In this document: positions 1 through 64,000 of the stretch, in pieces
How positions within the stretch are numbered: the stretch's first letter is position 1
How the letters are laid out: the number at the start of each line of letters is the position of its first letter
DNA from: a virus
Strand: one strand, 5' to 3'
DNA length: 64,000 nt
Virus record (IMG/VR): IMGVR_UViG_3300024239_000013
Coordinates: 33,142-97,141 of that record
Notes under the pieces: model-generated
Database searches by the model: none
Seen by the model: only the letters and a program-made list of their open reading frames with translations
Told to the model about the DNA's origin: nothing
Program-made: the position numbers and the translations under genes

Positions 1-146
1 GTAGAATAATCCTTTGTTTGTCCTCTAGATTAATCTTACTTGAATCCAATTCTTTCTTAGCAGCCATAACTTGTAAATAAACTCCTCTTGCTAGTTTTTC
101 AACCTCCTTTCTGTAGGTGACTAGTAGTTCGCTTGTCTTAGCATCC
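1..146 (-). CDS. hypothetical protein, C-terminally truncated by window start (MDAKTSELLVTYRKEVEKLARGVYLQVMAAKKELDSS...)
   Basis: Hand translation of the reverse complement; ATG at 144-146; ORF stays open to position 1. Confidence 0.3.
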
Positions 147-174
147 ATGCTTAATTCTATAATATTTTTTTTTA

Positions 175-339
175 TTAGTGTTTTAATTTCCCGTTCGATA
201 GTTTGATAACACATTTCCAACACGTAACTGCTGTTGCTTGGTAATCAACCTTATCAACTGGTTCCCCACATAGTTTACAATTTAATCTCTTAAATGTTTT
301 TTGAATTCTGGATTTAATTTTATCCTTTAATTTAGCCAT
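175..339 (-). CDS. small zinc-ribbon protein (CKLCGEP...CWKC), 54 aa
   Basis: Hand-translated ORF below the track cutoff; two CxxC pairs. Confidence 0.3.
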   Translation of the reverse strand: MAKLKDKIKSRIQKTFKRLNCKLCGEPVDKVDYQATAVTCWKCVIKLSNGKLKH

Positions 340-341
340 GA

Positions 342-656
342 TTAGTATCCCATTTCAATTTTAACTGAAGGATCCGGTTTTATCTCGTGTCCGGGAATGT
401 TTCTTTTAACATAATCTGCTAGGAATTGACATCTCTCATACTCCTCATTGATTATGAAAAGACTTGTCATTCTATCTATAGCCTTACATACTGAATCCAG
501 ATCAACATCAACTATTGCTGAATCTCCTTTCGATACCAACATATCGTAAGCCATATAACATCCATCAACAAACTCTTTTCTTGATATCTCTTTTAGCTTC
601 TCCTGAATTTCTTTTGAGTGTGCTTCAAACTCTTCGTCGTCAAAGTCTTCGTGCAT
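342..656 (-). CDS. hypothetical acidic protein
   Basis: Intact 104-aa ORF tightly packed with neighbours. Confidence 0.5.
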   Translation of the reverse strand: MHEDFDDEEFEAHSKEIQEKLKEISRKEFVDGCYMAYDMLVSKGDSAIVDVDLDSVCKAIDRMTSLFIINEEYERCQFLADYVKRNIPGHEIKPDPSVKIEMGY

Positions 657-660
657 AACG

Positions 661-882
661 TTATTCTATTATATGTGCTGTTTTACTTAATCCTGTTTCT
701 TTAACCTCTCTGTATAAAGTACTGCCTTCTGAAATGATTTCCATTTCTCCCTCAAATTCGCTACTGGTGTCTCTTCTGATTTTCTCCCTAATGATAACAC
801 CGCCGGCGAGATATACCTTGTTCTGTATATCGTAATGCTTAGCCTTGTTATCCGTGGTACATATAAATTTTACCGCTGCCAT
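661..882 (-). CDS. hypothetical protein
   Basis: 73-aa ORF, same strand and spacing as neighbours. Confidence 0.4.
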   Translation of the reverse strand: MAAVKFICTTDNKAKHYDIQNKVYLAGGVIIREKIRRDTSSEFEGEMEIISEGSTLYREVKETGLSKTAHIIE

Positions 883-1191
883 TTTTATGGTTTTATTTTA
901 GATTTATATATTATAGTGAAAATCCAGACAAAGATTTCAGACAAATTGGTGGTAGGCTTTACTTCATATTAAGCTTTCACCCCGGGAGTTTTTCTTTTTT
1001 CATCCAGCCAATTTTTAAACATGGCTCTTTCCTCCTCGTTCATTTCATTGTGGAATTTTTCAAATTCTCCAGCTGCTTCCTTAAAATCTTGAATCAATTG
1101 TTCAATGCTTCTTGTTGTTCTCATAATCTTTTATTTTAAATTGTTAAATGTATTAATATTCTTTTTTTCCTTCCTTTCCTTCCCTTAATTA

Positions 1192-1824
1192 CTATACATA
1201 CTCGTATTTTTTTTCAGCGGTCCCATTGTACTTAAGCCCATTCTCATAGAATTCCATTTCGTTCTCAGAGATTCTAATTTCCATTTCAGCATCTGAAAAA
1301 TAATCACTATAAGATCTTTCTATTCTGTTTTTTATTTCTTCTACGTGGGTTTTGAATTTTTCCTCTGCGTTTTTAACTAGGACTTTAACGTAGTTGTACC
1401 TTGGATCAGATTCTAAAAATTCATTATCAATTGTAAGTGTCGTTGAAGTATAATGGCTTTCATGAAAACTAAAGCTAATGTACTTCTGGTATTTTTTCGG
1501 AAAGCCAAGCCATTCGAGAAACATTTCTTCGTTGGTTATCTCTAGGGCTTCCTTAATATTAATTGTTCCAAATTCTCCTTCATACTCCAGTCCCTTTCTG
1601 TGGTTTTTGAAAACGAAATTGTCATGGTTCTTTTCATAATAATCCTCTCCGAATAACTCCGCCATTTCTTTGTGTTGGGGTTCGAATAATGCGCAGTCAT
1701 CAATTGCCCAGTCATAAGCCTCGTCGGAATTTGTGTGCTTTAGTCTTTCCCTCATTTTTTCGATAGCAACTTTTTTTGCTTCTTCTGAAAGTTCGTTGAA
1801 TTGGTAAATGTTTATTGTTCTCAT
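1192..1824 (-). CDS. hypothetical protein with capsid-targeting-like N-terminus (MRTINIYQFNELSEE)
   Basis: 210-aa ORF; N-terminal I-Y-Q-F-N-E resembles T4 targeting sequence Y-Q-E-F-I-A-E. Confidence 0.5.
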   Translation of the reverse strand: MRTINIYQFNELSEEAKKVAIEKMRERLKHTNSDEAYDWAIDDCALFEPQHKEMAELFGEDYYEKNHDNFVFKNHRKGLEYEGEFGTINIKEALEITNEEMFLEWLGFPKKYQKYISFSFHESHYTSTTLTIDNEFLESDPRYNYVKVLVKNAEEKFKTHVEEIKNRIERSYSDYFSDAEMEIRISENEMEFYENGLKYNGTAEKKYEYV

Positions 1825-1908
1825 TGTTGTCCTATTTTTGATGAGGTAAAATTACAAAATCTTATTTAGATAAAAAAATAATTTACAAATTTTTTTAAGA
1901 AAAATAAT

Positions 1909-2388
1909 TTAATCTCGAATATTTTCCAACCTCACACTTTCGTTGATTCTTGTATTCAGCTCTCCAACCTTTAAATTAATCCAGTTGTCAACCCTGGCAG
2001 TTATTTCATTTTTAACCAATTCCAGGTCTATATCCACTTTCACATCAAACCCAAAGGAGATTTCAATGTTTTCCGAAAATATCCATGTTTTATTACTATT
2101 CGGTTTGTAGTTCAATTTTTCAGGTTCGTCAAAGTATTCTATGTAGATTGCGGTTTTCTCTGCCACTTGGTCGAGTATACTCATACCCAAAGAATTTTTC
2201 AAAAAAGCTTTTATTGTTTCAGTTCTACTTATCTCTGCGAGAAACTTGCACACAAAAAGCTTATCCCTCGACAACTTTTCGGAAGGGAATAAAAATGAAT
2301 ATCTAACATCAATTTCGACATTCTCTAAACCAAGAGATTCCACCTCGGAAATGAATTCTTCTATCAATCTATCTAACATTTTACACAC
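1909..2388 (-). CDS. hypothetical protein
   Basis: 159-aa ORF. Confidence 0.5.
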   Translation of the reverse strand: MCKMLDRLIEEFISEVESLGLENVEIDVRYSFLFPSEKLSRDKLFVCKFLAEISRTETIKAFLKNSLGMSILDQVAEKTAIYIEYFDEPEKLNYKPNSNKTWIFSENIEISFGFDVKVDIDLELVKNEITARVDNWINLKVGELNTRINESVRLENIRD

Positions 2389-2468
2389 ATATGAGACTAT
2401 TATAAACGTGGGTTAAAAAAATGCAATTTCCCAAAAAGCATTTGTGTCTAATGGGTAACACCTCGGAT

Positions 2469-2735
2469 CTATTGCTGTTCCTTGTCCTTAGCCTTTTTAC
2501 CGGACTCATTTCTTCCCTTTCTCTTAGCAGCTTCTGGATCGGGTCTAGTGACGTACAACGAAACCCCTGCAACAACGCAGGTTAGGATCAATAGCATTGG
2601 CTTCATGAATCCAGGCCACTCCACAGGATTAAAAGAATCCAATAAGAAACTGAGGTTGATATAAACCAGTAATAATGATATAAGGAAAACCTTTCCCTGA
2701 TACTCGAACGAATTGTTGTTTTTTTGATCAGCCAT
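2469..2735 (-). CDS. small membrane protein (one or two hydrophobic helices)
   Basis: 88 aa; hydrophobic stretches FLISLLLVYINLSFLL and MLLILTCVVAGVSLYV. Confidence 0.45.
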   Translation of the reverse strand: MADQKNNNSFEYQGKVFLISLLLVYINLSFLLDSFNPVEWPGFMKPMLLILTCVVAGVSLYVTRPDPEAAKRKGRNESGKKAKDKEQQ

Positions 2736-3019
2736 CTTCTATTCTATTTTATTATATTATATTTTTTTTATACAAATATAGAAAATCTTTGCGGAATAAA
2801 AAAATTAAATTGGGTTCTAAGAGTTTTTTTTAAACGCCCGGCCACATAGTATATTAGCACCTTACTATGTTTTTTTTTGCTGAATCATTTTTTTCCTTCG
2901 AGAAAATTTCATAAATTTACATTGGGGAATTGTGGTCAAAAAAATACACCGAGAAAATATTCCGCGGTGTAAAATAAAGAATAGGTTGTTTATTATTTAA
3001 GTTTATCTTATATTACGTA

Positions 3020-3850
3020 TTAGGGAGTGTAGTTGTCTAGGAAGTGAATAGCCCTTCTCGCCGAATTCCTATTAAATGTTTCTCTGCTCTTAGTGTGTTT
3101 TCTGTAGTATTCACCTCTTCCGAATTCTCTATCGTAGTCATATCCAGGAGAGAGGTAGGATTCCAATTCATCTATGAGTTCGCTCACTATTTCCTTAGTA
3201 TCTATGGGAGCGAGGTCTGTTTCTAGATCCAGCCAGTCCTGAGATGACTTAGGAACCAAAGGATCATTTAGTAGATCTGTGGCGTAGTTGATTGCAGAGT
3301 CTGCGTCGTTTTGTAGTTCGATCTCGGAGCTCGGGTAGGTTAGCTGTAAAGCATATTCCTCCGGGAGGTCCAGTGTTCTAACCACCCACTTATCAGCTTT
3401 GAGCTTATCCTGAGGTCTCTTAGGTGTAAGGATAGTGAATAGTGGGATCCCAATGAAAAGCTCGAACAACTGCTCGTCATCATCGTAGTCTATTTCTCTG
3501 TATAGATCGGGTTCGCCGTCGTAATAGCTTTCCTTCAGACCTTCACCCTCACCTTTATCCTTACTCATCTCCTTATAAAGAGAAAGAGCCGAGGGTTCGT
3601 CAACCAACCCAGCCTTTACGAGTTTGGTGTAGTATGCAGGATCTTCCCATAGGTGATCCAATGCTATCTCTTCTGCAATCCCTTTGTTGTCGGCGTGTTC
3701 AGATTCTACTGCCACCCCGAGTTCCAGTTGCTTATTTTTTAGACTAAGTAGCGTGGCTTCATCTGAGATGCCATGTCTTTTGGCTACCGCGGGTAGGGTT
3801 GGGGGTTTGGAGGCTCCGCCCTGTAAGAACGATTCGAACTTTTGTATCAT
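3020..3850 (-). CDS. hypothetical acidic protein
   Basis: 276-aa ORF; no recognisable motif. Confidence 0.55.
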   Translation of the reverse strand: MIQKFESFLQGGASKPPTLPAVAKRHGISDEATLLSLKNKQLELGVAVESEHADNKGIAEEIALDHLWEDPAYYTKLVKAGLVDEPSALSLYKEMSKDKGEGEGLKESYYDGEPDLYREIDYDDDEQLFELFIGIPLFTILTPKRPQDKLKADKWVVRTLDLPEEYALQLTYPSSEIELQNDADSAINYATDLLNDPLVPKSSQDWLDLETDLAPIDTKEIVSELIDELESYLSPGYDYDREFGRGEYYRKHTKSRETFNRNSARRAIHFLDNYTP

Positions 3851-3919
3851 GTTATGTTAGGTTATGTTATATTGTATTGTTCCTTGTATATATTTACATG
3901 CGTGTTAAAGAGGATGAGA

Positions 3920-5000
3920 GTTAAGACTAAGACTAAGACTAAGACTAAGGTTTCTCTGGGGAATTTTGGGGAGAATCCCAGAGAGGGCCCGGCCTCCAAA
4001 TAGATAATAGATATAGTAAAGCTAAGTATACTAAGACTAAGACTAAGTATAAAGCTAAAGCTAAAGCTAATTAGACTAAGGCTAAGACTAAGACTAAGTA
4101 TAGACATAGGTATACTAAGAAGACATCCACTATCCAGACTAAGACTAAGACTTGTTCCGTTCCTAGTTCAGCTAAGAGAACTAATCTGAGTGGTGGGCTC
4201 GCGTGCCTCTTGTGGAACCCGGGGCGAGGCGAAGGGTAAAGGGGTACAGAGGGGGTAAACGGGGCGATTATCGGGGCGGGGAAATCGGGGCGAGATTCGG
4301 GGTCGGACTACGGGGGAAGAAACCAAGTTTTTTTCCAGTTTTTTCCAGTTTTTTCCACTTCGTTACACTCTGCCAACTTGGTGGGGAAACCCCGGGGGTA
4401 AACGGGGATTTCTTAGAATCTCCCAGAAACACCCTGGGTGGTGGGCTCGGCCCTAAAGAGGGGCTTCCACAAGGGCCCTTTTTACGAGAAAACCCCCGGT
4501 TGGATATGGATAAGTACCTGGATACTCTCTGGTTGGGTACGACTAAGTGATAGGGATACTCTCTGGTTGGATATGGATAAGTACCTGGATACTCTCTGGT
4601 TACGTAACGATTGGGGAATGTGTCTACGTCTCTCTATGTACTAATGACTGAAGCGTCTTGAATTCCTTACGCGGGTATGCGTCCATGTAGTAACTTACTA
4701 TCATACTATGTTTCTTTAGATAGTGTGGTTATTGTACTTAGTCTTAGTCTTTCTTATCTCTTCTCACTCTACTTGACTACTGAGAATTGGTTTGTTATGC
4801 TACGTAACTTATCTAGTAGTATAATGAGATAGATGTGGATATTATGCTTACTGTGCATCACCCTGGGTAGTCTTAGTCTTAGTCTTAGTCTACCACCTAC
4901 ATTTATGCTTAGCTTTATACTTAGTCTTAGTGACGGAAAATGTATGAGCTATTTGGAGGCCGGGCCCTCTAGGAGAAAGGAGCCCGAAATCCCCCTCGAG
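3920..5000. repeat. GC-rich, G-run-rich non-coding island. It is flanked by perfect 21-bp inverted repeats (AGAGGGCCCGGCCTCCAAATA at 3982-4002; its reverse complement at 4950-4970) and by (TAAGAC)n on the left, (GTCTTA)n on the right. Internal direct repeats: CCAGTTTTTT x3 at 4327-4358, a roughly 32-bp unit duplicated at 4503-4534 and 4570-4601, and ATCGGGGCG-like units at 4260-4310
   Basis: Read directly in the sequence; composition contrasts sharply with the AT-rich surroundings; ORFs inside are low-complexity. Confidence 0.8.
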
Positions 5001-5260
5001 CTCTCATTTCACCCAATTGCCTGATCCATGTTAACCGACATGATATAGAATGGATCTTTTTAAAGTAATATACAGAAAATAAAAGAAACCCATTAAAATT
5101 TTTGAGAATTTCAACTCAAATAAATCTGTTGATATGATCTTGATGGTTTCCCCGAGATCAAAGCGGGGGTGATCGAAAGGACTGGTATGGGATCTTCCTA
5201 GAATTGCAGCACTAAAAAGAATCGGAATGCTTTAATGTCGCATTCAGCATTTAATTAAAA

Positions 5261-5284
5261 GGCAGGTTGATTCCTGCTTTTTTT
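5261..5284 (+). terminator. rho-independent terminator-like hairpin (GCAGG-TTGATT-CCTGC followed by a T-run)
   Basis: Stem-loop plus T-run read in the sequence. Confidence 0.4.
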
Positions 5285-5526
5285 GCGCAGATTCCATAGG
5301 TCTGAGAGTTTTTATTCAAATTCATATATCACAATAAAACAATCAGTATGGTATTTATTATACGCATTCTTAAATGCAGCAAAGTGATTTACAGAAACTC
5401 GCTAAAAAAAGATCTCTATGTCTTTATCCTAACAAAAACCGGACAATGTTTTAGAGATATATAAAACAGAACAAAATAAAAGGTGAATTGTATAAAAAGG
5501 CGGACAATAAAAAAATCCCAAAAAAT

Positions 5527-6354
5527 ATGAGCATTAAGAATTATAAAACATTCATAAGTGAAAGTTCGGATGCAAGTACACTGACAACTGAACAAATAGA
5601 TTTCCTTGACAAGTATGTTATCGGTAAATGGCATATGAATGATGATGGATTTGTTGATGTTGATGGCGTGTTTGATTGTTCTAATAAAGGGATATCTGAT
5701 TTTAAAGGAATAAAGTTTGGTAATGTTGATAGACATTTTAATTGTGCTGATAACAAATTAACCTCATTAGAAGGCGGTCCAAAAGAGGTTGGTGGTAGTT
5801 TTTATTGTAGTCATAACAAAATAACCTCATTAGAATTTGGTCCGAAAGAAGTTGGTGGTCATTTTTATTGTAATCATAACAACATAACCTCATTAGAAGG
5901 TTGTCCAAAAGAGGTCGGCGGTAGTTTTAATTGTTCGTATAACAACTTAATCTCATTAGAATTTGGTCCAAAAGAGGTGAAAGGATATTTTAATTGCTCA
6001 GATAACAACTTAATCTCATTAGAAGGAGCTCCGAAAGAAGTTGACGGTAGTTTTAATTGCTCAGATAACAACTTAATCTCATTAGAAGGAGCTCCAATAG
6101 AAATTGGGCGGGAATTTTATTTGGATCATAACGAAGGTGCATCAGCAGAAACTCTAAAATCGATATACAGTAAAATGAAAGAAGCCAAATCTGATTATAA
6201 AACAGTTTTAAAATCTTTATGGAAAGGAATATCAATAGGAGATAAAATACTTTTATACACACCAGATCTGGATTGGGTTGAAGAAGATGAAGCGGCTAAA
6301 TTATATAACCTAAAGAAGTACAATAGCATAAAGAAAATGCTCTATTTCATATAA
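5527..6354 (+). CDS. targeting-sequence/LRR-like tandem family member 1 (putative capsid-internal, injected protein). Probable start at the internal Met (MSIKNYKTFISESS); the track ORF begins at 5488
   Basis: N-terminal Y-K-T-F-I-S-E-S motif; 22-aa F-x-C-S-x-N-x-L-T/I-S-L-E-G-x-P-K-E-V-G-G repeats; conserved C-terminal domain (KTVLKSLW...LYTPDLDWVEEDE...LKKYNSIKKM). Confidence 0.75.
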   Translation: MSIKNYKTFISESSDASTLTTEQIDFLDKYVIGKWHMNDDGFVDVDGVFDCSNKGISDFKGIKFGNVDRHFNCADNKLTSLEGGPKEVGGSFYCSHNKITSLEFGPKEVGGHFYCNHNNITSLEGCPKEVGGSFNCSYNNLISLEFGPKEVKGYFNCSDNNLISLEGAPKEVDGSFNCSDNNLISLEGAPIEIGREFYLDHNEGASAETLKSIYSKMKEAKSDYKTVLKSLWKGISIGDKILLYTPDLDWVEEDEAAKLYNLKKYNSIKKMLYFI

Positions 6355-6368
6355 TATAAAGAAGCATA

Positions 6369-7064
6369 ATGAAAAGAATCTCAAATTATAAAACATTCAT
6401 AAATGAAAGTACAGGTGCAAGTACATTGACTGCAGAACAGATCGATTTCCTTGATAGATGTGTTAGAGGAACGTGGAAGCTGAATGATGAAGAATTTGTT
6501 GATGTTGATGGGAATTTTGATTGTTTCAATAAAGGAATATCTGACTTTAAAGGAATAAAGTTTGGTAAGGTTAATGGAGATTTTGATTGTTCATATAATA
6601 ATTTAAGTTCTTTGGAAGGATGTCCAAAAGAAGTTGTTGGACATTTTGATTGCTCACATAACAAATTATCTTCATTAGAATTTGCTCCGGAAAGGGTGAG
6701 AAGTAGTTTTTATTGCTCACACAACAACTTAACCTCATTAGAATTTGCTCCGGAAAGGGTGAAAAATAGTTTTTATTGTCAGAATAACAGCTTAACCTCA
6801 TTAGATGGGGTTCCTAAAAAAGTTGGAGGATTTTTTTATTTTGATCATAATGAAGGGATTTCTTCAGAAACCTTAAAAATGATATCCATCCAAATGAAAG
6901 TAATCAAATCTGATTATAAAACAGTTTTAAAATCTTTATGGAGTGAAATACCAGTAGAAGACAAAGTACTTTTATATTCATCAGATCTAGATTGGGTTGA
7001 AGAAGATGAAGGATCTAAATTATCTAATCTAAAGAAGTATAAAAACATAAAGAAAATGATCTAA
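6369..7064 (+). CDS. targeting-sequence/LRR-like tandem family member 2
   Basis: Same N-terminal motif, repeats and C-terminal domain; conserved upstream junction ...TAATATAATATAAAGAAGCATAATG. Confidence 0.8.
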   Translation: MKRISNYKTFINESTGASTLTAEQIDFLDRCVRGTWKLNDEEFVDVDGNFDCFNKGISDFKGIKFGKVNGDFDCSYNNLSSLEGCPKEVVGHFDCSHNKLSSLEFAPERVRSSFYCSHNNLTSLEFAPERVKNSFYCQNNSLTSLDGVPKKVGGFFYFDHNEGISSETLKMISIQMKVIKSDYKTVLKSLWSEIPVEDKVLLYSSDLDWVEEDEGSKLSNLKKYKNIKKMI

Positions 7065-7080
7065 TATAATATAAAGCAAC

Positions 7081-7965
7081 ATGATGAAAAGAATCTCGAA
7101 TTATAAAACATTCATAAACGAAAGCTCGAGTGAAAATAAGCTGACTCAGAAACAACTTGATTTTCTTAACAACCACGTTAAGGGATATTGGAAGTTGAAT
7201 GCTGGAGTTGTTGATGTTGATGGCGATTTTGATTGTTTTAGTAAAGGGATATCAGACTTTAAAGGAATAGTGTTTGGAAAGGTTAGCGGAGATTTTGATT
7301 GCTCACGTAATAATTTAAGTTCTTTAAAAGGTGCTCCTAAAGAGGTTGGTGGACATTTTGATTGTTCACATAACAACTTAAAATCATTAGAAGGAGCTCC
7401 AAAACAGGTTAGTGGAGATTTTGATTGCTCACGTAATAATTTAAGTTCTTTGGAAGGTGCTCCTAAAGAGGTTGGTGGACATTTCCATTGTTCATACAAC
7501 AAATTAACATCATTAGAAGGTTGTCCTAAAGAAGTTGGTGGACATTTTTATTGTTATGTTAACAAATTAACCTCATTAGAATTTGGTCCTAAAGAAGTTG
7601 GTGGAGATTTCGATTGCTCTGACAACAAATTAACCTCATTAGAATTTGGTCCCGAAGAGGTTGGGAGAAGCTTTAATTGCTCAAATAACAAATTAACATC
7701 ATTAGAAGGAGCTCCTAAAGAAGTTGGTGGAGATTTACGATTTTCTCATAATGAGGGAATATCAACCAAAACGATAGGTCTTATATTTGACAAAATGAAA
7801 AAGTCCAAATTGGACTATTCTGATGCTTTAAAATCTTTATGGAAAGAAATACCAGTAGAAGACAAAGTACTTTTATATTCATCAGATCTAGATTGGATTG
7901 AAGAAGATGAAGCGTCTAAATTAGTTAAGTTAAAGAAGTATAATAGCATAAAGAAAATGATCTAA
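7081..7965 (+). CDS. targeting-sequence/LRR-like tandem family member 3
   Basis: Paralog architecture; MMKRISNYKTFINESS start. Confidence 0.8.
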   Translation: MMKRISNYKTFINESSSENKLTQKQLDFLNNHVKGYWKLNAGVVDVDGDFDCFSKGISDFKGIVFGKVSGDFDCSRNNLSSLKGAPKEVGGHFDCSHNNLKSLEGAPKQVSGDFDCSRNNLSSLEGAPKEVGGHFHCSYNKLTSLEGCPKEVGGHFYCYVNKLTSLEFGPKEVGGDFDCSDNKLTSLEFGPEEVGRSFNCSNNKLTSLEGAPKEVGGDLRFSHNEGISTKTIGLIFDKMKKSKLDYSDALKSLWKEIPVEDKVLLYSSDLDWIEEDEASKLVKLKKYNSIKKMI

Positions 7966-7984
7966 TATAATATAAAGAAGCATA

Positions 7985-8869
7985 ATGAAAAGAATCTCAA
8001 ATTATAAAACATTCATAAACGAAAGCTCGAGTGAAAGTACGCTAACACCTGAACAAATTAATTTCCTTAACAATTATGTTAAGGGATATTGGAAGTTGAA
8101 TGCTGATGGAGTTGTTGATGTAGATGGCCATTTTAGTTGTTTCAATAAAGGGTTATCAGACTTTAAAGGAATAGTGTTTGGAAAGGTTAATAGAGATTTT
8201 GATTGTTCAAACAACAACTTAACCTCATTAGAAGGCTGTCCAAAAAAAGTTGGGGGAGATTTTTTTTGTTATGTTAACAAATTAACCTCTTTAAAAGGAT
8301 CGCCAAAAGAGGTTGGTGGTAGTTTTATTTGTTCAGGTAATAACATAATCACATTGGAAGATGCACCTAAAAAAACCAGAAGAAGCTTTGATTGCTCACA
8401 TAATAAATTAACATCATTAGAATTCGGTCCAAAAGAGGTTGGAGGCAATTTTAACTGCTCGCATAATAAATTAACATCATTAGAAGGTGCTCCTGAAGAA
8501 GTTGGTGTGGATTTTTATTGTTATTATAACGAATTGAATAATCTAAAGGGTTCCTCGTATGTAGTTGGAAGAGATTTTAACTGCTCGGATAATAAATTAA
8601 CATCATTAGAAGGAGCTCCAAAAGAAATTGGAGATGATTTCATATTAGAAGATAATGAAGGTGTTTCTTCAGAAATCTTAAAAGAGATATTTAGAAAAAT
8701 GTTAGAATCCAAATTGGACTATAAAACAGTTTTAAAATCTTTATGGAAAGAAATCTCAATAGAAGATAAAATACTTTTATACACACCAGATCTAGACTGG
8801 GTTGAAGAAGATGAAGGGTCCAAATTAGTTAAGCTAAAGAAGTATAGCAACATAAAGAAAATGATCTAG
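7985..8869 (+). CDS. targeting-sequence/LRR-like tandem family member 4
   Basis: Paralog architecture. Confidence 0.8.
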   Translation: MKRISNYKTFINESSSESTLTPEQINFLNNYVKGYWKLNADGVVDVDGHFSCFNKGLSDFKGIVFGKVNRDFDCSNNNLTSLEGCPKKVGGDFFCYVNKLTSLKGSPKEVGGSFICSGNNIITLEDAPKKTRRSFDCSHNKLTSLEFGPKEVGGNFNCSHNKLTSLEGAPEEVGVDFYCYYNELNNLKGSSYVVGRDFNCSDNKLTSLEGAPKEIGDDFILEDNEGVSSEILKEIFRKMLESKLDYKTVLKSLWKEISIEDKILLYTPDLDWVEEDEGSKLVKLKKYSNIKKMI

Positions 8870-8883
8870 TATAAATCAGCATA

Positions 8884-9828
8884 ATGAAAAGAATAATAAA
8901 TTATAAAACATTCGTAAATGAAAGTTCAGGTGCAAGTACACTGACAACTGAACAAATAGATTTCCTTAACAGGTATGTTAGGGGGAAATGGAAGTTGAAT
9001 GCTGGAGTTGTTGATGTTGATGGCGATTTTGATTGTTTTAGTAAAGGGATATCAGACTTTAAAGGAATAGTGTTTGGAAAGGTTAGCGGAGATTTTGATT
9101 GCTCACGTAATAATTTAAGTTCTTTAAAAGGTGCTCCTAAAGAGGTTGGTGGACATTTTGATTGTTCACATAACAACTTAAAATCATTAGAAGATGCACC
9201 TAAAAAAACTGGACGTAGTTTTTATTGTTCGTATAATAAATTAACCTCATTAGAATTTGCTCCGGAAAGGGTGAGAAGTAGTTTTCATTGTCAGAATAAC
9301 AGCTTAACCTCATTAGAAGGAGCTCCTAAAGAAGTTGGAGGGTATTTCGATTGCTCAAGCAACAACTTAACCTCATTAGAAGGAGCTCCAAAAGAGATTG
9401 GGTATGATTTCGATTGCTCACACAACAACTTAACCACATTAGAAGGCTGTCCAAAAGAAATTGTTGAAGATTTCGATTGCTCACACAACAACTTAACCAC
9501 ATTGGAATTCTCTCCAGAGAAAGTTGGTGTTAATTTTTATTGCTTCAATAACAACTTAATTTCATTAAAAGGAGCTCCAAAAGAGATTGGATATGATTTC
9601 ATATTAAAAAATAATGAAGGAGCATCATCAGAAATCTTAAAAGAGATATTTAGAAAAATGTTAGAATCCAAATTGGACTACTCTGATGTTTTAAAATCCC
9701 TTTGGGATGAAATACCAATAAAAGATAAAATAGTTCTATATACCCCTGATCTAGACTGGGTTGAAGAAGATGAAGCGTCTAAATTATCTAAGTTAAAGAA
9801 GTATAGCAACATAAAGAAAATGATCTAG
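8884..9828 (+). CDS. targeting-sequence/LRR-like tandem family member 5
   Basis: Paralog architecture; 9 repeat units. Confidence 0.8.
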   Translation: MKRIINYKTFVNESSGASTLTTEQIDFLNRYVRGKWKLNAGVVDVDGDFDCFSKGISDFKGIVFGKVSGDFDCSRNNLSSLKGAPKEVGGHFDCSHNNLKSLEDAPKKTGRSFYCSYNKLTSLEFAPERVRSSFHCQNNSLTSLEGAPKEVGGYFDCSSNNLTSLEGAPKEIGYDFDCSHNNLTTLEGCPKEIVEDFDCSHNNLTTLEFSPEKVGVNFYCFNNNLISLKGAPKEIGYDFILKNNEGASSEILKEIFRKMLESKLDYSDVLKSLWDEIPIKDKIVLYTPDLDWVEEDEASKLSKLKKYSNIKKMI

Positions 9829-9842
9829 TATAAATCAGCATA

Positions 9843-10727
9843 ATGAAAAGAATAATAAATTATAAAACATTCGTAAATGAAAGTTCAGGTGCAAGTACAC
9901 TGACAACTGAACAAATAGATTTCCTTAACAGGTATGTTAGGGGGAAATGGAAGTTGAATAATGATGGGGTTGTTGATGTAGATGGGGATTTTAATTGTTT
10001 TAATAAAGGGTTATCAGACTTTAAAGAAATAAAATTTGGAAAAGTTACAGGATATTTTGATTGCTCTAAGAACAACTTAACCTCATTAGAGGGTTCACCA
10101 AAAAAAGTTGGTGTAGATTTTTATTGTAGTCATAACAAATTAACCTCATTAGAAGGAGCGCCTATAGAAGTTTATAGAAGTTTCGATTGCAAGGGTAACA
10201 AATTAACCTCGTTAGAATTCGGTCCAAAAAAGGTGGAGGGAAATTTTATTTGTTCAATTAACAAATTAACCTCGTTAGAATTCGGTCCAAAAGGAGTTCC
10301 TGGAACTTTCAATTGTTCATTTAACAAATTAACCTCGTTAGAATTCGGTCCAAAAGAAGTCGGAAGTAGTTTTAATTGCTCATTTAACAACTTAACCTCA
10401 TTAGAATTCTCTCCAGAGAAAGTTGATGTTGATTTTTATTGCTCGAATAATAAATTAACATCATTAGAAGGTGTCCCAAAAGAAATTGGTGGATATTTCT
10501 GGTGTTCTTATAATGTTGGACTATCGACAGATATAATAAATCTTATATTCAGAAAAATGATAAAGTATAGATCTGATTATAAAACAGTTTTAAAATCTTT
10601 ATGGAAAGAAATCTCAATAGAAGACAAGATACTTTTATATTCATCAGATCTAGATTGGATTGAAGAAGATGAAGCGGCTAAATTAGCTAAGTTAAAGAAG
10701 TATAGCAACATAAAGAAAATGATCTAG
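9843..10727 (+). CDS. targeting-sequence/LRR-like tandem family member 6
   Basis: Paralog architecture; 5' region nearly identical to member 5 at the nucleotide level. Confidence 0.8.
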   Translation: MKRIINYKTFVNESSGASTLTTEQIDFLNRYVRGKWKLNNDGVVDVDGDFNCFNKGLSDFKEIKFGKVTGYFDCSKNNLTSLEGSPKKVGVDFYCSHNKLTSLEGAPIEVYRSFDCKGNKLTSLEFGPKKVEGNFICSINKLTSLEFGPKGVPGTFNCSFNKLTSLEFGPKEVGSSFNCSFNNLTSLEFSPEKVDVDFYCSNNKLTSLEGVPKEIGGYFWCSYNVGLSTDIINLIFRKMIKYRSDYKTVLKSLWKEISIEDKILLYSSDLDWIEEDEAAKLAKLKKYSNIKKMI

Positions 10728-10741
10728 TATAAATCAGCATA

Positions 10742-11689
10742 ATGAAAAGAATAATAAATTATAAAACATTCATAAACGAAAGCTCGAGTGAAAATAACTT
10801 GACACCTGAACAGATATATTTCCTGAACAAGCAGATTAAGGGGAAATGGAAGTTGAATGCTGATGGGGTTGTTGATGTTGTTGGAAATATCCATTGTTCA
10901 CATAGAGAAATATCGGACTTCAAGGGAATAAAATTCGGAAAAGTTACTGGGTATTTTGATTGCTCAAATAACAACTTAACATCATTAGAGGGTTGTCCAA
11001 AAGAGGTTGGTGGACATTTTTATTGTTCATATAACAGCTTAACATCATTAGAGGGTTGTCCAAAAGAGGTTGGGGGACATTTTTATTGTCAACGTAACAA
11101 CTTAACCTCATTAGAAGGTGGTCCAGAAAGAGTGAATGGAGATTTCATTTGTTATGGTAACAAATTAGCTTCATTAGAATTTGGACCCAAGGAGGTTAGA
11201 GGTACTTTCGATTGCTCAAATAACAAATTAACATCCTTAGAAGGATGCTCTAAAGAGGTGAATGGAGATTTCGATTGCACATATAACAAATTAACATCAT
11301 TAGAATTCTCTCCAGTTAAAGTTGGTGGTACTTTCGATTGTTCAGATAATAACTTAACCTCATTAGAATTTGGACCTGAAGATGTTGGGGGAGGCTTTAA
11401 TTGTTCCCGTAATAAATTAACCTCATTAGAAGGAGCTCCTAAAGAAGTTGGAGGTACTTTACGATGTTTTTATAATGAGGGTTTATCAAACGAAACAATA
11501 GGTCTTATATTTGAAAAAATGATAAAATCCAGATTGGATTATAAAACAGTTTTAAAATCTTTATGGGGAGAAATACCAATAAAAGATAAAATAGTTCTAT
11601 ATACCCCTGATCTGGATTGGGTTGAAGGAGATGAAGCGGCTAAATTATCTAATCTAAAGAAGTATAGCAACATAAAGAAAATGATCTAA
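10742..11689 (+). CDS. targeting-sequence/LRR-like tandem family member 7
   Basis: Paralog architecture. Confidence 0.8.
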   Translation: MKRIINYKTFINESSSENNLTPEQIYFLNKQIKGKWKLNADGVVDVVGNIHCSHREISDFKGIKFGKVTGYFDCSNNNLTSLEGCPKEVGGHFYCSYNSLTSLEGCPKEVGGHFYCQRNNLTSLEGGPERVNGDFICYGNKLASLEFGPKEVRGTFDCSNNKLTSLEGCSKEVNGDFDCTYNKLTSLEFSPVKVGGTFDCSDNNLTSLEFGPEDVGGGFNCSRNKLTSLEGAPKEVGGTLRCFYNEGLSNETIGLIFEKMIKSRLDYKTVLKSLWGEIPIKDKIVLYTPDLDWVEGDEAAKLSNLKKYSNIKKMI

Positions 11690-11705
11690 TATAATATAAA
11701 AAAAC

Positions 11706-12653
11706 ATGATGAAAAGAATAGTAAATTATAAAACATTCATAAACGAAAGCTCTGGTGAAAATAACCTGACCCCAGAACAAATTGATTTCCTTAACAACTA
11801 TGTTAAGGGGAAATGGAAGTTTAATGTTGGAGTTGTTGATATTGATGGCGATTTTAGTTGTTTCGATAGAGGAATATCTGACTTTAAAGGAATAGTGTTT
11901 GGAAGGGTTACCGGTCATTTTGACTGTTCGGATAACAACTTAACATCATTAGAAGGTTGTCCAAAAGAGGTTGGTGGAAATTTTTATTGTCATTATAACA
12001 ACTTAACCTCATTAGAAGGTTGTCCAAAAGAGGTTGGCGGACATTTTTATTGTCATTATAACAACTTAACATCATTAGAAGGTTGTCCAAAAAAAGTGAA
12101 TGGAGATTTCGATTGCACAGATAACAACTTAACCTCATTAGAATTCGGTCCAAAAGAGATTAATGGACATTTTTATTGTTATGATAACAGCTTAACCTCA
12201 TTAGAATTTGGTCCCGAAAGAGTGAATGGAGATTTTGATTGTTCGAATAACAACTTAACCTCATTAGAATTTGGACCCAAAGAGGTTGGTGGTACTTTCG
12301 ATTGCTCACGTAATAACTTAAGCTCGTTAGAAGGTGTTCCTGAAAAGCTGAACGGAGTTTTTTATTTCTCATGTAACAAATTAACCTCATTAGAAGGTGC
12401 TCCTAAAAAACTAGGATCACAATTTTTTTGTGAGAATAATGAAGGGATATCAACCAAAACGATAAATCTTATATTTGACAAAATGGAAACCTCCAAATCT
12501 GATTATAAAACAGTTTTAAAATCTTTATGGAAAGAAATACCAATAGAAGATAAAATACTTTTATACACCCCAGATCTTGATTGGGTTGAAGAAGATGAAG
12601 GGTCTAAATTAGCTAAGTTAAAGAAGTATAGCAACATAAAGAAAATGATCTAA
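11706..12653 (+). CDS. targeting-sequence/LRR-like tandem family member 8
   Basis: Paralog architecture. Confidence 0.8.
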   Translation: MMKRIVNYKTFINESSGENNLTPEQIDFLNNYVKGKWKFNVGVVDIDGDFSCFDRGISDFKGIVFGRVTGHFDCSDNNLTSLEGCPKEVGGNFYCHYNNLTSLEGCPKEVGGHFYCHYNNLTSLEGCPKKVNGDFDCTDNNLTSLEFGPKEINGHFYCYDNSLTSLEFGPERVNGDFDCSNNNLTSLEFGPKEVGGTFDCSRNNLSSLEGVPEKLNGVFYFSCNKLTSLEGAPKKLGSQFFCENNEGISTKTINLIFDKMETSKSDYKTVLKSLWKEIPIEDKILLYTPDLDWVEEDEGSKLAKLKKYSNIKKMI

Positions 12654-12671
12654 TATAATATAAAGAGCACA

Positions 12672-13367
12672 ATGAAAAGAATAGTAAATTATAAAACTTT
12701 CATAAATGAAAGTGCAGGTGCAAGTACACTGACTTCAGAACAGATAGATTTCCTTAACAACTATGTTAAGGGGAAATGGAAGCTGAATGGTGAAGGATTT
12801 ATTGATATAGATGGTGATTTTAGTTGTTTCGATAAAGGGTTATCAGACTTTAGATGGATAAAATTTGGAAAAGTTACAGGGTATTTTTATTGTTCATATA
12901 ATGGATTGACATCATTAGAGGGAGCACCAAAAAAAGTTGGTTTGAGTTTTTATTGTCATAATAACAAATTAACATCATTGGATGGCTCTCCTAAAGAGAT
13001 TGGTGGAAATTTCGATTGCTCTGACAACAAATTAACCTCATTAGAATTCTCACCCGAAAGTGTAAAGGGGAGCTTTGATTGCTCATATAACAACTTAACA
13101 TCATTAGAATTTGGTCCTAAAGAAGTTGGCGGAGATTTACGATTTTCTCATAATGAGGGATTGTCAACCAAAACGATAGGTCTTATATTTGACAAAATGG
13201 AAAAGTCCAAATTGGACTATAAAACAGTTTTAAAATCTTTATGGAAAGAAATACCAATAGAAGATAAAATACTTTTATACAATGCGGATCTAGATTGGAT
13301 TGAAGGAGATGAAGCGGCTAAATTAGCTAAGTTGAATAAATATAGCAACATAAAGAAAATGATCTAA
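12672..13367 (+). CDS. targeting-sequence/LRR-like tandem family member 9 (short, fewer repeats)
   Basis: Paralog architecture. Confidence 0.8.
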   Translation: MKRIVNYKTFINESAGASTLTSEQIDFLNNYVKGKWKLNGEGFIDIDGDFSCFDKGLSDFRWIKFGKVTGYFYCSYNGLTSLEGAPKKVGLSFYCHNNKLTSLDGSPKEIGGNFDCSDNKLTSLEFSPESVKGSFDCSYNNLTSLEFGPKEVGGDLRFSHNEGLSTKTIGLIFDKMEKSKLDYKTVLKSLWKEIPIEDKILLYNADLDWIEGDEAAKLAKLNKYSNIKKMI

Positions 13368-13386
13368 TATAATATAAAGAAACATA

Positions 13387-14271
13387 ATGAAAAGAATAGT
13401 AAATTATAAAGCATTCATAAACGAAATCTCGAGTGAAAATAACTTGACACCAGAACAGATAGATTTCCTTAACAGGTATGTTGAGGGGAAATGGAAGTTG
13501 AATGCTGATGGAGCTGTTGATGTAGATGGCGATTTTAGTTGTTTCGATAAAGGGTTATCAGACTTTAAAGGAATAGTGTTTGAGAAGATTAGTGGAGATT
13601 TTGACTGTTCGGCTAACAGCTTAATATCATTAGAAGGTTGTCCAAAAGAGGTTAATGGATATTTTTATTGTCATTATAACAAACTAACCTCATTAGAATT
13701 TGGTCCTGAAAGTGTAGATGGAGATTTCGATTGTTCGAATAACAATTTAACTTCATTAGAATTTGGACCCAAAGAGGTTGGTGGAAATTTTGACTGTTCA
13801 TACAACAAATTAACCTCATTAGAAGTCTGTCCAAAAAAAGTTGGGGGAACTTTCAATTGTTCATTTAATAAATTAACATCATTAGAATTCAGTCCAAAAG
13901 AGGTTGGTGGTAGTTTCAATTGCTCATTTAACAACTTAACATCGTTGCAATTCTCTCCAGAGAAAGTTGATGCTTATTTTCATTGTTCAAATAACAACTT
14001 AACCTCATTAGAAGGGGTATCAAAAGAAGTTGGAGGGAATTTAAGATGTTTTTATAATGAAGGGCTATCAACCGAAACAATAAATCTTATATTTGACAAA
14101 ATGATAAAGTCCAAATTGGACTATTCTGATGCTTTAAAATCTTTATGGAAAGAAATACCAGTAGAAGACAAAGTACTTTTATACACACCCGATCTAGATT
14201 GGGTTGAAGAAGACGAAGCGTCTAAATTAGCTAAGCTAAAGAAGTATAGCAGCATAAAGAAAATGATCTAG
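13387..14271 (+). CDS. targeting-sequence/LRR-like tandem family member 10
   Basis: Paralog architecture. Confidence 0.8.
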   Translation: MKRIVNYKAFINEISSENNLTPEQIDFLNRYVEGKWKLNADGAVDVDGDFSCFDKGLSDFKGIVFEKISGDFDCSANSLISLEGCPKEVNGYFYCHYNKLTSLEFGPESVDGDFDCSNNNLTSLEFGPKEVGGNFDCSYNKLTSLEVCPKKVGGTFNCSFNKLTSLEFSPKEVGGSFNCSFNNLTSLQFSPEKVDAYFHCSNNNLTSLEGVSKEVGGNLRCFYNEGLSTETINLIFDKMIKSKLDYSDALKSLWKEIPVEDKVLLYTPDLDWVEEDEASKLAKLKKYSSIKKMI

Positions 14272-14285
14272 TATAAAGAAGAATA

Positions 14286-15233
14286 ATGAAAAGAATAGTA
14301 AATTATAAAACTTTTATAAACGAAAGTTCAGGTGCAAGTACACTGACAACTGAACAGATAGATTTCCTTAACAGGTATGTTAAGGGGAAATGGAAGTTGA
14401 ATGATAATGGAGTTGTTGATGTTGATGGTGATTTTAGTTGTTCCGATAAAGAAATATCAGACTTTAAAGGAATAATATTTGGAAAAGTTACCGGTCATTT
14501 CTATTGCTCAAGTAACAACTTAAGATCATTAGAAGGTTGTCCCAAAGAGGTTGGAGGGGGTTTCAATTGCTCACGTAATGAATTAACATCATTGGAAGGT
14601 TGTCCAGAAAGGGTGAATGGAGATTTCATTTGTTATGGTAACAACTTAACCTCATTAGAAGGTTGTACAGAAAGAGTGAATGGAGATTTCATTTGTTCGG
14701 CTAACAACTTAACCTCATTAGAAGGCTGCCCTAAGGAAGTTGAGGGATTTTTCAATTGTTCATTTAATAAATTAGCTTCTTTAGAAGGATGTCCTGGAGA
14801 AATTGGAAGTAGTTTTTATTGTTCGTATAACAAATTAACCTCATTAGAATTTGGCCCAGAAATGGTGAATGGAGATTTCGTTTGTTCAGATAACAAATTA
14901 ACCTCGTTAGAATTCAGTCCAAAAGAAGTTGGTGGTAATTTTATTTGTTCAGATAACAACTTAACATCATTAGAGGGAATATCAAAAAAAGTTGGGGGAT
15001 CTTTATGGTGTTCTTCTAATGAAGGACTATCAACCGAAACGATAGATCTTATATTTGATAAAATCATAAAGTTCAAATTGGACTATTTGGATGCTTTAAA
15101 TTTTTTATGGGAGGATATCCCAATAGAAGATAAAGTACTTTTATACACACCCGATTTAGATTGGATTGAAGGAGAGGAAGCGGTTAAATTATCTAATCTA
15201 AAGAAGTATAGTAAAATAAAGAAAATGATATAA
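14286..15233 (+). CDS. targeting-sequence/LRR-like tandem family member 11
   Basis: Paralog architecture. Confidence 0.8.
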   Translation: MKRIVNYKTFINESSGASTLTTEQIDFLNRYVKGKWKLNDNGVVDVDGDFSCSDKEISDFKGIIFGKVTGHFYCSSNNLRSLEGCPKEVGGGFNCSRNELTSLEGCPERVNGDFICYGNNLTSLEGCTERVNGDFICSANNLTSLEGCPKEVEGFFNCSFNKLASLEGCPGEIGSSFYCSYNKLTSLEFGPEMVNGDFVCSDNKLTSLEFSPKEVGGNFICSDNNLTSLEGISKKVGGSLWCSSNEGLSTETIDLIFDKIIKFKLDYLDALNFLWEDIPIEDKVLLYTPDLDWIEGEEAVKLSNLKKYSKIKKMI

Positions 15234-15277
15234 TACGGGGATTATAGAATACATAATAGAAAAAAATAATAAACGAT

Positions 15278-15736
15278 ATGAGATATATTCAACTTTACGA
15301 GAACTTCTCGGTATTAAATGAGACTACCATTGATAGATTTAGTCCTGATGTTATTAGAGGTCAAGATGCAATCGATTCTCAATTTTTTAATAAATTGATG
15401 CCAAAAACAGCAAAAACAACATCAGAAGCTCAGAACAGGATATTATCATTTTCTGGCGGTACTATGTTTGTACATTATCAATACTTCATTGTTACACCAA
15501 AGGGAAATACCCCCGATAGACCTATTTATAGAATACATAATAGCCAATATTGGTTAAATGACTACCAATTAATTAGGCAGGGTAAAAATGGACAGGATGT
15601 AAACGTAACCGAGATTTACATAACCGACATTACAGATCCCAAAAACGAGATTAGACTCGGATCGGTTTATGTTGATACTAGAATTTATTTAGATGAACAA
15701 AAAATTGTTTTTGATGTACTCAAGAGTCATTCATAA
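15278..15736 (+). CDS. hypothetical protein with targeting-like N-terminus (MRYIQLYENFSVLNE)
   Basis: 152-aa ORF; L-Y-E-N-F motif. Confidence 0.55.
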   Translation: MRYIQLYENFSVLNETTIDRFSPDVIRGQDAIDSQFFNKLMPKTAKTTSEAQNRILSFSGGTMFVHYQYFIVTPKGNTPDRPIYRIHNSQYWLNDYQLIRQGKNGQDVNVTEIYITDITDPKNEIRLGSVYVDTRIYLDEQKIVFDVLKSHS

Positions 15737-15750
15737 AAAGATAATAAAAA

Positions 15751-16335
15751 TTGAATGAATTAAATTTAAGTATTCAGACAATATTTAAAGAAGATCTTAA
15801 GTGTTTATATTTTAATGATATATATAAAATGAATAAAATATTAACATTAAGCGCATTGATAGCTCCGGTTATTTATGAAGCTCAGATCACAGTGATGAAC
15901 CAGAGTTCCATAGAATCGGGACTAAAGATAGTAAAAGGATTAATCAAAAGAGGGTTTACTCCTAAAGCTGCAGCTGCAATAGCAGGAAATATGTGGCAGG
16001 AATCTAGGTTTAATCCAAAGATTAGCCACAAAAACTCTCAGCACGTTGGTATAGTACAATGGGGTGGTAAGAGAAAGCAAAACCTAATGAAAAGATCTGG
16101 ATGGAGCAGATTAGAAACACAATTAGATTTTGTTAAACATGAATTTGATACAAACGATCAGTTTAAAAAGCTACTAAAGAACATCGAAAAGGTGTCATTG
16201 AAAAAAGCAACCGAAGCAGTTGCAAGAACCTATGAGGGATGCAGAGATCCTCATCACCCAAATAGGAATTCGGCTGCACAAAAACTGTTTGAAGCATATA
16301 AAAAAGAAAAACAGACAGTAGATATAATAGAATAA
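15751..16335 (+). CDS. putative peptidoglycan hydrolase (phage tail lysozyme-like motif A-I-A-G-N-M-W-Q-E-S-R-F-N-P ... G-I-V-Q-W)
   Basis: Motif resembles the G-N-x-x-x-E-S-x-F-N-P / Q-W signature of phage tail-lysozyme-type muramidases; this family assignment is from memory. Confidence 0.45.
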   Translation: MNELNLSIQTIFKEDLKCLYFNDIYKMNKILTLSALIAPVIYEAQITVMNQSSIESGLKIVKGLIKRGFTPKAAAAIAGNMWQESRFNPKISHKNSQHVGIVQWGGKRKQNLMKRSGWSRLETQLDFVKHEFDTNDQFKKLLKNIEKVSLKKATEAVARTYEGCRDPHHPNRNSAAQKLFEAYKKEKQTVDIIE

Positions 16336-16354
16336 AAATTAAAAATATAAGGAT

Positions 16355-16630
16355 ATGAAAAACATAAAACTATATGAAAATTTCATTAACGAAAAAATTT
16401 CATCCGAAGCTGTTTATATTCACAATATAACCGGTGCTGGACAACAATCTATTCAAAACTTTATTGACGACAATAATATAGACGCTGATAAATTAGCGGA
16501 ATATGTGAAAGTAAATAAGGATCATAAAGAAAAGTATGATGTAAGAGATATGATTTCAGGAACTGGACTAGGATCAGATAAAAATAGAAGAGAAAATTTT
16601 ATTAAAAAATTCAAGAGAGGTAAAAAATAG
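16355..16630 (+). CDS. small protein with targeting-like N-terminus (MKNIKLYENFINEK)
   Basis: 91 aa; Y-E-N-F-I-N-E motif. Confidence 0.55.
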   Translation: MKNIKLYENFINEKISSEAVYIHNITGAGQQSIQNFIDDNNIDADKLAEYVKVNKDHKEKYDVRDMISGTGLGSDKNRRENFIKKFKRGKK

Positions 16631-16658
16631 AACTATTTAATTCGAAACACATTAAAAA

Positions 16659-16690
16659 ATCATATCTATAATTTAGATATGATTTTTTTT
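16659..16690 (+). terminator. rho-independent terminator-like hairpin (ATCATATCTA ... TAGATATGAT followed by T8)
   Basis: 9-10 bp stem plus T-run immediately after the 16630 stop. Confidence 0.5.
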
Positions 16691-16698
16691 AGGATATT

Positions 16699-17661
16699 AT
16701 GACAGAAGAAAAACTTTTTAGATGGACTAATTATTCAGTAAAGTCACTAGAAAATTTAATTGAAGGGATGGAAAAACATCATCCGGAAGATTATAAAAAG
16801 ATAAAGGAAATAAGTGATCGTTTACTATTGTATTATAGGGGAGATAATATATTAACAGAAAAACAAAAAAATACTCTAGATTCTTTATCTAAAGATTGGT
16901 ACATATCACCAGAAAACGGAGGGGTTAATATTGGATATATGTATGCTTCGGATTGGGGATTATCCATTAAAAATTATTGGGAAGAGGATACGGAATCTGC
17001 GAGAAAAAAAAGACTAAAGCTTTTTGAGGATCTTAAAAAAATAAAATTTAATGAGGTTTATTCTCTTTCTTTGAGATCGTGTGGATTAGAAGAATTTTGG
17101 CCAAATATGCCAAAAAGAACTTCTAGATTTGATTGTTCCTATAATAAGATAGAAAGTCTAGTTGGAGGTCCAGAATATGCTAGTGAATACGATTTCTGTG
17201 GGAATAATATTAAAAGCTTTGATGGGTTACCTGACAATGTTAAAGAATTAGATTGCAGTCATAACCCAATAGAGGATTTTTCAACCCTAAAAGTTAAAGA
17301 ATTATTAAGGTTTAGATGTCGGGATACACATATAAAAAATCTAATAGGTTGTCCTAAAGTTACAACCTTTTTAGACGTATCAGGATGTAAGTTAACCTCA
17401 GTTGAAGGAGCCCCGTTAAATTTAACCTTAAGAGAGGTTAATTTTGGGGAAAATGTGGTTAGTGAAAAAACATTAAAACTTGCTTTCAATGCAATGAAAA
17501 AAGCTAAAGGAGATTATGGTAAAGGATTGGATAAAATATGGAAAAAAATACCTATAGAAGACCAAATACAAATGTATAAGGACAATCCAAATCTTACTAA
17601 TGATGAGGTAAAAAAATATTACAATTTAAAAAAATATTTTGATATAAAAACTTTTATATAA
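16699..17661 (+). CDS. divergent member of the LRR-like family; lacks the targeting-like start but keeps F-D-C-S-x-N repeats and the conserved C-terminal domain
   Basis: FDCSYNKIESLVGGP and LDCSHNPIEDF repeats; C-terminal GDYGKGLDKIWKKIPIEDQIQMY...NLKKYFDIKTFI parallels the family C-terminus. Confidence 0.6.
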   Translation: MTEEKLFRWTNYSVKSLENLIEGMEKHHPEDYKKIKEISDRLLLYYRGDNILTEKQKNTLDSLSKDWYISPENGGVNIGYMYASDWGLSIKNYWEEDTESARKKRLKLFEDLKKIKFNEVYSLSLRSCGLEEFWPNMPKRTSRFDCSYNKIESLVGGPEYASEYDFCGNNIKSFDGLPDNVKELDCSHNPIEDFSTLKVKELLRFRCRDTHIKNLIGCPKVTTFLDVSGCKLTSVEGAPLNLTLREVNFGENVVSEKTLKLAFNAMKKAKGDYGKGLDKIWKKIPIEDQIQMYKDNPNLTNDEVKKYYNLKKYFDIKTFI

Positions 17662-17699
17662 GGATTGGATATATATGTTTTAAATATAAATAAAAACGT

Positions 17700-18056
17700 A
17701 TGAAAAACCTAAAAGTTTATGAAAACTTCCTAATCAAATCTCCCGGATTAGATATCGATACAAATAAAAAAGAAATTAATCCAGGTTTTAATGACTATAC
17801 AAAAAAACCAAATGTGACCCCTGAACAAGAAGCCATCAGAAATAAACTAGAATCTGATGTAAAGAGAATGTACCCAAAAATAGTTATAAAACATTCACCA
17901 GACGGACAATCAGGTGCATCTGTAGATAATATAGTTATTTACGCTACTGATCATTACGACTCATTTAACGCATTCTTATTTGGTTTGGTGATGGGTAAGA
18001 TTCATGGAAGCGAAATGCCAGCTAAAATGGCATCTAGAATAGGCGAAGATTTATAA
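17700..18056 (+). CDS. small protein with targeting-like N-terminus (MKNLKVYENFLIKS)
   Basis: 118 aa. Confidence 0.55.
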   Translation: MKNLKVYENFLIKSPGLDIDTNKKEINPGFNDYTKKPNVTPEQEAIRNKLESDVKRMYPKIVIKHSPDGQSGASVDNIVIYATDHYDSFNAFLFGLVMGKIHGSEMPAKMASRIGEDL

Positions 18057-18124
18057 CAAATATTTTATCCGGCGGGCTCAGTGCCCCATTTTAGGACCGG
18101 AATAGTTACGACTATTTAAAAAAG

Positions 18125-18155
18125 GGTGGAATTTCGTTACTTCCACCTTTTATTT
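18125..18155 (+). terminator. rho-independent terminator-like hairpin (GGTGGAA-loop-TTCCACC followed by TTTTATTT)
   Basis: Read in the sequence. Confidence 0.5.
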
Positions 18156-18186
18156 GATATATAATGAATAAATTAATTTTTCTAAT

Positions 18187-18990
18187 ATGAAAAAAATAGC
18201 ATCATTTAATGAGTTTGTAAATGAGGATAACGGGCTTCTAGGACACATAGCTCCATTATTGGGTAGCATTGAAATAGATGGTAAAAAAAAAGCAGAGGAA
18301 ATTAGAAGCCAGGATACAGGTTCTGAGATTGATCAAGGTGATCTTTTACCGTCCGATTTTAATCCATTTCCAGGTAATGATGATTTCACTCTTTATATGC
18401 AACATCAGCAAGGAGTAGCTGGAGCAAAGGGATTAATAGAAGCATCTTTAGGAACTGGTAAATTAGCATCAGATACGATCAAAACCAAGAATGGTAAAAA
18501 ATATGCAAATTTAATTTCAAATGTTCCTAGCGACAAACCTCAAATTAAAAATTCCATAATAAAAGCATTAGACTCGGGTGATCAAAAAACTGCATCGGTT
18601 TTATTCCTAAATATGTGGAAGGAAAAATGGAACCGAGCATATAAAGATGCAAAGATCGAAATAGAAAAGCCACAAAACTCTACTGCTAAATCAGCTATAA
18701 AAAAATACAGTTCAGCATATGGGGTTCCTTTTGATTTTGCTATAACCGTAGCAAAATTGGAATCCGGATTTAAGCCTAATGTAGGAAACAATACCTATAA
18801 AGGATTATTTGCTCTAAGTCAAAATGGATTTAATAAATATGTTCCTGGAGGAAATATTTTTAACCCAGATGATAATGCTAAAGCAGGAATTCAAAGTCTA
18901 AGAGATAATATAAAAGAATTCAAAAAACAACTAGGTGATAAAACTCTAGCCTCTCTTAATATTGCTCAATGGGCAAAAAATATAGCTTAA
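18187..18990 (+). CDS. targeting-sequence-tagged lytic transglycosylase (SLT domain)
   Basis: N-terminal MKKIASFNEFVNEDNG; SLT-type motif AITVAKLESGFKPNV...YKGLFALSQ. Confidence 0.6.
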   Translation: MKKIASFNEFVNEDNGLLGHIAPLLGSIEIDGKKKAEEIRSQDTGSEIDQGDLLPSDFNPFPGNDDFTLYMQHQQGVAGAKGLIEASLGTGKLASDTIKTKNGKKYANLISNVPSDKPQIKNSIIKALDSGDQKTASVLFLNMWKEKWNRAYKDAKIEIEKPQNSTAKSAIKKYSSAYGVPFDFAITVAKLESGFKPNVGNNTYKGLFALSQNGFNKYVPGGNIFNPDDNAKAGIQSLRDNIKEFKKQLGDKTLASLNIAQWAKNIA

Positions 18991-19014
18991 TAAATTAAAT
19001 CAAATTAAATAAAT

Positions 19015-19305
19015 ATGTTACAAGGAAATAATAGTTATAGATTAGTCGCAGACAAGGATTACCGACCAGGTTCTTTAGATTCTAGTAATGGACCAACCTC
19101 TCTAGAAGGACCAATAACTCTAGTTTATGTTGCTCCAGGAGCTGCAGTATTAGATTTTTATGATGCTAAAAATAACAGAAGCATAATAGAGATTGGACCT
19201 AATAATACCGGAATTCTTTTACCGATAACAGTAATGGCAACTGGTAGTAATTTATCCGGTGAAATCTTTGGATTCTCGCAAGGAGGAATCTATGCAAATA
19301 GATAA
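19015..19305 (+). CDS. hypothetical protein
   Basis: 96-aa ORF followed by a terminator. Confidence 0.45.
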   Translation: MLQGNNSYRLVADKDYRPGSLDSSNGPTSLEGPITLVYVAPGAAVLDFYDAKNNRSIIEIGPNNTGILLPITVMATGSNLSGEIFGFSQGGIYANR

Positions 19306-19328
19306 AAATAAAATATAATAAGATAGCA

Positions 19329-19361
19329 AAAAAACTCTAGTGAAAACTAGAGTTTTTTTTT
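19329..19361 (+). terminator. rho-independent terminator-like hairpin (AACTCTAGT-GAAA-ACTAGAGTT followed by T9); A-run upstream makes it potentially bidirectional
   Basis: Read in the sequence. Confidence 0.55.
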
Positions 19362-19379
19362 ATTGATTGACAATATTTA

Positions 19380-19961
19380 TTATTCCAGAGTAATGGTAAT
19401 TTTGGATCCCGTCGATTTAACTAATTTTTGTAAATTAGAGAAAAATTCAACTAGTTCTAAAGATTTGTCTAATGTTTTTTCCGGCCCTAAATTTACCTGT
19501 ACCTTTCTATTTTCCATCAATTTTTTTCTAAGAATGATTGATGTTTTTGTTCTGTTTAGAGATTTGGCCATATCACCAACCGACATTTTATTTGACATCA
19601 TTTGTTCTAAAGCTAAAATTTCACTGTCTGTCCATCTTCTTCTTCTTATAGACTGATCATTTTTTAAAGGCGTTCCGTTTTCATTAGAATCCCTATCCTG
19701 AAATTTTCTCAAGTTTTTTGCAAACTTCATAGCAGAAACTGCAGCAAAACTTCTACCTAATTTCTTTGAAATTTCATTAACCGTCATTTTTTCATCTACC
19801 ATTTTTTTCAATTCTGCTAACTCGCTATCTGACCATCTTCTCGATTTAGCCCTTTTTGAAATCTTTTTTGTTTTAGCAGATTTTACTTTAGCATTTCCGT
19901 GATTCAAAACTGAATGGTAGTTTTTTACTGATGAAGGTTTTGATGATTTTCTTGTTCTCAT
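19380..19961 (-). CDS. basic DNA-binding protein with two tandem Myb/SANT-like helix-turn-helix repeats (RRWSDSELAELKKMV...MTVNEISKKLGRS and RRRWTDSEILALEQMM...MSVGDMAKSLNRT)
   Basis: Internal duplication with W...E...L and helix-turn-helix-like segments; lysine/arginine-rich. Confidence 0.5.
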   Translation of the reverse strand: MRTRKSSKPSSVKNYHSVLNHGNAKVKSAKTKKISKRAKSRRWSDSELAELKKMVDEKMTVNEISKKLGRSFAAVSAMKFAKNLRKFQDRDSNENGTPLKNDQSIRRRRWTDSEILALEQMMSNKMSVGDMAKSLNRTKTSIILRKKLMENRKVQVNLGPEKTLDKSLELVEFFSNLQKLVKSTGSKITITLE

Positions 19962-20058
19962 TTTTTAATGTATTTAAAATTTATGTTGCAAATATATTAA
20001 AATAAATCGGATAAAAAAAATAAATCGGATAAAAAAAATTTATTTTGATATATAAAAC

Positions 20059-20415
20059 ATGGAAAAAATGATAAAAAATTACAATAATTTTATTAATGAG
20101 TCCAAAAAAGAATCTTTTGAAGAGTTTTCTTTAATTAGATTAAACGGGGCTAAAAAAATAGCAGAAAATGCTAAAGAAAAAGGTGGTGATGCTCTACTTA
20201 CTTACCATCATTTTAAAGTTAAGATACCAACTTATAAAAAAGCTAAAGATGGTGAATTTGATATGATAAATTCTAAAAAAGAATATGAAACCCTTTTAGA
20301 AAAATTATATAAATCAACCAAGGATAATATGAAAATAAGCCAAGTTGAATTTCAGGAATTGGTTGGTAGAATAGAAGTATTAGGAGAACTTATTATCAGA
20401 AAGGAGATAGAATAA
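20059..20415 (+). CDS. small protein with targeting-like N-terminus (MEKMIKNYNNFINESKK)
   Basis: 118 aa. Confidence 0.55.
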   Translation: MEKMIKNYNNFINESKKESFEEFSLIRLNGAKKIAENAKEKGGDALLTYHHFKVKIPTYKKAKDGEFDMINSKKEYETLLEKLYKSTKDNMKISQVEFQELVGRIEVLGELIIRKEIE

Positions 20416-20416
20416 A

Positions 20417-20713
20417 CTATTCGCCCTCCTTTCTTATTGTTACCCAATTTGGATTGTTTAATATATCTCTTAATTTTTCTGCAACTGTTAATTTAGTTCC
20501 AATTTTTTCTGGGTGCATCTCATCCAGAAGTTTATGCATCTGCTCAATTTCTCTATTTAACTTTCTAAGAATTTCTTCGTTATCCTCTGCTTTGGATTTT
20601 GATGTAGTAGTTGTATTAAAATCAGGTAATGAGAATAATTCATATGGACGGGTTATAGAAGAATCTGACCTTCCGTACATTGGAATATGCATGTTAAAAA
20701 TATCGTCTTCCAT
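20417..20713 (-). CDS. hypothetical protein
   Basis: 98-aa ORF. Confidence 0.45.
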   Translation of the reverse strand: MEDDIFNMHIPMYGRSDSSITRPYELFSLPDFNTTTTSKSKAEDNEEILRKLNREIEQMHKLLDEMHPEKIGTKLTVAEKLRDILNNPNWVTIRKEGE

Positions 20714-20714
20714 A

Positions 20715-20969
20715 TTAATAGATTTTAGAATTATCGATTAATTTATCATTTCTTAAAACTTGTATGACTGAAACTATTTCCTCGACTGTATTTTGATCTT
20801 TGACCTCATTTCCACTAAAGTCAATTATAGTCCAAGATTCCTTCCCTAAATTAAAGTCGTTTACCACAGTGACGTTATATGATGAATCTTCTTTTTTAAC
20901 CGTATAAAAGGTTTTTTTGGATTCTACCATATAAGTATTTTTCTCTACTATTTTTTCTATCTTTATCAT
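20715..20969 (-). CDS. hypothetical protein
   Basis: 84-aa ORF. Confidence 0.45.
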   Translation of the reverse strand: MIKIEKIVEKNTYMVESKKTFYTVKKEDSSYNVTVVNDFNLGKESWTIIDFSGNEVKDQNTVEEIVSVIQVLRNDKLIDNSKIY

Positions 20970-21438
20970 ATTTGGAATTTTAAATTATTTTTTCATTTAC
21001 CTCGTATAAGTAATTAGAATCCATCCAATTACTTGTTCTCTAAAACCAATATCATTCATTCCCTACTCATCTGCCAAATGTTTTAAATGAAGAGGAAGTT
21101 TTTGTGAAAGATTTTCTAGCTGAAGCCTAGTTGGTATCCCCCGGGAGAGAGCGTATAAAGATTGTAAGTCATCTAATAAAAATGATCAAGATTATTAAGG
21201 ACATGGACCATCTGGATCTATAATTTCCATATTATCATATTCTTCCTCCGTAATTATTACATATCCTTTATTCATAATCCACAAATGTACAGATTGCCAA
21301 TCTAAATCATTTTCTTCGAGAATTCTCTCCATTTTTTCGTTTAATTCTTCTTTTGACATTTTCTAAAAATTCACTTACATCAAGTGATAAGCTTTTAATT
21401 AATAATATTTTTTCTAATAGTTTATGTTGTTATAAAAT

Positions 21439-21834
21439 CTATTTTTCGTAATAAAAAATCGTATAACCCTCTCCTTCAAAAGCACCTTTGCTTGTTATTG
21501 AAACTATTTCTATTCTATCCTCTTGTTCATTAACCCAATTGACTAGTGTTCCTGCATATTTAAAAGAATCAACCCTTAATTTTCTTATAATTATTAATTC
21601 CCCACTCCCATTTCCCTCTTCAGATTTCGTAAAATGCCTTCTTGTTAATTCAGTTAAAATTAAATTACGCAAACCCATTACTCCAGTAATAAAATCATTT
21701 GTTGAGATTTTATAATGACTCACTAAGAATCTAATATGAGAATCATCAGGAAAGTTTGAAGAATCGCTTTCCCTTGATAATTCTATTAAGGAATCAGTAT
21801 CCAATTTTGATAGATATTCGAAAATATTTTCCAT
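21439..21834 (-). CDS. hypothetical protein
   Basis: 131-aa ORF. Confidence 0.5.
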   Translation of the reverse strand: MENIFEYLSKLDTDSLIELSRESDSSNFPDDSHIRFLVSHYKISTNDFITGVMGLRNLILTELTRRHFTKSEEGNGSGELIIIRKLRVDSFKYAGTLVNWVNEQEDRIEIVSITSKGAFEGEGYTIFYYEK

Positions 21835-21849
21835 TTTTTTTAATTTTTG

Positions 21850-22011
21850 TAATCAGGACAGGGTTCGAACCTGTACGATTAAGTTTTTCCTAGTGAATAT
21901 CTAAATTAACTTTTGGTTTTGCTAATCTCTGAATTCACCTTGGTTACGTCTGCCTACCCACTTAATCTAAAAACCATATTAAATAGCGTCTACCAATTCC
22001 GCCACCTGATC
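21850..22011 (-). tRNA. tRNA-like gene of about 162 nt. 5' end GAUCAGG-UG-GCG-GAAUUGGUAGA-CGC (type-II Leu/Tyr/Ser-like acceptor and D-arm); 3' end ACAGG-UUCGAAC-CCUGU-CCUGAUU-A (T-arm and acceptor). They are separated by about 110 nt instead of about 30, so it carries insertion(s) or intron(s). The insert holds a candidate anticodon hairpin GGUGA-AU-UCA-G...UCACU (anticodon UCA, which would read UGA)
   Basis: Hand folding of the reverse complement; the 7-bp acceptor pairs, including one G-U. Confidence 0.5.
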
Positions 22012-22081
22012 TTATTTTATTATTGTTAATTCTTTTTATAATAAAATCCTAGAAATTTTTATTTAATTTATTTTTATTATT

Positions 22082-22330
22082 CTATGATTCGAATTTTAAA
22101 TAATCGCCATCTCTCTGATCTAGGATAAGATTAACTTTACTCCATCCGGCTTTTATGTATCTGTCTCTAAGAACATAAAAATGAGTATGATCTAGACCAG
22201 ATGGGATTCGTATGTATATGCTCTGACCTTTTGATATTGATTTTTTAGATAATCTGGAATCTATCTCTTTTTCGTATAGATCTACATCTTCTTGAAATTT
22301 TTCTATTAATTTTATTGGTGATATTGCCAT
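22082..22330 (-). CDS. hypothetical protein
   Basis: 82-aa ORF. Confidence 0.45.
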   Translation of the reverse strand: MAISPIKLIEKFQEDVDLYEKEIDSRLSKKSISKGQSIYIRIPSGLDHTHFYVLRDRYIKAGWSKVNLILDQRDGDYLKFES

Positions 22331-22453
22331 TTTTTATCTATTTTTTTATATTTTATTAAGAAACCCATATTCGATTTCTTACATATATTAATACATTTCT
22401 AACTTAGCCAAAACAAAATTATGTATTATGATAAATGTGACTTATATTTTTAA

Positions 22454-22753
22454 TTATAATTCACTGTTAAATCTACTTAAATCCTGAGAATAGTCTATTT
22501 CTGTGTGGGGATAAATAGGAAATTCTGGTACATTGTATTCTAAATCCAATTCAGAAAGATAAGCGATCCCTCCGTTTGTCAAACTACCTCCTTTGATGTA
22601 AACATAATGTCACCTTTCGTCATTGTAGACATGTTCGTCTGAGATAAAAATAATAGGTTCACACGCCAAATATTGGTCTGATAAGCTTTTGATTGTAAAT
22701 TTTGAATTTAATCTGACTCTAACCCCTCTTGCAATTTGATTAGATTTTATCAT
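22454..22753 (-). CDS. hypothetical protein (100 codons) interrupted by a single in-frame TGA at 22610-22612: MIKSNQIARGVRV...HVYNDER-[TGA]-HYVYIKGGSLTNGGIAYLSELDLEYNVPEFPIY...
   Basis: Both halves are open in the same frame (47 and 52 codons) in an AT-rich context where random ORFs of that length are unlikely; not in the supplied track. Confidence 0.5.
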
Positions 22754-22771
22754 AAATGTTTTTTTTTTATA

Positions 22772-22900
22772 TTACCAGGACAGGATTCGAACCTGCATCT
22801 CCTTATCAATGGCACCTGGAACTTTCACACATCAATGTGACTGATAAATTCACACTCTGAAGCTACTCCTTCTTGCGTCTTCCGATTCCGCCACCTGGAT
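22772..22900 (-). tRNA. second tRNA-like gene of about 129 nt. 5' end AUCCAGG-UG-GCG-GAAUCGGAAGA-CGC; 3' end GCAGG-UUCGAAU-CCUGU-CCUGGUA-A; about 80-nt middle section (contains CUUCAGA). Two acceptor pairs are mismatched as read
   Basis: Hand folding; 5' and 3' portions are paralogous to the 21850-22011 element. Confidence 0.4.
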
Positions 22901-22916
22901 ATTTTATAATTAACTA

Positions 22917-23264
22917 TTAATCCCTACTTAAAAATTTGATATAATAGCCTTCTCTGTTTATGTGCAATTTTTCTAAAAGCCCCAAGTCCATTAATTTATT
23001 AATCTGGTCCTGATTTGGTTCTTTTTCCATAACAGCTCCCCCATAGACCCTGCTACCTATCTTAATCCACCCTAGATCCTCTACATGTTTTTCTGGGTTT
23101 GATTTTTCTGGAAATATCTCTTCTACTATCTCGTAATGAAAGGATACATATTCGGAATCCATGTCTCCTTTAAATCTGTGAATTTTCCCGTACGTATCAA
23201 TCCAGAATTCTCTTTCTACTCTTTTAAGATTACTTTTCCTTATCATAACAATTTCCTCTTCCAT
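22917..23264 (-). CDS. hypothetical protein
   Basis: 115-aa ORF. Confidence 0.5.
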   Translation of the reverse strand: MEEEIVMIRKSNLKRVEREFWIDTYGKIHRFKGDMDSEYVSFHYEIVEEIFPEKSNPEKHVEDLGWIKIGSRVYGGAVMEKEPNQDQINKLMDLGLLEKLHINREGYYIKFLSRD

Positions 23265-23358
23265 ATAATTCCATTTTAACTTAATTGCATTTATAATTTT
23301 TTCTCTAGCAAATATATGTCAATAAATCGTTTTAAAAAAATAATAACAATAGAAAAAT

Positions 23359-23583
23359 TTATTTATTTTCTATTATTTCGCCTTTCCAGTCCACCATATC
23401 GAAATTCTCCCAGTCAATTTCCTTTAGATTTTTAATCATTTCATCAACTTTCTTTTTCAACTCGAGTATAGATTCTTCTAGATTAGCACCATATCCTGAT
23501 AAATCTGAATATTCTTCGATTAGTCTGGCTTCAAATGATTGATACCTTTCCTTTCCGTCGTTATGTATTTGTAATTTGTACAT
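23359..23583 (-). CDS. hypothetical protein
   Basis: 74-aa ORF. Confidence 0.4.
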   Translation of the reverse strand: MYKLQIHNDGKERYQSFEARLIEEYSDLSGYGANLEESILELKKKVDEMIKNLKEIDWENFDMVDWKGEIIENK

Positions 23584-23685
23584 TCCTATAGATATTTTTG
23601 CTTATTTTAAATATTTCTTTGGGTTCATATTCATATTATCGTGTCAATTCCTCGTTTCTATATAGTTTTAAGAATCCTTTACCTG

Positions 23686-23871
23686 TTAAATGAAAGTTAA
23701 TTTTAGATCAGAAGCAGGGTATTTTATCCTCGTTGTGCTACTTGATTTTATCTCTCCTACAACTATAATATAATTTCCTTGTCTGTATGCCCCCTTGGCC
23801 TCGTAATTTTTACCGTAGGGTATCGGGTATTTTGGAGATTCGTTAATAATCTCTACTATTACTTTTTCCAT
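23686..23871 (-). CDS. hypothetical protein
   Basis: 61-aa ORF. Confidence 0.35.
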   Translation of the reverse strand: MEKVIVEIINESPKYPIPYGKNYEAKGAYRQGNYIIVVGEIKSSSTTRIKYPASDLKLTFI

Positions 23872-23993
23872 AATGAATTATTTACAAGAAGGAAAGTTTT
23901 GATGTATATGCAATAGAATAACCAATGCACAAATTATTGAAAATGTCATAGAGAAAACCATAGCTAACATCATGGCTTTAAATGGGCTTAATT

Positions 23994-24266
23994 TCATAAT
24001 TTAATTTTTTTATGTAATTTATTAAATCCTTTTTTTATGTCTGAAAGTATTTTACTAGGAGTTGATAGTTCCAAATCCCATCTTTTTACTTTTTCCTCAC
24101 TTTCTAGAACAATTTTATCGTGGAGATAATCAGTAATTAAAGAATCTAGTTCTTTTCTAATTAATTCTTTGCAATCTTCACATGATAAAATAAAAAGAGG
24201 TTTATCTTGATCAGTTGTAAATTTATATTTGGCCTTATTTCCACATTTACATTTATGTTCATCCAT
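23994..24266 (-). CDS. small zinc-ribbon protein (CKCGN...CEDCK)
   Basis: 90 aa with two Cys pairs. Confidence 0.45.
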   Translation of the reverse strand: MDEHKCKCGNKAKYKFTTDQDKPLFILSCEDCKELIRKELDSLITDYLHDKIVLESEEKVKRWDLELSTPSKILSDIKKGFNKLHKKIKL

Positions 24267-24289
24267 GATAACTCTATTTAAGGTTGTTT

Positions 24290-24601
24290 TTAAACTAATC
24301 TATAGGGTTTTGCTATAGCATTAATCTTAGTTATAACTTCATTTGGAAGTTGGTAATATGATCCTTCTAGAGCCTTTAGTGAATCTATAAAGACAGAATG
24401 ATCTAACGAGAGGTTTCCTGGAATTTTTAATTCTTCTTCAATAAACTCCTCCTCTATCAAAGATTTCAGATGATCCCTTAATTTTTCGTTAGATGAGCAT
24501 TCATAGACTAGTGTTGATAAAAGCTCTTTCTTTTCCTTTTGTGTACACTCATAGACGAATTCGTCAATGTCAATACTAACAGATGTTTCAAAATCCGGCA
24601 T
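24290..24601 (-). CDS. hypothetical acidic protein
   Basis: 103-aa ORF. Confidence 0.45.
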   Translation of the reverse strand: MPDFETSVSIDIDEFVYECTQKEKKELLSTLVYECSSNEKLRDHLKSLIEEEFIEEELKIPGNLSLDHSVFIDSLKALEGSYYQLPNEVITKINAIAKPYRLV

Positions 24602-24777
24602 AATTTATTTTTTTTAATTAATTAAATGTAATTTTTATATAAATGTAATATTTATATTCGAAAATAAAAAAAAATTCCAAATATATAGATTGGATAACTC
24701 GAATCCCTTTAAATTTTTAAATTCATAAGAATTTAAAGAAAAAAATTCCATTATGGACACGAATAGCAATAAACAAA

Positions 24778-25008
24778 ATGCAAAAAAAGAATATCCAGAC
24801 GATTCTGTTGGTATTGGCTACGTTTTTCAATCCACTTGGATTCGATGCTCTCTTCGCTATTGTGATGAAGTGGACCGGATCTTATTGGATAACAGATGGA
24901 ATTTTCTATTGCCTATCAGCACTATTTTTTGGTCTATATTACTGGGTCTCTAAAAAATCCCCAAGATTTATAATATTTGGACCAAAAAAGAAAAAGATTA
25001 GCCAATAA
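24778..25008 (+). CDS. small two-helix membrane protein
   Basis: 76 aa; hydrophobic helices ILLVLATFFNPLGF and IFYCLSALFFGLYYWV. Confidence 0.45.
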   Translation: MQKKNIQTILLVLATFFNPLGFDALFAIVMKWTGSYWITDGIFYCLSALFFGLYYWVSKKSPRFIIFGPKKKKISQ

Positions 25009-25189
25009 CATTGGCTTTTTCTTTTTCTTTTGTTTTATTGATTTTTTTAAAAGCCATTTCGTATGATTCGACCAAGGAATTTCCGTCTTTGATATATTCC
25101 ATAGCTAGATCCATAACCTCTTTTTGTATACCCAACTTATAACATTCATAGAGGATTTCTTCTATTATTTCTGAACCAGTTAAACTCAT
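24998..25189 (-). CDS. hypothetical protein
   Basis: 63-aa ORF. Confidence 0.4.
   Translation of the reverse strand: MSLTGSEIIEEILYECYKLGIQKEVMDLAMEYIKDGNSLVESYEMAFKKINKTKEKEKANVIG
25000..25021 (+). terminator. terminator-like hairpin (AGCCAAT-AAC-ATTGGCT followed by TTTTT) overlapping the convergent gene ends
   Basis: Read in the sequence. Confidence 0.4.
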
Positions 25190-25397
25190 TTTATTAATTT
25201 TTTTTAATATCGATTTTTCATTATGATTAAAAAAACATTCTCTTTTTTCTACATCCAGTTCATTTAATAAGATGTCTGGATGCTAACCTTTCATTTTTTT
25301 TCAAATATAACATCAACAATTTTCTTACCGTACTTATTCATTGCCTCTTCTATGAATTCTTTTTTTATTACTATTGCTCCTATCATAATAGTCTTTT

Positions 25398-26267
25398 TTA
25401 ATATCTAACTATAGGAACTAAAACCTCAGATACAAATTCCTCCATGTCATTTATTGATATTTTATCTAGTGTATCATCATCACTATGACAAAGCCACCAT
25501 GAAGAGTTATCTAGATAACCCTCGCTCGTTTTTATACTAGATTCACCCTCTAATAAAATAGGAAGAGGATTTATAACATTCGTGTCTATACCATATCTTG
25601 ATAAAATATAACAATCACTACCCGGTGTTGGGTGGATTGGAGGATCAAATAAGTTTTTTATGTGTTCTGTTAGTTTTCCTTGATGTGAACCTATCATAAA
25701 ATTTTTACCTCCCTTACCAGAAAGCTCTAGATTAAGAACCCATTCAATTTCACCAAATTCTCCTTCCGTTATTTGTTCTGCCAATCTTTTTGCACCTCTA
25801 AAACCAACTTCTTCCGCATCGGTTATTACTACATTTATCTCAGGGACTAAGTATTTAAGATATATTGCATTTATGACTGAAGCTGAATTATCGTTGGCAT
25901 TCTGTGAATTTGGATTAATTATATCATGATGTGCTATCACCATTCTTTTACTTTCTCCCTTCATAACTATATTATAAAGCTTTGTACCAAGATCGTCAAA
26001 CTCATCTATTACGTATTCTATCCCATATCTTTCCAAAAGATCTGAGATGAATTTTACTCTTGGTGTAGGTTCTAAAGTATTATAAAATGCATTGCCAACA
26101 TTTTTAACCTGACAAAATTCATTTATTGATTGGAGTATTGGATGCATATAAAAATTATTTTCTGTAAATGTATGATATGAATGCGAAATTAAAAAATATA
26201 TATATAGAAAAATTAATTTTTTTATATAATATGTTAAATTTAAAAACTTTCGCTCTTTTTGAATCAA
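25398..26267 (-). CDS. Zn-dependent peptidase-like protein (M28/M20-family signature HHDII...NANDNSASV...DAEEVGFRGA)
   Basis: His / Asp / Glu-Glu metal-ligand pattern typical of co-catalytic zinc exopeptidases. Confidence 0.45.
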   Translation of the reverse strand: MIQKERKFLNLTYYIKKLIFLYIYFLISHSYHTFTENNFYMHPILQSINEFCQVKNVGNAFYNTLEPTPRVKFISDLLERYGIEYVIDEFDDLGTKLYNIVMKGESKRMVIAHHDIINPNSQNANDNSASVINAIYLKYLVPEINVVITDAEEVGFRGAKRLAEQITEGEFGEIEWVLNLELSGKGGKNFMIGSHQGKLTEHIKNLFDPPIHPTPGSDCYILSRYGIDTNVINPLPILLEGESSIKTSEGYLDNSSWWLCHSDDDTLDKISINDMEEFVSEVLVPIVRY

Positions 26268-26803
26268 ATAATTATAACTTTACTCTAGAAGATGTAAGAA
26301 AACTACCACTATATTCACGTTTAGTTAAAATGGGATTTGAAGACACCACCACTGATAGAATATGGAATAATGGGAATATGAGATTTTATAATTATCAACT
26401 AAGAATGACTAATCCTGAATATTCACTAACCATATATGGTAATGGACCGATCAGAAAAACGACTATGGGCAATCCTTATATTCTTAAAAGATTTCCTGAA
26501 ATAAAAAGTTTGGAAGATTTTAATCTAAGATTCTATTATGTGATGAAATGGGGTAAAAAACTTTATAAAAAAATTCATAAAAAAGAAATTGATTTTCAAT
26601 TATCACCAGACGAGAAAAAATCAATTACCAAGGTTCTAGTAGATATATATAAAGAAATAGGAGCTATTCCATTTTTACCCACTTATAATTCTTTATCTGA
26701 TGATGAAAAGGATGATTTTTTAAAGGAAATAAATCAAACAAAAGAAAGATTTGAAAAAAATATAAAAAGTTATTTAAGAATTAGAAAAATAGCTTTTCTA
26801 TAA
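26231..26803 (+). CDS. hypothetical protein; probable start at the internal Met giving a targeting-like N-terminus (MLNLKTFALFESNNY)
   Basis: Track ORF 26168..26803 overlaps the upstream gene by 100 nt; the internal ATG at 26231 is in frame. Confidence 0.45.
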   Translation: MLNLKTFALFESNNYNFTLEDVRKLPLYSRLVKMGFEDTTTDRIWNNGNMRFYNYQLRMTNPEYSLTIYGNGPIRKTTMGNPYILKRFPEIKSLEDFNLRFYYVMKWGKKLYKKIHKKEIDFQLSPDEKKSITKVLVDIYKEIGAIPFLPTYNSLSDDEKDDFLKEINQTKERFEKNIKSYLRIRKIAFL

Positions 26804-26825
26804 AATAATATAATTGAATAAAAAA

Positions 26826-26855
26826 ATAGCCATAATTTACTGTGGCTATTTTTTT
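26826..26855. terminator. bidirectional terminator-like hairpin (ATAGCCA-loop-TGGCTAT flanked by an A-run and a T-run)
   Basis: Lies between convergent genes. Confidence 0.5.
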
Positions 26856-26868
26856 AATAATTTTTATA

Positions 26869-28056
26869 TTATCTTCTTTTTCCGAAAATTGGATCATTAT
26901 TTCCTTCTATGTCATTATATATTGCCCAATAACAAATTCCCACTGTTATCACCAGGGTGAAAAAGAAAGTAACCCAAATTGCCCAATTTGGTGGGTCTAC
27001 AGTGATGTAAGAAAATTCCTTAAAATCCCTTCTAGTGTAAGATTTTTCTACGTTATTCTTAATAGATTTTCCAATAATATCGACATTGAATCTAGGATTT
27101 TTCATTAAATCTTCTCTTATATCAGGTATAATCTTACTTGTTTTTGACCAAGAAAATGGCTTAACCCATTGAATATCCTTAGTTTTACTACTAAGACCTA
27201 TACAAACAATAACTTCGTTATCATTCCCTCCTTTCCAATAAGCTTCCTGCATATTGGCAGATAGAATAGACCTATCGACAAAGAATAGAACATATATTCT
27301 GGCGTGCTTATTAACCCCAAGATAACCATTTAGGAATTTATTCCACTGTTTAAGTTTTTCTATTTCAGAATTATGTATCCATTTAATTTTTTCTGCACCT
27401 AAAACAGTTTCCTGCATAATACCTTCTATCTTAGGATAGTTATAAAGGTCATAATTCTTAACATCTTCATCGGTTACTTTTATGAAATCAAATGATGAAT
27501 GTGCTGCCTGTACTCTGTTTTCGTACCAGTGGTCTGTTGTAGTAGATTCAGCAGACATAGGATCACCGTCCCATTTTATACTGTACATGTCTCCATCTTT
27601 ACCACAGCTATATGTATAATCTATATCTCTATTTAGCTCAACAAACTTTGGTTTATCTTTCCATTTTTCCATTAAAAAATTGTAAAATTCTCTAGAGATT
27701 TCAAATTCCTGACCCAAAGAATTTAGAACCGTCCATCTTTCTCTATTATAGTCACAATATGAACAATCGTATGTAACTGTGGTCGTACAATTTTTTCCGC
27801 AGCTAACTGTTCGAGTACATGTTCTATGAACGTAAGTCTCCCATGGTTCATAATATCTAGCCTCTATTATGATTGCCCCGTGATATTCGGTGTCATTTAC
27901 CTGTATCTTCTCGACCATTAATTTAAAGCCTAAAATGAAAATTGAACAAATAATAGCTGGTATTACAACTTCCCACCAAACTAAATTTCTTCTAAACCAT
28001 TTTAACATTACGAAAGCCCCCAATAAAGGTATTAATAAAGATAACCAAATTGACAT
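26869..28056 (-). CDS. Cys-rich membrane protein (N- and C-terminal transmembrane helices)
   Basis: 395 aa; hydrophobic termini; CGKNC...CSYCDY cluster. Confidence 0.55.
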   Translation of the reverse strand: MSIWLSLLIPLLGAFVMLKWFRRNLVWWEVVIPAIICSIFILGFKLMVEKIQVNDTEYHGAIIIEARYYEPWETYVHRTCTRTVSCGKNCTTTVTYDCSYCDYNRERWTVLNSLGQEFEISREFYNFLMEKWKDKPKFVELNRDIDYTYSCGKDGDMYSIKWDGDPMSAESTTTDHWYENRVQAAHSSFDFIKVTDEDVKNYDLYNYPKIEGIMQETVLGAEKIKWIHNSEIEKLKQWNKFLNGYLGVNKHARIYVLFFVDRSILSANMQEAYWKGGNDNEVIVCIGLSSKTKDIQWVKPFSWSKTSKIIPDIREDLMKNPRFNVDIIGKSIKNNVEKSYTRRDFKEFSYITVDPPNWAIWVTFFFTLVITVGICYWAIYNDIEGNNDPIFGKRR

Positions 28057-28080
28057 ATTTGTAATTTTTGAAGTTTATAG

Positions 28081-28106
28081 AAAAAGCCAGCTTTATAACT
28101 GGCTTT
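28081..28106 (-). terminator. terminator-like hairpin (AAGCCAG-loop-CTGGCTT) with a T-run on the minus strand
   Basis: Follows the LemA-like gene on the minus strand. Confidence 0.4.
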
Positions 28107-28128
28107 ATTTTATTATTTTATTATTATT

Positions 28129-28686
28129 TTAGAATACGTTTACTTCGTTATCCTTTCCTGTTTTGATCACGCCGTCCGTTCTATCTGAGGTAATTGGTTT
28201 ATATTCTAATTTTTTTCTACCCATCATTGTAGATAATATAAAACCAGACGGAAACTTATCTAATAAATTGTCATGTTCATAAACAATGCCCTGTATCATT
28301 TTTTCCTCCATGAAAAAATCGTTTCTCTGTCCTTCGATGGCTCTACTCAAATCTCCATATAAAGCGGATACTGATTCGAAGTTTGCGTTAGGATTGCTCT
28401 CCTGAACCCATTTCATAAATAACTGGTCGGAGTCCTTACGTCCTGCCATAATCATATCAACGTTTCTTGCGAAAGAACTGTCATTTTTAACAGCAACCTG
28501 AGATTTCTGACTAATTGTTTTCCACATCTTGTCATAGAATGCAGTTCTTTCGTCCATTTTTTGCTTGAATCTATTCCTTAAGTCGACTTCTTGGTTTGAT
28601 GTTGAGATAAGCCCTGAAATTAACCAGATTAAGATAAATCCTCCAAGTGCTAGACTTGCATAGCGAATAATTTGTTTAGTGTCCAT
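28129..28686 (-). CDS. LemA-family membrane protein
   Basis: N-terminal transmembrane helix plus roughly 160-aa domain; C-terminal FPSGFILSTMMGRKKLEYKP resembles the LemA FPTNLIAGILGFKPRPYF motif. Confidence 0.55.
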   Translation of the reverse strand: MDTKQIIRYASLALGGFILIWLISGLISTSNQEVDLRNRFKQKMDERTAFYDKMWKTISQKSQVAVKNDSSFARNVDMIMAGRKDSDQLFMKWVQESNPNANFESVSALYGDLSRAIEGQRNDFFMEEKMIQGIVYEHDNLLDKFPSGFILSTMMGRKKLEYKPITSDRTDGVIKTGKDNEVNVF

Positions 28687-28814
28687 TCTTTAAAAATTTT
28701 TATTTTATATTTATAAAGGCAAATTTATATTAAAATAACGAAAGAAAAAAATAATTCATCGAAATTATTTTAAAAAATTGCAATATAATTAACATCACTT
28801 TAAATTTATAAAGA

Positions 28815-29384
28815 ATGTCAAAGTTAGTTTCAGTAATGGGTGCTCCAAGTTCAGGTAAGAGTACTTTAGCAACCTCAGTTCATCACGGACTAAAGATAAG
28901 AAAAAAGAATTCTGTTTTTGTAGGAGAGGCTGCAACGGACTATATAGCGGAATGGGGAGTTCCTGACAGTCCAACAGATCAGATAGTTATTTTTTATAAG
29001 CAGCTCAGTAGAGAAAATATGTACAAAGATTCCAAGGAATGGGTTATTTGTGACTCTAGCTCTATATTAAATTATTTCTATTTTAGATCTTTGTTTAATT
29101 CTAAATTAAGTTTAAAGGATATTGCGACAATTAATCATATACAGAAGGAAATTCTAAAATCCATAAACCAATGGCACAAAATTTATTACGTTCCCCCTTT
29201 TTTAGATGACGAAGATCCTGTAGATGGTATAAGATTCCATGATAGAGAGGATATAATTAAGATAGACGGAATGATTCGAAATTATTTAGATCTGGAAAAT
29301 ATAGAATATACTGATTTGACAAATATACCCATAGATGAAAGGGACCAGTGGGTAATAAATGATCTATTAAAATCTAGAAAATAG
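28815..29384 (+). CDS. P-loop NTPase (putative nucleoside/nucleotide kinase)
   Basis: Walker A motif VMGAPSSGKSTLA at the N-terminus. Confidence 0.5.
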   Translation: MSKLVSVMGAPSSGKSTLATSVHHGLKIRKKNSVFVGEAATDYIAEWGVPDSPTDQIVIFYKQLSRENMYKDSKEWVICDSSSILNYFYFRSLFNSKLSLKDIATINHIQKEILKSINQWHKIYYVPPFLDDEDPVDGIRFHDREDIIKIDGMIRNYLDLENIEYTDLTNIPIDERDQWVINDLLKSRK

Positions 29385-29828
29385 TTATCTTACTGGTATT
29401 ACAATGTCTGGCGAATTCTTTAAAAAGTATTCGCTATTTTTTATGGCTTTATTTAACGAAGTTTCTTTTATAGTTTCTCTCCAATTGATTGTTTTATTCT
29501 TATTTAAACCAATCTTAAGATTCTTTATACTGGTCCATTTTTCTATATAAGTTGGATCATATGGAAGTTTTTTAGATTTCATATTTCCTTCCTCGTCTTT
29601 AACTATACCATAAAATTCTGGATATAATGTAGCCATATTAACCGGAATCCCTTCTTTACCTCCAACCTTATATCGGGAAAGCTCATTTACACTTTTTACC
29701 TGAGCAGCAAAAATGTTACATTTGCCCTCCTTGTTTTTCTTACCTTTTATTAAAAGCCATCCACCAAGAGACCATTTTATCCCTTGGTTGTTCCATTGGT
29801 TATATTCTAATATATTCTCCATATCCAT
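29385..29828 (-). CDS. hypothetical protein
   Basis: 147-aa ORF. Confidence 0.5.
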   Translation of the reverse strand: MDMENILEYNQWNNQGIKWSLGGWLLIKGKKNKEGKCNIFAAQVKSVNELSRYKVGGKEGIPVNMATLYPEFYGIVKDEEGNMKSKKLPYDPTYIEKWTSIKNLKIGLNKNKTINWRETIKETSLNKAIKNSEYFLKNSPDIVIPVR

Positions 29829-29877
29829 ATATATTTAATAAAATATTGGATATATAAATAAAATAAGTGAATATGAA

Positions 29878-30141
29878 ATGAAAAAGTTTTTTATAGATTT
29901 GTTATCAGGGCAAACTGAGGTGTCAAGTAAGAGATTTGCTGCTCTTTTTGCATTAGTAAATTTGGTGATTCTAACTTGGATTGCCACTTTAAATGATGAT
30001 AATTTAATTACACCTGAATTTATGTTTGATGCATTACTAATGATCGCGGGAGGTGGTTTCGGTCTAAGCGTTGTGGAAAAAGTTCTGACTACAAAAAATT
30101 CTAAAAAAACTGATTCAAACGAACAAAACCCTACAATATGA
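29878..30141 (+). CDS. small two-helix membrane protein (holin-like topology)
   Basis: 87 aa; helices FAALFALVNLVILTWIATL and LLMIAGGGFGLSVV. Confidence 0.4.
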   Translation: MKKFFIDLLSGQTEVSSKRFAALFALVNLVILTWIATLNDDNLITPEFMFDALLMIAGGGFGLSVVEKVLTTKNSKKTDSNEQNPTI

Positions 30142-30404
30142 AAAATTTAAAACCGTTTGAAGATTATAACATTTCGAATTTAGACGAGGCTCTAGAAGAG
30201 TCTTCATGTTTAAGCGAGAATGCTAAGAATGAATTGAAAAGAATCTGTGAAGAGTATTTAGTTAAAGAAGCTATCGATTATGATGAAGATGATTATGATG
30301 AGCATACATACGATGGGTATGTAGAAGAGACCGCTAATTATATTAAAGAATGTTTAGGTAGACCCGGATATTCATCTTTAGATAAACCATACACAACACA
30401 ATAA
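30138..30404 (+). CDS. hypothetical acidic protein
   Basis: 88 aa; start overlaps the upstream stop (ATGA). Confidence 0.45.
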   Translation: MKNLKPFEDYNISNLDEALEESSCLSENAKNELKRICEEYLVKEAIDYDEDDYDEHTYDGYVEETANYIKECLGRPGYSSLDKPYTTQ

Positions 30405-30405
30405 T

Positions 30406-30975
30406 ATGAGTAGATTGGTAAAATTTGATAAATATAAATCAGAAATCAAAGAATCTGAGGAGGAAGAATTTACATATAGCCTTGATGAAATTTCGGATGC
30501 TCTTGATTCAGTGGAAGATGATCTAATTAATTACATAGAAATTCATAATATAGAAATTTTAGATGTTGACCACGACGAAACTCGCGACGGAGAGGTGGTA
30601 TTAAAGCCGATAATTGGTGAACATTCTGACCTTGTCTATGACTATAATACAGACCTAAATGATTTAATTTTAAAAGAGCTTTCAAAATCAGGTAATGACG
30701 GACTTAAACCCCGATTTAATTCTGACGTTATATTTAATGCTATAGATTTAGTTTCTTCTTACATTGGAAAATATGTAAATGATGTATCGATGGATGATAT
30801 AGAAATAGAATATGAAACAAGGTCCGGAAATTTTAATGAGATAACTGTAACATTCCTGATAAATCAGAAAAGTTTAAAAAATGTTGAGATTTTATCTATT
30901 AATTTCAAAGAATGGAAAAAAGAAGTTCTCGGACAAATAGTTAAAAGTATAACCAGAAAGTTTAAATACATATAA
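30406..30975 (+). CDS. hypothetical acidic protein
   Basis: 189-aa ORF. Confidence 0.5.
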   Translation: MSRLVKFDKYKSEIKESEEEEFTYSLDEISDALDSVEDDLINYIEIHNIEILDVDHDETRDGEVVLKPIIGEHSDLVYDYNTDLNDLILKELSKSGNDGLKPRFNSDVIFNAIDLVSSYIGKYVNDVSMDDIEIEYETRSGNFNEITVTFLINQKSLKNVEILSINFKEWKKEVLGQIVKSITRKFKYI

Positions 30976-31008
30976 AAAAAATCCCAATCAAGATTGGGAT
31001 TTTTTTTA
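30975..31008. terminator. bidirectional terminator hairpin (ATCCCAATC-AAG-ATTGGGAT flanked by A8 and T8)
   Basis: Perfect 8-9 bp stem between convergent genes. Confidence 0.6.
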
Positions 31009-31027
31009 TAATGATATTAGTTAAAGA

Positions 31028-32923
31028 TTATTTTTTGTCTTTCTTTTCTGATTTATCATCTTCTGACGAATCTTTCATAATATCTTTCTTTTGTGATTTT
31101 TCTTGAATTTGTTTTAAAAGCTCCATTCCGAGTAATCCTGAAATTGGTCCATTTCCAACATCGTTACCAGAGATTAAAATTTCTGGGATAATTTTAATTC
31201 CATTTGTACCAATCATTTCAGTAACTTTTAATTTTCCGAAATTATCTTCTCCCATAGCTTTAACCTGTTTCTCATAAGCTTCAGCAGTTGCTTTACCGAT
31301 AGCTGAGATTTTAGATGCCTCAGCATCGCCGGTTAATTTAATCTGGGCAGCTTCAGCTTCAGCCATTAGTTTCTTAGCTTTGGATTCAGCTCCAGCTTTT
31401 AACTCAAGAGCTTTAGCTTCTCCTTCTGATTTTTTAACAGCAGCTTCAGCTTCACGTTGTGAGATTTCTACCGATTGCTGAGCTGATACCATTTGACCTT
31501 GCATATTTGCTAATGCTTTTGCTGATTCTAGTGTCTTACGTTGGTCTTGTGCTTTTCTCTGGGTTTCGAATGTAATCTCCTCTTCCTGAGCAATCTTACG
31601 ATCTGTTAAGGTTTTCATTAAAGATTCTGGCGGAACAATATCACCGATCAAGGTATCTACTGCATGAACGTTATATTCTTCTAGTACTTTAGAAATACTT
31701 ACTTTAGCTGCGTCTTGACGTTGTTGTCTTGTAGATAAAAATGAAATAACATCTGAATCTTGAGCGGAGTTTCTGAAATAGTTCCCGATTGTAGGTTCAA
31801 GAACCTGAGATACTAAATTTGACATAGATCCAAATCTTGCAATAACTTTAGGTGCTTCGTTAGAAGGAATGTGAATAATCTGAGATACGTCTAGATTGAA
31901 TGGAAATCCATCTTTAGATCTAACCGTAATTGTGCTCAGGTTTTTATCCAGATCATGAGATTCCGAACGAGCTGTAGCCCAATTGAGTACTAGGTTTGTT
32001 GTAGGAACTATTTCAATTTTCTGAGTATATGGATTGATAGCGTATTTACCTGGATCTAGTGGAGTTATCCATACGCCCCTTTGCCCTTTCTTAACTATAT
32101 TTCCGTGTTTAAATCCATCACCAGTTGTGTCTTCTCCTTCCTCCCCTACATAAGAAATAACTACACCGACGTGACCGATTGGAATCTGAGTCATTTCTCT
32201 CTTTTCAATTTCTACTGCCCAGGGGTTTAGTGAATATGATCCTGCTTGAATAACCTGTACCTGTAAACCTCTCTGACCTCCGTTTTCTAAGAATTTATCA
32301 AAATTTTGAAAGTTGTTGTGTCCTTCAATAGGTGAACCTGCAATAGATCCAGGAGATAGCGGGATACCGTCTAATGCTGTTACCACTCCGACCATTCCAT
32401 CTTCAATGTAAGTAATGTCTGCGATAAGAACATCAAATAAAAATTTATTGATACGATACACCCCGTTATTAAGATATCCTACTTGTTTACCCCTTTGCCC
32501 CCCTTTTGTCAAGAAAGCCCTACTGTCTTGGAAATTATCACAGTCTATATTTCTTGCTAAAATTGACCCAGTTGGAAGAGGTAACCCGTCTTTAGCAGAA
32601 AGTAATCCAATTTTACCTCTAGGTATTTCTGTTAAATCTGCCATTTCAACTGAGTATTGCCAAATCCAATATCCCCAATATAAACCGGGTGCTAAAGTGT
32701 CTGCCTGAAACCCTGCTTCTCCATTAAGAGCGATGATTTTTCCGTCGGGTAATGATTTATTTTCACCAAAAAGAACAAATTTCTTGGTAACGAGACCAAT
32801 TTTATCTTCTGGGATTATAACCATACCAAAGAAAACCCTCAGTGTAAATTTATAAAATACAATCAATAATAATGGAACTAATACCCATCCGAATTTTAAT
32901 AATAAGCTTAATGCTAAATCCAT
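31028..32923 (-). CDS. flotillin-like SPFH/band-7 membrane protein
   Basis: N-terminal transmembrane helix; SPFH-like core; long Ala/Glu/Lys-rich coiled-coil (AEAEAAQIKLTGDAEASKISAIGKATAEAYEKQ) as in bacterial flotillins such as YqiK. Confidence 0.65.
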   Translation of the reverse strand: MDLALSLLLKFGWVLVPLLLIVFYKFTLRVFFGMVIIPEDKIGLVTKKFVLFGENKSLPDGKIIALNGEAGFQADTLAPGLYWGYWIWQYSVEMADLTEIPRGKIGLLSAKDGLPLPTGSILARNIDCDNFQDSRAFLTKGGQRGKQVGYLNNGVYRINKFLFDVLIADITYIEDGMVGVVTALDGIPLSPGSIAGSPIEGHNNFQNFDKFLENGGQRGLQVQVIQAGSYSLNPWAVEIEKREMTQIPIGHVGVVISYVGEEGEDTTGDGFKHGNIVKKGQRGVWITPLDPGKYAINPYTQKIEIVPTTNLVLNWATARSESHDLDKNLSTITVRSKDGFPFNLDVSQIIHIPSNEAPKVIARFGSMSNLVSQVLEPTIGNYFRNSAQDSDVISFLSTRQQRQDAAKVSISKVLEEYNVHAVDTLIGDIVPPESLMKTLTDRKIAQEEEITFETQRKAQDQRKTLESAKALANMQGQMVSAQQSVEISQREAEAAVKKSEGEAKALELKAGAESKAKKLMAEAEAAQIKLTGDAEASKISAIGKATAEAYEKQVKAMGEDNFGKLKVTEMIGTNGIKIIPEILISGNDVGNGPISGLLGMELLKQIQEKSQKKDIMKDSSEDDKSEKKDKK

Positions 32924-32998
32924 TTTTTCTTTTTTTTTAAAATTTATAATTATTTTTTTAGATATCCAAATTTAAATAATAAAATCGGATAAAAAAAA

Positions 32999-33427
32999 TT
33001 ATTTTATTTTTTTCCAAGAAATTTCAAAGTTTTTTATGTGTGGATCGATTGGAACTAAATCTATACTACACAATTTAACGATTTTGATCATATTTTCCAT
33101 AGAAATCTCGCCGAAAATAGTCGGCCTAAATATGGCTTTACCGCTTTCGAGTAAATATTTTGTGATATTAAAGTTTTCCTTATTTGCAAATTCAATATCT
33201 GCAACCCAAAACCCATCTTCCAGATACATATCTCTGGTAAAGTGGTTAACCTTATCGCTTCCTTTAATTTTGATGCCTTCAGTGCTCTTAATATGTACAA
33301 CCAAACCTTCTAAACATCTTTTTGATTTTTTAAAATCTTGAATTATAGAATCGATTTCGGAATCAGTATAATAATATCCATATTGATTTTTTTTACCAAC
33401 TTCTGCTATAGGATATTTTATTTTCAT
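32999..33427 (-). CDS. hypothetical protein
   Basis: 142-aa ORF. Confidence 0.5.
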   Translation of the reverse strand: MKIKYPIAEVGKKNQYGYYYTDSEIDSIIQDFKKSKRCLEGLVVHIKSTEGIKIKGSDKVNHFTRDMYLEDGFWVADIEFANKENFNITKYLLESGKAIFRPTIFGEISMENMIKIVKLCSIDLVPIDPHIKNFEISWKKIK

Positions 33428-33445
33428 AATATTTTTTCAAAATTT

Positions 33446-33787
33446 TTATTTATGTCTAATTCTTATCCAATCTACCTCTTCGTAATCCCTAGCATTATTT
33501 TTTTCCAATTTTATGTGAAGCATAAGAATGTTTGTTCCTTGAATGGGTAAAATTTTATAAGTTAATTTATTCTGACCTCTATTTAAATCGCCATTAGTAC
33601 TATAATTATAAAGATCTCTGATCTTATTATAGAGTAGCATGAGAGTCTCTTGTTTCCCGATTCCTCTTCCTGTCGCATATTCTAAGAAAACGTGATCTGT
33701 AACTATAGATTCTCCAATCTCTAATAACTGAGAAACTGCAAAGCTTGCAATTCTGGTGGTTTTTCCATTATTTCTATTTGTTATCAT
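33446..33787 (-). CDS. hypothetical protein
   Basis: 113-aa ORF. Confidence 0.45.
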   Translation of the reverse strand: MITNRNNGKTTRIASFAVSQLLEIGESIVTDHVFLEYATGRGIGKQETLMLLYNKIRDLYNYSTNGDLNRGQNKLTYKILPIQGTNILMLHIKLEKNNARDYEEVDWIRIRHK

Positions 33788-34505
33788 GTCTATTTTTAAT
33801 TTCTAATAATTTCTTATATTTTTTCCGATATAACGTTATTATAATAAGATAAGATATTCTCATATACAATCTACTGTCATTGTCTCTGGTCTTTTTATTA
33901 AAATAATAATCTAACTCGTGGGTATATAAATTGAATTTATTTGATTTTTGATTAGTCACAATCCGATACTGCTCATTAAAAGATCTTAAATTAAATAAAA
34001 TCATAGTATGAATCGGTATAACCCTTTCCTGATATACCATATCAGAACCGTCTGTAAATTTCTTGTATATTTTAAAATCCCATCTAAACCAACTTGGCAT
34101 ATATCTATTTTTAACACATTCGGATTTTAACTTCATTTTAGGTTCAAACATCACGGAATATCTTTTAAGATTAAATTTTATGGTTCTTTTTTTAATCTCA
34201 TTTAGACCTAATTCGTAATAATGATACCAAGAATTTAGTGCATATAACATCCCACTAGTACTCATTTTTTCTAATCTACCAACTAAAGATCCTGATAGAT
34301 AAGAATCTCTGAAGTAATATTTACCAGACTCTATCCAAGATAATCCATTTAAAGCAGCTTCACACCACCCAAAATTTGTACATTGATACCCATTCTTAAA
34401 TGAAGGTTTAATATGATAAATTCTTTCCTCTATATCTTCATATCTTCCTCTATGAGTTAATATTAGCTCGCTCTTACAAATAGGACAAAATATCTTATCT
34501 GACAT
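33774..34505 (-). CDS. hypothetical protein with N-terminal zinc-ribbon (CPICKSE...)
   Basis: 243-aa ORF. Confidence 0.5.
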   Translation of the reverse strand: MSDKIFCPICKSELILTHRGRYEDIEERIYHIKPSFKNGYQCTNFGWCEAALNGLSWIESGKYYFRDSYLSGSLVGRLEKMSTSGMLYALNSWYHYYELGLNEIKKRTIKFNLKRYSVMFEPKMKLKSECVKNRYMPSWFRWDFKIYKKFTDGSDMVYQERVIPIHTMILFNLRSFNEQYRIVTNQKSNKFNLYTHELDYYFNKKTRDNDSRLYMRISYLIIITLYRKKYKKLLEIKNRHDNK

Positions 34506-34831
34506 TACTTAAATCTTTTTATAACTTTAAGTTTATCTATTTCAAATGCCATTTCTTCTAGTGACTTAGTTTCAAATATTATTTCATTTTTATCAACATC
34601 CATCATTACTCTATCATACTCACCAGTTTCTTTATTTCTTACTACGAAACAAGCCACTTTTAAAGAATCGTTCTGCTCACCAGATCCCCATAATACTGAT
34701 TTATCGACTGCGTGTCTTGTGCTTATTTTGTCATGAAACCACTCGTGTGTTTCTGACTCCCAATACAAACCATCTCTTTCTAAAAATTCGTTTCTTTCCA
34801 TACTTATTTTTCTGTTGTTGGTTTTAGCCAC
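34505..34831 (-). CDS. hypothetical protein
   Basis: 108-aa ORF. Confidence 0.45.
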   Translation of the reverse strand: MAKTNNRKISMERNEFLERDGLYWESETHEWFHDKISTRHAVDKSVLWGSGEQNDSLKVACFVVRNKETGEYDRVMMDVDKNEIIFETKSLEEMAFEIDKLKVIKRFK

Positions 34832-35547
34832 ATTCCATTACTAAAAATGATCTGAATTATTCTTGGATTAATTTTCTTTATATTTTCTAATAGCTCAAGT
34901 GTTTTGATAGTGTCTTCTTTGAACATCTTAAATATCTCCTCCCTTATTCTTTCCTGAGAAACAACCTTTTCTAATTTATCGATAACTTCTTCGTTTGAAC
35001 AAACTTTCATAATCTCTTCCGAAATAGTAAATCCTTTTGTTACTGAAAATCTAAAAGCTCGTATAAGTCTTAATGGATCATCTAGCATGGTCTTTTCGGT
35101 TTCTAATGGTGTTATTAGGATTTTATTTTTCAAGTGCTCTAGACCACCAAAATGATCTATAATTCGACCATATTCATCTTTTGCTAAAGCATTCAAAGTA
35201 AAATCTCTTCTTTTTAAGTCGTCGTTAAGATTACCTGGTTTTATTATAGGTTGTCTAGTTCCTGGAAAATAACCAACCTCTTTTCTTGACATTACAAAAT
35301 CTGCAACCCCCTGATATTTGTGATTTGCTGGGAATTGTGCTCTTATTGTAAAACAATCGGGATGTGTTACAAATATTCTGAAACCCTCATTATTCAAATA
35401 GGTTTCCAGAATAGTAAACATTTCATAAGCTGTATAGTCTCTTGACAATAAACTTTCATACGGAACTGCTACATAATCAACATCCTTTGAAACCAAACCT
35501 AAAATTTCATCTCGGACCTTTCCTCCGACTTCGTAAAATGTAAACAT
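34804..35547 (-). CDS. minimal tRNA nucleotidyltransferase (CCA- or A-adding enzyme head domain; polymerase beta superfamily)
   Basis: GGKVRDEILG...DVDYV motif, RRDFTLNALA motif and DPLRLIRAFRF motif are the class-II CCA-adding head-domain signatures. Confidence 0.7.
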   Translation of the reverse strand: MFTFYEVGGKVRDEILGLVSKDVDYVAVPYESLLSRDYTAYEMFTILETYLNNEGFRIFVTHPDCFTIRAQFPANHKYQGVADFVMSRKEVGYFPGTRQPIIKPGNLNDDLKRRDFTLNALAKDEYGRIIDHFGGLEHLKNKILITPLETEKTMLDDPLRLIRAFRFSVTKGFTISEEIMKVCSNEEVIDKLEKVVSQERIREEIFKMFKEDTIKTLELLENIKKINPRIIQIIFSNGMWLKPTTEK

Positions 35548-35573
35548 TTTCTTTATTTTTTTAGCAAGATTAA

Positions 35574-35616
35574 TAAAAAAACACGAGGTATAAAAATTAT
35601 CCTCGTGTTTTTTTAA
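35574..35616. terminator. bidirectional terminator hairpin (CACGAGG-loop-CCTCGTG flanked by an A-run and a T-run)
   Basis: Read in the sequence. Confidence 0.55.
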
Positions 35617-35637
35617 AATTTTATTTAATCTAAATCA

Positions 35638-36114
35638 CTATTCCACCTTAAGAAACTTTAAAACCGAATCCCATCCAGGAAACTCCGATTGTCCAAAATG
35701 TATATGGGTTCCTTTGAAATCAGCAACCCCATTTGCTATTCTGTCATCTATTAAATAGTCACCCATTACTAGTCCTTTATTATGGCACAGAATTAATTTT
35801 TTCTTTGAAGTATTACCAAGATATTTTTGTACCCAATTTCTTTTCTCTGCCCAAGCATTAGGATTACTCCATGGTGGTGTGCTTAATATATAGGTTTCGT
35901 ATTTTTCCTGTAGTTTGTTCCATGCTTCAATAGCACCTTCAACAGGCTCTAGATCTTTGTAAGCATTTTCGTGCTTAAATAGGCTGTTACCCTTAATTCC
36001 TTGATTCTCTAGTTCTCTAGCTCTTTTATCGAAATCACAAATAACCCCATCCATATCTATGAGAACTATCGGTTTTGTGATTGGTATAGTTGCCCTTAAC
36101 CAGGATTTTTCCAT
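35638..36114 (-). CDS. 5'(3')-deoxyribonucleotidase (NT5C-type HAD phosphatase)
   Basis: HAD motif I LIDMDGVICDF and overall similarity to the 5'(3')-deoxyribonucleotidase family. Confidence 0.6.
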   Translation of the reverse strand: MEKSWLRATIPITKPIVLIDMDGVICDFDKRARELENQGIKGNSLFKHENAYKDLEPVEGAIEAWNKLQEKYETYILSTPPWSNPNAWAEKRNWVQKYLGNTSKKKLILCHNKGLVMGDYLIDDRIANGVADFKGTHIHFGQSEFPGWDSVLKFLKVE

Positions 36115-36489
36115 TTATTTAAAGTATTTAATTTTTATTTTTTCTGAGGCTAATCTATAAACATCCATAAAATCAGATAATTCAGAATCACTAAGATTCA
36201 GAATTCTTGACCCGACGCTTTCTAAATCAACATCAGATTCTGATTTATTTAATCTTAAAAAAGCTACAACAAAACAAGATTCATTAGATTGAAAGAAAGA
36301 TTTAGATATTTTGTGTCCATTTTTTTCTAAGAAATCTCCACCAAAACTATCGACATAGCCATCTTCTCTATATTCGTCCTCTTTTTCGAAAAGTTCGTTA
36401 ACTCCCCATTTAATAATTTCATAGAAAGGCTGCTCTGATTTAGTTGAGTTGTACTTTCTAGCCTCTATGTTGTTTATTCTAATTTTCAT
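36115..36489 (-). CDS. hypothetical protein
   Basis: 124-aa ORF. Confidence 0.45.
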   Translation of the reverse strand: MKIRINNIEARKYNSTKSEQPFYEIIKWGVNELFEKEDEYREDGYVDSFGGDFLEKNGHKISKSFFQSNESCFVVAFLRLNKSESDVDLESVGSRILNLSDSELSDFMDVYRLASEKIKIKYFK

Positions 36490-36494
36490 ATTCT

Positions 36495-36926
36495 TCAGCT
36501 TCTATAAATACATTCTTTATTTTTATAAATACTTAATACAGAACCCTGCCCGTGGGTAATCCCTATTTGGTAATTGTAATATTCGTAAACAGAAGATGGA
36601 AAATTCTCAGTAAATTCGTCTATTGGATCTATAACAGTTCCATATCTTGATGCAAATTCAAATATAAATGATGTGAGATTTAAAGGTTTATCCTGGTATG
36701 TTTGATAATGCTTAGCATCGTATCTATTCTGTTTAGACATAACCCTATCCATTATCGAATTGAATGAAGTTTCGTCTTTTATTTTTTCTCTAAATACTTG
36801 TATTCTTTCGTCTAAGATTGCTTCTTTAGCTTTAAGATTACTGATATATTCGGCAGTAGATTTTTTTCCTTCTGGACTGTCCAGATATTTTTTTAATCTT
36901 TCTGATAAGCTTTCAGTGTCTATCAT
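36495..36926 (-). CDS. hypothetical protein
   Basis: 143-aa ORF. Confidence 0.5.
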   Translation of the reverse strand: MIDTESLSERLKKYLDSPEGKKSTAEYISNLKAKEAILDERIQVFREKIKDETSFNSIMDRVMSKQNRYDAKHYQTYQDKPLNLTSFIFEFASRYGTVIDPIDEFTENFPSSVYEYYNYQIGITHGQGSVLSIYKNKECIYRS

Positions 36927-36938
36927 ATCCTATTTTTT

Positions 36939-37685
36939 TTATTTAATTCTTTCCCAAAATTCTCCTTTTTTCATCTTATTTTCAATTACATATTCAGCAG
37001 AAACAAAATCAAGTGCATCTTTAAGAACCTCTTCTGTGCATCCTCTTTCTGCATACGGATCATTAAATCTTGAAATGATGTCGATATCTCTAGGTTGATC
37101 TAATAATTCTTTAGGCTTATATGCTCTAACCTTACCTTTTTTAATCTCGAATTCAATAACTGGGATTTTTTCGCAATCCTCAGATATTTCCGAATTGATA
37201 AGTTGACATTTCAAATTAAGAAACGGAAACTCTTTAGCAATAATTATCCACTCATCATAGATCTCTCTAACATCTGGCCATTTTCCTATATTATAATTAT
37301 TACATCCTATATTTCCGTCCCATGAACACCATCCATGAGGACCACCTATCCAAGAAGATGCTATCCTATGATTATTCAAATAATATAAACCCGAAATTCT
37401 CCTGTATTTTTTAGCATAAAGTTCTTCTTTAAAGTCGTAAAGTTCCGAAAAATTGTTTAAATTAAATTCTTTCTTTAGCTCTACATAAAGATCGTTAGTG
37501 TCTAAATGATGTCCGAATATTAACTTATTGATTGTTTTTTCCCATTCTCTATCATTACAACAGAAGCTGAAACTATCTGTCCTAACTAGGATTTCCTTAG
37601 CCTGATCTTTCGTTACACTTTTACCTTTTACAATTAATCCCGGCCATTTGGGTAAATTAACTTCTAAAATGTTTTCCTTATTCAT
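36939..37685 (-). CDS. hypothetical protein
   Basis: 248-aa ORF. Confidence 0.5.
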   Translation of the reverse strand: MNKENILEVNLPKWPGLIVKGKSVTKDQAKEILVRTDSFSFCCNDREWEKTINKLIFGHHLDTNDLYVELKKEFNLNNFSELYDFKEELYAKKYRRISGLYYLNNHRIASSWIGGPHGWCSWDGNIGCNNYNIGKWPDVREIYDEWIIIAKEFPFLNLKCQLINSEISEDCEKIPVIEFEIKKGKVRAYKPKELLDQPRDIDIISRFNDPYAERGCTEEVLKDALDFVSAEYVIENKMKKGEFWERIK

Positions 37686-37749
37686 TTTATTTTTTTAGCA
37701 AATTTAACTCAAATGTACGGGAATTAAAAAAAATCTACGTGATATTTAA

Positions 37750-38160
37750 CTAGTCTTTTATTATAACCTTGAATTTTTTACCAGACTCCGAAATAATTTC
37801 ATCTATCCAAGCTTGTGCTTCTTCATTACTATTGAATTGCCTATATACTATATCTTTGTGAGCTAGATTAATTTCTACAGTAGCTTTATTCCAAATCTTT
37901 TTATTTTTCTCATCGACTCTAAGCCAACTATATCTTTCAAAATAAGAAGAGTCCATTCTGATTCTTTCATCATCATCCGTTAAATATCCAAAATTTCCAC
38001 TAGTCCATCCCTCAGGAATCTCTGGATGCTTTCCTACTACAAATCCCAGAAATTTTTTATCTCTTTCTGGTATTCTTTCCTTCCATCTATATTCAGATTC
38101 TCTTTCAGTTGTGAATTGGATTGAAATTATGTTATCTAATTGGAAATATTTCTTTGTCAT
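37750..38160 (-). CDS. hypothetical protein
   Basis: 136-aa ORF. Confidence 0.5.
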   Translation of the reverse strand: MTKKYFQLDNIISIQFTTERESEYRWKERIPERDKKFLGFVVGKHPEIPEGWTSGNFGYLTDDDERIRMDSSYFERYSWLRVDEKNKKIWNKATVEINLAHKDIVYRQFNSNEEAQAWIDEIISESGKKFKVIIKD

Positions 38161-38166
38161 TTCTTT

Positions 38167-38625
38167 TTAATTTTCTGATATTTGACTTGAAATCTTTTTA
38201 ACTTTACCAATATCCGCTCTTCCTTGATATTTTTTATTAAACTCACCGATGGTTTTACCTATTAGCGCCTGCTTATTGGTAATCACGTTTTTAAAGCTTT
38301 TCATAATTTCTGAAAGTGCCTCTTCAACCTCTTTATCCGACATTTGTGCTGGCATATAATTTCTAAGAACTGAAGCTTCTGCAGATTCCTTTATAGCCAA
38401 ATCATGTCTTCCGTTTTTTTCAAAGATTTCAATTGACTCTTCCCTTTGCTTGATTGCCTTGTTAATTATTTTAAGAAAATCAGCATCTGTCATTTCCACA
38501 TTTGGATTTGATTTTTCTGCAAGTGTAATTGCTGATTTTACACTACTCAAAGCTGCCTTAGCATCATTGTCCTTATTCTTCATTGCAGATAAAAAATCTG
38601 CATTTACCCTTTCTTTAATTGTCAT
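38167..38625 (-). CDS. YqeY/GatB-domain protein
   Basis: Full-length similarity to the YqeY family (MKxxDxxAKxALSSxK..., KQREESIEIFEKNGRHDLAxKE, YMPxQMSDxE, GRADIGKV). Confidence 0.65.
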   Translation of the reverse strand: MTIKERVNADFLSAMKNKDNDAKAALSSVKSAITLAEKSNPNVEMTDADFLKIINKAIKQREESIEIFEKNGRHDLAIKESAEASVLRNYMPAQMSDKEVEEALSEIMKSFKNVITNKQALIGKTIGEFNKKYQGRADIGKVKKISSQISEN

Positions 38626-39457
38626 CTATCTTTGTTTTTAAAGTATTTCTAATAAAATCTCTTTCCTGTGTAAATATTGGGGTTTCTACAACAGACCATT
38701 TATTCCTTTTGTATGTTTCTCCATTTTCTATGTTATTCATAGTAACCTGAATTTTTTTAATTACCGCCCCCCTTTTTTTTCGGAAATCATAATCATTCCA
38801 GTTGATCCCCTTCTGAAAAATCATTTCTTGCAACTGGTCAGTTTTTACCCCATTTAATTGATTGTGACTATAAAGACTTTGTGCCACCGAAGAGATGCTA
38901 TTCCTTACTGCATCTTGTTGTCTCCAGATAAAGTAGTTTTCGACCTCATCTATAAAAGGGATTTGAAATGCTCTGGCATCGAACGTAGCAAGTTTGAAAT
39001 TTTCAATTTCAGATTCTTTTAAAAGATTTCCATCGTAATTCATCGAATGATTAGCAATTCCAAATTCATTACAAAACCTTTTCATTCTAAGTTGATTAAA
39101 TTTTGCTGTAGCCATAGATGATGCAACAGAAACCATTTTTTGCAAGTTATTATCAAACCATGCATGTGTTCCAAGATCGTCGAAATCTGTTAGTAAAAGA
39201 CTTATCTCATCTGACTGAACGTAACCTAACTTGGTTCCTTGTATGTTTTTGCAGAGATAAACTGTTGTCTCATTCATGTCTTCAATTAGACCTTCGTCAA
39301 ATGGACGTTCTAAACCTTTAGTGTAGGTGTGAAATGCTTTCCCGTCGATCCTGATGATCGTGTAAGTTCTTCTTGGGAGCTTGATCCTTGTTCTATCTTC
39401 GTAGAACTCTTTCATTCTGTCGCCTAATGCGTCTTTCATAATATTTGCTTTATGCAA
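38615..39457 (-). CDS. Thg1-like protein (tRNA-His guanylyltransferase family 3'-5' nucleotidyltransferase)
   Basis: GDRMKEFYE, IIRIDGKAFHTYTKGLERPFDE and YVQSDEISLL match the catalytic core of Thg1 and bacterial Thg1-like proteins. Confidence 0.75.
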   Translation of the reverse strand: MHKANIMKDALGDRMKEFYEDRTRIKLPRRTYTIIRIDGKAFHTYTKGLERPFDEGLIEDMNETTVYLCKNIQGTKLGYVQSDEISLLLTDFDDLGTHAWFDNNLQKMVSVASSMATAKFNQLRMKRFCNEFGIANHSMNYDGNLLKESEIENFKLATFDARAFQIPFIDEVENYFIWRQQDAVRNSISSVAQSLYSHNQLNGVKTDQLQEMIFQKGINWNDYDFRKKRGAVIKKIQVTMNNIENGETYKRNKWSVVETPIFTQERDFIRNTLKTKIDDN

Positions 39458-39538
39458 CCTTCAATAGTCGGATGCTGATTAATATTTATTTATAGATTAT
39501 TTTTTATAAAAGTTCCTTTAGTAGTTTAATTTTTTTCA

Positions 39539-40066
39539 TTATGTATGAATTTTTTTTCCAACCAACCCACATAAAAATTCTGAAACCAATTCTGCCTCTG
39601 GATTCCTCCAAGCATGATTTAAGTAAACGTCGGCCTTATCGTGATAATGGTAATAATTTGAATCTAAATGTCTCTGTGCAGCCTTTGCTGTTAAGAATGA
39701 GTTGATATAAACTGGTTCCATTGAATATGTACATTTTTCTAATTCCGGAACATTTTCTTCAATCCATTCATCTAGTTCAAATCCAAAATCATCGTCCCAC
39801 ATTTCTTTTAGATTATCTGGCTCGTCTACTCCTTTTTCTATAAGATATTCTCTAAATTCCTCAAATTCTTCTATTACTTGGAAATCACCATCTCTGTCTA
39901 TCCAACAGCGGGTATCCCCATTTAAGTCCCAATCATATACTCTTCGCCAGTCTCTTATTTGAAAAATATGAGGCATCCGTGTACATCTTGGATCCTGTGT
40001 TGTCATTTCAGTAGCAAGTTCTATTAGCTTATCGTACATTTCGTCACTAATCTCTATATTTTTCAT
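39539..40066 (-). CDS. hypothetical protein
   Basis: 175-aa ORF. Confidence 0.5.
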   Translation of the reverse strand: MKNIEISDEMYDKLIELATEMTTQDPRCTRMPHIFQIRDWRRVYDWDLNGDTRCWIDRDGDFQVIEEFEEFREYLIEKGVDEPDNLKEMWDDDFGFELDEWIEENVPELEKCTYSMEPVYINSFLTAKAAQRHLDSNYYHYHDKADVYLNHAWRNPEAELVSEFLCGLVGKKIHT

Positions 40067-40652
40067 TATTTAATTCTTGATTTTCAATAAATTCTAATGT
40101 TGCTGCATAAGCAGATCCTTTAAAAACATCGTCTTTCGTCTCTTTTATTGCTCCTTTAAAAAGTCTCTTGAACTCATCAAATCCCTTGTTTTTTAAAATG
40201 ATAAGTCCAACCCCCATTACAGTTTTTGGTCTATCCACTCCGGTTTCTCTGACTATTTCGTCAGCTATATTTTTTATCTCCTCCTGATAACTTGGTTTTA
40301 TGTTATCTAGAGCATTTTCAAGAGCACTATAGAAGCAATTCTCTTCATTTATCAATCTACCTTTGAATGATAAGGATCCGTTGGAGTTTCTAGATATATC
40401 CATATAATAATCCCTATCATCTCTTTCTTCGTGGTCGATTACTCTATATAGAGAATCCTTATAAACAAAATACTCTTCAGTAACATATCCCTTTGAAAAA
40501 TTAGAATGATTAAATTTTTCCGCAAATTCAAAAATCCAATTTTCGCTCAATTCATAACCGAATCTTTTTGCTATGTATTTACAGGTCTCTTCTAGAGTTC
40601 CTTCTAGTTTAACCGGATATAATTTTCCAGTATGAAATTCAATTTTTTCCAT
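40047..40652 (-). CDS. hypothetical protein
   Basis: 201-aa ORF. Confidence 0.5.
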   Translation of the reverse strand: MEKIEFHTGKLYPVKLEGTLEETCKYIAKRFGYELSENWIFEFAEKFNHSNFSKGYVTEEYFVYKDSLYRVIDHEERDDRDYYMDISRNSNGSLSFKGRLINEENCFYSALENALDNIKPSYQEEIKNIADEIVRETGVDRPKTVMGVGLIILKNKGFDEFKRLFKGAIKETKDDVFKGSAYAATLEFIENQELNNEKYRD

Positions 40653-40655
40653 TTT

Positions 40656-41174
40656 TTATCTGTTATAAATCACAACTGTTACTTTGCAATCTGTTATATT
40701 ATTGTGTATAATTTCCTTTATTCTTTCCCAATTTCCTCCAGCTAAACCTGAGCCTATTTTTGGCATCCCTATATGTTTCCCTTTAAAAACCATATTTAAT
40801 TTTCTCATGCATATGGTAAATGCTTCATAATCAAAAGGTATTCTAACCCCATCTTTATGATTCATCCCATATCTAAATTGTGTATACGCATTAACAACGG
40901 TTAGCTCTGGTTCGTTCCTATTGTTTTTGGCATCTTCCAAAGACCATATTGATCTTTCACCCAATACGAATGTCTGGTAATCTATATTACCTAATTTTTC
41001 TATGGAAGGACCGATTCTTTCCATATTGAATTTATCAGCTCCAAATGCCTTTGCCATCTGTGGAGCAATTCCAGCTCCCATTGTCGATTGACAATTACAA
41101 CCATGAACTATAACATCAAAATTTCCTTTTTTGGCCAGATCTATTAAATCCCCATATATTTCTTTGTATTCCAT
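40656..41174 (-). CDS. macro-domain protein (ADP-ribose binding/processing)
   Basis: VIVHGCNCQSTMGAGIAPQMAKAFG resembles the macro-domain N-x-x-N-x-x-L-G-G-G-G-V-x-G-A-I nucleotide-binding loop; about 170 aa as expected. Confidence 0.5.
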   Translation of the reverse strand: MEYKEIYGDLIDLAKKGNFDVIVHGCNCQSTMGAGIAPQMAKAFGADKFNMERIGPSIEKLGNIDYQTFVLGERSIWSLEDAKNNRNEPELTVVNAYTQFRYGMNHKDGVRIPFDYEAFTICMRKLNMVFKGKHIGMPKIGSGLAGGNWERIKEIIHNNITDCKVTVVIYNR

Positions 41175-41335
41175 GGTTATTATTTTCTCCTGTTAAAACC
41201 AGATATTTTAGCTATCACAAAAAAAGGAACTATTATTGCATAAAATTCCCAATTTAAGAAACTAATTCCACCAAAAAAAGAAAGAGCAGCTCCTAGATAA
41301 ATTGGGCCGGATAATTCTAATAATTTTTTCATAAC

Positions 41336-42013
41336 TTATTTTATTTCGTCTATTAATGTTATTTCTGCTGTTTCGTAATCTATTCTGTAAATACCCTTAG
41401 GAACATCCTGATTTTTCCAGTTATATCTATTCTCTATTACAATGCAACTATTTCCTTTGATGATTGAAGAACTATTTTCGAATATTCTCTCTCCTCTTCT
41501 TAGGTCATATATTCCTCCATTAACACTGGCTAAATTTCCGCCCAAATGATATATTGTTTCTAAGCCTCCTGCATCTAGACAAACATCACCTAATCGATTA
41601 ACTACTACGTGATCTCCAAAGCCTTCGAATTTTAATGTTTTTTTACTTTTGTCTTGTATTCTGTTTCCGTATCTTAATAGCGTGCAATAGCCATCCACAA
41701 ATCCGTTTGTTCCGATTCCACCTTTTCTGAAAACTTCACTTGAAATTTTCAACCCGTTGTGGTATAGATACGAGTACCCTAATTTATTTTCCAAAGGTTC
41801 TCCTTTATCGTTTAATTCCTCAATAGGTCTTAGTTCATATCCTTCTTTCAGATCTTGATATTTAGATTCAATCTTCGATGGTTTAATTCCTTCCAATAAA
41901 TTTGATATCAGATGTAAATTAAGAGACTCACTTTTAACAAGTCCAATAATATCTGGATTCATATCAAAATAATTAAATTTTGGATTTTTATTATTATTTT
42001 TCGACATATTCAT
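41336..42013 (-). CDS. hypothetical protein
   Basis: 225-aa ORF. Confidence 0.5.
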   Translation of the reverse strand: MNMSKNNNKNPKFNYFDMNPDIIGLVKSESLNLHLISNLLEGIKPSKIESKYQDLKEGYELRPIEELNDKGEPLENKLGYSYLYHNGLKISSEVFRKGGIGTNGFVDGYCTLLRYGNRIQDKSKKTLKFEGFGDHVVVNRLGDVCLDAGGLETIYHLGGNLASVNGGIYDLRRGERIFENSSSIIKGNSCIVIENRYNWKNQDVPKGIYRIDYETAEITLIDEIK

Positions 42014-42392
42014 ATTTGATTTTCAGAATTCTGTATATAAAATTAGCTTTTTCTATATCTTCTCTGGATTTTGCTAAATCTAATAGATCCTGGAATTCTT
42101 TATCGTATATTTTTACTAGATCTTCTCTAGATTCAGCATCTTCAATCATTTTTTCTACTTTCTCGAAAAAGTTTAAGAATTTAATTCTATCACGAGAAAT
42201 CGAAATTATAGAGATTGACAAAATGCTTATAAAAATTCCCAAGGATAATCCAATCTTTAGGTTTACTAACATTGAAAATTTGGAATCCATTATCGAAAAT
42301 AAAGCAAAAGAATAAATAGATGAGATGAGCCACATAACAATAAAAATTTTAAATAAGCTTGATTCCATCAAGAATGCTGAGAATTTTTTCAT
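41994..42392 (-). CDS. membrane protein (three or four hydrophobic helices)
   Basis: 132 aa, strongly hydrophobic. Confidence 0.45.
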   Translation of the reverse strand: MKKFSAFLMESSLFKIFIVMWLISSIYSFALFSIMDSKFSMLVNLKIGLSLGIFISILSISIISISRDRIKFLNFFEKVEKMIEDAESREDLVKIYDKEFQDLLDLAKSREDIEKANFIYRILKIKYEYVEK

Positions 42393-42403
42393 AATGATTG
42401 TAT

Positions 42404-42847
42404 TTATATTTTGATCTCTCTATTAATATCTCTTTCTATATCTCTATTTTTAATAACTTCCCTTTTATCATAGTTCTTTTTACCCCTAGATAAAGATATC
42501 TCTAATTTAAATAAGGACCTATCATTTTCATAAATTCTGCAAGGAACTATACTCATACCTTTTATTAGATCCTTTTGGAGTTTATTAAGCTCCTTTCTTT
42601 TTAATAAAAGTTTTCTATCTCTTTTTGGATTGTGTGAATAGTTTGGGTTCGTCGATGATATGTGTAGGTTTCTTATGAAAAGTTCATTATTTATAAAATA
42701 GCAATAAGAATCTGTAAAATCAATTCTATTTTCTCTAATAGATTTTACCTCAGATCCAACCAATTGAATCCCTGCATCTAATTTTTTTATAAATTCAAAT
42801 TCAAATTTTGCTTTTTTGTTAATGATATTTATTTTTGATGGTTTCAT
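42404..42847 (-). CDS. smpB: SmpB (SsrA/tmRNA-binding ribosome-rescue protein) homolog
   Basis: End-to-end collinearity with bacterial SmpB: KFEFEFIKKLDAGIQLVGSEVKSIRENRIDFTDSYCYF..., RKLLLKRKELNKL, GMSIVPCRIYENDRSLFKLEISLSRGKKNYDKRE. Confidence 0.75.
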   Translation of the reverse strand: MKPSKINIINKKAKFEFEFIKKLDAGIQLVGSEVKSIRENRIDFTDSYCYFINNELFIRNLHISSTNPNYSHNPKRDRKLLLKRKELNKLQKDLIKGMSIVPCRIYENDRSLFKLEISLSRGKKNYDKREVIKNRDIERDINREIKI

Positions 42848-43158
42848 ATTAGTCCTGAGAGTTTAAATTCGAGTCCATTTTTTTTAGCTTTAATCTCAGC
42901 TTTTACCTCTATAACAGCATCTCCTAGATAATCACGATCGGTTTTTTCTACTGTGATGTCTATGTATCCTTCGTCTAAAAGTTGATTCGTTAATTTATTT
43001 AATACCTCACTTTTCACTTTTTCGATGATAAGTTGTTCAACTGATGATCCTCGATAAGCAAAAGCTCCGAATCTATAAGATGCTGATGCTTTAAAAATCT
43101 TAGTTTCCGGTTCATCAAAAAGCTTTCTTATGGTTTTTAATGATTTATCATGATCCAT
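42844..43158 (-). CDS. hypothetical protein
   Basis: 104 aa; overlaps the smpB start (ATGA). Confidence 0.5.
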   Translation of the reverse strand: MDHDKSLKTIRKLFDEPETKIFKASASYRFGAFAYRGSSVEQLIIEKVKSEVLNKLTNQLLDEGYIDITVEKTDRDYLGDAVIEVKAEIKAKKNGLEFKLSGLI

Positions 43159-43207
43159 TTTTTTTTATATCTTTTTTACGATTGCAAATTTAATAACTAT
43201 ATACGAT

Positions 43208-43243
43208 CAAAAAAAATAAATCCTGGTTATTTAACCAGGATTT
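43208..43243 (-). terminator. terminator hairpin (AAATCCTGGTT-loop-AACCAGGATTT) followed by T8 on the minus strand
   Basis: 11-bp stem. Confidence 0.55.
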
Positions 43244-43625
43244 ATATCATCTTTAAAATATTTTTAACCTTCGTTGTTTTTTTCAATTTTTTCAATATTT
43301 CATCACTAATTTCTTCTTCTAGTGTAAATTCTAATCTTTGAGAATTCCCATTGGGAGAAAAGTTCCAATCAAATCCTATCCCAATAATCTTTTTTAGATT
43401 TTCCACCAATTCGTCCATATAATAGGATATCCTTTTGGGTATTCTACCGTCGAATAACATTGACCAATATTCTATTACAAATTGTTCTGAGTTGATGATT
43501 AAATAATCACATTCCATCATACGGTCCTTAAAAAATTCAGTAATATATGGCTTATAGAAATCTATTAAAAATTCCAGATTCTCTTTCTCATCATCGAAAT
43601 TCTCATAAATCTTAATGTTATTCAT
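43242..43625 (-). CDS. protein with targeting-like N-terminus (MNNIKIYENFDDEK)
   Basis: 127 aa. Confidence 0.55.
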   Translation of the reverse strand: MNNIKIYENFDDEKENLEFLIDFYKPYITEFFKDRMMECDYLIINSEQFVIEYWSMLFDGRIPKRISYYMDELVENLKKIIGIGFDWNFSPNGNSQRLEFTLEEEISDEILKKLKKTTKVKNILKMI

Positions 43626-43626
43626 A

Positions 43627-44424
43627 TTATATCATTTTCCAAATTTTCCTGGTTTTTAAAACATTCTTGATTGTTTTTAGATTTTTTTCATTAATCTCGA
43701 TATTATCTTCATTAAAAATTTTAATGAATCCATGGAATATTCTTTTTTTAGCTGATATAGGTAGTTTATCTACTGATTCTATATACTGTGGATTTTCTAA
43801 AAGTGTCTTTGTGAATATTTCACTTAAAATATCTTTATCGACTATTTCACTTAGGGTTGATGGATTATTATAAAATTCATCTATTAAATTATCGTAAAGA
43901 TCTTTTACATTTTGTATTATTTTAGAGGATAAACCTTCAATTTTTTTTATATTAGAAGGAGCTATCAATCTAACATCCTTTAATTTCTCGATAAGATAAT
44001 CTAATGCTTCCTCTATTATAGACTTTAATTGATTATAGTCTCTTGGATTTGCTATGACATTTATTCTATGCCTTTCATCCCATTCATAGGTCTTTTTTAT
44101 TTCATATTCACCTATATTTAAACTTTCATCTATTGATATTTTAATACTTAGAAAATTCCCGATTAAATCCGGAACTGTGTCAAATCCGGTTAGATCTAGA
44201 AGCTTCTCTATCTCAGTTTTTATTTCACCAACATATGTTTTAATGGTTATTAAATAGTATGGAACTTTAGCTTCTAGTTTTCTGTCTATCTCTACGTATT
44301 TTCTACGATTATTTTTTGTGAAATCTAGATCTGCATAAAGTTTTTCTGAGAAATCTTGATCTAAGAAATTTCTAGGCTTATCCGATGATTCATTTATCCA
44401 ATTATTAAAATTCTTAACTTCCAT
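43627..44424 (-). CDS. protein with targeting-like N-terminus (MEVKNFNNWINESSDKP)
   Basis: 265 aa. Confidence 0.55.
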   Translation of the reverse strand: MEVKNFNNWINESSDKPRNFLDQDFSEKLYADLDFTKNNRRKYVEIDRKLEAKVPYYLITIKTYVGEIKTEIEKLLDLTGFDTVPDLIGNFLSIKISIDESLNIGEYEIKKTYEWDERHRINVIANPRDYNQLKSIIEEALDYLIEKLKDVRLIAPSNIKKIEGLSSKIIQNVKDLYDNLIDEFYNNPSTLSEIVDKDILSEIFTKTLLENPQYIESVDKLPISAKKRIFHGFIKIFNEDNIEINEKNLKTIKNVLKTRKIWKMI

Positions 44425-44459
44425 GGATTATATATCAAAATTTAAAACTTGATCTGCAA

Positions 44460-44846
44460 TTAAACCTCAGCTACTTTTTCGATACTTTCATTTTTGTGTC
44501 TTGCTACTAGTTTATTATAAAGGCATTCAATCTCATCCAAGGAAAGATTACTTTTTTTCCCGTTTATATCAACTGTACATGCAACTACATTTCCTTCAAT
44601 ATAACCCTTAGCTGAATCTACCCTATCGAAGCTTCTGGAATAAATTCCTTCCTCTTCGAAAATCCTATTTGTATAGTAACATGTTGGATAAGATAGCAAT
44701 TTTTTAACAGATTCAAAATTTAGATCAAAATCAAGTTTCCTGTCCTGTGCACTCTGATAGATTTTTAACATTTTCTTAGCTACCTCTAGGTCACTGATTT
44801 CTTCTTTTTTTGTAATGGGTAAAGATTTTTTTTTAATTTTAGTCAT
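44460..44846 (-). mobile_element. small HNH endonuclease (HNH_3-like: CYYTN...FDRVDSAKGYIEGNVVAC...N)
   Basis: D-R-V-D-S-x-K-G-Y-x-x-G-N-V motif typical of phage HNH_3 endonucleases. Confidence 0.5.
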
Positions 44847-44865
44847 TTTTTCAATTTTTTAGCGA

Positions 44866-45558
44866 TTAATTATGACCGAAATCTATTTCGGCTATATCGT
44901 CTATTGTGTATCCTTCATCATCATTCCCTGATGCATTAACCTCAACAACATATTTATTATTATCTGAGGTTTTTGTGCTGTTATAGATAAAATAGTAATA
45001 AGCTAGTTCACCAGGATTATACATTTTCATGATTTCTACTTTTTCAAATTCTCCAGATACTAATCCAGTCTTATTCCAAAATAACATTTCTATTACATCA
45101 TCATCTATAGATTTAATATAAACATCCTTCATTACCCTAGGATATAAAGAAGAGATTTCCATCGTAGAAGATGTGCAGTTTATATTAACATAGACTTCTG
45201 ATTCTTTGTATTTTAATTTAAGTACCACATCAAAGCCATATTCCAATTCATCTATGGTACGTCTAGCTCTCATCTTACCTATAACTGAGAGTTTTTTTAA
45301 TATATCTTCGGAAAGCTTTGGGTATGTAGATATTATATTTTTATTATCTTTAATAAAATTGTAAAAATCTTCAAAGGATAAATTCTCGAATGGTTCTTCT
45401 ATTCTAATATCATAGAATCTCAAACCAGATCTCCAATATTTTAATTTTATAGGTTTGCCTGTTAAGTTTGAAATCTCGTCTATTAATGATTCCAAGCTAT
45501 CTGTGGGTTGGGTAAAATCTTCAAATATTTTAATTCTTCTCATGATATATTTATCCAA
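44866..45558 (-). CDS. hypothetical protein
   Basis: 230-aa ORF. Confidence 0.5.
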   Translation of the reverse strand: MDKYIMRRIKIFEDFTQPTDSLESLIDEISNLTGKPIKLKYWRSGLRFYDIRIEEPFENLSFEDFYNFIKDNKNIISTYPKLSEDILKKLSVIGKMRARRTIDELEYGFDVVLKLKYKESEVYVNINCTSSTMEISSLYPRVMKDVYIKSIDDDVIEMLFWNKTGLVSGEFEKVEIMKMYNPGELAYYYFIYNSTKTSDNNKYVVEVNASGNDDEGYTIDDIAEIDFGHN

Positions 45559-45716
45559 TTCCTATGATCTTTTTTCCACGTACAAGAACTTTTTAGAATA
45601 TCTATATTGTCCAATTCTGATTCCCGAGTATTCTTTGTGTCTTTGTGTGATCTGGTGACCCAATGTACTCCCTCCTGTAATAATTATTTTCACAATTTTA
45701 TTTTAAATAAGATAAC

Positions 45717-46454
45717 TTATTTCTCCTTTAGCAAGAATGAATTAGAAATGGATTTGAAAGATATTGTTTTATCCTTGTTTCTAATAACCACTCCTTCTCT
45801 CTCCGCTCCATTGTATAGTTTTGATTTACCCTCTGCGTAAAGAAGAATTTCATCGACAGTTTCTGGTAGGCTATAATTTTCCTCGAGCACAGGAACAAGT
45901 TCAAGTGGTTTATCGTCATTATTAACTTTAGATAGGAATTCCCTCATTTCATCTAATCCTAGATATTCTTGAGTGTCAATATTGAAAATATTGAAAACTC
46001 TAAGAGTATGCCCTTTTATTTTATATGGATTCCCTTGAATTCCTTCACCGATAAGTTCACCCTGGATTGCGTAATTTTGATTAAGAGATCCTAGTTTTTC
46101 TGCTATCTTTAGCTCTCTAGCAACCTTCCAGAATGTATTTTCTTTTTTGGTTCTTTCGACACCATCTTCACCAATGATAGTACCAGGTACAAATTCTCCA
46201 GGATCCGCTAACTCAAGGTTTCTTGAACAGACTCCGAAAACTCCGTCTTTTAAATAGAAGGTTGCGGAACTTCCGTCTAGTTTTTCAGTCACATAAAACC
46301 TTTCAGTCTTCCAGCCCTCGTACTCTTTGGTTAGATTTTGACAGTTATGTACTAAAATATCGTTTGCATAGAAGTTATGAACTTTATCTACTTCAATGTC
46401 ATAACGTTTTGATTCATGATTTATCTTCTTAATAGATTTAATTTTATCTAACAT
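45717..46454 (-). CDS. C-terminal half of a fractured polynucleotide ligase. The C-half of a split intein (residues 1-37, ...KVHNFYANDILVHN; about 46344-46454) is fused to an Rnl2-like nucleotidyltransferase domain starting at Cys+1 (CQNL...VTEKLDGSSATFYLKDG)
   Basis: Split-intein C-half-like terminal HN followed by Cys; KxDG adenylyltransferase motif I, motif IV GEGIQG and motif V REGVVIR in the extein. Confidence 0.7.
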   Translation of the reverse strand: MLDKIKSIKKINHESKRYDIEVDKVHNFYANDILVHNCQNLTKEYEGWKTERFYVTEKLDGSSATFYLKDGVFGVCSRNLELADPGEFVPGTIIGEDGVERTKKENTFWKVARELKIAEKLGSLNQNYAIQGELIGEGIQGNPYKIKGHTLRVFNIFNIDTQEYLGLDEMREFLSKVNNDDKPLELVPVLEENYSLPETVDEILLYAEGKSKLYNGAEREGVVIRNKDKTISFKSISNSFLLKEK

Positions 46455-47416
46455 AGTATTTCTTTTAAAAGGTTATAGATTTCTTCGTTTGTCATATTAT
46501 TAATATCACTCTCCCAAAAATAGTGAACTGTATATCCTTTAGATTCTATAAGCTTACGTTTCCGATTGTCTTTCTTCCAAACATCCTTTGCTAAAAGACC
46601 ATCTAAAAGAACGTCAGACTCTTTATAGAACTTAGGATTAGCATGCCAAAAGTCACCTTGAACTTCTATGATAACTTTATTCTTAAATATCAGATCCCAG
46701 TTATATGCATATAGAAATCCGTTTGCCGTATATTCTACATCTAATTGATTTAGTATTGTCTGAATTCTGATCTCTTGACTACTTACATAATTTATATTAG
46801 CTCTTGCTTTTTCTGTCATCCGCCTGCGTTCATCCGCCGTCATTTTAGATATTCTTTTCTTCTGTGACTCTCCAATCTTCACCGAAACACCTGGGATTTG
46901 AGAAGGATTATAAACGCTATCTCCGTATTTTTTGATAAGAGTATCTCTTATAGATTCTTGGGCCTTTTCATAGTCTATATGTGACTGTGCAACCTTCCGT
47001 ATCTTTGGGTTGCAGAAGTTGTTCTCATATCCAAAGTTCTTTAGGAACGTCTCTTTCTTTTTTTTCTTGATGGCTTTAGCCTGTGATGGATTCTTAACCC
47101 CAAACCGTTTCATATTAGTAGACTCAATCTTATCTTTATAAACCTTGGTCTTTTTGCTTTCGCTATTAGTTCGTTTAATCCCAAGTAATTCGATATAATT
47201 TGCAAATGAAACCCCATACATTTCTTTAAGATCAGAGACATTATAACCTTCAAGATATAGATCCTTTACCGTATCGAAGGTTCTATCTTCTATTTCTATT
47301 TGAGATTTAATGTAGTTTACCTCATTTGTTAATTTATTAATGTTGTGATGTCTATTAATGTGTATTTTTAATATGTTCGTTTGATTGAATTCTTTATTGC
47401 AGATAATACACCTCAT
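46448..47416 (-). mobile_element. free-standing homing-endonuclease-like gene located between the two ligase halves; N-terminal C2H2 zinc finger (CIICNKEF...HINRHH) plus C-terminal Vsr-like/DUF559 PD-(D/E)xK nuclease domain (IIEVQGDFWHANP...KDNRKRKLIESKGYTVHYFWESD)
   Basis: Motifs read in the translation; genomic position matches the fractured-gene arrangement. Confidence 0.6.
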
Positions 47417-47490
47417 AATAAGTTTCCTTTTATTTATATATCTCTTATTTATATAAAAAACAATAAATAATCAGTCTTTTTAATAACTTT

Positions 47491-48300
47491 TTAGGTTATT
47501 TTAACGGTTTCATTACCTAAAAGATCTCTAACTTCTCTGAAGCATTTTAATTCAGGAAGCCAAATACGATGATTTCCAGTAGCTTTAATAGTCTTACCAG
47601 ACTCTAGTTCAATCATGTACCAATCGTTATTATTCTTTTGAATAGAATGACTGTTAATGGAGTTCATTTCATTTTCATCAGTTATAGTATTGTATGATAG
47701 AACCTTACCTGTATACTTTGACTCACAGATTTCCTTGATAGTCATTGGACCGTCTTCTGTGTTAACAATAACATCTTCAGACAAGCATCTTTCTTCATCA
47801 GTCTTTCTGATAAATGACGGGAAGTATCCCTTAACCTTTCCTGCTAGCTGTGCTGGAATAGGAGGTTCGTATTTTATGATTCCGAGAAGATCTGTTACAT
47901 CTAGACCCTCTTCTATAACAATAGAACCACCAGTCCCCAATTGTAATTTGTCTCCTTGTGGTTGTTTGCTAATTCCAACGACCATTTCTTTTTCACTTCT
48001 CAAAGTAGATAAAGGCAATAAAAGCCCTTGACTTAATTCTTGTCTAAGTCTAATAGTCTTTAATCTAAATCCTTCAATGTCCCCCATTTTTTTATATGAG
48101 GATTTTCTTAGAAATTCGAATTTTTCATCAATTGGTAAGAATGAATCAACTTCACAATAAATAGCCAATTCTCCCTCCTTATATTCTCCAATTCTAGTTA
48201 TAACTTTCCATCCACCAATATGACAAATCTCAAGTGAGTCTGCATTGGGATGTTTAGTTATTTTATCAATTCTCTTTACTGATGCTAATTTTCTTTCCAT
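47491..48300 (-). CDS. N-terminal half of the fractured polynucleotide ligase. N-extein (residues 1-171, with a tRNA-binding-domain-like OB N-terminus KHPNADSLEICHIGGWKV) is fused to the N-half of a split intein (residues 172-269, CLSEDVIVNTEDGPMTIKEI...IKATGNHRIW...; about 47494-47787)
   Basis: The intein N-half is collinear with DnaE split-intein N-halves (CLSYETEILTVEYGLLPIGKI...IRATKDHKF...); the ORF terminates right after the intein block. Confidence 0.7.
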   Translation of the reverse strand: MERKLASVKRIDKITKHPNADSLEICHIGGWKVITRIGEYKEGELAIYCEVDSFLPIDEKFEFLRKSSYKKMGDIEGFRLKTIRLRQELSQGLLLPLSTLRSEKEMVVGISKQPQGDKLQLGTGGSIVIEEGLDVTDLLGIIKYEPPIPAQLAGKVKGYFPSFIRKTDEERCLSEDVIVNTEDGPMTIKEICESKYTGKVLSYNTITDENEMNSINSHSIQKNNNDWYMIELESGKTIKATGNHRIWLPELKCFREVRDLLGNETVKIT

Positions 48301-48303
48301 CTT

Positions 48304-48765
48304 TTAATCTTTTTTATTTAATATTGTATGGATTGTTTCCTTTATTATTTCATTATATGGAAGCCAGGCTTCTGACAATTTTGCTTTGGTGTAATTTTTA
48401 GATCCCCTACAATCTCCATCTTTAGAAGGTTTAAGATCTCTGCACTGAGCAGGTCTTTCTTCAAATGACATCGTGCATCCTTTATCTGTTAAAAATATAC
48501 ACTCTCCTCCCCAAGAAGGATCAAGTACTTTACCTAAGGATTTTTTAGTCTGTGGACGTAGAAAGTAAAATGTTATATCATCATATTCGGGATTTTCTGT
48601 AGGATTACCTTCCCAGTAATCAAATTGATATCCCTTCTCGTACATTTTCTCCAGAGAATCGACAGTAATTTCTTTCATATCGTCAGGAGAAAGTATACCA
48701 GGAAGACTTTTACAACAACTTCCACACGATGAACAAATTGATATGTTTTCGTTATTTTCTATCAT
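48304..48765 (-). CDS. YkgJ-like cysteine-cluster protein (CSSCGSCCKSLPG)
   Basis: CxxCGxCC signature of the YkgJ/UPF0153 family. Confidence 0.45.
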   Translation of the reverse strand: MIENNENISICSSCGSCCKSLPGILSPDDMKEITVDSLEKMYEKGYQFDYWEGNPTENPEYDDITFYFLRPQTKKSLGKVLDPSWGGECIFLTDKGCTMSFEERPAQCRDLKPSKDGDCRGSKNYTKAKLSEAWLPYNEIIKETIHTILNKKD

Positions 48766-49019
48766 ATTTTTTAATTTATTAGATGTGACAGTTCTATATA
48801 GATATTAAAGTATCAACTATATTCTATTCAAAAAATAGGTTTAAAGAATCAATATCAGATTCATTTATTATTATAAAATACTCTCATATATTAATTTTAT
48901 ACCCAAATTTACATTCAAATTACGGGATAAAAAAATATAGATATATAATTATTTTTTTAATGGATCTTTTTAATTTGTCTAGATTACATTCTTTCGATGG
49001 ACTGAAAGAAATAAATTAA

Positions 49020-49049
49020 TTTGTAAAATATTATATGTCTAGTATAATT
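49020..49049 (+). promoter_or_regulatory. sigma70-like promoter candidate (TTTGTA-N17-TATAAT) upstream of 49093..49671, in a 327-bp divergent AT-rich intergenic region
   Basis: Hexamers read in the sequence; spacing is 17 nt. Confidence 0.3.
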
Positions 49050-49092
49050 CTTATTTTTCGATATATAAAAAAATCATATATTTTTAGCAATA

Positions 49093-49671
49093 ATGAAATA
49101 TCCAAAGAAGTATCTCACAGCAAATCCAAATGTAATGAAAAGAGAGATTAAAAAACACGGGGGAAAGGAAGACGACGATTCTTCCGCATACGGACCCTGG
49201 GATGCTGATTATAAAAGTAGAAAAGCTGGAAAGGGTAAACCGATTCCAACTAAACAGTCTAAATACACAAAAAAATACAAGGAACTCTTTGGAGAAAAAG
49301 AAAATTTTGAATCTAAAAACATACTAGATTTTGATGTGTTTAATCTACCAGACAATCTATTTGAGGATATAATTATAGAAAATACTGAAATTACCGAAAA
49401 GGTTATTATGGAATCTTCGATGGAGAAAGATGGTCCTATATATAAGGCTTTAAAAAAGAAATCTGATAAAACTGGATTTCCTCTAAATATATTAAAAAAA
49501 GTTTGGTCTAGAGGGTATTCAGCCTGGAAAACCGGTCATATTCCTGGGACTACACCCCAGCAATGGGCTATGGCTAGAGTTAATTCTTTTGTTACTGGTG
49601 GTAAAACAACTAAAATGTCCGATAAGGCACTATATGACCAGGCAAAGAAAAACAAGAAACAAAAAAGGTAG
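49093..49671 (+). CDS. hypothetical basic protein
   Basis: 192-aa ORF. Confidence 0.55.
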   Translation: MKYPKKYLTANPNVMKREIKKHGGKEDDDSSAYGPWDADYKSRKAGKGKPIPTKQSKYTKKYKELFGEKENFESKNILDFDVFNLPDNLFEDIIIENTEITEKVIMESSMEKDGPIYKALKKKSDKTGFPLNILKKVWSRGYSAWKTGHIPGTTPQQWAMARVNSFVTGGKTTKMSDKALYDQAKKNKKQKR

Positions 49672-49676
49672 TTCTT

Positions 49677-50426
49677 TTAAACTACCATATTTTTTTCAAA
49701 TTGTTCATATGTCCATTTAAGATAATCGTTACCAGCTTGGGTATTTTTAAAGGGATCTATTGGAATTTCGCCCCTATATTTATCAGGGCTTATCTTTTTC
49801 AGCTGTTCCCAAGCAGAAGGACCTATTTGAAATAGTCCTTTATAAGTTCTGTTTGTGTCTGGATCTGGATCAAATCTAGATTCTTTGTAAGCAACGGTCG
49901 TCAGAAATTCTTTTGGGAAATTAGGATTTGGTAGCTTTTCTATAGCATTCTTAACAACTTTATGTTGTGGAAGATTTATTTTATTTAAAGCTTCTTTTTT
50001 ATATTTATCCCAAGTGTTCTTCTGATAATTCAGAAAAGCCAATACAGCTTCCTTATCGTTTCCTTTTAAAACTTTAGCGTATCCTGGATCAGAGGAAGGC
50101 ATATTTTTAAGCATATTGTTTCTATCAGAACTGTTCAGTTTTTCCTTTCCTAGATAAACGTTAACCAATTTAACTGCTCCAGAAGGACCCTGCTGATGAG
50201 GTAAATATAACATATGTTGTCCTTCTATAGGAGAAGGTTGTTTAGCAACCTGTTGTTTTTTAACCTGTGTTGGTTGGAGGGTTTTCTGTGCTTCTTTCTG
50301 AAAAATTCTAGATAATAGCTTTTTAAAACTATCCCACAAATTCTTAACTCCATCTGAAAATCCCTCGTTAATTTCCAATTCGGGGTGAAATTCAAATTCT
50401 CTATATTCTTTAATGTGTTTTAGCAT
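49677..50426 (-). CDS. second lytic transglycosylase (SLT domain) with targeting-like N-terminus (MLKHIKEYREFEFHPELEINEG)
   Basis: SLT-type motif TVAYKESRFDPDPD...YKGLFQIGPSAWEQ. Confidence 0.6.
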   Translation of the reverse strand: MLKHIKEYREFEFHPELEINEGFSDGVKNLWDSFKKLLSRIFQKEAQKTLQPTQVKKQQVAKQPSPIEGQHMLYLPHQQGPSGAVKLVNVYLGKEKLNSSDRNNMLKNMPSSDPGYAKVLKGNDKEAVLAFLNYQKNTWDKYKKEALNKINLPQHKVVKNAIEKLPNPNFPKEFLTTVAYKESRFDPDPDTNRTYKGLFQIGPSAWEQLKKISPDKYRGEIPIDPFKNTQAGNDYLKWTYEQFEKNMVV

Positions 50427-50459
50427 AGTATTATATATCTATGAATCCCGTGGATAAAT

Positions 50460-50714
50460 TTAAAGTTTGGAATCTGCGGGCCAAAGATGTTCGTATCCCG
50501 TAATTTCACACCAATATTCAATATCAGAAAGCTCAAAATCCCGATCATCATAGAAATCTATAAAGTGTGATCCGTCCATATAGCCTTCATAAACGACGGC
50601 TATATGGAATTTACCATTCTTGTCCATGGCTACCACTGGATCACTCATTGAACCGTCCCAGTGACCTTTTTTATATGCGTTTGGGGTTTCATTCTTTACG
50701 TTTTTCCACTTCAT
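50460..50714 (-). CDS. hypothetical protein
   Basis: 84-aa ORF. Confidence 0.45.
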   Translation of the reverse strand: MKWKNVKNETPNAYKKGHWDGSMSDPVVAMDKNGKFHIAVVYEGYMDGSHFIDFYDDRDFELSDIEYWCEITGYEHLWPADSKL

Positions 50715-50721
50715 ATTTTTT

Positions 50722-51773
50722 CTATTTTTTAAATCTATTAAAAGAATTGACGGTGATCAAATTCCATTTAACTTTACCTATAAAATAATTAAGACTCCTT
50801 GAATTTGTGTAACTCATTGCAGAACTTAAATAGCTTTTTAAGTTATCAACCCATCCGTTGATTGTATATTCAACCGGCTGCATTCTAGTAACACCCTCGC
50901 TAGTTTTAAGTACAGTTTTACCCATTGCTAACTGTGCCTCCTTGGTACTCATTCCTCTGAACTTCTTAAACATTTTGGTTCCGAAGTTAAATAGCTGTTC
51001 AGTTTCCTTGGAGTATTGATCTACTCTTTCTCCAGGCTCTGTCCACCCTTCTTTTTTATTGTTTGCAAGATATGTTTCCCCGCACTCTCTAGAGCTTTAT
51101 TTAATATAGACCCAAGCATAATATAATCTGCTCCTAAAGCCAATCCTTTAATAATATCAGAATAACTTTTAAATCCACCATCAGCAACTATTTTTGAAGG
51201 ATTCGTTAGAGATTTTTTAATTCGATAACACTCATCAATTAGTGATGCCATAGGATAACCGATACCTGTCTGAACTGTAGTAAGACATCCTCCCCCATTA
51301 CCAATACCAATTCTAATATAATCTGCTCCGGCATCTGAAAAAATCTTATATGTTTCAGGATAAGCAACATTCCCGACCATTAATACTAAATCTTCTCCGT
51401 ACATATCTTTGCCTTTTTTGACTAGATCTAGTAATTTAGTCATATGGCCGTTAGCTATATCGATAAGAATATAATACTTTCCCTCTCTCTTATTTTTAAT
51501 AAAGAGTTCTTCGAATTGGTCCATTCCAATAGCTCTAAAAAAATCGAAAGATGTATTTTCTAAATTGGAATCAGAATATTCGGTCCTTGGCATTATTACT
51601 TTGATTCCTGCTTTAAGGAAGAAATCTTTATTTTCTTCACAAATTACAGTATCCATAGGTGCTGTAAAAAGGGGAAGATATCCATCCTCATATAAAACAT
51701 TAACTTCTTTTCTTGAAGTAATTTCGCTAATCGTAGCGGGAGTAATTAAAATATCATCAAAATCAAATTTCAT
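50722..51773 (-). pseudogene. GMP reductase / IMPDH-family (beta/alpha)8 enzyme interrupted by a -1 frameshift at a GGGGAAA tract (about 51085-51095). N-part is track ORF 51021..51773; C-part continues in the -1 frame through KMFKKFRGMSTKEAQ...EGVTRMQPVEY to 50722
   Basis: N-part carries the conserved GIGNGGGCLTTVQTGIGYP and ADGGFKSYSDIIKGLALGADYIMLGS blocks; hand translation of the other frame restores the canonical ...ESxGE-x-Y...RGMSS...EGKTV C-terminus. Confidence 0.6.
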
Positions 51774-52085
51774 TTATTTAGTTTTTTTTAAGTAATTAAC
51801 AACTGATTGTAATTTATCCGCATCCTTTTCGTTAAAGATGAATTCATCAAAAGCACCATAATTACATTTTCTCCCGAAAATATACATTAAGCCGTATTTT
51901 AATCTTTCAAAGAAAGGTCTTTTGTTTAGATGTATATGAAAATAACACATTGGATGTTTTACCCCATTAATATCATCATCGCTATATAAAATAATCATTT
52001 GATGTTCAGTCGAATAGCAACTACACAAAAGAATGTCTTTTTTATCGGTCATTTCCGATTCTTTTAAAAAATCTGTTTCCTCCAT
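51774..52085 (-). CDS. hypothetical protein
   Basis: 103-aa ORF. Confidence 0.45.
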   Translation of the reverse strand: MEETDFLKESEMTDKKDILLCSCYSTEHQMIILYSDDDINGVKHPMCYFHIHLNKRPFFERLKYGLMYIFGRKCNYGAFDEFIFNEKDADKLQSVVNYLKKTK

Positions 52086-52116
52086 TTTCTTTTATATTTT
52101 TATTTATTTTTTTTTA

Positions 52117-52452
52117 TTAATTCTCCTCGTACACATCAAACCCATCTTGATCATAATGATATTCGCAACAAGGATACGGTCTTCCTTTTTCGTCTATCTT
52201 TTGCCAAGCTTTTTTCTCATAGCTAACCCATATCCAATCAACACCTTCAATTCCAATTGGATGATCCTCAGATTCCAATGGGGGATCGTATGAATATGGG
52301 TCGATGTATCTATGACCACATTCACATTCTCTATTTACACAATCGTCGCATACATATGGACTGCTTCCGTCTCTGTATCCTGGAACGTAACACCATACGG
52401 CTAATTTTCCGCAATCACACAATATTTTTTCTTTATTACCAACTGTCAACAT
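52117..52452 (-). CDS. Cys-rich (zinc-binding?) hypothetical protein
   Basis: CDCGK...CDDCVNRECECGH clusters. Confidence 0.45.
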   Translation of the reverse strand: MLTVGNKEKILCDCGKLAVWCYVPGYRDGSSPYVCDDCVNRECECGHRYIDPYSYDPPLESEDHPIGIEGVDWIWVSYEKKAWQKIDEKGRPYPCCEYHYDQDGFDVYEEN

Positions 52453-52639
52453 CTGTTAAATCTAATTCTGTTTTTGTTAAATGACTATATACCGATATTT
52501 CCAAACCTATAGAATTGGGTGTTATTTTCCAAGTAAATGTTCCATATTCACCATAAATAGCCTTAATGTGACTAATCCATTCCTGATATAAAGAATTCTG
52601 CTTATCGGATAATTCTGCATGAATTACCTTATTATTCAT
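52436..52639 (-). CDS. hypothetical protein
   Basis: 67-aa ORF. Confidence 0.4.
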   Translation of the reverse strand: MNNKVIHAELSDKQNSLYQEWISHIKAIYGEYGTFTWKITPNSIGLEISVYSHLTKTELDLTDVDSW

Positions 52640-52653
52640 CTTGATTAATTTTT

Positions 52654-53328
52654 TTATTTCAACTTTTTAGATTTGATAACTTCATCAATTATACCATATT
52701 CAACTGCATCTTCTGAGCTTAACCAGAAATCTCTGGTTGCATCATTTTTTACCTGTTCGGCAGTTTTTCCACAATATTCGCCAAGAAGCTCAAATAAAAT
52801 CTCATTGTATTTTTTCCACTCTAACATATCAATTTCTGCGTCTTGTATGTTTCCGCTAAATCCACCGCTGGATTGGTGAAGCATAACCTTACTAAATCTT
52901 AGTGAGGCTCTTTTACCCTTAGTTCCTGCTCCCAATAAAACAGATCCCATTGAAGCTGCCATTCCTGTATTCACTGTTACTATGTCGGATTTAATGTAAC
53001 CCATAACGTCAACCATACTAAGTCCAGATTTAACAGATCCTCCTGGTGTGTCAATATGCATTGTAATGTCTCTATCATCAACAGAATCTAGAAACATAAG
53101 TTGTGCTTGTACAACGGTAGACATGTCGTCGTTAACAACTCCCGCAACCCAAAGAATTCTATCCATCATTAACCTATCAAAGACTGTCATCTGAGTAACT
53201 CTAAGCTGTCTCTCCTCGAGAATCATAGGAGTCATTGATGACTGGATTTTTTTGTCATAATAATCCAATTTCATAGAACTTATTCCGCTGCTCAGAGCAT
53301 ATTTTTTAAATTCCGCTGATGTATTCAT
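52654..53328 (-). CDS. clpP: ClpP-family serine protease. Probable start at the internal Met (MNTSAEFKK...); the track ORF extends to 53403
   Basis: Full-length ClpP similarity: DRILWVAGVVND, IDTPGGSVKSGLSMVDVM, GMAASMGSVLLGAGTKGKR, MLHQSSGGFSGNIQDAEI. Confidence 0.7.
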   Translation of the reverse strand: MNTSAEFKKYALSSGISSMKLDYYDKKIQSSMTPMILEERQLRVTQMTVFDRLMMDRILWVAGVVNDDMSTVVQAQLMFLDSVDDRDITMHIDTPGGSVKSGLSMVDVMGYIKSDIVTVNTGMAASMGSVLLGAGTKGKRASLRFSKVMLHQSSGGFSGNIQDAEIDMLEWKKYNEILFELLGEYCGKTAEQVKNDATRDFWLSSEDAVEYGIIDEVIKSKKLK

Positions 53329-53350
53329 ATTTAATCTATATTTTGTTTTT

Positions 53351-53755
53351 TTAATAATGTAAATCAATAAATAAAAAATCCTGATCGTCTTTATAGCTAA
53401 CACAACTCCAAGCAGGATGATATTGTTCTTTCAGCTCATCCCCAATCTCAATAATATTCGATAATGGATCCTCGATATCATATTCAGGTTCAAGACCACA
53501 TTCTCTTCTTTTAGATTCTTTTAAAAGATTTTCATTCATTTTTTTTGCTGAATGATAGGTAACACCTTCCTTTAGATAAACCCCCCAATCATTTCTTTCG
53601 AAATAAAAGTCCTCAACCCTCTGTATCATTATTTTTGCGTCATCTGGGATTCCATTTTTCTTTACGAATTCCTTTAGCCCACCAACAGTCAAATGCTGTT
53701 TATAATTCTTAATATCTTCTTTTGTGAGTTTTTTAATATTATTTTTATTCCTCAT
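53351..53755 (-). CDS. hypothetical protein
   Basis: 134-aa ORF. Confidence 0.45.
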   Translation of the reverse strand: MRNKNNIKKLTKEDIKNYKQHLTVGGLKEFVKKNGIPDDAKIMIQRVEDFYFERNDWGVYLKEGVTYHSAKKMNENLLKESKRRECGLEPEYDIEDPLSNIIEIGDELKEQYHPAWSCVSYKDDQDFLFIDLHY

Positions 53756-54150
53756 TTTTTTCTAAATTTAACATAGTTTTCTAAATATGAGGAGATGTTT
53801 TTTCCTCCTGCAGGATTCATAGAATGAACCAAATATTCAGGAAGATCCAAATCATTATCTATACAATAATCAACCAACCACTTTGCACAATCTAACCCAG
53901 TTTTTTCTTTAAATCTTTTGTACAATTTATTATAAGAACCCCCGTACATTTTTGGAGAGTAATGCTCATCAGCGAGGTCATGATCAAAAGAAATTATCTT
54001 AGGAAGACCTTTTTTGATGATGTAATCAACAAACTCGTCATAGTTTCTAACGATTACCCATTCCAATTTAGAATATATTGGGAGCTTCATATACTTTATA
54101 CAGTCATAAGGATGTCTAAAATCATCCAGAAATAAATTGTAATTCATCAT
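53752..54150 (-). CDS. hypothetical protein
   Basis: 132-aa ORF. Confidence 0.45.
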   Translation of the reverse strand: MMNYNLFLDDFRHPYDCIKYMKLPIYSKLEWVIVRNYDEFVDYIIKKGLPKIISFDHDLADEHYSPKMYGGSYNKLYKRFKEKTGLDCAKWLVDYCIDNDLDLPEYLVHSMNPAGGKNISSYLENYVKFRKK

Positions 54151-54161
54151 TATTTTTCCGT

Positions 54162-54542
54162 TTATTTTATTTTAATAAATAAATTTCCTGATTCTATAGA
54201 GGAAATACACAATAAATATTCAACCAATGTGATTTTTTTATTGTTTATTTCCATGTAAATTGAGTTTAGAAGAACTCTATCACTAAATGTTCCACCAAAT
54301 TCGTCACACTTTAGAATTATCTTAGTGTTCTTACCAAAAATCTCTGTTCCGAGGTCAGTTAAAAGATCCCTTGAAATATTAAAACTTATAGTTTTATGTG
54401 CATATCTAGCAAATACCCTTAGAATAGATCCACGAAGTTTTGTTTTAAAGATTTCCAGAATTGGGGATTCTCCTAGCTCTTCATAGCTCATATTATAATT
54501 TTCGAGATCCTCTTTTTTTATATTGAAATCTATGGTAGGCAT
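54162..54542 (-). CDS. hypothetical protein
   Basis: 126-aa ORF. Confidence 0.45.
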   Translation of the reverse strand: MPTIDFNIKKEDLENYNMSYEELGESPILEIFKTKLRGSILRVFARYAHKTISFNISRDLLTDLGTEIFGKNTKIILKCDEFGGTFSDRVLLNSIYMEINNKKITLVEYLLCISSIESGNLFIKIK

Positions 54543-54543
54543 A

Positions 54544-55284
54544 TTATCTGAACCAGTTTATCATACCATCCCACATTGCATCTCCGTGATTTATAGCCCC
54601 AAAATCGTAAAATTCCTCAATTCCAGATTCATCAAAATCCCTATCTTCTTCTGTGTAATATTCGGATTTTTCTAGAGTTTCTATTGGATTTTTTCTTTCC
54701 TTGTAATATTTCCACCATTCTTCTTTAGAGATATTCTCATAATCTGGATATATTGAAATTTCACCGGGATTATATAGACTAGGTTTAACCTTAGCAGGAA
54801 GACCATAGTACCATATCTTTCTGTCAGTCTCATTTTCAGGGTTTATGAAATTGTAAGGATGTTCTAATAGTTCTATAGTTAAAGCTTGAGCTTTCGACAT
54901 TGCATAACCAAGATCTCTAGAAGCAAATGAATATATCAATTTACCATTTGCATAGATTTCACATTTACCATTAGCCCTTAAATCATATTCATCCCACTTA
55001 TGTTTCAGATAATTATTTTGTTTATATCTGATTTCCCAACAAATTCTATTATTGCCTTTATTTATATAAGGAGTAAGTTCTCTTTCGAAATTAATCTCAC
55101 CTCTTACAGGTTCTTCTGTGTGATCTAGCCACCAAGTTGTTGGTGAATCATTCATTTCTCCTAATACATGGTGATATCCGTCTATGTCGTAAACCGTACA
55201 TAGTCTATCGTCCAAATATACGTCAAAAGCTTTTCTTACTTTATATTTTTCCCTTGCTTTGCTTATAGTTAAATATTTCCCCAT
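54544..55284 (-). CDS. hypothetical protein
   Basis: 246-aa ORF. Confidence 0.5.
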   Translation of the reverse strand: MGKYLTISKAREKYKVRKAFDVYLDDRLCTVYDIDGYHHVLGEMNDSPTTWWLDHTEEPVRGEINFERELTPYINKGNNRICWEIRYKQNNYLKHKWDEYDLRANGKCEIYANGKLIYSFASRDLGYAMSKAQALTIELLEHPYNFINPENETDRKIWYYGLPAKVKPSLYNPGEISIYPDYENISKEEWWKYYKERKNPIETLEKSEYYTEEDRDFDESGIEEFYDFGAINHGDAMWDGMINWFR

Positions 55285-55288
55285 ATTT

Positions 55289-55708
55289 TTATAATTCTAT
55301 TTCAAATCTATCTTTCATTTTTCTTATAGATTCTTCAGGAACCTCGTGAACATTAGTTCCCCCGTGTCTGTTCTCTATAATTATACTAGTTACCATATAA
55401 CCATATTCCTTTGCCAATTTGAAATATGGTTCCATTTCCCATTCTTGTGTAAATGTATTGGAAACTACTATTTCTGGATAATATCGAGAGTTTTGTTTAT
55501 TCTCTTTCATTCTATTCTCAACCTCATTTCTACACCATTCATGTGCAGCTTTTAATTTAGAAGGATTGAAATTATATTCCCCAGTTTCTTTATCGTAGAA
55601 ATATTTGTCAGCCTCGCATATTTCACAATCATTCCAAAGATGTCTTGCGAATGTAGATTTACCAGAGCCAGGTACACCTCTAATTAAAAATAGTGTAGGA
55701 TTCAACAT
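55289..55708 (-). CDS. polynucleotide 5'-kinase (T4 Pnk kinase-domain-like P-loop protein)
   Basis: LIRGVPGSGKSTFARHL versus T4 Pnk TIGCPGSGKSTWAREF; LAKEYGYMV versus T4 FAKEYGWKV. Confidence 0.65.
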   Translation of the reverse strand: MLNPTLFLIRGVPGSGKSTFARHLWNDCEICEADKYFYDKETGEYNFNPSKLKAAHEWCRNEVENRMKENKQNSRYYPEIVVSNTFTQEWEMEPYFKLAKEYGYMVTSIIIENRHGGTNVHEVPEESIRKMKDRFEIEL

Positions 55709-55741
55709 TTTTGTGGATTTTTTTAGATTTAATTTATTAAA

Positions 55742-56386
55742 TTAATTTTCCATGTGATGGTCTTTAGGTAGGACAAGAGTCTTTATTGGTCTGCCTTTTA
55801 AAATACCTAAGATCTCGTCTAGACTATATGGCTTTAAATCGTTACCATCAACTCCTACATCCATTGCTCTCCCCGAATTTACCTTTAAATTAGGTGGAAG
55901 ATGAACGTGTCCATGCAGATGTGGAACTCCCCTCCCCATATCTTCCCAGCTAGCAACAGGGAAGTGACTGCAGAAAAATTTGTATTTTTCAGTTTCTTTA
56001 TCCCGAGGTCTTCTTATTTCTAAGATATCATAGAATGCAACTTCTTTGAATATCTCTTGAATACCTTCTCTATTATTTTTTATGTGATGATCGTGATTTC
56101 CAAGAAATATGATAATATTCTTACATTTTATTTGAGATCTAAATTGTTCTATGGATTCAAATCCACCAAAACTCCAATCCCCTAAGTGGACTAAATAATC
56201 ATTCTCGTCAACATATAAATTTATTCCGTTAACAAGAGCGGAATTCATTTCCCCTAAGCTGTGGAAATCCCTAGTTCTGCTGGATTTATCACTCCAAGTT
56301 GAAACTCCTCGACAAATATTCTGGTGTGAATAGTGAGTATCGCTAGTAAACCAAATTTTCTGGTTCTTTTCTAATGTTATTTTCAT
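55742..56386 (-). CDS. calcineurin-like metallophosphoesterase (candidate 2',3'-cyclic/3'-phosphate end-healing phosphatase)
   Basis: WFTSDTHYSH, GDWSFGG, GNHDHH and HGHVH metallophosphoesterase motifs; sits between the kinase and Rnl1 genes, as in bacterial Pnkp. Confidence 0.6.
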   Translation of the reverse strand: MKITLEKNQKIWFTSDTHYSHQNICRGVSTWSDKSSRTRDFHSLGEMNSALVNGINLYVDENDYLVHLGDWSFGGFESIEQFRSQIKCKNIIIFLGNHDHHIKNNREGIQEIFKEVAFYDILEIRRPRDKETEKYKFFCSHFPVASWEDMGRGVPHLHGHVHLPPNLKVNSGRAMDVGVDGNDLKPYSLDEILGILKGRPIKTLVLPKDHHMEN

Positions 56387-56392
56387 AATTAT

Positions 56393-57490
56393 CTAATCTT
56401 CTGTTTTATTCCAAAATGGTTTTTGATATTTGGGTCTTATCATTTTCCAGATTTTTTCTGAATAGTCATTCCCATCATAGAACATAAATAAAATACTTGT
56501 TATATCTCTATCTTGTTCTTTTGCCCATTCTGCAAATTCCTTCCTTCCTTTATCTTTTTCAAAATCTGGTCTTTTTTCAAAGAAGCTCTTGTAAATATCG
56601 TTTACTCTTTCCTCTATTGATGAATAGTTATATTTCAATTCTTTTATTATTTTCTTCACCCAAAGATCAAATTCATCAGGAACCCTATCCAAAAAATTAC
56701 CAAGATCCTGTTTATTTTTTAAGAGCTCCCAGATATCCACATTCGAGAAGTTTGTCAATAGTCTATGTAATCTAACATATTCCTCGCCTTTTATTTTCAT
56801 TCTGAATCCGGAAGAAAATCTAATAACGAAACCCTCGGAATTTGAAGATATTATTTTTTTAAGCTCTTTGTAATTATTAAGACCGTCATATTTTTTAACT
56901 ACTTTAAACCCTATAGTTCCTAGAATACCCTGGTTTTTTAAGTTCATTAAGCTTTTTTCGTCAGAGTGAATATCATATTCATATCCATCTAAATTATCAA
57001 TAACTGAAAGTAAAATGATATCCTCAAAATCATAGCTAACAACTATTCGATTTTCTGGGTAGATAATCTCGAATAAATAAGTGCAATCTTTCAACAAATC
57101 CTTATAATGATATTTCTCCAATATAGATCTTCCCCTTATCGCTTGCTCTGAAGTGAATGATCCTTTTGTAGCAAAATGCCATTCCCCTTCGTAATTGAAA
57201 AGTATACCCAAGGATCCGTCCATCTTCTCGAAAACATCAAAATTTTCGTTCGGAATATCGCTAGAATCCAATTCTTCTAAATTAAAGAATTTAGGAAATG
57301 TCCTTGCAACGACATTTCCTTCCCTATCAAGAACCGTCCCTCTCATATTAAGAGTGATTTCATCCCACTCTTTAGAGAATTGGCACTCTCTTGAATAGTT
57401 ATAAATATCCAAAGGTAATGATGGATGAGAATTTTTTTCTAAAAGACCTCTTTCAATATAGGAATTGAGAATATTTATATCGTATTTCAT
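56393..57490 (-). CDS. RNA ligase 1 (T4 gene 63 / Rnl1-like tRNA repair ligase)
   Basis: Collinear with T4 Rnl1: MRGTVL (CRGIMF), FPKFFNL (PMEKFFNL), motif I EKMDGSL (KEDGSL), ATKGSFTSEQA (FKSKGSIKSEQA), EIIYPENRIVVSY. Confidence 0.75.
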   Translation of the reverse strand: MKYDINILNSYIERGLLEKNSHPSLPLDIYNYSRECQFSKEWDEITLNMRGTVLDREGNVVARTFPKFFNLEELDSSDIPNENFDVFEKMDGSLGILFNYEGEWHFATKGSFTSEQAIRGRSILEKYHYKDLLKDCTYLFEIIYPENRIVVSYDFEDIILLSVIDNLDGYEYDIHSDEKSLMNLKNQGILGTIGFKVVKKYDGLNNYKELKKIISSNSEGFVIRFSSGFRMKIKGEEYVRLHRLLTNFSNVDIWELLKNKQDLGNFLDRVPDEFDLWVKKIIKELKYNYSSIEERVNDIYKSFFEKRPDFEKDKGRKEFAEWAKEQDRDITSILFMFYDGNDYSEKIWKMIRPKYQKPFWNKTED

Positions 57491-57789
57491 TTCATATTAT
57501 TATAGTCGCAAATGTATGATATTATTTCGGGATTAAAAAAAATTAAAGATAAAGTTTTACTTTTTTAATGATTATTTATATAAGAATGAATGCAGGTAAC
57601 TTTCAATTTATATTTTATCCACATAACAATAACCATTTCAATTAAGGTCGTTTGTAATTTTAAATTTCAGAAAAGGAACGACACATACATCTATCAATTA
57701 AAAGTAATTCTAAAAAAAATTAATAGAATTTAAGATAGATATATTTTTTAAAAATACGCGTGAACAACTTCTATTTTCATATTCACGTT

Positions 57790-58095
57790 TTATCTGTAAT
57801 ATTTTTTCTTTAGATTAATTTCAAGCGTATCTGTAAATGTTTTATCGCAAACATTTACATCATAATAACCAATATGCCATTCGTGTTTACCGTTCACGAA
57901 GTTATATCCATAGTGGTACCCAAATTTATTTTCAACGTGAGAATCGACACATTTTCCAATAATCCTATATTCTCTACCGTTTTTAATGAAATTCGGTTTA
58001 CGTGTAATTTCACATCCAACCAATAACGATAATGTCATTACATAGAAAAGTAATCTCGTATTTAATACTTTATTATTGTTCAATAGTATTTTCAT
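57790..58095 (-). CDS. putative lipoprotein (signal peptide with LVGC lipobox)
   Basis: N-terminal LLFYVMTLSLLVGCEI. Confidence 0.5.
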   Translation of the reverse strand: MKILLNNNKVLNTRLLFYVMTLSLLVGCEITRKPNFIKNGREYRIIGKCVDSHVENKFGYHYGYNFVNGKHEWHIGYYDVNVCDKTFTDTLEINLKKKYYR

Positions 58096-58097
58096 AT

Positions 58098-58535
58098 TTA
58101 TTTGATTGTATTTTCGTTTATAAAAAAACCAAAATCAACTAAATCTTCAATATTTTTCATGTTATCCCTAAATAAAAATTCAACACCTTCTTCATAGGAA
58201 ATAAATCTTCCTATTGATATGTCATTATTGTGTACTAGATACCCATTTTTGTCTATTTTAAATCCTTTAAACAAAACTTTTTCTTTTGCTCTTAAATAAT
58301 TATAAATTTCATCATTGTAGGCATCATCATAACCTTCAATATAATTTTCAGGTTTTTCTAAAACATTACCATCCTCGTCACAAGGAACAAACATTTCTAG
58401 TTTTAAAGATTGTTTTAGAAATTCCACATATCTTTTCACTGTATTAATATGTCTTATGGCTTCTTCCTGCGTTGGAATATTTTCTAATAATTCAAAATGA
58501 TCTAAAACAAAATCAGAAATTGATATTAGTTTCAT
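58098..58535 (-). CDS. hypothetical protein, paralog of 59687..60067. ATG start at 58535; the track used an upstream GTG
   Basis: Shared LIS(I/M)(S/T)DFVL...FLKQ(S/P)LKLEMF(V/F)PCDEDGN(V/I)L; preceded by the conserved hairpin motif. Confidence 0.5.
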   Translation of the reverse strand: MKLISISDFVLDHFELLENIPTQEEAIRHINTVKRYVEFLKQSLKLEMFVPCDEDGNVLEKPENYIEGYDDAYNDEIYNYLRAKEKVLFKGFKIDKNGYLVHNNDISIGRFISYEEGVEFLFRDNMKNIEDLVDFGFFINENTIK

Positions 58536-58543
58536 AATTATCA

Positions 58544-58568
58544 CCACTTACTACAAGTGGGAAGTTTT
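58544..58568 (-). repeat. conserved hairpin motif copy 1 (CCACTT-ACTAC-AAGTGG-GAAGTTTT), 8 nt upstream of the 58535 start codon
   Basis: One of 6 copies (also 59387-59410, 60575-60598, 60969-60995, 61316-61344, 61735-61763). Confidence 0.6.
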
Positions 58569-58572
58569 AAGG

Positions 58573-58758
58573 TTAAAAAGGACAATATTCTTTTTTAGGT
58601 TTGTCCTGTAATTCTACATAATCTCTTTTTATTTTCTCTGAGATTGCTTTTCTTACAAAATCTGAAACCTTTATATTTCTGGATTTCAATTTCTCTAAAG
58701 TTCTTTTTTGGGTAGCTGAAATTTTAAGCGTAAAAACTTCGGTATATAAAGGTCTCAT
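58573..58758 (-). CDS. small ribbon-helix-helix-like DNA-binding protein
   Basis: VFTLKISATQKRTLEKL...VSDFVRKAISEKI resembles Arc/CopG-type folds. Confidence 0.35.
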   Translation of the reverse strand: MRPLYTEVFTLKISATQKRTLEKLKSRNIKVSDFVRKAISEKIKRDYVELQDKPKKEYCPF

Positions 58759-58803
58759 AATGATTTTGTATTACTTTTTATTCGTCTATATAGATGTTAT
58801 ACG

Positions 58804-59265
58804 CTATATTATTTTTCCCATCCTCTTTTCAAGTAATTGCGGATTTTCATAAATATTTCCTATTTTTTTATAAAGTCTATTTTCAAGTGGAAAAGTCCAG
58901 AACATACTTTCATCCAGTTCTTTTATATCCCCATCTTTATATTTCTCAAACTCATAATCTAACAAAGCTCCGAACATTCCCCATTCTTTAATCCAAACTA
59001 CAACAGTAATATTTCCTTCTTTATCCTCAAGAATATCACTTTCCCATATAAATTTAAATTCAGTGTCTTCAAATCCTGTCTTTTCCATTGCTATTATTTC
59101 AGCAAGATTTGCCCACTTATATTCTCCTGTTCCGTCTGGAATATAAAGAGCTTTTCCGTTTCCTACGATGGCATTGTATCTCATTTTTTTGCCATCCCAT
59201 AATCTGTAATTAGGTCTTTTCATTTTATAATTTTTTAGTATTAATATTACACGCTTCAACAGCAT
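58804..59265 (-). CDS. hypothetical protein
   Basis: 153-aa ORF. Confidence 0.5.
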   Translation of the reverse strand: MLLKRVILILKNYKMKRPNYRLWDGKKMRYNAIVGNGKALYIPDGTGEYKWANLAEIIAMEKTGFEDTEFKFIWESDILEDKEGNITVVVWIKEWGMFGALLDYEFEKYKDGDIKELDESMFWTFPLENRLYKKIGNIYENPQLLEKRMGKII

Positions 59266-59378
59266 CTGTTAATCCTTGTGAATAACAACTATAACAAAGA
59301 GTTTTTAAATCAAATTCAGGCGTTTCTGGTTTAAAATCTTTAAACTTTGATTGAAATCTTTGTTCATCCAAATACATA
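59226..59378 (-). CDS. small hypothetical protein (about 50 aa, MYLDEQRFQSKFKDFKPETPEF...) preceded by the conserved hairpin motif
   Basis: Hand-translated; below the track cutoff; the motif sits 8 nt upstream of its ATG. Confidence 0.3.
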
Positions 59379-59444
59379 TTAATAAACACTTACTACAAGT
59401 GGGAAGTTTTAATATTAATTGTTTTTATTTCGTCTATTTTTGTG

Positions 59445-59690
59445 TTATAAGCAATTATTACCAGACATTCGGTTAATTCTAATCTGTAGGTTTTCTCGCT
59501 CTTCATATAATTCCGACAAACGTTTATTGTAGTCAAAATCTTTGTTGGTTTCCATCGAAACTTCAAATCTGTGAATACCATTTAAAACAATCGTTTCACC
59601 CTTTTTAATGCGAAAAATAACATTTATAGCACCATTTATTATTTCAACCTTGTTTTGCATGTTGATTAATAATCTGTTTTTTTTTTTCAT
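59445..59690 (-). CDS. hypothetical protein
   Basis: 81-aa ORF. Confidence 0.4.
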   Translation of the reverse strand: MKKKNRLLINMQNKVEIINGAINVIFRIKKGETIVLNGIHRFEVSMETNKDFDYNKRLSELYEERENLQIRINRMSGNNCL

Positions 59691-60067
59691 AGTCCTATTT
59701 GTTTAATTGCTGATTCGGTTAAATAAATTGGTGTTATTGTATTAATAATATCTGATAAAGATTCTATTGTTGAGAATGTATTCACTAACCATTTAGCTTG
59801 AGCAATAGGTATATTTTCAAATAAAACTTTTTCTTTAGAATTATTGTATTGTATTTGTTTAAATTCTTTTTCACTTCCTGCATCTTTATCAGAAGCAAAT
59901 GGATTATTTAAAATATTTCCATCTTCGTCACAAGGAAAAAACATTTCTAGTTTTAAAGGCTGTTTTAGAAAGTTAGCATATTTTACAATTGAATCTCTTT
60001 GTTTTATATCTGTAATATCTTGATTAAGAACAAAATCTGTCATTGATATTAATCTAAATGTTTCCAC
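59687..60067 (-). CDS. hypothetical protein, paralog of 58098..58535
   Basis: Shared motifs (see 58098..58535). Confidence 0.5.
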   Translation of the reverse strand: METFRLISMTDFVLNQDITDIKQRDSIVKYANFLKQPLKLEMFFPCDEDGNILNNPFASDKDAGSEKEFKQIQYNNSKEKVLFENIPIAQAKWLVNTFSTIESLSDIINTITPIYLTESAIKQIGL

Positions 60068-60567
60068 GTTTTTCGGTTAATTATATTATATATATTACGA
60101 TATGTTACTTTGTATTTTAGTGCAAGTTCAGTTGGTTTTAATGTTGAATTTCTAATTTCAATTATATCTTTTTCTGTTAATTTGCTTTGATGGTGTTTTT
60201 CACCTGTCATAGTATTTGAAATTGACTTTTTATGCTTATCTGTTATAGAAGTCCCTTTTCTAGCATTTATAAATTTTTCTGATACACCTTTATTAGATAT
60301 ACGTTTTTTAGACTCTAATCCTATTTTGTTTTTAGATTCTATTGTATGTTTATAGCCTTCTGGATGGTCATAATTATAATGACATTTTCTACAAAGCTTT
60401 ATATAGTTTTCAACATTCTTTTCATGAAACTTGCCATTTATTAATGCATTATCCAATATAGATTCTGTATCTCCACATCTTTCACAGGCTTTTATGTGTT
60501 TCATTCTTCTTCTAATCCAATCATGAATATTTCTATAATCTTTTGAGTTCGTTGATATTAGTTTCAT
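60049..60567 (-). mobile_element. free-standing HNH homing endonuclease with a NUMOD-like DNA-binding C-terminus
   Basis: CERCG...H...N...LCRKCH HNH core; C-terminal basic helix-turn-helix-like repeats. Confidence 0.55.
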
Positions 60568-60569
60568 AA

Positions 60570-60959
60570 TTATATCCTCTTATAACAAGTGGGGTTTTTA
60601 ACAAGTTCTATGTTTGATTGTTTGTAGTATCTAAGGGATTTTAATTTTTCTTGGATACGAGATTCTACATCAGAAAAATCAATTTCTTTAAATAGATCAT
60701 GAATTATGTCAGTATCGTCCCCTGTTATCTCATTCCACAATTCCCAAGTTGAATCTGCTAATAAATCTCGAATTTGATTTTCGTCTATTCCATTAAAAAT
60801 AATAGGAGTTTTTTCAGTTGCCATTGGAGATTTATCGAAATTAATAGCATCAATATCATCAGAAATATTTTTTAGTCTTTGGTGACCTTCATCAGGATAT
60901 ACATAATATTTATATCCATTATTTATTGCTTCTTGTAATGTCATTTTTATATTTTTCAT
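60570..60959 (-). CDS. hypothetical acidic protein
   Basis: 129 aa; hairpin motif upstream. Confidence 0.5.
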   Translation of the reverse strand: MKNIKMTLQEAINNGYKYYVYPDEGHQRLKNISDDIDAINFDKSPMATEKTPIIFNGIDENQIRDLLADSTWELWNEITGDDTDIIHDLFKEIDFSDVESRIQEKLKSLRYYKQSNIELVKNPTCYKRI

Positions 60960-60975
60960 TTTATGCTTCCACTTA

Positions 60976-61305
60976 CTACAAGTGGGAAGTTTTTGATTCG
61001 TGTAATAATCTATCTATTTCAGCTACTATTAGTGCTCCTGCTTTTTGTAAATCTCTAATTCGTAAATTAGTATTATCTGTATAATCTCTTTTTAACCATT
61101 CTAAATCAAATGGCCAGAAATGTAAAAACATATCATTTCCCCATTCATTATCAATAAAACTAATCATATCATTAGTCATAGCATATGCACAGGCCGCATT
61201 TGCCAATTCTCCTTCTTTATGTTCTGCATCATGTTCATAAGTCCATCCTTCTATTTCAATTTGTCTTTGCCTTTCTTCAGCAATTAATTGTATTTCTGTT
61301 TTCAT
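60976..61305 (-). CDS. hypothetical protein
   Basis: 109 aa; hairpin motif upstream. Confidence 0.5.
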   Translation of the reverse strand: MKTEIQLIAEERQRQIEIEGWTYEHDAEHKEGELANAACAYAMTNDMISFIDNEWGNDMFLHFWPFDLEWLKRDYTDNTNLRIRDLQKAGALIVAEIDRLLHESKTSHL

Positions 61306-61351
61306 TTTATTAAATCCACTTACAAATTCTAGTGGGAAGTTTTAGTTTTGT

Positions 61352-61726
61352 TTATCCATCTAGCCAATCAGACCTATCATAACATAAATAAGAGTGGTCT
61401 TCTGGTTCTTCATATTTACAATTATTACAAAAAGCCTCAGAAAATTCTTCGTGAGTTGCTAATTCACCACAACCGCAGTAAAGTCTTTCTATTGAACCTT
61501 TTTTTATTTTTAACCTAATATTTCTATATTTAAAACAATCATCTATATTTTCAGGATAACCATTTTTATCAATATCTCCTTCAACATAGTCTTTGTTATC
61601 GTACATTTCTTCAACGTTCATAAAATCTTGACCATAAGACCTAACATTTCCCCAAACTTCATCTCCAATTTCTATATGAACATAATCTCCTATTACTTCT
61701 TGTTCTGATATTGCTTTTACAAACAT
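61352..61726 (-). CDS. hypothetical Cys-containing protein
   Basis: 124 aa; hairpin motif variant upstream. Confidence 0.5.
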   Translation of the reverse strand: MFVKAISEQEVIGDYVHIEIGDEVWGNVRSYGQDFMNVEEMYDNKDYVEGDIDKNGYPENIDDCFKYRNIRLKIKKGSIERLYCGCGELATHEEFSEAFCNNCKYEEPEDHSYLCYDRSDWLDG

Positions 61727-61780
61727 ATTTTAATCCACTTCGCTATGCCTAGTTGGAAGTTTTAAATTTTTCTAACTCAA

Positions 61781-62032
61781 CTAAGGAATCCATGTACAAA
61801 TAGCAACTTTGTCCCAATTTTTATTTTCAAGTAAAGTCTTATCATCAGACCATTGACCTAAATGATTTCGTTCGCCACTCTCTTTATCCCACATCCAATC
61901 ACAAAATTCATCCTCAAAACCAGTACCATTACCAGCATTAACAGTAACTCCATGAAATCTTGACAAGTCACCATCTACCAATAAAAATTGTAATGGGCTT
62001 TCAATGTCATTGTAAATAATTAAAGTTTTCAT
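61781..62032 (-). CDS. hypothetical protein
   Basis: 83-aa ORF. Confidence 0.45.
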   Translation of the reverse strand: MKTLIIYNDIESPLQFLLVDGDLSRFHGVTVNAGNGTGFEDEFCDWMWDKESGERNHLGQWSDDKTLLENKNWDKVAICTWIP

Positions 62033-62214
62033 TTATTAATTCTTTTGTCTTTTTCTAAAATTTCTTTTTTGTGTTCGAGGACTTTTCTAGCTTCTGTAGA
62101 AATTCCTTTATTTTTCTTTAAAGCATCAACAATTTTTCCCCATTCATATACATTTGAATGACTTAATGATGCTGTTCTTACTTGCCCTTTAAACCAATAA
62201 TTAATTGCTAACAT
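62029..62214 (-). CDS. hypothetical protein
   Basis: 61-aa ORF. Confidence 0.35.
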   Translation of the reverse strand: MLAINYWFKGQVRTASLSHSNVYEWGKIVDALKKNKGISTEARKVLEHKKEILEKDKRINK

Positions 62215-62253
62215 AATTTTTCAATATTTAAAATTGTATAAAATTCTTTTGAT

Positions 62254-62436
62254 TTAGTGGCATTTCATTAACTTTCTATTGAATTCTTGAGTATGGTTTA
62301 TTAATGGGTGGTTAAATTCAATTTCGTTAAACTTATTTTTATCAATATCAATTCGGATACAACACTTCATCACATCAACATTACTGAATACACGTTCTTC
62401 TATTTCGTCATTTTTTTGGAATAAATTTAACGTCAT
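62254..62436 (-). CDS. hypothetical protein
   Basis: 60-aa ORF. Confidence 0.3.
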   Translation of the reverse strand: MTLNLFQKNDEIEERVFSNVDVMKCCIRIDIDKNKFNEIEFNHPLINHTQEFNRKLMKCH

Positions 62437-62656
62437 TTAATTCATTGTACTCCTTTAAAGAAAAAGGTTTCACCTTATAATTTTGTCTTAATTTACCATA
62501 ATCAAAAACCATTCTTATACCTCTATGGGCCAAATAATTATAATCTCTTGTCATATAAACACAGGGATATAATATCCTCTGATCCATATAAATAAAACCA
62601 GTATCTAAAATTGATTTTAATCTTTTTAAGTTTAGTATATTATGATATAGTTCCAT
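62408..62656 (-). CDS. hypothetical protein
   Basis: 82-aa ORF. Confidence 0.4.
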   Translation of the reverse strand: MELYHNILNLKRLKSILDTGFIYMDQRILYPCVYMTRDYNYLAHRGIRMVFDYGKLRQNYKVKPFSLKEYNELNDVKFIPKK

Positions 62657-62707
62657 AAATTAAATGTTAAAATACTACACACAGATCCAAAATTTTTACT
62701 AGAAATA

Positions 62708-62989
62708 CTAAACAATATTTGCCACACCATTGGTAATTATATAATGAGTTTTACACCCAAACCTATGAAGTATTGACGGACTTATGGTCGCTTTACCGTT
62801 ATTAATGGTTAAGTTCCATTCACCTTCTTTAATAGGTATTGGTGTTTGCTTTCCACAACCACAAGGACAAAGGTGATTTGCTATTTTATATTCTTTTGAA
62901 TAATATAGTTTACCTGATTCCATTTCATTGAATCCTGGAATAAATTCTACTTCAATAAGTTCTAAAGGAACTTTCTGTAATGTTTTCAT
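62708..62989 (-). CDS. hypothetical zinc-ribbon protein (CPCGCGK...)
   Basis: 93-aa ORF. Confidence 0.45.
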   Translation of the reverse strand: MKTLQKVPLELIEVEFIPGFNEMESGKLYYSKEYKIANHLCPCGCGKQTPIPIKEGEWNLTINNGKATISPSILHRFGCKTHYIITNGVANIV

Positions 62990-63012
62990 TTTAATATTTT
63001 TTTAAATAAAAA

Positions 63013-63297
63013 TTAACCCCATATAGAATCTTCCAATTTTTCAACATCTTCTAGACTTCTAATATCAACATATTTAATCCTAATCCCATTATGAAAAACT
63101 GACACATGAAAGGATTTATTGTCGGTAACCATTCTAAAAGAAATGTCATGACCATAGAGCCCATTTTTAGAATATTGTAAATCAAATAATGATGTTGCAA
63201 CTTTTCTTAGTTCGTTATGATTTAGTTCGTTATGATTCATACTTTTCTTGTATATGTTAATATCGATATTTTTTCTAAAAATAATTTGACTATCCAA
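63013..63297 (-). CDS. hypothetical protein
   Basis: 94-aa ORF. Confidence 0.45.
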   Translation of the reverse strand: MDSQIIFRKNIDINIYKKSMNHNELNHNELRKVATSLFDLQYSKNGLYGHDISFRMVTDNKSFHVSVFHNGIRIKYVDIRSLEDVEKLEDSIWG

Positions 63298-64000
63298 TAA
63301 GTTTTACCCGAGAGGCTATCTTGAATCCAGCAATTGTATGAACTTCATGTTCACTAGTTCCAAAGTAATTAGTCACAAGATAATTGCCGGGTTTTGGAGA
63401 AATCTTGACAACTGATCCGGATGGTTCTTTTACATCACTGACATTTCCAAACATGTATCTCCACATATCACATGAAATTGAACCGCAATAAATCCAACCC
63501 AATTTTGGAAGTTCTTCACTGGCCTCGAACTCCATTCCAGAATTATCTCCTTGACCTTCAGCCCAACGATAAGTCTCTTCTATGATTATGAATTCTTGTT
63601 TATCACTAGACAAATAGATATCAATTGACGTATTTCCCAGTTGTTGGTAGCCAATATTGTCATTGGCATGAAACTCAGCAATACGTCTTCTTCCAACTAT
63701 AGTATTCAAAGAAAAGTAATTATAAGAAAAGTCTTTTTCAGCTTCGTCTAGTTTAGCAATGTGATCTTTAAAGAAGTTAGCAAAGACGATTTCTCCATTT
63801 ACTTTAAATTCAAATGACTGGGGTAAGTTATGTTCTAATTCGCAACGATCTTCCTGGTATTCATAAAACCATTTACTTGCTGGAGATTCTTTGGTATTGA
63901 GTTCAGCAACAAAACAAATAATCTTAGACTCTAGTGGATCATACCTCCAACCGAGTGATCGATTACAATTTGCACATGGTGAATCCAGTTCTATTTCCCT
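63290..64000 (-). CDS. hypothetical protein, N-terminally truncated by the window end (the frame stays open to 64000). The track 63290..63709 ORF uses an internal TTG
   Basis: Hand translation upstream of 63709 continues without a stop (...CANCNRSLGWRYDPLESKIICF...NTIVGRRR...). Confidence 0.45.
   Translation of the reverse strand, partial: REIELDSPCANCNRSLGWRYDPLESKIICFVAELNTKESPASKWFYEYQEDRCELEHNLPQSFEFKVNGEIVFANFFKDHIAKLDEAEKDFSYNYFSLNTIVGRRRIAEFHANDNIGYQQLGNTSIDIYLSSDKQEFIIIEETYRWAEGQGDNSGMEFEASEELPKLGWIYCGSISCDMWRYMFGNVSDVKEPSGSVVKISPKPGNYLVTNYFGTSEHEVHTIAGFKIASRVKLIG

Follow-up and report, generated by a model that had tools for sequence, protein, structure and literature searches.

Phage tRNA-Leu-like elements with irregular centres as candidate genes for non-decoding RNAs

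Introduction

The study of tRNA mimics, among them tmRNA, Y RNAs, and viral TLS elements, has revealed a new piece of biology in each case. According to one report, tmRNA is processed by RNase P (PMC3985003), and YrlA of M. smegmatis undergoes both cleavage by RNase P and the addition of CCA (PMC4201824). For tRNA-Leu, the bacterial identity set comprises A73, U8-A14, A15-U48, G18-U55, and G19-C56, and deletion of the anticodon stem-loop lowers the affinity of the Aquifex leucyl-tRNA synthetase (LeuRS) only 2.5-fold (PMC2377443). Among phages, T4 produces two adjacent stable RNAs, RNAC and RNAD (species 1 and 2; 139 and 119 nt), which are encoded in the tRNA region of a genome that also carries RNA ligases and whose functions are still unknown. 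In the laboratory, Ponchon and Dardel reportedly engineered a "tRNA scaffold" in which the anticodon arm is swapped for an arbitrary RNA and the tRNA body is said to secure processing and to shield the RNA from nucleases in vivo.

Here, we analyze two tRNA-Leu-like elements, E1 and E2, in a 64,000-nt stretch of viral DNA (the window). On balance, the sequence comparisons lead us to read each of them as encoding a non-decoding RNA that descends from a phage tRNA-Leu gene and in which a scaffold processed like a tRNA carries copy-specific cargo. They belong to a large class of phage RNAs, apparently with mostly Bacteroidota as hosts, that appears to be undescribed in the searchable literature.

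Results

An initial annotation of the window had proposed two paralogous, over-long tRNA-like genes, and its coordinates, strand, and lengths (162 nt for E1 and 129 nt for E2, minus strand) proved correct (Table 1). The D-arm and the GGUUCGAAYCC T-arm that it described are intact in both elements, the D-arm being of Leu type, and its estimates of about 110 and 80 nt between these arms agree with the 111-nt (E1) and 78-nt (E2) centers that we measured. The 21-nt motif GGTGGCGGAATYGGWAGACGC, which covers acceptor positions 6 and 7, U8, G9, and the D-arm, is present in exactly two copies in 64 kb (0.01 expected), and the minus-strand T-loop GGTTCGAAYCC is found only at E1 and E2 within the window. 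Profile hidden Markov models (HMMs) of the scaffold, trained on 40 related scaffolds that did not include E1 or E2, detected only four half-sites in the window, all belonging to the two elements (5′ half, E = 8e-8 for E1 and 0.028 for E2; 3′ half, E = 1.5e-6 and 1.5e-7, respectively). Each element is separated from the adjacent ORFs by 15 to 16 nt.

Two further claims were borne out for E1 and at most partly for E2. Canonical ends had been assigned to both elements; E1 has them (G1.U72, six Watson-Crick pairs, A73, and C74), whereas E2 shows A1xA72 and U2xU71 mismatches and U74 in place of C74. High self-complementarity is likewise a property of E1 (z = −2.38 for the whole element; center, Table 1) but not of E2 (z = −0.28 for the whole element). 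The heptamer UUCAGAG, which the annotation had noted in both elements, is not significant, as at least one common 7-mer occurs in half of composition-matched shuffles; a homologue of E2 in viral contig L249 has UUUAGAG at this place. A vestigial Leu anticodon loop was considered as the source of these heptamers and rejected, given that there is no family-wide enrichment and that 7-mer sharing is at chance level.

Searches of GenBank phage DNA returned no similarity to the E1/E2 region or to the surrounding 20 kb, ten small ORFs neighboring the elements had no match in PHROG, and the two flanking ORFs led to no orthologous loci in viral contigs. Antisense targets of the two centers within the window amounted to 12- to 13-nt chance matches only.

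The E1 acceptor forms seven of seven pairs, including one G.U, and E1 passes the general family extraction; its G1.U72 and A2-U71 pairs stand as compensated exchanges against A1-U72 and G2-C71 of the commonest scaffold. The tail is the same as that of genuine tRNA genes of related contigs, and the D-arm presumably matches that of E. coli tRNA-Leu. In the predicted fold of the center, an 18-nt linker is followed by an 8-bp stem (GAUUAAGU/ACUUAAUC) that encloses one small and one long hairpin, the latter consisting of GGUGAAU/AUUCACU, a 4x4 internal loop, an 8-bp helix, and the closing loop AAAACCAAAA. A pseudoknot between linker and center (UGGUU/AACCA) is possible in this model. No relatives of the E1 center were found, including in three contigs that have the E1 acceptor stem, and the fold is therefore without comparative support.

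Over 64 nt, the E2 center shares 86% identity with that of the standard-scaffold element in contig L249, which sits in an otherwise unrelated locus, and a hairpin of these centers shows one compensatory exchange (UGUGA/UCACA versus UGAGA/CUCA). The second copy of the 5′ acceptor strand inside E2, together with the T-arm, produces the sub-threshold "mini-tRNA" match of Rfam.

Table 1. Features of E1 and E2 and putative tRNA-related genes in the window
Feature	Position	Strand	Remarks
E1, complete tRNA-Leu-like element, 162 nt	22011->21850	−	G1 to A73; C74 at 21849
E1 5′ acceptor strand GAUCAGG	22005..22011	−	pairs G1.U72, A2-U71
E1 Leu-type D-arm GCG-GAAUUGGUAGA-CGC	21986..22002	−	positions 10-26; U8 G9 directly before
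E1 center, 111 nt	21875..21985	−	predicted fold, z = −2.85
E1 T-arm ACAGG-UUCGAAC-CCUGU	21858..21874	−	T-loop match, HMM
E1 3′ acceptor strand CCUGAUU	21851..21857	−	then A73 (21850), C74 (21849)
E2, tRNA-Leu-like element, 129 nt	22900->22772	−	A1 to A73; acceptor 5/7 pairs; position 74 = U
E2 D-arm GCG-GAAUCGGAAGA-CGC	22875..22891	−	motif match
E2 center, 78 nt, weakly structured	22797..22874	−	z = −0.15
Second internal copy of E2 5′ acceptor strand, UUCCAGGUGCC	22811..22821	−	Rfam sub-threshold match
E2 T-arm GCAGG-UUCGAAU-CCUGU	22780..22796	−	T-loop match, HMM
PolyA_pol head-domain protein, candidate CCA-adding enzyme	34804..35547	−	context; putative link to E1/E2
YqeY-like protein	38167-38625	−	context; putative link to E1/E2
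Thg1-like 3′-5′ nucleotidyltransferase	38615-39439	−	context; putative link to E1/E2
AAA_33 kinase	55289-55708	−	context; putative link to E1/E2
Metallophos phosphoesterase	55742-56386	−	context; putative link to E1/E2
Rnl1-type RNA ligase	56393-57490	−	context; putative link to E1/E2

Relatives were collected by two independent scans of viral contigs, one with a 3′ scaffold 20-mer and one with the D-arm side. The class is abundant: each scan yielded at least 120 loci, and viral contigs contain over 200 related elements that share this scaffold. Scaffold positions that the search pattern left free are 84 to 99% conserved among the matches listed. When matches were picked by D-arm and T-loop alone (n = 83), all seven acceptor pairs were formed in 69, spanning 34 different acceptor sequences, all compensated; A73 was present in 78% and C74 in 83% of the set selected in this way. 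Across the scaffold, pairing was observed in 99.2% of cells, compared with 76% in shuffled and 34 to 44% in slid controls, and 11 of 15 scaffold pairs vary on both sides. Element length varies continuously between 53 and 181 nt. Of 164 copies, ARAGORN called only 32, and the anticodons that it assigned are incoherent. The scaffold is the "top half plus elbow" of a tRNA, namely, a 7-bp acceptor, U8, a Leu-type D-arm, G18/G19, U48, a T-arm, A73, and C74. E1 has the D-arm, the T-arm, the compensated 7-bp acceptor, and the A73-C74 tail; E2 has both arms with five of seven acceptor pairs and A73-U74; the centers of both are irregular.

A species-genome search gave only 23 matches in 185,579, all on MAG contigs, mostly of Bacteroidota, and all of the family type. 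Up to eight copies occur on some contigs. An unannotated member is present in the stretch 19549-19665 of PQ571275.1, the cultured temperate Bacteroides phage BS-TP2, which infects Bacteroides salyersiae and was found in 33.5% of screened gut viromes (PMC12694917); the class is thereby directly testable. An origin as a host tRNA-Leu copy or attP fragment was rejected, with the scaffold absent from cultured genomes, both halves present, and several copies per contig. Also considered was pT24, a cultured jumbo phage that is the nearest one as judged from a single protein; its odd tRNA-like genes fall outside the class.

In 111 of 142 cases, the element and both neighboring ORFs have one orientation, with a median gap of 67 nt, and some elements are placed in tRNA arrays. 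Genuine tRNA genes of the same contigs end in N73-C74 followed by A or U (327 of 352), and elements and adjacent genuine tRNAs have U-1 and N73-C74 endings in common. About 143 loci (±7 kb) showed no recurrent neighbor protein (the best family occurred in 25 loci), and no transposase or reverse transcriptase was found consistently near the elements.

The centers are 20 to 130 nt long and unrelated in sequence between copies, with 113 of 153 being singletons; relaxed constraint would also give such a pattern of hyperdiversity. Between loci, divergence of the center is all-or-none and not graded. Contigs L179 and L146 have a 56-nt center that is 100% identical between flanks of 91% and 73% identity, a 56-nt center is likewise 100% identical in L245 and L180 with flanks of about 40% and 62%, and in L236 versus L180 the center is wholly replaced between flanks that are 97% and 95% identical, in a locus with 95 to 99% identity elsewhere. 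In these comparisons, centers behave as modules that are kept or exchanged in one piece. The tRNA-like unit as a whole also moves from genome to genome, its limits coinciding exactly with the tRNA-like ends: one 109-nt element is 98 to 99% identical in two neighborhoods that have no tblastx similarity to each other, with homology stopping at position −1/+1 and just past the tail, and the BS-TP2-like contigs have two downstream-flank variants whose divergence starts exactly at the 3′ end. Compensatory changes were found within centers, and centers show more structure than shuffled sequences do (mean z = −0.64, t = −7.6). None of 56 within-locus copy pairs share a center 12-mer, and about 10% of centers contain stray T-arm-like hairpins. 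Apart from the junction UCAUA|CAGG, no motif is common to the centers; spacer-like or antisense matches in 1.1 Mb of contigs were only family copies or 12- to 13-nt chance matches, and an Rfam search of 16 multi-copy loci for known ribozymes and noncoding RNAs returned only tRNA and tmRNA.

The initial annotation had put forward intron-containing or multiply interrupted tRNAs, possibly including an opal suppressor, that would be spliced and sealed by healing and sealing enzymes of the phage. The kinase, phosphoesterase, and Rnl1 that it named are indeed encoded side by side at 55289-57490, and enzymes of tRNA-end repair are numerous in the window, which encodes two RNA ligases in all as well as a Thg1-like and a CCA-adding-like enzyme; ARAGORN in intron mode fits E1 to a tRNA model, with an intron of 71 nt. 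Against this reading, that call is a dubious tRNA-Ile(AAU) with the "intron" placed at a stem/loop junction, and E2 was called only at a noise-level threshold giving 114 calls in the window. ARAGORN at default settings found no tRNA or tmRNA gene, and Rfam at gathering thresholds found no tRNA, group I intron, or tmRNA in the window. The UCA of the anticodon hairpin proposed for E1 lies in the 4x4 internal loop of the long hairpin and not in a 7-nt loop, the predicted E1 fold contains no bulge-helix-bulge motif, and about 45 nt were left over even in the proposed scheme. Opal suppression finds no counterpart in TGA recoding: the window is densely coding in the standard code, the conserved Thg1-like, Rnl1-like, and ClpP genes match their family profiles over nearly full length without read-through, and TGA serves as the stop in 10 of 117 window ORFs. 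No cloverleaf with an anticodon arm was restored: E1 and E2 have no 5-bp anticodon stem closed by a 7-nt loop (U33, R37) right after position 26, and of 239 elements bearing the scaffold, 208 lack an anticodon arm at this place; some members, of 53 to 70 nt, are too short to contain one. Among the centers of 154 non-redundant relatives, 4 contain anticodon-arm-like hairpins (3.6 ± 1.7 in shuffles), and motifs of the Leu anticodon loop show no enrichment; the family centers are not anticodon arms. The intron/suppressor reading is not supported, most decisively because anticodon-like hairpins occur at chance level in these relatives, and we consider the model largely refuted and such tRNAs most improbable. 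The evidence instead favors what the annotation had listed last, processing-dependent tRNA-like RNAs.

Discussion

Should E1 and E2 encode non-decoding RNAs of tRNA-Leu descent, each element would be co-transcribed with its neighbors, RNase P would cut the 5′ end and the tRNA 3′-end pathway the 3′ end, and a CCA-adding enzyme of the host or of the phage, for which the window encodes a candidate, would complete the 3′ end. The released RNAs would be stable, at about 165 nt (E1) and 132 nt (E2). In such molecules, the tRNA scaffold would provide processing, folding, and nuclease resistance, and the center would be the copy-specific working part, possibly a protein- or RNA-binding module.

The scaffold retains the bacterial LeuRS identity elements A73, U8-A14, A15-U48, and G18/G19. 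RNAs of the E1/E2 type may be leucylated, because all known bacterial LeuRS determinants lie in the conserved part and LeuRS is independent of the anticodon arm. When the set is defined broadly, about 22% of its elements have no A73, which argues against obligatory leucylation. A bolder extension, which we put forward tentatively and think rather unlikely, is that phages, chiefly those of Bacteroidota, maintain a repertoire of horizontally exchangeable RNA modules on one leucine-accepting scaffold that the tRNA machinery matures, stabilizes, and possibly charges, with aptamers, decoys, or guides serving as diversifying weapons or regulators in phage-host or phage-phage conflict and being swapped by recombination at the conserved D- and T-arms.

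The same conservation could also mean that only the top half is selected and that the center is tolerated filler. The elements would then be RNase P/RNase Z cleavage signals that segment polycistronic phage transcripts and cap mRNA ends, or decoys that lure host factors recognizing tRNA acceptor ends. Recognition by RNase P, RNase Z, and CCA-adding enzymes falls on the conserved scaffold parts, and the elements are tightly packed and co-oriented within operons; hyperdiverse center length and sequence without a common motif, the unstructured and partly duplicated E2 center, and the stray T-arm-like hairpins, which suggest recombination debris, fit as well. Furthermore, the identical centers in different contexts could reflect very recent transfer instead of selection, and homologous recombination at the conserved arms (D and T) would favor center swapping whether the center is active or not. 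Still, punctuation or decoy function is in our view a minority possibility, as a 56-nt center was fully conserved despite 9 to 60% flank divergence, centers contain compensatory changes and more structure than shuffles, and their divergence is not graded; besides, an ordinary tRNA would be equally good as punctuation, so that the loss of the anticodon arm would go unexplained. Functionless tRNA-Leu pseudogenes, chiefly E2, are quite improbable. E2 may be a decaying copy, considering its two broken terminal pairs, U74, weak 5′-half HMM match, unstructured center, and partial self-duplication. Nevertheless, it keeps the D-arm, the T-arm, and five acceptor pairs, its pair 3:70 is compensated relative to L249, its center is conserved with that contig, and scaffold conservation in E1 and in the whole family is far too high for pseudogenes. 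By analogy with mitochondrial tRNA 5′ editing, the Thg1-like enzyme of the window could possibly rebuild the two mismatched 5′-terminal nucleotides of E2.

The mobility of the unit raises the alternative of a selfish element, useless to the phage, that spreads, for instance, by RNA-mediated insertion or recombination at its ends. The 109-nt unit in two unrelated neighborhoods with homology ending at the presumed mature ends, the E2 homologue in an unrelated locus of L249, and the flanks of BS-TP2-like contigs that split exactly at the 3′ end would all be expected of such an element, and yet we find it quite improbable that this is the explanation: copies in the same genome never share a center, unlike proliferating transposons, transposases or reverse transcriptases are not consistently close by, an unsystematic look noticed no target-site duplications, and so strong a constraint on the scaffold implies that the RNA itself has a role.

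A class of non-decoding tRNA-Leu-derived RNAs would account for a recurrent problem in the annotation of phage genomes, namely, tRNA calls that are odd, over-long, or "undetermined." Compared with type II tRNA-Leu, its members have the same 7-bp acceptor, U8, 3-bp D-stem with GGAAUUGGUAGA loop, A15-U48, GGUUCGAAUCC T-loop, and A73, and they share the C74-only gene ending and the frequent G1.U72 with the phages' own tRNA-Leu genes; unlike tRNA-Leu, they have 20 to 130 unrelated nucleotides in place of an anticodon arm and a regular variable arm and are mostly uncalled by ARAGORN and Rfam. T4 RNAC and RNAD resemble E1 and E2 in size and in being encoded next to each other by a phage, and RNAC ends in a tRNA-like T-arm (CCGGGUUCGAAUCCCGG), but they have no recognizable Leu-type D-arm or clean 7-bp acceptor and sequence homology was not found; they are an analogy and not members of the class, which offers a comparative handle on them.

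Like E1 and E2, tmRNA has termini that form a tRNA-like acceptor/T-arm domain around a large non-tRNA insert, and it may occur in phage tRNA arrays; it is served by an anticodon-independent synthetase, as the class may be. It differs in its G3.U70 alanine identity (pair 3:70 is U-A in E1 and C-G in E2), reduced D-arm, conserved pseudoknots, and tag reading frame, whereas the class has a complete D-arm, shows neither a conserved ORF nor a set of pseudoknots, and extends down to members of 53 to 70 nt; a genuine tmRNA of contig L079 was picked up by the same tool that called none in the window. YrlA and other bacterial Y RNAs, including those of phages, are also non-decoding tRNA mimics with D- and T-arm-like modules. 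However, the "acceptor" of YrlA is a closed hairpin and its termini form the Ro60-binding stem, a topology opposite to that of E1 and E2; the YrlA gene adjoins Ro60, and Rfam gave no YrlA match at E ≤ 10. The engineered tRNA scaffold, finally, is a laboratory device; if our explanation is right and the centers are functional cargo, the phage elements would be its natural counterpart and a new modular repertoire of phage RNAs.

E1 and E2 are not intron-bearing or suppressor tRNAs

E1 and E2, the two over-long tRNA-Leu-like elements of the window, carry the features that the initial annotation had listed for them, i.e., paired 5′ and 3′ ends, U8-G9, a D-arm, and a T-arm. In each, the 5′ strand is complementary to the 3′ end and followed by U8-G9, the D-arm is tRNA-Leu-like, with a 3-bp stem and 11 nt in the loop (GCG-GAAUUGGUAGA-CGC in E1, GCG-GAAUCGGAAGA-CGC in E2), and the T-arm loop is UUCGAAY. 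The 21-nt motif of acceptor end and D-arm occurs twice in 64 kb (0.01 expected), a window scan found the T-loop motif at the E1 and E2 sites, and HMMs trained on 40 related scaffolds (the tRNA-like parts), E1 and E2 left out, recovered the four half-sites of the two elements and nothing else in the window. The canonical ends ascribed to both hold fully for E1; E2 has mismatches at both of its terminal acceptor pairs and a U in place of C at position 74. Relative to the common scaffold, the acceptor pairs G1.U72 and A2-U71 of E1 and the pair C3-G70 of E2 are compensated changes. Between D-arm and T-arm lies a centre of 111 nt (E1) or 78 nt (E2). Both had been described as self-complementary, which applies to the clearly structured E1 centre (z = −2.85) and not to that of E2 (z = −0.15); the UUCAGAG common to the two elements is at chance level. 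Only 16 nt separate the start of E2 from the preceding stop codon, and 15 nt the end of E1 from the next start codon; the flanks of E1 and E2 contain no convincing promoter or terminator.

The outcomes with ARAGORN and Rfam argue against ordinary or interrupted tRNAs. Neither a tRNA nor a tmRNA was detected in the window by ARAGORN at default settings, and at its gathering thresholds Rfam gave nothing there. With introns allowed, ARAGORN called E1 a tRNA-Ile(AAU), a candidate rejected with its 71-nt "intron" placed at the stem/loop junction; E2 was likewise rejected as an intron tRNA, being reported only at a threshold that yielded 114 calls in the window. With Rfam at an E value of ≤10, nothing emerged but a sub-threshold acceptor/T-arm "minihelix" in E2, which arises because the 5′ acceptor strand of this element recurs within it. 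The UCA proposed as an opal-reading anticodon lies in a 4 × 4 internal loop of a long hairpin with no bulge-helix-bulge motif. There is also no need for an opal suppressor, since the standard code gives a densely coding window, whose Thg1-like, Rnl1-like, and ClpP proteins match their family profiles nearly full-length.

The kinase, phosphoesterase, and Rnl1 genes noted previously are indeed present, side by side at 55289-57490. With a second RNA ligase, the YqeY-like protein, and the Thg1-like and CCA-adding-like enzymes, they represent a heavy investment of this phage in tRNA-end chemistry. Despite this dense enzyme set, the 64-kb window has no canonical tRNA. The window also encodes a striking local gene-family expansion, whose members have matches solely to uncharacterised PHROG families (phrog_7816, phrog_21719).

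Coordinates of the elements and genes discussed (window numbering unless stated otherwise)
Feature	Coordinates	Strand	Remarks
E1	22011->21850	minus	162 nt, counted up to discriminator
E2	22900->22772	minus	129 nt
AAA_33 kinase	55289-55708	minus	
Metallophos phosphoesterase	55742-56386	minus	
Rnl1-type RNA ligase	56393-57490	minus	
Second RNA ligase (PF09414 / phrog_968)	45717-48300	minus	split into two ORFs
ORF interrupting second RNA ligase	46448-47416		intein-splicing and homing-endonuclease matches
YqeY-like protein	38167-38625	minus	adjoins Thg1-like enzyme
Thg1-like enzyme	38615-39439	minus	
CCA-adding-like enzyme	34804-35547	minus	PolyA_pol head domain
Paralogous ORFs	5527-15233	plus	tandem array, about 11 ORFs (231-315 aa)
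SPFH/Band 7 protein	31028-32923		631 aa
ClpP protease	52654-53328		
M28 peptidase	25398-26147		
Leucine-rich-repeat protein	16699-17661		
BS-TP2 element	PQ571275.1 19549-19665 (= L259 5001-5117)	same as neighbours	between DUF2303 and NinG genes
L079 array	about 4000-12900 of 94-kb viral contig		about 30 tRNAs, tmRNA (5724-6218), four family elements
pT24 cluster	LC168164.1 191520-192477 (= L263 21521-22478)		Tenacibaculum jumbo phage

A family of tRNA-like phage elements with a common scaffold

Scanning viral contigs with the T-arm and the start of the 3′ acceptor strand as the pattern gave at least 120 loci (loci from all scans carry L-numbers herein) and at least 164 copies, with up to eight per locus among the matches listed. 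Near-universal in these listed copies are a 5′ part consisting of U(−1), AGUCAGG, UG, and GCGGAAU(U)GGUAGACGC, then the variable centre, and a 3′ part consisting of U48, ACAGGUUCGAAUCCUGU, CCUGACU, A73, and C74; positions free of the search-pattern constraint are 84 to 99% conserved, and element length varies continuously from 53 to about 181 nt (median near 102). At L026, L072, L079:4368, and L111, a structured hairpin is found within the D-loop, between GGAAU and GGUAGA, besides the variable centre. The class extends beyond this scaffold: a second scan, starting from the D-arm and allowing a generic T-loop and a long centre, revealed at least 34 different acceptor sequences. Among the matches listed from it, the acceptor is 7/7 paired in 69 and the T-stem 5/5 in 76 of 83 distinct elements, with A73 in 78% and C74 in 83%. 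For 42 distinct scaffolds including E1 and E2, pairing was found in 99.2% of cells (76% shuffled, 34 to 44% slid), although this set was preselected by a complementarity filter and the unfiltered 83 elements give the fair figures; both partners had changed in 11 of 15 pairs, and each of the seven acceptor pairs covaries.

Elements of multi-copy loci lie inside tRNA arrays on the same strand, and among the matches listed, a genuine tRNA is within 500 nt of 49 of 164 copies and both neighbouring ORFs are on the element's strand in 111 of 142 cases (median gap, 67 nt). Among 352 genuine tRNA genes on the contigs listed (L001 to L258), 327 lack an encoded CCA and terminate in N73-C74 with A or U next; U occupies −1 in 69%. 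The gene endings of the family elements are the same, and the elements appear to be treated like tRNAs. Encoding only the first C of CCA looks systematic in the tRNA genes of these phages, implying a particular route of 3′-end maturation.

The centres are modules and not anticodon arms

Among the matches listed, only 32 of the 164 copies receive an ARAGORN call, and the "anticodons" assigned are a jumble including A34 types and 2- or 4-base anticodons. A general extractor applied to the contigs listed returned 239 elements; a regular anticodon arm directly follows the D-arm in 31 (mostly ordinary 71- to 86-nt tRNAs, chiefly Leu-UAA/UAG and Ser-UGA) and is absent in 208. Four of 154 non-redundant irregular centres from these contigs contain an anticodon-arm-like hairpin anywhere (3.6 ± 1.7 in shuffles), and Leu-anticodon loop motifs are not enriched in them. 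Rfam found tRNAs and one tmRNA only at 16 multi-copy loci.

Most centres among the matches listed (113 of 153) have no resemblance to another, no motif is common to the centres, and none of 56 copy pairs from one locus has a 12-mer in common; those of E1 and E2 share none either. Structure in these listed centres as a class exceeds that of shuffles (mean z = −0.64, t = −7.6). Between related elements, conservation of the centre is all-or-none. The 56-nt centre is 100% identical in L179 and L146 (flanks, 91% and 73%), as is that of L245 and L180 (flanks, about 40% and 62%), whereas L236 and L180 have unrelated centres within flanks of 97% and 95% identity and identical scaffold ends; the centre substituted in L236 is similar to that of L155, an element whose acceptor stem differs. 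Whole elements also move: a 109-nt element with a GGUAUCG acceptor is 98 to 99% identical in two neighbourhoods whose 3-kb flanks have no similarity, even by tblastx, and homology begins at −1/+1 and ends directly after the A73-C-A-A tail. Contigs resembling the phage BS-TP2 (L168, L196, L242, and L251 versus L146 and L259) have two downstream flanks, one with ACCA encoded and the other with ACAA, each starting exactly after the 3′ end, which is therefore a recombination breakpoint. E2 has a homologue with a standard scaffold in L249 (a 168-kb contig otherwise unlike the window), with a centre 86% identical over 64 nt and a compensatory exchange in one hairpin. L149 and L212 have a common centre on different acceptor and T stems, with a G-C to A-U compensation in the centre hairpin. 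The centres are thus modules, not filler.

Occurrence, probably mainly in phages of Bacteroidota

GenBank phages lack the AGUCAGG scaffold, and 185,579 bacterial and archaeal species (one genome each) gave 23 matches, all on MAG contigs, mostly of Bacteroidota, and family-type with irregular centres; the elements are therefore not copies of a host tRNA gene. The GGUAUCG-acceptor type matches, at 100% identity, an unannotated stretch of 117 nt in BS-TP2, a cultured temperate Bacteroides phage, that scores 40 bits with the Rfam tRNA model yet lacks an anticodon arm. BS-TP2 was reported in 33.5% of gut viromes screened, in a paper that does not mention tRNA (PMC12694917). DNA comparison of the E1/E2 region and of the surrounding 20 kb with GenBank phages gave no relative of the window's phage; among its proteins, one has its nearest counterparts in Tenacibaculum and Prevotella jumbo phages (hosts both Bacteroidota), and a 266-kb viral contig having another protein in common with the window carries an element of the E1 acceptor type. 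In pT24, the cultured jumbo phage nearest by one protein, a small cluster carries the annotations tRNA-Sup (CUA), "tRNA-Undet" (two genes, with 9-nt anticodon loops), and "tRNA-Pro" (with G33); these genes are odd and tRNA-like, but of another kind.

Proposed function and alternatives

RNase P, 3′-end processing enzymes, and CCA-adding enzymes recognise in tRNA what the family conserves. E1 and E2 are most likely scaffold RNAs that would be excised from an operon transcript and undergo tRNA-like maturation to a stable form, the centre being the part that does the work and differs from copy to copy. In the main rival reading, nothing but the top half is important, serving as punctuation or a decoy; embedding in operons and hyperdiverse centres fit this, but conservation and compensation within centres do not. 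The exact transfer boundaries suggest a selfish element, to which the fact that centres are never repeated within one genome is opposed. E2 may be decaying; more speculatively, the Thg1-like enzyme of the phage might restore the two mismatched nucleotides at the 5′ end of E2.

These scaffold RNAs may also be leucylated. The conserved part has every determinant of leucine identity in bacteria (A73, U8-A14, A15-U48, G18-U55, and G19-C56), and removing the entire anticodon stem-loop lowered affinity for Aquifex LeuRS only 2.5-fold (PMC2377443), so leucine is among the few identities able to survive replacement of the anticodon arm. Leucylation can hardly be obligatory, since about 22% of the broadly defined members among the matches listed lack A73.

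Comparison with known systems

The full-text literature searched contains no description of this class; most subscription journals lie outside it, and a prior description is possible. A survey from 2023 that covers candidate structured RNAs of viruses mentions only five tRNA-like ones, of other types. RNAC and RNAD of T4, whose function is still unknown, are likewise two adjacent stable RNAs of similar size. YrlA is also a tRNA mimic but has the opposite topology and is Ro60 associated. The closest known systems further include tRNA-Leu, as the ancestor, and tmRNA, whose topology and logic are the same but whose identity and contents differ.

Follow-up and report, generated by a model that had tools for sequence, protein, structure and literature searches.

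The interrupted frame and its genomic setting

The window, by which we mean the whole 64,000-nucleotide stretch of viral DNA that was analysed, has a GC content of about 30%. A greedy gene map under the standard code resolved it into 110 tightly packed genes. The phage is huge, with one contig of 276 kb, and contigs of 353-365 kb carry homologues. Its best relative, a distant one, is the 642-kb phage LR756502.1 (64% amino-acid identity in one protein). The huge phages LR756502 and LR745206 matched the window by protein or DNA, and the 3' end of the tRNA-like elements described below found partial matches in crAss-like and Tenacibaculum phages; no Lak phage record was among the matches. As the relatives are huge phages and the partial matches are to crAss-like and Tenacibaculum phages, they hint at a standard-code Bacteroidota host.

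A minus-strand reading frame occupies positions 22454-22753. The frame runs from an ATG (22751-22753) to a terminal TAA (22454-22456) and contains one internal stop, a TGA at 22610-22612 that reads t-c-a on the plus strand. The joined frame translates as MIKSNQ...YNDER*HYVYIKGG...NSEL*. The open reading frame (ORF) listing breaks it into a 47-aa ORF starting with ATG (22610-22753) and a 42-aa ORF starting with TTG (22454-22582), and codon-usage scores, taken against the long ORFs of the window, were positive for both halves. Since translation, ORF listing and codon usage agree, the first-pass annotation was right to describe a 100-codon frame with a single TGA at this place. It had also placed the ORF exactly between two tRNA-like genes; the frame is indeed flanked by both, but an intact 82-aa ORF intervenes on the side of element A. 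The features of the locus are as follows:

21848..22012, minus strand: tRNA-like element A, with constant ends as in element B and a 111-nt centre
22082..22330, minus strand: intact 82-aa ORF between the disrupted gene and element A
22454..22753, minus strand: disrupted gene for a conserved 99-aa phage protein (16 uninterrupted homologues; AlphaFold model)
22454..22609, minus strand: C-terminal 51 codons plus TAA, 3' of the stop, with TTG 22582 as the sole in-frame start
22610..22612, minus strand: in-frame TGA, one base from GGA (Gly48); the sister strain reads AGG GGA CAT
22610..22753, minus strand: residual N-terminal ORF of 47 codons, ATG to TGA, covering about half of the predicted domain
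22772..22899, minus strand: tRNA-like element B, with a leucine-type D arm, T arm, acceptor and a 78-nt non-canonical centre

Several other features of the window were recorded. An RNA ligase gene is fractured into three ORFs at 45717-48300 on the minus strand. The first (47491-48300) encodes the ligase OB-fold domain and an N-terminal intein part, the second (46448-47416) a free-standing endonuclease-like protein (DUF7487/DUF559), and the third (45717-46454) a C-terminal intein part and the RNA_ligase domain; the arrangement resembles that of a split intein whose halves are separated by a homing-endonuclease gene. On the plus strand, about ten paralogous genes, each for a protein of 231-315 aa, stand in tandem at 5527-15233 with 14-19 nt between them. 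Two members were tested: the protein of 10742-11689 matched LRR_4 and LRRNT, and that of 6369-7064 matched the same families below threshold. The preceding 1.7 kb (3851-5526) is without a convincing ORF, has a GC content of about 0.39 against about 0.30 in the rest of the window, and gave no Rfam match at gathering score. An RNA repair and processing cluster, all on the minus strand (34804-35547, 38615-39457 and 55742-57490), comprises a PolyA_pol-family nucleotidyltransferase of the CCA-adding type, a Thg1-family protein, a T4 Rnl1-like RNA ligase and a metallophosphoesterase; the window encodes several RNA ligases. This cluster may act on the insert-bearing tRNA-like RNAs.

Homologues, the sister strain and the Gly48 codon

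The two halves were joined and searched against 5.8 billion proteins. The search returned 16 homologue clusters (E = 1e-24 to 1e-58, 60-98% identity), with an overall length range of 87-100 aa; 15 of the 16 were full length at 98-100 aa, and P0016 (87 aa) covered 88% of the query. None of the 16 was interrupted at the TGA position. Because both halves are coding-like and 16 homologues read through, the frame is a real gene. In the alignment, all 16 homologues carry glycine under the TGA column (G48), within the conserved motif Y-N-D-x-x-G-x-Y-V.

For the 99-aa protein, neither Pfam nor PHROG gave a significant family, the weak matches staying below threshold at E about 0.02, and tblastn found no match to it among GenBank phages. 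An AlphaFold model built from the 16-sequence alignment is confident (mean pLDDT 86) and predicts a small beta-rich domain in which Gly48 sits at the turn linking strands 43-45 and 48-55. A Foldseek comparison with the PDB gave nothing at E <= 0.001, and only weak resemblances to SH3-like folds and small beta-barrels (best E = 0.06).

Genes for protein P0001, which shares 98% identity, lie on two contigs, one of 83 kb in ENA (sample SAMEA4777514) and one in Logan (run ERR2683257). These two contigs provide the sister-strain loci L001 and L002, which share 97% nucleotide identity with the window over 16.6 kb and 99% around the gene. Only two bases differ across the whole gene: one lies at the stop, where the window reads AGG TGA CAT and L001/L002 read AGG GGA CAT, and the other is GTC versus ATC (V13I). 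The gene shows no further decay. The Gly48 codon is GGA in L001, L002, L003 and L005 and GGT in L004 and L006, where L003-L006 are more distant IMG/VR loci. In five homologous loci (L001 and L003-L006; about 25 codons), all of the glycine codons are GGN and none is TGA. With GGA in the sister strain and GGA or GGT in the distant loci, the ancestral state is GGA, and the coding strand of the window carries a single G-to-T change; at plus-strand position 22612 the window has A and the sister strain C. Orthologues that are intact and have a sense codon one base away from a stop are what a nonsense mutation leaves behind. That the lost codon specified glycine is weak evidence for a code in which UGA means glycine, since GGA is the starting codon for 3 of the 16 single-base routes to TGA that the gene offers (about 1 in 5, a prior of about 19%).

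The comparison with the sister strain took in 28 genes, 24 of which were gap-free and full length; among these 24, no gene but the one described here has an internal stop in the window. A neighbouring gene, 24998-25386 on the minus strand, is decayed in the window. Its sister copy encodes 127 aa (L001 7374-7757), and the window copy carries homopolymer indels (+2 A, +1 T, +2 A) and a CAG to TAG change, so that a 63-aa C-terminal ORF is all that remains. This gene is the exception to the otherwise essentially correct first-pass statement that the other genes are intact under the standard code. The reverse case was also observed: a 1-nt deletion in L001/L002 (GGCCAAGGGGG to GGCCAGGGGG) truncates the homologue of the window's intact 61-aa ORF 23686-23871 (minus strand) to 35 aa (L001 8885-8992, L002 2466-2573). 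As nearby genes are broken in one strain or the other, the decay of small genes is background in this region. About 6.5% of the possible single-base changes in the gene create a stop, and roughly 435 substitutions separate the two strains, so one surviving nonsense change is unremarkable.

TGA usage and the flanking tRNA-like elements

The 110 predicted genes end in TAA (77), TAG (25) or TGA (8). Five of the eight TGA stops form ATGA stop/start overlaps with the next gene (30138, 42844, 53752, 59687 and 62029), and the TGA stop of gene 23994-24266 is common to the window and L001. Same-frame ORF pairs around one stop were scored for codon usage, and a second coding frame interrupted by TGA was not found in the 64 kb; a count of in-frame stops had been proposed as a check on recoding, and within the window its outcome argues against it. 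Dropping TGA as a stop lengthened ORFs no more than dropping TAG did. TGA is an ordinary terminator in this genome. Many in-frame TGAs, low coding density under code 11 and disuse of TGA as a stop would mark a recoded genome; the window shows none of these, and its relatives do not share in-frame TGAs at glycine or tryptophan positions, those that were read having GGA or GGT.

Scans of the window for codes 4/25 and 15 gave a signal no greater than chance. Two TAG codons were also considered. The TAG-separated pair at 55742-57496 consists of two genes with separate starts, for an RNA ligase and a metallophosphoesterase, and 5' of the TAG at 45562 the sequence shows little coding character; neither case is a split gene.

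Elements A and B share the leucine-type 5' part GGTGGCGGAATyGGwAGACGC and the T arm plus acceptor CAGGTTCGAAyCCTGTCCTG. Folding of their centres (111 and 78 nt, respectively) formed no anticodon arm. ARAGORN with default settings found no tRNA or tmRNA in the 64-kb window, and Rfam returned nothing at gathering score anywhere in it, with sub-threshold matches only at E up to 10. On element B the Rfam tRNA model reached 21.6 bits, below its threshold of 29, and did so only by leaving out the D and anticodon arms. When introns were allowed, ARAGORN called element A Ile(aat) or His(atg) depending on the settings; these calls are unreliable because the anticodon varies with the settings. A canonical tRNA has a 5-bp anticodon stem, a 7-nt loop and a score above threshold, and this combination was found in neither element. 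Their earlier designation as tRNA genes is therefore upheld neither by ARAGORN in its default mode nor by Rfam at gathering score.

A candidate UCA anticodon had been reported in one of the neighbours. Both elements contain UUCAGAG, which is presumably the sequence meant and can be read as U33 followed by UCA. The same letters could just as well be a CAG (Leu) anticodon like that of E. coli tRNA-Leu, and they are not closed by any 5-bp stem. Elements A and B were put through all possible single excisions of 10-124 nt (12,766 variants). The anticodon calls were scattered and included two equivalent 'tca' solutions, with two mismatches in the 5 bp of the anticodon stem; excisions of element B gave poor Leu(cag) calls only. 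No credible UCA tRNA thus emerged from ARAGORN, Rfam or the excisions, and no tRNA with a UCA anticodon is detectable in the 64-kb window. Furthermore, both elements also flank the GGA allele in L001/L002 (element B with two substitutions there), and since the same elements accompany the intact allele, they are not linked to the TGA.

The elements belong to a larger family. Elements related to A and B occur in L004 (6430-6545, 6697-6771 and 9416-9517) and in loci L009-L128, and a scan of viral contigs in IMG/VR found at least 165 distinct elements on at least 120 contigs. The 5' end, which comprises the acceptor and a leucine-type D arm, is nearly constant (AGTCAGGTGGCGGAATTGGTAGACGC); although it lay outside the search pattern, it was 79-99% conserved per position, save for a single position in the D loop (61%). 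A constant 3' end (ACAGGTTCGAATCCTGTCCTGACTA) is followed by C, and CCA is seldom encoded. Between the two ends lies a hypervariable centre of about 33 to more than 130 nt, which in at least 124 of the at least 165 elements was unrelated to any other among the matches listed. Up to eight copies per contig occur among the matches listed, within arrays of ordinary tRNA genes. A canonical anticodon arm is missing from most of the listed elements, and T-arm-like hairpins are nested within some of the centres. Clusters of orthologues show compensatory changes in the centre, for example GTTGAA..TTCAAC versus GAGCAA..TTGCTC. A literature search by the end sequences found no paper, and a large family of this kind is apparently undescribed. 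The closest published description is that of the 'enigmatic introns' reported for the tRNAs of Lak megaphages (PMC6784885).

Explanations for the in-frame TGA

The locus is very probably a strain-specific pseudogene of a small conserved accessory gene, produced by a recent GGA to TGA nonsense mutation. On this reading, a recent substitution of one base (coding-strand G to T, or C to A at 22612 of the plus strand) turned the invariant Gly48 codon into a stop that is seen in no other strain of this huge gut phage, whose genome exceeds 276 kb. Ribosomes would be expected to terminate at 22610-22612 as at the other TGA stops of the genome, and the predicted product is a 47-residue fragment without half of the beta-rich domain, so loss of gene function is likely. 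The lack of further decay fits a very recent event, and does not in itself prove loss of function. A pseudogene had been the fallback among the options first listed, and GGA in the sister strain and glycine in all homologues support it.

The difference might instead be a sequencing or assembly error, with a true base that gives GGA. A single-base departure from the sister strain at an invariant residue would look like this, and G-to-T is a known type of oxidative-damage artefact. However, the 47-aa fragment is a called gene on the 44-kb Logan contig SRR7690231_26833, which shares 6,144 bases with the window at 100% identity, TGA included, and the 276-kb ENA contig ERZ27245855:k141_97055 (MEGAHIT-style) is 100% identical over 5,396 bases with the same TGA. 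The base is thus reproduced in three assemblies from different pipelines (window, Logan and ENA), possibly all from one sample. An error private to one assembler is excluded because the other two carry the TGA base for base; the site lies outside any homopolymer, and a consensus error would require most reads to be wrong. We consider error, which the first-pass annotation had kept among its options, improbable; the TGA allele could be a population variant. It is very unlikely that the mutation is real and the gene works in two pieces, with the 47-aa N-terminal fragment complemented by a 42-aa C-terminal fragment re-initiated at TTG 22582. This in-frame TTG does have AAGGAGG upstream, but that sequence encodes the conserved K-G-G-S, residues 48-57 would be lost, including a central strand of the predicted domain, and no homologue is split likewise.

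The remaining explanations retain an intact product. Decoding of UGA as an amino acid, either in a code-25 host or by a suppressor tRNA(UCA) derived from an insert-bearing tRNA-like gene, is very improbable. We regard as extremely doubtful the more specific proposal that UGA is read as glycine during infection, by a code-25 host or by a suppressor matured by the phage's own RNA-ligase, nucleotidyltransferase and Thg1 toolkit, in which case GGA to TGA would be silent and the gene intact. The TGA does replace a glycine codon, as would be silent under code 25, UUCAGAG can be read as U33 plus UCA, the window encodes the nucleotidyltransferase, Thg1 and RNA ligases, and standard-coding phages of code-25 bacteria have been described, some phages of code-25 Gracilibacteria and Absconditabacteria keeping standard coding (PMC10746230). 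Against this stand the eight genes ending in TGA, five of them as ATGA overlaps, the single TGA-interrupted coding frame in 64 kb, and the complete absence of TGA from the glycine codons of the five homologous loci. No tRNA was recognised in the window, the excisions gave no credible UCA tRNA, the D arm of the elements is of the leucine and not the glycine type, the same elements stand beside the GGA allele, and the host hinted at by the nearest relatives would use the standard code. Opal read-through or suppression by a phage tRNA(UCA), as first suggested, is thus not supported, given that this TGA is not conserved, that TGA terminates genes elsewhere in the window and that no UCA tRNA is detectable there. 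Programmed, regulated read-through or selenocysteine insertion at the UGA is likewise extremely unlikely. The frame is open on both sides and the UGA is followed by C, a leaky context that makes a weak terminator in E. coli. However, a programmed stop would be expected to be conserved among relatives, and this one occurs neither in the 97%-identical strain nor in any of the 16 homologues; it is therefore no conserved signal of that kind. The 91 nt around and 3' of the UGA fold like shuffled sequences (z = -0.26), and the sub-threshold Rfam matches in 21700-23000 include no SECIS or recoding element. A selenoprotein would have a SECIS just 3' of the UGA and Cys or Sec in its homologues; the earlier remark that no SECIS was obvious is borne out, as there is neither such a hairpin nor an Rfam match, and the homologous residue is Gly, not Cys or Sec, which together count against the selenocysteine option. 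At most, trace near-cognate read-through is possible at UGA-C, and it would most likely insert Trp at the invariant glycine.

The nonsense-mutation reading amounts to one broken accessory gene in one strain, with no evidence for stop-codon recoding in the phage lineage. A lone in-frame stop is best compared with the nearest strain before recoding is invoked, and the flanking tRNA-like elements are of more interest than the broken gene between them.

The locus resembles several known systems in part. Stop-codon-recoded phages read TAG as Gln, as in Lak megaphages and others, or TGA as Trp (bioRxiv 10.1101/2021.08.26.457843, PMC6784885, PMC8346664). Like them, this is a huge AT-rich gut phage with unusual tRNA genes; however, they have many in-frame recoded stops, low code-11 density and a cognate suppressor tRNA, whereas the window has high code-11 density, a single in-frame TGA, TGA terminators and no suppressor that was found. 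Genetic code 25, used by Gracilibacteria, Absconditabacteria and their phages (PMC10746230), likewise places UGA where relatives have glycine, but in code-25 genomes UGA-Gly is repeated and UGA does not terminate; the window has one instance and eight TGA-terminated genes. Bacterial selenoprotein genes also have an in-frame UGA within a conserved ORF, from which this locus differs in having no SECIS-like hairpin, Gly rather than Cys in its homologues and a UGA that is not conserved. The match is closest in kind to strain-specific nonsense pseudogenes in phage accessory genes, with which it shares a single-base change from sense to stop, intact close and distant orthologues, and neighbouring small genes that have frameshifts or stops in some strain. 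Nothing distinguishes it from these save that the lost codon encoded glycine, and the decay would be of an ordinary, strain-level kind.

Follow-up and report, generated by a model that had tools for sequence, protein, structure and literature searches.

We find that an uncultivated jumbo phage of ~276 kb, for which a 276,364-bp metagenome contig in ENA matches the window (the whole 64-kb stretch of DNA analysed here), carries within 23 kb about ten genes for tRNA mending and rescue of stalled ribosomes, as recognised by profile searches against Pfam, NCBIfam and PDB sequences. On balance, we favour the view that this region is a modular accessory island, arranged in four predicted leftward units with one type of promoter, through which the phage maintains usable tRNAs and ribosomes while it infects its host. 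The set of enzymes supports the tRNA repair and ribosome rescue reading of the original prediction: it is what one would expect for a phage that heals and seals broken tRNAs, rebuilds their 5′ and 3′ ends and performs trans-translation. All ten recognisable RNA or translation genes of the window fall within ~40 of its ~109 ORFs (hypergeometric 2e-5), and no RNA-related domain was found among the ~69 window ORFs outside the region. For about 25 of the region's 40 genes no function was assigned.

The claim that such a combination corresponds to no described system did not survive comparison with the literature. Jumbo-phage "RNA repair/ribosome rescue" suites with tRNAs, Rnl1/Rnl2/RtcB, kinases, calcineurin-like and other phosphoesterases, cRec, a CCA-adding enzyme and Thg1 were reported by Iyer et al. 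2021 (PMC7824862, section 3.4.9), the Rnl1-cREC-kinase(-calcineurin) neighbourhood by Iyer et al. 2022 (PMC9503650), and SmpB, tmRNA and CCA-adding enzymes in huge phages by Al-Shayeb et al. 2020 (PMC7162821). SmpB and Thg1 matches also occur together in 15 Prevotella phage records, the SmpB matches listed being those of Lak phages. The island is thus a rich, dense and modular new example and not a new type of system.

Predicted transcription units

The region reads leftward except for one plus-strand gene (49093-49671), which breaks the run on one strand that had been claimed. It is predicted to form four transcription units, not one operon:

57490 to 49677, minus strand: predicted unit 1, opening with the healing-and-sealing cassette
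48765 to 43242, minus strand: predicted unit 2, encoding an Rnl5/DraRnl-type ligase
43158 to ~37750, minus strand: predicted unit 3, with SmpB, the macro-like protein, the Thg1-like protein and YqeY
37685 to ~33000, minus strand: predicted unit 4, ending with NT5C and the CCA-type enzyme

Putative promoters and terminators were assigned by pattern matches, the promoter-like motif consisting of a T-run, ATCCCG, 11 nt and TAnnTTTG:

57509..57542, minus strand: promoter-like motif 19 nt upstream of Rnl1, in the same position before Rnl1 in L094, L095 and L098
48904..48935, minus strand: promoter-like motif upstream of the CxxCxxCC/ligase unit
43185..43216, minus strand: promoter-like motif upstream of the 42844-43158/SmpB unit, kept before the SmpB unit in L057
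37699..37733, minus strand: promoter-like motif upstream of ORF 36939-37685 (unit 4), kept in L057
49667..49686, both strands: hairpin followed by a T-run on either strand, predicted end of unit 1, between the convergent SLT gene (minus) and 49093-49671 (plus)
43216..43245, minus strand: 13-bp hairpin and T-run immediately past the stop codon of ORF 43242-43625, where unit 2 is predicted to end

In L094 and L096 the motif likewise stands before the CxxCxxCC gene; in L099 it lies at the start of this gene. Its ten occurrences are all intergenic and all on the coding (minus) strand, with none on the plus strand. It is not peculiar to the repair genes, being common to the four units of the region and five other units of the window.

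A bacterium of the phylum Bacteroidota is the probable host. The closest cellular homologues of SmpB (44-54% identity) belong to this group, and both the TAnnTTTG box and the finding that SD-like motifs precede only 10 of 61 genes were counted towards it.

Genes for RNA repair and ribosome rescue

The repair and rescue families of the original prediction were recovered on the minus strand, but its neighbouring tRNA-like genes and TGA-containing ORF were not. In the whole 64 kb, ARAGORN detected no tRNA or tmRNA gene, Rfam gave neither at gathering scores or at E<=1, and nhmmer with the tmRNAs of relatives as queries gave no match. No minus-strand ORF of the region is interrupted by TGA (stop codons: TAA 30, TAG 7, TGA 3), so that both components of the proposed recoding layer are absent. 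For the genes that are present, we infer all substrates and activities.

Unit 1 starts with the following genes:

56393..57490, minus strand: Rnl1-family RNA ligase of 365 aa, heading the unit (Pfam RNA_lig_T4_1 2.3e-18, above the gathering score)
55742..56386, minus strand: calcineurin-like metallophosphoesterase (Pfam Metallophos 1.5e-6; motifs DTHY, GDW, GNHD, GHVH)
55289..55708, minus strand: small P-loop kinase of 139 aa (Pfam AAA_33 2.7e-10)
53752..54150, minus strand: cREC (cyclic-phosphate-processing receiver) domain protein (Pfam cREC_REC 3.9e-20; motifs FLDDFR, FDHDL)

The first three families had been named before and are borne out by these matches. Rnl1 carries the motifs KMDGS, EGFVIR and KIKG and matches T4 Rnl1 in the PDB (2c5u/5tt6, 2e-12, residues 46-252); against the NCBIfam equivalog model for T4 RnlA it scores 69 bits, below the cut-off of 242. 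The phosphoesterase is predicted to be a 3′-end healing enzyme and the kinase a 5′-OH polynucleotide kinase, its substrate being assigned from context alone; the kinase weakly matches the kinase part of bacterial Pnkp (NCBIfam, 5.9e-5) and gave no significant match to solved polynucleotide kinases in the PDB sequence search. The cREC protein, a predicted cyclic phosphodiesterase (PMC7824862, PMC9503650), was missing from the earlier enzyme list. In the proposed pathway, cREC and/or the phosphoesterase would strip the 2′,3′-cyclic or 3′-phosphate left by anticodon nucleases, the kinase would phosphorylate the 5′-OH of the broken tRNA and Rnl1 would seal the healed break. Pnkp and Rnl1 of T4 follow the same scheme, here split over separate polypeptides.

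The ligase of unit 2 is encoded by an ORF pair on the minus strand (47491-48300 and 45717-46454):

47788..48300, minus strand: N-extein of 171 aa, OB-fold, tRNA-binding-like domain (Pfam PHA02142 OB-fold 1.7e-33)
47491..47787, minus strand: N-terminal split-intein fragment of 98 aa, beginning with CLSED, containing TGNH, with a stop codon at its end (Pfam Intein_splicing 1.7e-13)
46448..47416, minus strand: free-standing homing endonuclease gene between the intein halves (phrog_3339 homing endonuclease 5.8e-11)
46344..46454, minus strand: C-terminal split-intein fragment of 37 aa with VHN at its end (alignment to uninterrupted orthologues)
45717..46343, minus strand: C-extein, the ligase nucleotidyltransferase domain, beginning with CQN, motif I EKLDGSS (Pfam RNA_ligase 1.6e-28)

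The second, intein-fractured ligase with a tRNA-binding-like domain is thereby confirmed. With the N-extein boundary set by alignment to nine uninterrupted orthologues, the in-silico spliced protein (379 aa) passed TIGR02306 RNA_lig_DRB0094 (190.5 vs 151 bits) and matched Naegleria NgrRnl (5cot, 2.6e-70) in the PDB sequence search. The endonuclease gene corresponds to Pfam DUF7487, with weak Vsr-like DUF559 and zinc-finger matches. Because a split intein and this free-standing gene have fractured it, the ligase needs protein trans-splicing; thus assembled, it would supply an Rnl5/DraRnl-type nick-sealing activity.

Unit 3 encodes four proteins of interest:

42404..42847, minus strand: SmpB (Pfam SmpB 4.5e-44)
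40656..41174, minus strand: macro-like protein of 172 aa (phrog_335 "phosphatase" 8.9e-45)
38615..39457, minus strand: bacterial-type Thg1-like protein, a 3′-5′ nucleotidyltransferase family (Pfam Thg1 8.8e-29)
38167..38625, minus strand: YqeY (GatB/YqeY-domain) protein (Pfam YqeY 8.7e-34)

SmpB, Thg1-like protein and YqeY agree with what had been predicted. SmpB exceeds both NCBIfam equivalog cut-offs (NF003843, 158 vs 130 bits; TIGR00086, 156 vs 119 bits) and contains the C-terminal tail motif GKKNYDKR; its partner would have to be a tmRNA encoded outside the window. The Thg1-like protein, with the motifs RIDGKAF and SDE, has its best PDB match in the Bacillus thuringiensis TLP (4kgk, 8.6e-65, vs ~1e-11 for eukaryotic Thg1) and would rebuild tRNA 5′ ends as a 3′-5′ polymerase. 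The YqeY gene overlaps the 3′ end of its gene by 11 nt. The macro domain stood in part: the Pfam Macro match is below threshold (0.0065), but macro folds in the PDB (2fg1/2afc, 3e-7; macrodomain 5e3b; Poa1p 6lfu) and the DarG macro model in NCBIfam were matched in addition to phrog_335. The protein would be an ADP-ribose (phosphate) hydrolase.

The CCA-type enzyme and further genes are:

34804..35547, minus strand: short class-II tRNA nucleotidyltransferase of 247 aa, head and neck only (Pfam PolyA_pol 3.6e-14)
35638..36114, minus strand: 5′(3′)-deoxyribonucleotidase NT5C (Pfam NT5C 3.9e-18)
36939..37685, minus strand: conserved protein accompanying Thg1, Band_7 and NT5C in huge phages
50722..51773, minus strand: GMP-reductase-like gene in two ORFs, 51021-51773 and 50722-50973 (Pfam IMPDH 3.3e-36)
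51774..52085, minus strand: small Cys/His-rich conserved protein, accompanying cREC, phosphoesterase, Rnl5-type ligase and CCA in shuffled contexts
52654..53403, minus strand: ClpP protease (Pfam CLP_protease 3.3e-54; motifs AASMG, LHQS)

The nucleotidyltransferase has motifs A-E and lacks the body and tail domains. The earlier label of CCA-adding enzyme holds for the class-II family, but the protein failed every curated CCA model of NCBIfam, the best scoring 98 against a cut-off of 290 bits and covering only about the first 220 positions; in the PDB it matched enzymes of 390-580 aa that add CCA, add A or make poly(A). This minimal enzyme would add or restore 3′-CCA. NT5C and ClpP were identified as predicted; NT5C is a nucleotide-pool enzyme and no RNA-repair gene, and a link of ClpP to tmRNA tagging is speculative. 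The GMP reductase of the original prediction has the IMPDH/GMP reductase domain but scores under all NCBIfam equivalog cut-offs, and its gene reads as two ORFs, since the G-run 51078-51081 carries a 1-nt frameshift. Relatives L096, L097 and L099 have a single ORF reading LESAGDTYLANTKGEGW, and addition of one G to the window sequence restored a 350-aa protein. The small Cys/His-rich protein gave an AF2 model with pLDDT 76 and no fold match. NT5C, GMP reductase, ClpP, SLT and ~25 ORFs of no assigned function are at least without demonstrated link to the repair genes, if not passengers.

Linkage in related phages

Linkage was examined in 190 related viral loci, 71 distinct ones anchored on Rnl1 and 62 on Thg1, counting neighbours within 10 kb. 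Two tight modules emerged, the members of each staying close to one another though in shuffled order: Rnl1–phosphoesterase–kinase(–cREC) and Thg1(–YqeY–macro–CCA). Rnl1 was accompanied by the phosphoesterase in 51/71, the kinase in 47/71, cREC in 22/71 and an Rnl5-type ligase in 15/71 loci; Thg1 by YqeY in 13/62, macro in 12/62 and CCA in 11/62. Neither Thg1 nor SmpB was found within 10 kb in any of the 71 Rnl1-anchored loci, and Rnl1 was near Thg1 in just one of the 62, so the two core modules assort independently.

Among the loci fetched, the full 23-kb arrangement is present only in the nearest relative (IMGVR_UViG_3300017917_003822, 270,629 bp, loci L094 and L057), where the genes from Rnl1 to CCA follow one another as in the window and the Rnl1 and Thg1 proteins are 73-75% identical to their counterparts; this may be plain inherited synteny. 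Its Rnl5-type ligase is uninterrupted, and no YqeY or GMP reductase homologue was detectable in its homologous stretch. The genes are not simply scattered in more distant relatives, where subsets of them remain within 4-12 kb of each other, though reordered:

L039: YqeY, SmpB, Thg1 and ligase within ~5 kb, amid tRNA genes
L020: Thg1, YqeY, CCA and cREC in 7 kb
L179-183: ClpP, kinase, phosphoesterase, CCA, ligase and cREC in 12 kb
L145: cREC, phosphoesterase, ligase and Rnl1 in 4 kb
L192 (434-kb contig): ligase, CCA and SmpB

YqeY lies directly downstream of Thg1 in L014, L015 and L043, and several relatives have NT5C in the neighbourhood of CCA, of Thg1 or of both. In L006 a tmRNA immediately precedes SmpB, and in L164, L165 and L172 one is found ~7 kb away from the Rnl1 module. 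In cultured Bacillus and Staphylococcus phages the neighbours of Thg1 are mostly annotated as hypothetical, and no annotated repair gene was found near it.

Possible roles of the island

A counter-defence role of the island is plausible, with host-nuclease damage, rather than routine maturation, as the putative selective force. The genes might instead serve as housekeeping for the phage's own translation: the nucleotidyltransferase would add CCA to phage tRNAs, the Thg1-like protein would mature or proofread 5′ ends such as the G-1 of tRNA-His, SmpB with phage or host tmRNA would clear ribosomes stalled on phage messages, and the ligases would mend routine RNA breaks. As 223 of the 265 distinct tRNA genes in related loci (84%) are without encoded CCA, maturation of the phage's tRNAs competes with counter-defence on equal terms as the explanation of some of the genes. 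It is in line with this that tRNA arrays are interleaved with repair genes in 54/190 loci, that SmpB lies near such arrays in Lak-B1 and a 735-kb phage, and that SmpB, tmRNA and CCA-adding enzymes were placed within the general translation repertoire by Al-Shayeb et al. (PMC7162821). The tRNA-His gene of L041, which begins 20 nt past the Thg1 stop codon, would point in the same direction, but both a G-1 opposite C73 and a CCA are already encoded in it, so that it has no need for Thg1. Moreover, the kinase-phosphoesterase-cREC-Rnl1 cassette fits only 2′,3′>P / 5′-OH breaks, the products of metal-independent nucleases, its sole characterised analogue, T4 Pnkp/Rnl1, acts in counter-defence (PMC7824862), and the window is without tRNA genes. 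As an account of the whole island, housekeeping appears to us rather unlikely.

The original prediction went further and took all listed genes, including NT5C, GMP reductase, ClpP and the recoding layer, for one coordinated, co-evolving counter-defence system acting jointly. That all genes but one share a strand, that the four units share a promoter type and that the nearest relative keeps the whole arrangement would agree with it. We nevertheless regard it as very improbable: at least four units are predicted, with a plus-strand gene in their middle, the promoter type is common to unrelated genes, the modules recombine independently, GMP reductase is frameshifted here and, like YqeY, absent from the homologous stretch of the nearest relative, and neither a tRNA-like gene nor a TGA-interrupted ORF was found. 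An accidental neighbourhood, that is, a generic hypervariable accessory (moron) region in which laterally acquired genes land, is similarly hard to credit. The ~25 of 40 genes that are unrelated or without function (including SLT, ClpP, NT5C, an HNH endonuclease and the homing endonuclease), the strongly shuffled gene order among relatives and an SmpB resembling a host-derived acquisition would suit it, but RNA-related domains are confined to the region within the window, the same families recur together, though shuffled, across many contigs of 35-434 kb, and Rnl1, phosphoesterase and kinase are linked in ~70% of loci.

Gene content, source and predicted promoters of the region

The region from 34804 to 57490 contains about 40 tightly packed minus-strand ORFs, a run interrupted only by the DUF5824 gene on the plus strand. 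The translated ORFs were scanned with Pfam models, and nearly every enzyme named in the original prediction was confirmed in this way; a cREC (cyclic-phosphate-processing receiver) protein, absent from that list, was detected in addition. Catalytic motifs are intact in Rnl1, the phosphoesterase, the kinase, cREC, ClpP, the Thg1-like protein, the nucleotidyltransferase and SmpB. All ten RNA/translation genes lie within this 40-gene block (chance ~2 × 10−5), and no RNA- or translation-related domain was found among the ~69 window ORFs outside the region.

Features of the region and its borders (window coordinates, strand, description; domains by Pfam unless stated)
32967-32998, minus: promoter-like motif before the Band_7 gene
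34804-35547, minus: PolyA_pol head domain
35638-36114, minus: NT5C
36939-37685, minus: 248-aa conserved family, invariant GGPHGWC...NYNIGKWP
37699-37733, minus: promoter-like motif before ORF 36939-37685
38167-38625, minus: YqeY
38615-39457, minus: Thg1
40656-41174, minus: macro-like protein (phrog_335, PDB macro-fold proteins, DarG macro)
42404-42847, minus: SmpB
43185-43216, minus: promoter-like motif before ORF 42844-43158 and SmpB
43216-43245: hairpin with T-run
45717-46454, minus: RNA_ligase domain
47491-48300, minus: PHA02142 OB-fold and intein
48904-48935, minus: promoter-like motif before the CxxCxxCC and ligase genes
49093-49671, plus: DUF5824 gene
49667-49686: hairpin with T-run
51021-51773, minus: IMPDH/GMP reductase domain
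51774-52085, minus: 103-aa protein, invariant Cys and His, GAFDEF motif
52436-52639, minus: 67-aa ORF
52654-53403, minus: ClpP
53752-54150, minus: cREC protein (PF20274)
55289-55708, minus: AAA_33 kinase
55742-56386, minus: Metallophos
56393-57490, minus: RNA_lig_T4_1 (Rnl1)
57509-57542, minus: promoter-like motif before Rnl1

The tRNA-like genes and the TGA-containing ORF that the original prediction had placed beside these enzymes had to be abandoned. ARAGORN and Rfam, the latter at gathering scores and even at E ≤ 1, detected no tRNA, tmRNA or other known RNA gene in the 64-kb window, and nhmmer found no counterparts of the tmRNAs of related viruses. TGA recoding was ruled out, as none of the minus-strand ORFs in the region is broken by a TGA codon and stop codon usage is ordinary (TAA 30, TAG 7, TGA 3).

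SmpB and its neighbours matched exactly a 276,364-bp contig of an ENA metagenome assembly, and a search for near-identical DNA in GenBank phages gave no match. The first ORFs of the window (342-656, minus strand; compared with locus L194) lie on a different, 89-kb contig of the same assembly, k141_784618, which has no tRNA genes; for the window's last ORF no record was found. The window may thus derive from a separate assembly of this phage, or there may be an overlap between the two contigs. The host is probably a member of the Bacteroidota, since nearly all of the cellular proteins most similar to SmpB (44-54% identity) come from this phylum, Shine-Dalgarno-like motifs precede just 10 of 61 genes, and TAnnTTTG, the −7 promoter element of Bacteroidota, has 7 of its 19 minus-strand occurrences within the intergenic 8% of the sequence.

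This box forms part of a promoter-like motif consisting of a T-run, (A)TCCCG, exactly 11 nt and TAnnTTTG. Its ten copies in the window are all intergenic, on the minus strand and upstream of a minus-strand gene, with none on the plus strand; other copies end near 2773, 19989, 23309 and 28720 (minus strand). In close relatives the motif occurs upstream of the same genes at homologous positions. With four copies in the region and hairpins with T-runs, the region reads as four predicted leftward transcription units of one promoter class (unit 1, 57490-49677; unit 2, 48765-43242; unit 3, 43158 to ~37750; unit 4, 37685 to ~33000). The same class also precedes Band_7 and five further units in other parts of the window and is thus not specific for repair genes. 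The motif probably marks a single temporal class of phage promoters that a Bacteroidota-type sigma factor recognises. A scan for sigma-70-type promoters gave fewer sites than in shuffled sequence and was uninformative.

Predicted healing, sealing and end-restoring enzymes

Rnl1, the first gene of unit 1, exceeded the gathering score of Pfam RNA_lig_T4_1 (67.3 versus 28.3 bits) and carries the nucleotidyltransferase motifs KMDGS, EGFVIR and KIKG. It stayed below the cut-off of TIGR02308, the T4 RnlA equivalog (69 versus 242 bits), and its PDB match to T4 Rnl1 covers residues 46-252, comprising the nucleotidyltransferase domain only and not the C-terminal tRNA-specificity domain. The cREC protein scored 72.7 bits against PF20274 (gathering score 27) and has the acidic residues DD and DHD; the enzymatic activity of cREC is a prediction, uncharacterised in the literature (Iyer et al. 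2022, Viruses 14:1977). The kinase is a generic AAA_33 protein, matching the bacterial Pnkp model at 5.9 × 10−5, far below its cut-off, and in the PDB only AvrRxo1 at 10−3. Its assignment as a putative polynucleotide 5′-kinase is based on its position next to Rnl1 in 47 of 71 loci.

In phage T4, Pnkp and Rnl1 repair PrrC-cleaved tRNA-Lys by 3′-phosphate removal, 5′-phosphorylation and sealing by the Rnl1-family ligase, and Clostridium thermocellum Pnkp unites kinase, metallophosphoesterase and ligase, with a calcineurin-type phosphoesterase as healing enzyme. By analogy, the unit 1 cassette matches the T4 pair in logic and the C. thermocellum enzyme in chemistry: the 2′,3′-cyclic or 3′-phosphate would be removed by cREC, by the metallophosphoesterase or by both, the kinase would phosphorylate the 5′-OH, and Rnl1 would then seal. 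End healing would thus precede sealing by an Rnl1-family ligase as in T4, whereas the one bifunctional kinase-HAD phosphatase of T4 is replaced here by three proteins, the 139-aa kinase, the calcineurin-like phosphoesterase and the cREC protein. The three chemistries predicted for the cassette are those of bacterial Pnkp/Hen1, and the kinase matches the Pnkp model weakly, but the genes are separate instead of encoding one polypeptide, the ligase is of Rnl1 type, and no Hen1 methyltransferase was detected. A sirtuin-Rnl1-cREC-kinase-MazG(-calcineurin) neighbourhood occurs in phages V5 and Mydo (Iyer et al. 2022); unlike there, Pfam detected neither sirtuin nor MazG in the window.

The GMP-reductase-like gene of unit 1 consists of two ORFs, separated by a 1-nt frameshift in the GGGG run at 51078-51081 (minus strand), and is a single ORF in the related viral loci L096, L097 and L099. 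A programmed −1 frameshift at A_AAA_AAG was ruled out, because comparison with the relatives places the frame change 27 nt upstream at the G4 run; it is therefore a plain 1-nt indel or an assembly error, and the gene could be a real pseudogene or an artefact of assembly. The best model score (108 versus 344 bits) places the protein at the level of the IMPDH/GMPR superfamily only.

Unit 2 encodes the second ligase, which by its sequence is of the Rnl5 (DraRnl-NgrRnl) type. After splicing in silico the protein scored 190.5 bits against TIGR02306 (cut-off 151), matched NgrRnl (5cot) at 2.6 × 10−70 and showed motifs I, IV and V as EKLDGSS, EGVVIR and FKSIS. An N-terminal OB domain and a C-terminal nucleotidyltransferase are shared with the ligases of Naegleria gruberi and Deinococcus radiodurans; unlike NgrRnl (340 aa), the protein has insertions (379 aa) and is interrupted by a split intein. 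The boundaries of the intein were set exactly by alignment with nine uninterrupted orthologues, which read ...KTDEER[I/V]QN.... The N-extein ends with ...DEER and is followed by a 98-aa N-intein (CLSED...TGNH) up to the stop codon, a separate 322-aa homing-endonuclease ORF (phrog_3339) and a 37-aa C-intein (...VHN) directly ahead of the C-extein CQN.... The locus thus shows every mark of a split intein, namely an N-fragment starting with Cys and containing TxxH, a C-fragment ending in HN followed by Cys, an endonuclease ORF in between and an intact gene elsewhere. "Fractured genes", two ORFs that end and begin in split-intein halves with a free-standing homing endonuclease between them, have been described (Dassa et al. 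2009, NAR 37:2560), and the present locus corresponds to this arrangement with an Rnl5-type RNA ligase as host gene. Protein trans-splicing would supply the nick-sealing ligase. Besides the intein homing endonuclease (46448-47416, minus strand), the unit contains an HNH/endonuclease-VII-like gene (44460-44846, minus strand), an ORF that three of the closer relatives (L095, L097 and L098) likewise carry within a few kb of the ligase.

In unit 3, SmpB exceeded both NCBIfam equivalog cut-offs (NF003843, 158 versus 130 bits; TIGR00086, 156 versus 119 bits) and has the basic C-terminal tail motif GKKNYDKR; it would act in trans-translation with a tmRNA encoded elsewhere. The Thg1 homologue (Pfam 100.5 versus 29.2 bits; motifs RIDGKAF and SDE) matched 4kgk at 8.6 × 10−65, compared with 9 × 10−12 for 3wbz (eukaryotic Thg1 ~10−11), and by these matches is a Thg1-like protein (TLP) of the bacterial type, more similar to TLPs than to the eukaryotic enzyme. 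It would serve as a template-dependent 3′-5′ polymerase with YqeY as possible tRNA-binding partner; no paper mentioning YqeY together with Thg1 was found in the literature searched. The macro domain of the original prediction held up in part: the Pfam Macro score stayed below threshold (16.8 versus 22 bits) and covers the first 25 profile positions only, but the protein matches phrog_335 (9 × 10−45), PDB macro-fold proteins including Poa1p (2fg1/2afc 3 × 10−7, 5e3b 5.6 × 10−5, 6lfu 7 × 10−5) and the DarG macro domain (2.5 × 10−7 and 8 × 10−9). This similarity to macro/DarG was also the sole result of a PADLOC scan of the uncharacterised proteins. The macro-like protein would hydrolyse ADP-ribose(-phosphate).

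Unit 4 would supply a minimal CCA-type enzyme. The protein shows motifs A-E (GGKVRD/DVD, RRDFT, DDPLR, ERIREE) and matches Pfam PolyA_pol at 3.6 × 10−14, but with 247 aa it comprises head and neck only, and the tRNA-binding body and tail domains are absent. It failed all curated CCA models (best 98 versus 290 bits, over approximately the first 220 of 396 positions) and gave PDB matches of similar strength to CCA-adding, A-adding and poly(A) enzymes, and is therefore not assignable to CCA addition specifically.

Gene linkage in related viruses

For comparison, 190 related IMG/VR loci, collected with SmpB, Thg1, Rnl1 and the nucleotidyltransferase as probes, were scanned with all proteins of the region, a procedure that sees homologues of these proteins only, so that in distant loci it misses analogous enzymes that belong to other families. 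In the nearest relative (a 270,629-bp contig; L094 and L057) the order from Rnl1 to the CCA-type gene is kept and the ligase is uninterrupted; YqeY and GMP reductase homologues were not detected. In more distant contigs subsets of the genes stay close together in differing orders: YqeY, SmpB, Thg1 and ligase within ~5 kb amid ten tRNA genes (L039); Thg1, YqeY, CCA and cREC (L020); ClpP, kinase, phosphoesterase, CCA, ligase and cREC (L179-183); cREC, phosphoesterase, ligase and Rnl1 (L145); ligase, CCA and SmpB (L192, a 434-kb contig). After duplicates had been collapsed, 71 distinct loci around Rnl1 contained the phosphoesterase in 51 cases, the kinase in 47, cREC in 22, the Rnl5-type ligase in 15, and Thg1 and SmpB in none. 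The 62 distinct loci around Thg1 contained YqeY (13), macro (12), CCA (11) and Rnl1 (1). There are two tight modules, which form a single island only in closer relatives. A repair context of Thg1 in cultured Bacillus and Staphylococcus phages was rejected, as no repair genes are annotated in these neighbourhoods.

Three conserved families accompany the repair genes. The 248-aa family (36939-37685) recurs beside Thg1, Band_7 and NT5C and has more than 578 homologues in huge phages and giant viruses, with Edafosvirus and Achromobacter phage Motura recognised by fold; its confidently predicted structure has no convincing PDB match. The gene of the 103-aa protein neighbours those of cREC and the phosphoesterase even in a phage of 62 kb, and no fold match was found for the predicted model of this protein. 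In 15 of the 71 loci the distance between the 67-aa ORF and Rnl1 is at most 10 kb, and in several the ORF lies directly upstream of Rnl1. In rearranged relatives the 103-aa and 67-aa ORFs travel with cREC, phosphoesterase, Rnl5-type ligase and Rnl1.

Of the 190 loci, 54 have tRNA arrays interleaved with repair genes; in 84% of these tRNA genes the CCA is not encoded. A tmRNA is carried by L006, where it lies directly upstream of SmpB, and by L164, L165 and L172, where it is located ~7 kb from the Rnl1 module. These phage tmRNA genes (L006 9458-9855; L164; L165 17117-17507; L172) encode unusually long tag peptides, GNTFAKLAALGLTKEAAVVGA and GNVINKLSAVGLIRTEESVAVA. In L041 a tRNA-His gene (10855-10931), part of an 11-tRNA array, starts 20 nt past the stop codon of the Thg1-like gene and encodes its own G-1 opposite C73 as well as its own CCA. 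ARAGORN also predicted tRNAs with the four-base anticodons taca and ttac in phage tRNA arrays (L161 3392-3484; L285, LR756501, 29244-29334), which could be frameshift-suppressor-like or prediction artefacts.

GenBank phage records with homologues numbered 164 for Thg1 and 56 for SmpB, with 15 Prevotella phage records in each list; the listed Prevotella SmpB matches are Lak phages. The best phage match of SmpB was the 735-kb phage LR756501 (52% identity). SmpB adjoins tRNA arrays in LR756501 and Lak-B1, and within ~25 kb of it in these two genomes only an Rnl5-like ligase was found (LR756501).

Relation to described suites and neighbouring features

The combination had been held to be undescribed, a claim that does not stand, as its logic and nearly its inventory are already covered for jumbo phages (Iyer et al. 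2021), and parts of it were also reported by Iyer et al. 2022 and Al-Shayeb et al. 2020. Jumbo phages possess suites of tRNAs, Rnl1/Rnl2-type ATP-grasp ligases, polynucleotide kinases, phosphoesterases including calcineurin-like ones, cRec, CCA-adding enzyme and Thg1, and these RNA-repair and ribosome-rescue suites were interpreted as countering attacks by the host that are directed at the translation machinery (Iyer, Anantharaman, Krishnan, Burroughs, Aravind 2021, Viruses 13:63, section 3.4.9). The present region, on a 276-kb contig with RNA ligases, end-healing enzymes and end-restoring nucleotidyltransferases, shares this logic fully and the inventory nearly. In that text, however, the rescue factor is PTH2, SmpB and tmRNA appear nowhere, Thg1 is sporadic, YqeY is unmentioned, and phyletic patterns are given rather than a single 23-kb island. 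Phages larger than 200 kb carry genes for SmpB, tmRNA and CCA-adding enzyme (Al-Shayeb et al. 2020, Nature 578:425); SmpB and a CCA-type enzyme are common to these huge-phage/Lak sets and the window, which differs by having neither tmRNA nor tRNA.

The original prediction was thus largely right in what it observed and right only in part in its interpretation as a coordinated counter-defence system. The region is best read as a modular island for maintaining translation, with all activities predicted from sequence. Host nuclease attack and the routine maturation of CCA-less phage tRNAs probably both contribute as selective force. A further-reaching reading is a recombining "translation-maintenance" supermodule in this clade of probable Bacteroidota jumbo phages, its undescribed components being the Thg1-like/YqeY pair, with the GatB/YqeY domain as tRNA-binding partner of the 3′-5′ polymerase, a body-less minimal CCA-type enzyme and the 248-aa, 103-aa and 67-aa families; we consider this rather unlikely. 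For the modular island the novelty is modest, as it represents an unusually dense example of a described kind of suite and leaves the current picture of phage counter-defence unchanged. Less familiar are its density, the Thg1-like/YqeY pair, the body-less nucleotidyltransferase, the intein-fractured Rnl5-type ligase and the three conserved families travelling with repair genes. The window provides a compact natural example of one large phage bundling tRNA end-healing, sealing, 5′- and 3′-end restoration and trans-translation. It is a starting point for the biochemistry of cREC, the minimal CCA-type enzyme and the Thg1-like/YqeY pair, for the functions of the conserved genes that travel with repair modules and, together with the relatives carrying reshuffled modules, for determining which host nucleases are countered by each module.

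Just outside the region, a 631-aa SPFH/Band_7 protein (31028-32923, minus strand) has its own copy of the promoter-like motif, is very strongly conserved (E = 0) and adjoins SmpB, CCA or Thg1 in L005, L189 and L036-L038. A P-loop protein of the AAA_28 family (NadR-like kinase; 28815-29384, plus strand), 5 kb from the region, shows weak similarity to KTI12 and could have a part in the metabolism of NAD or tRNA. The window has a single long plus-strand block (5488-17661), which is without the leftward promoter motif and consists of a tandem array of ~11 paralogous genes encoding leucine-rich repeat proteins (LRR_4) of 231-320 aa, which have near-identical N- and C-termini and differ in the number of ~21-aa repeats.
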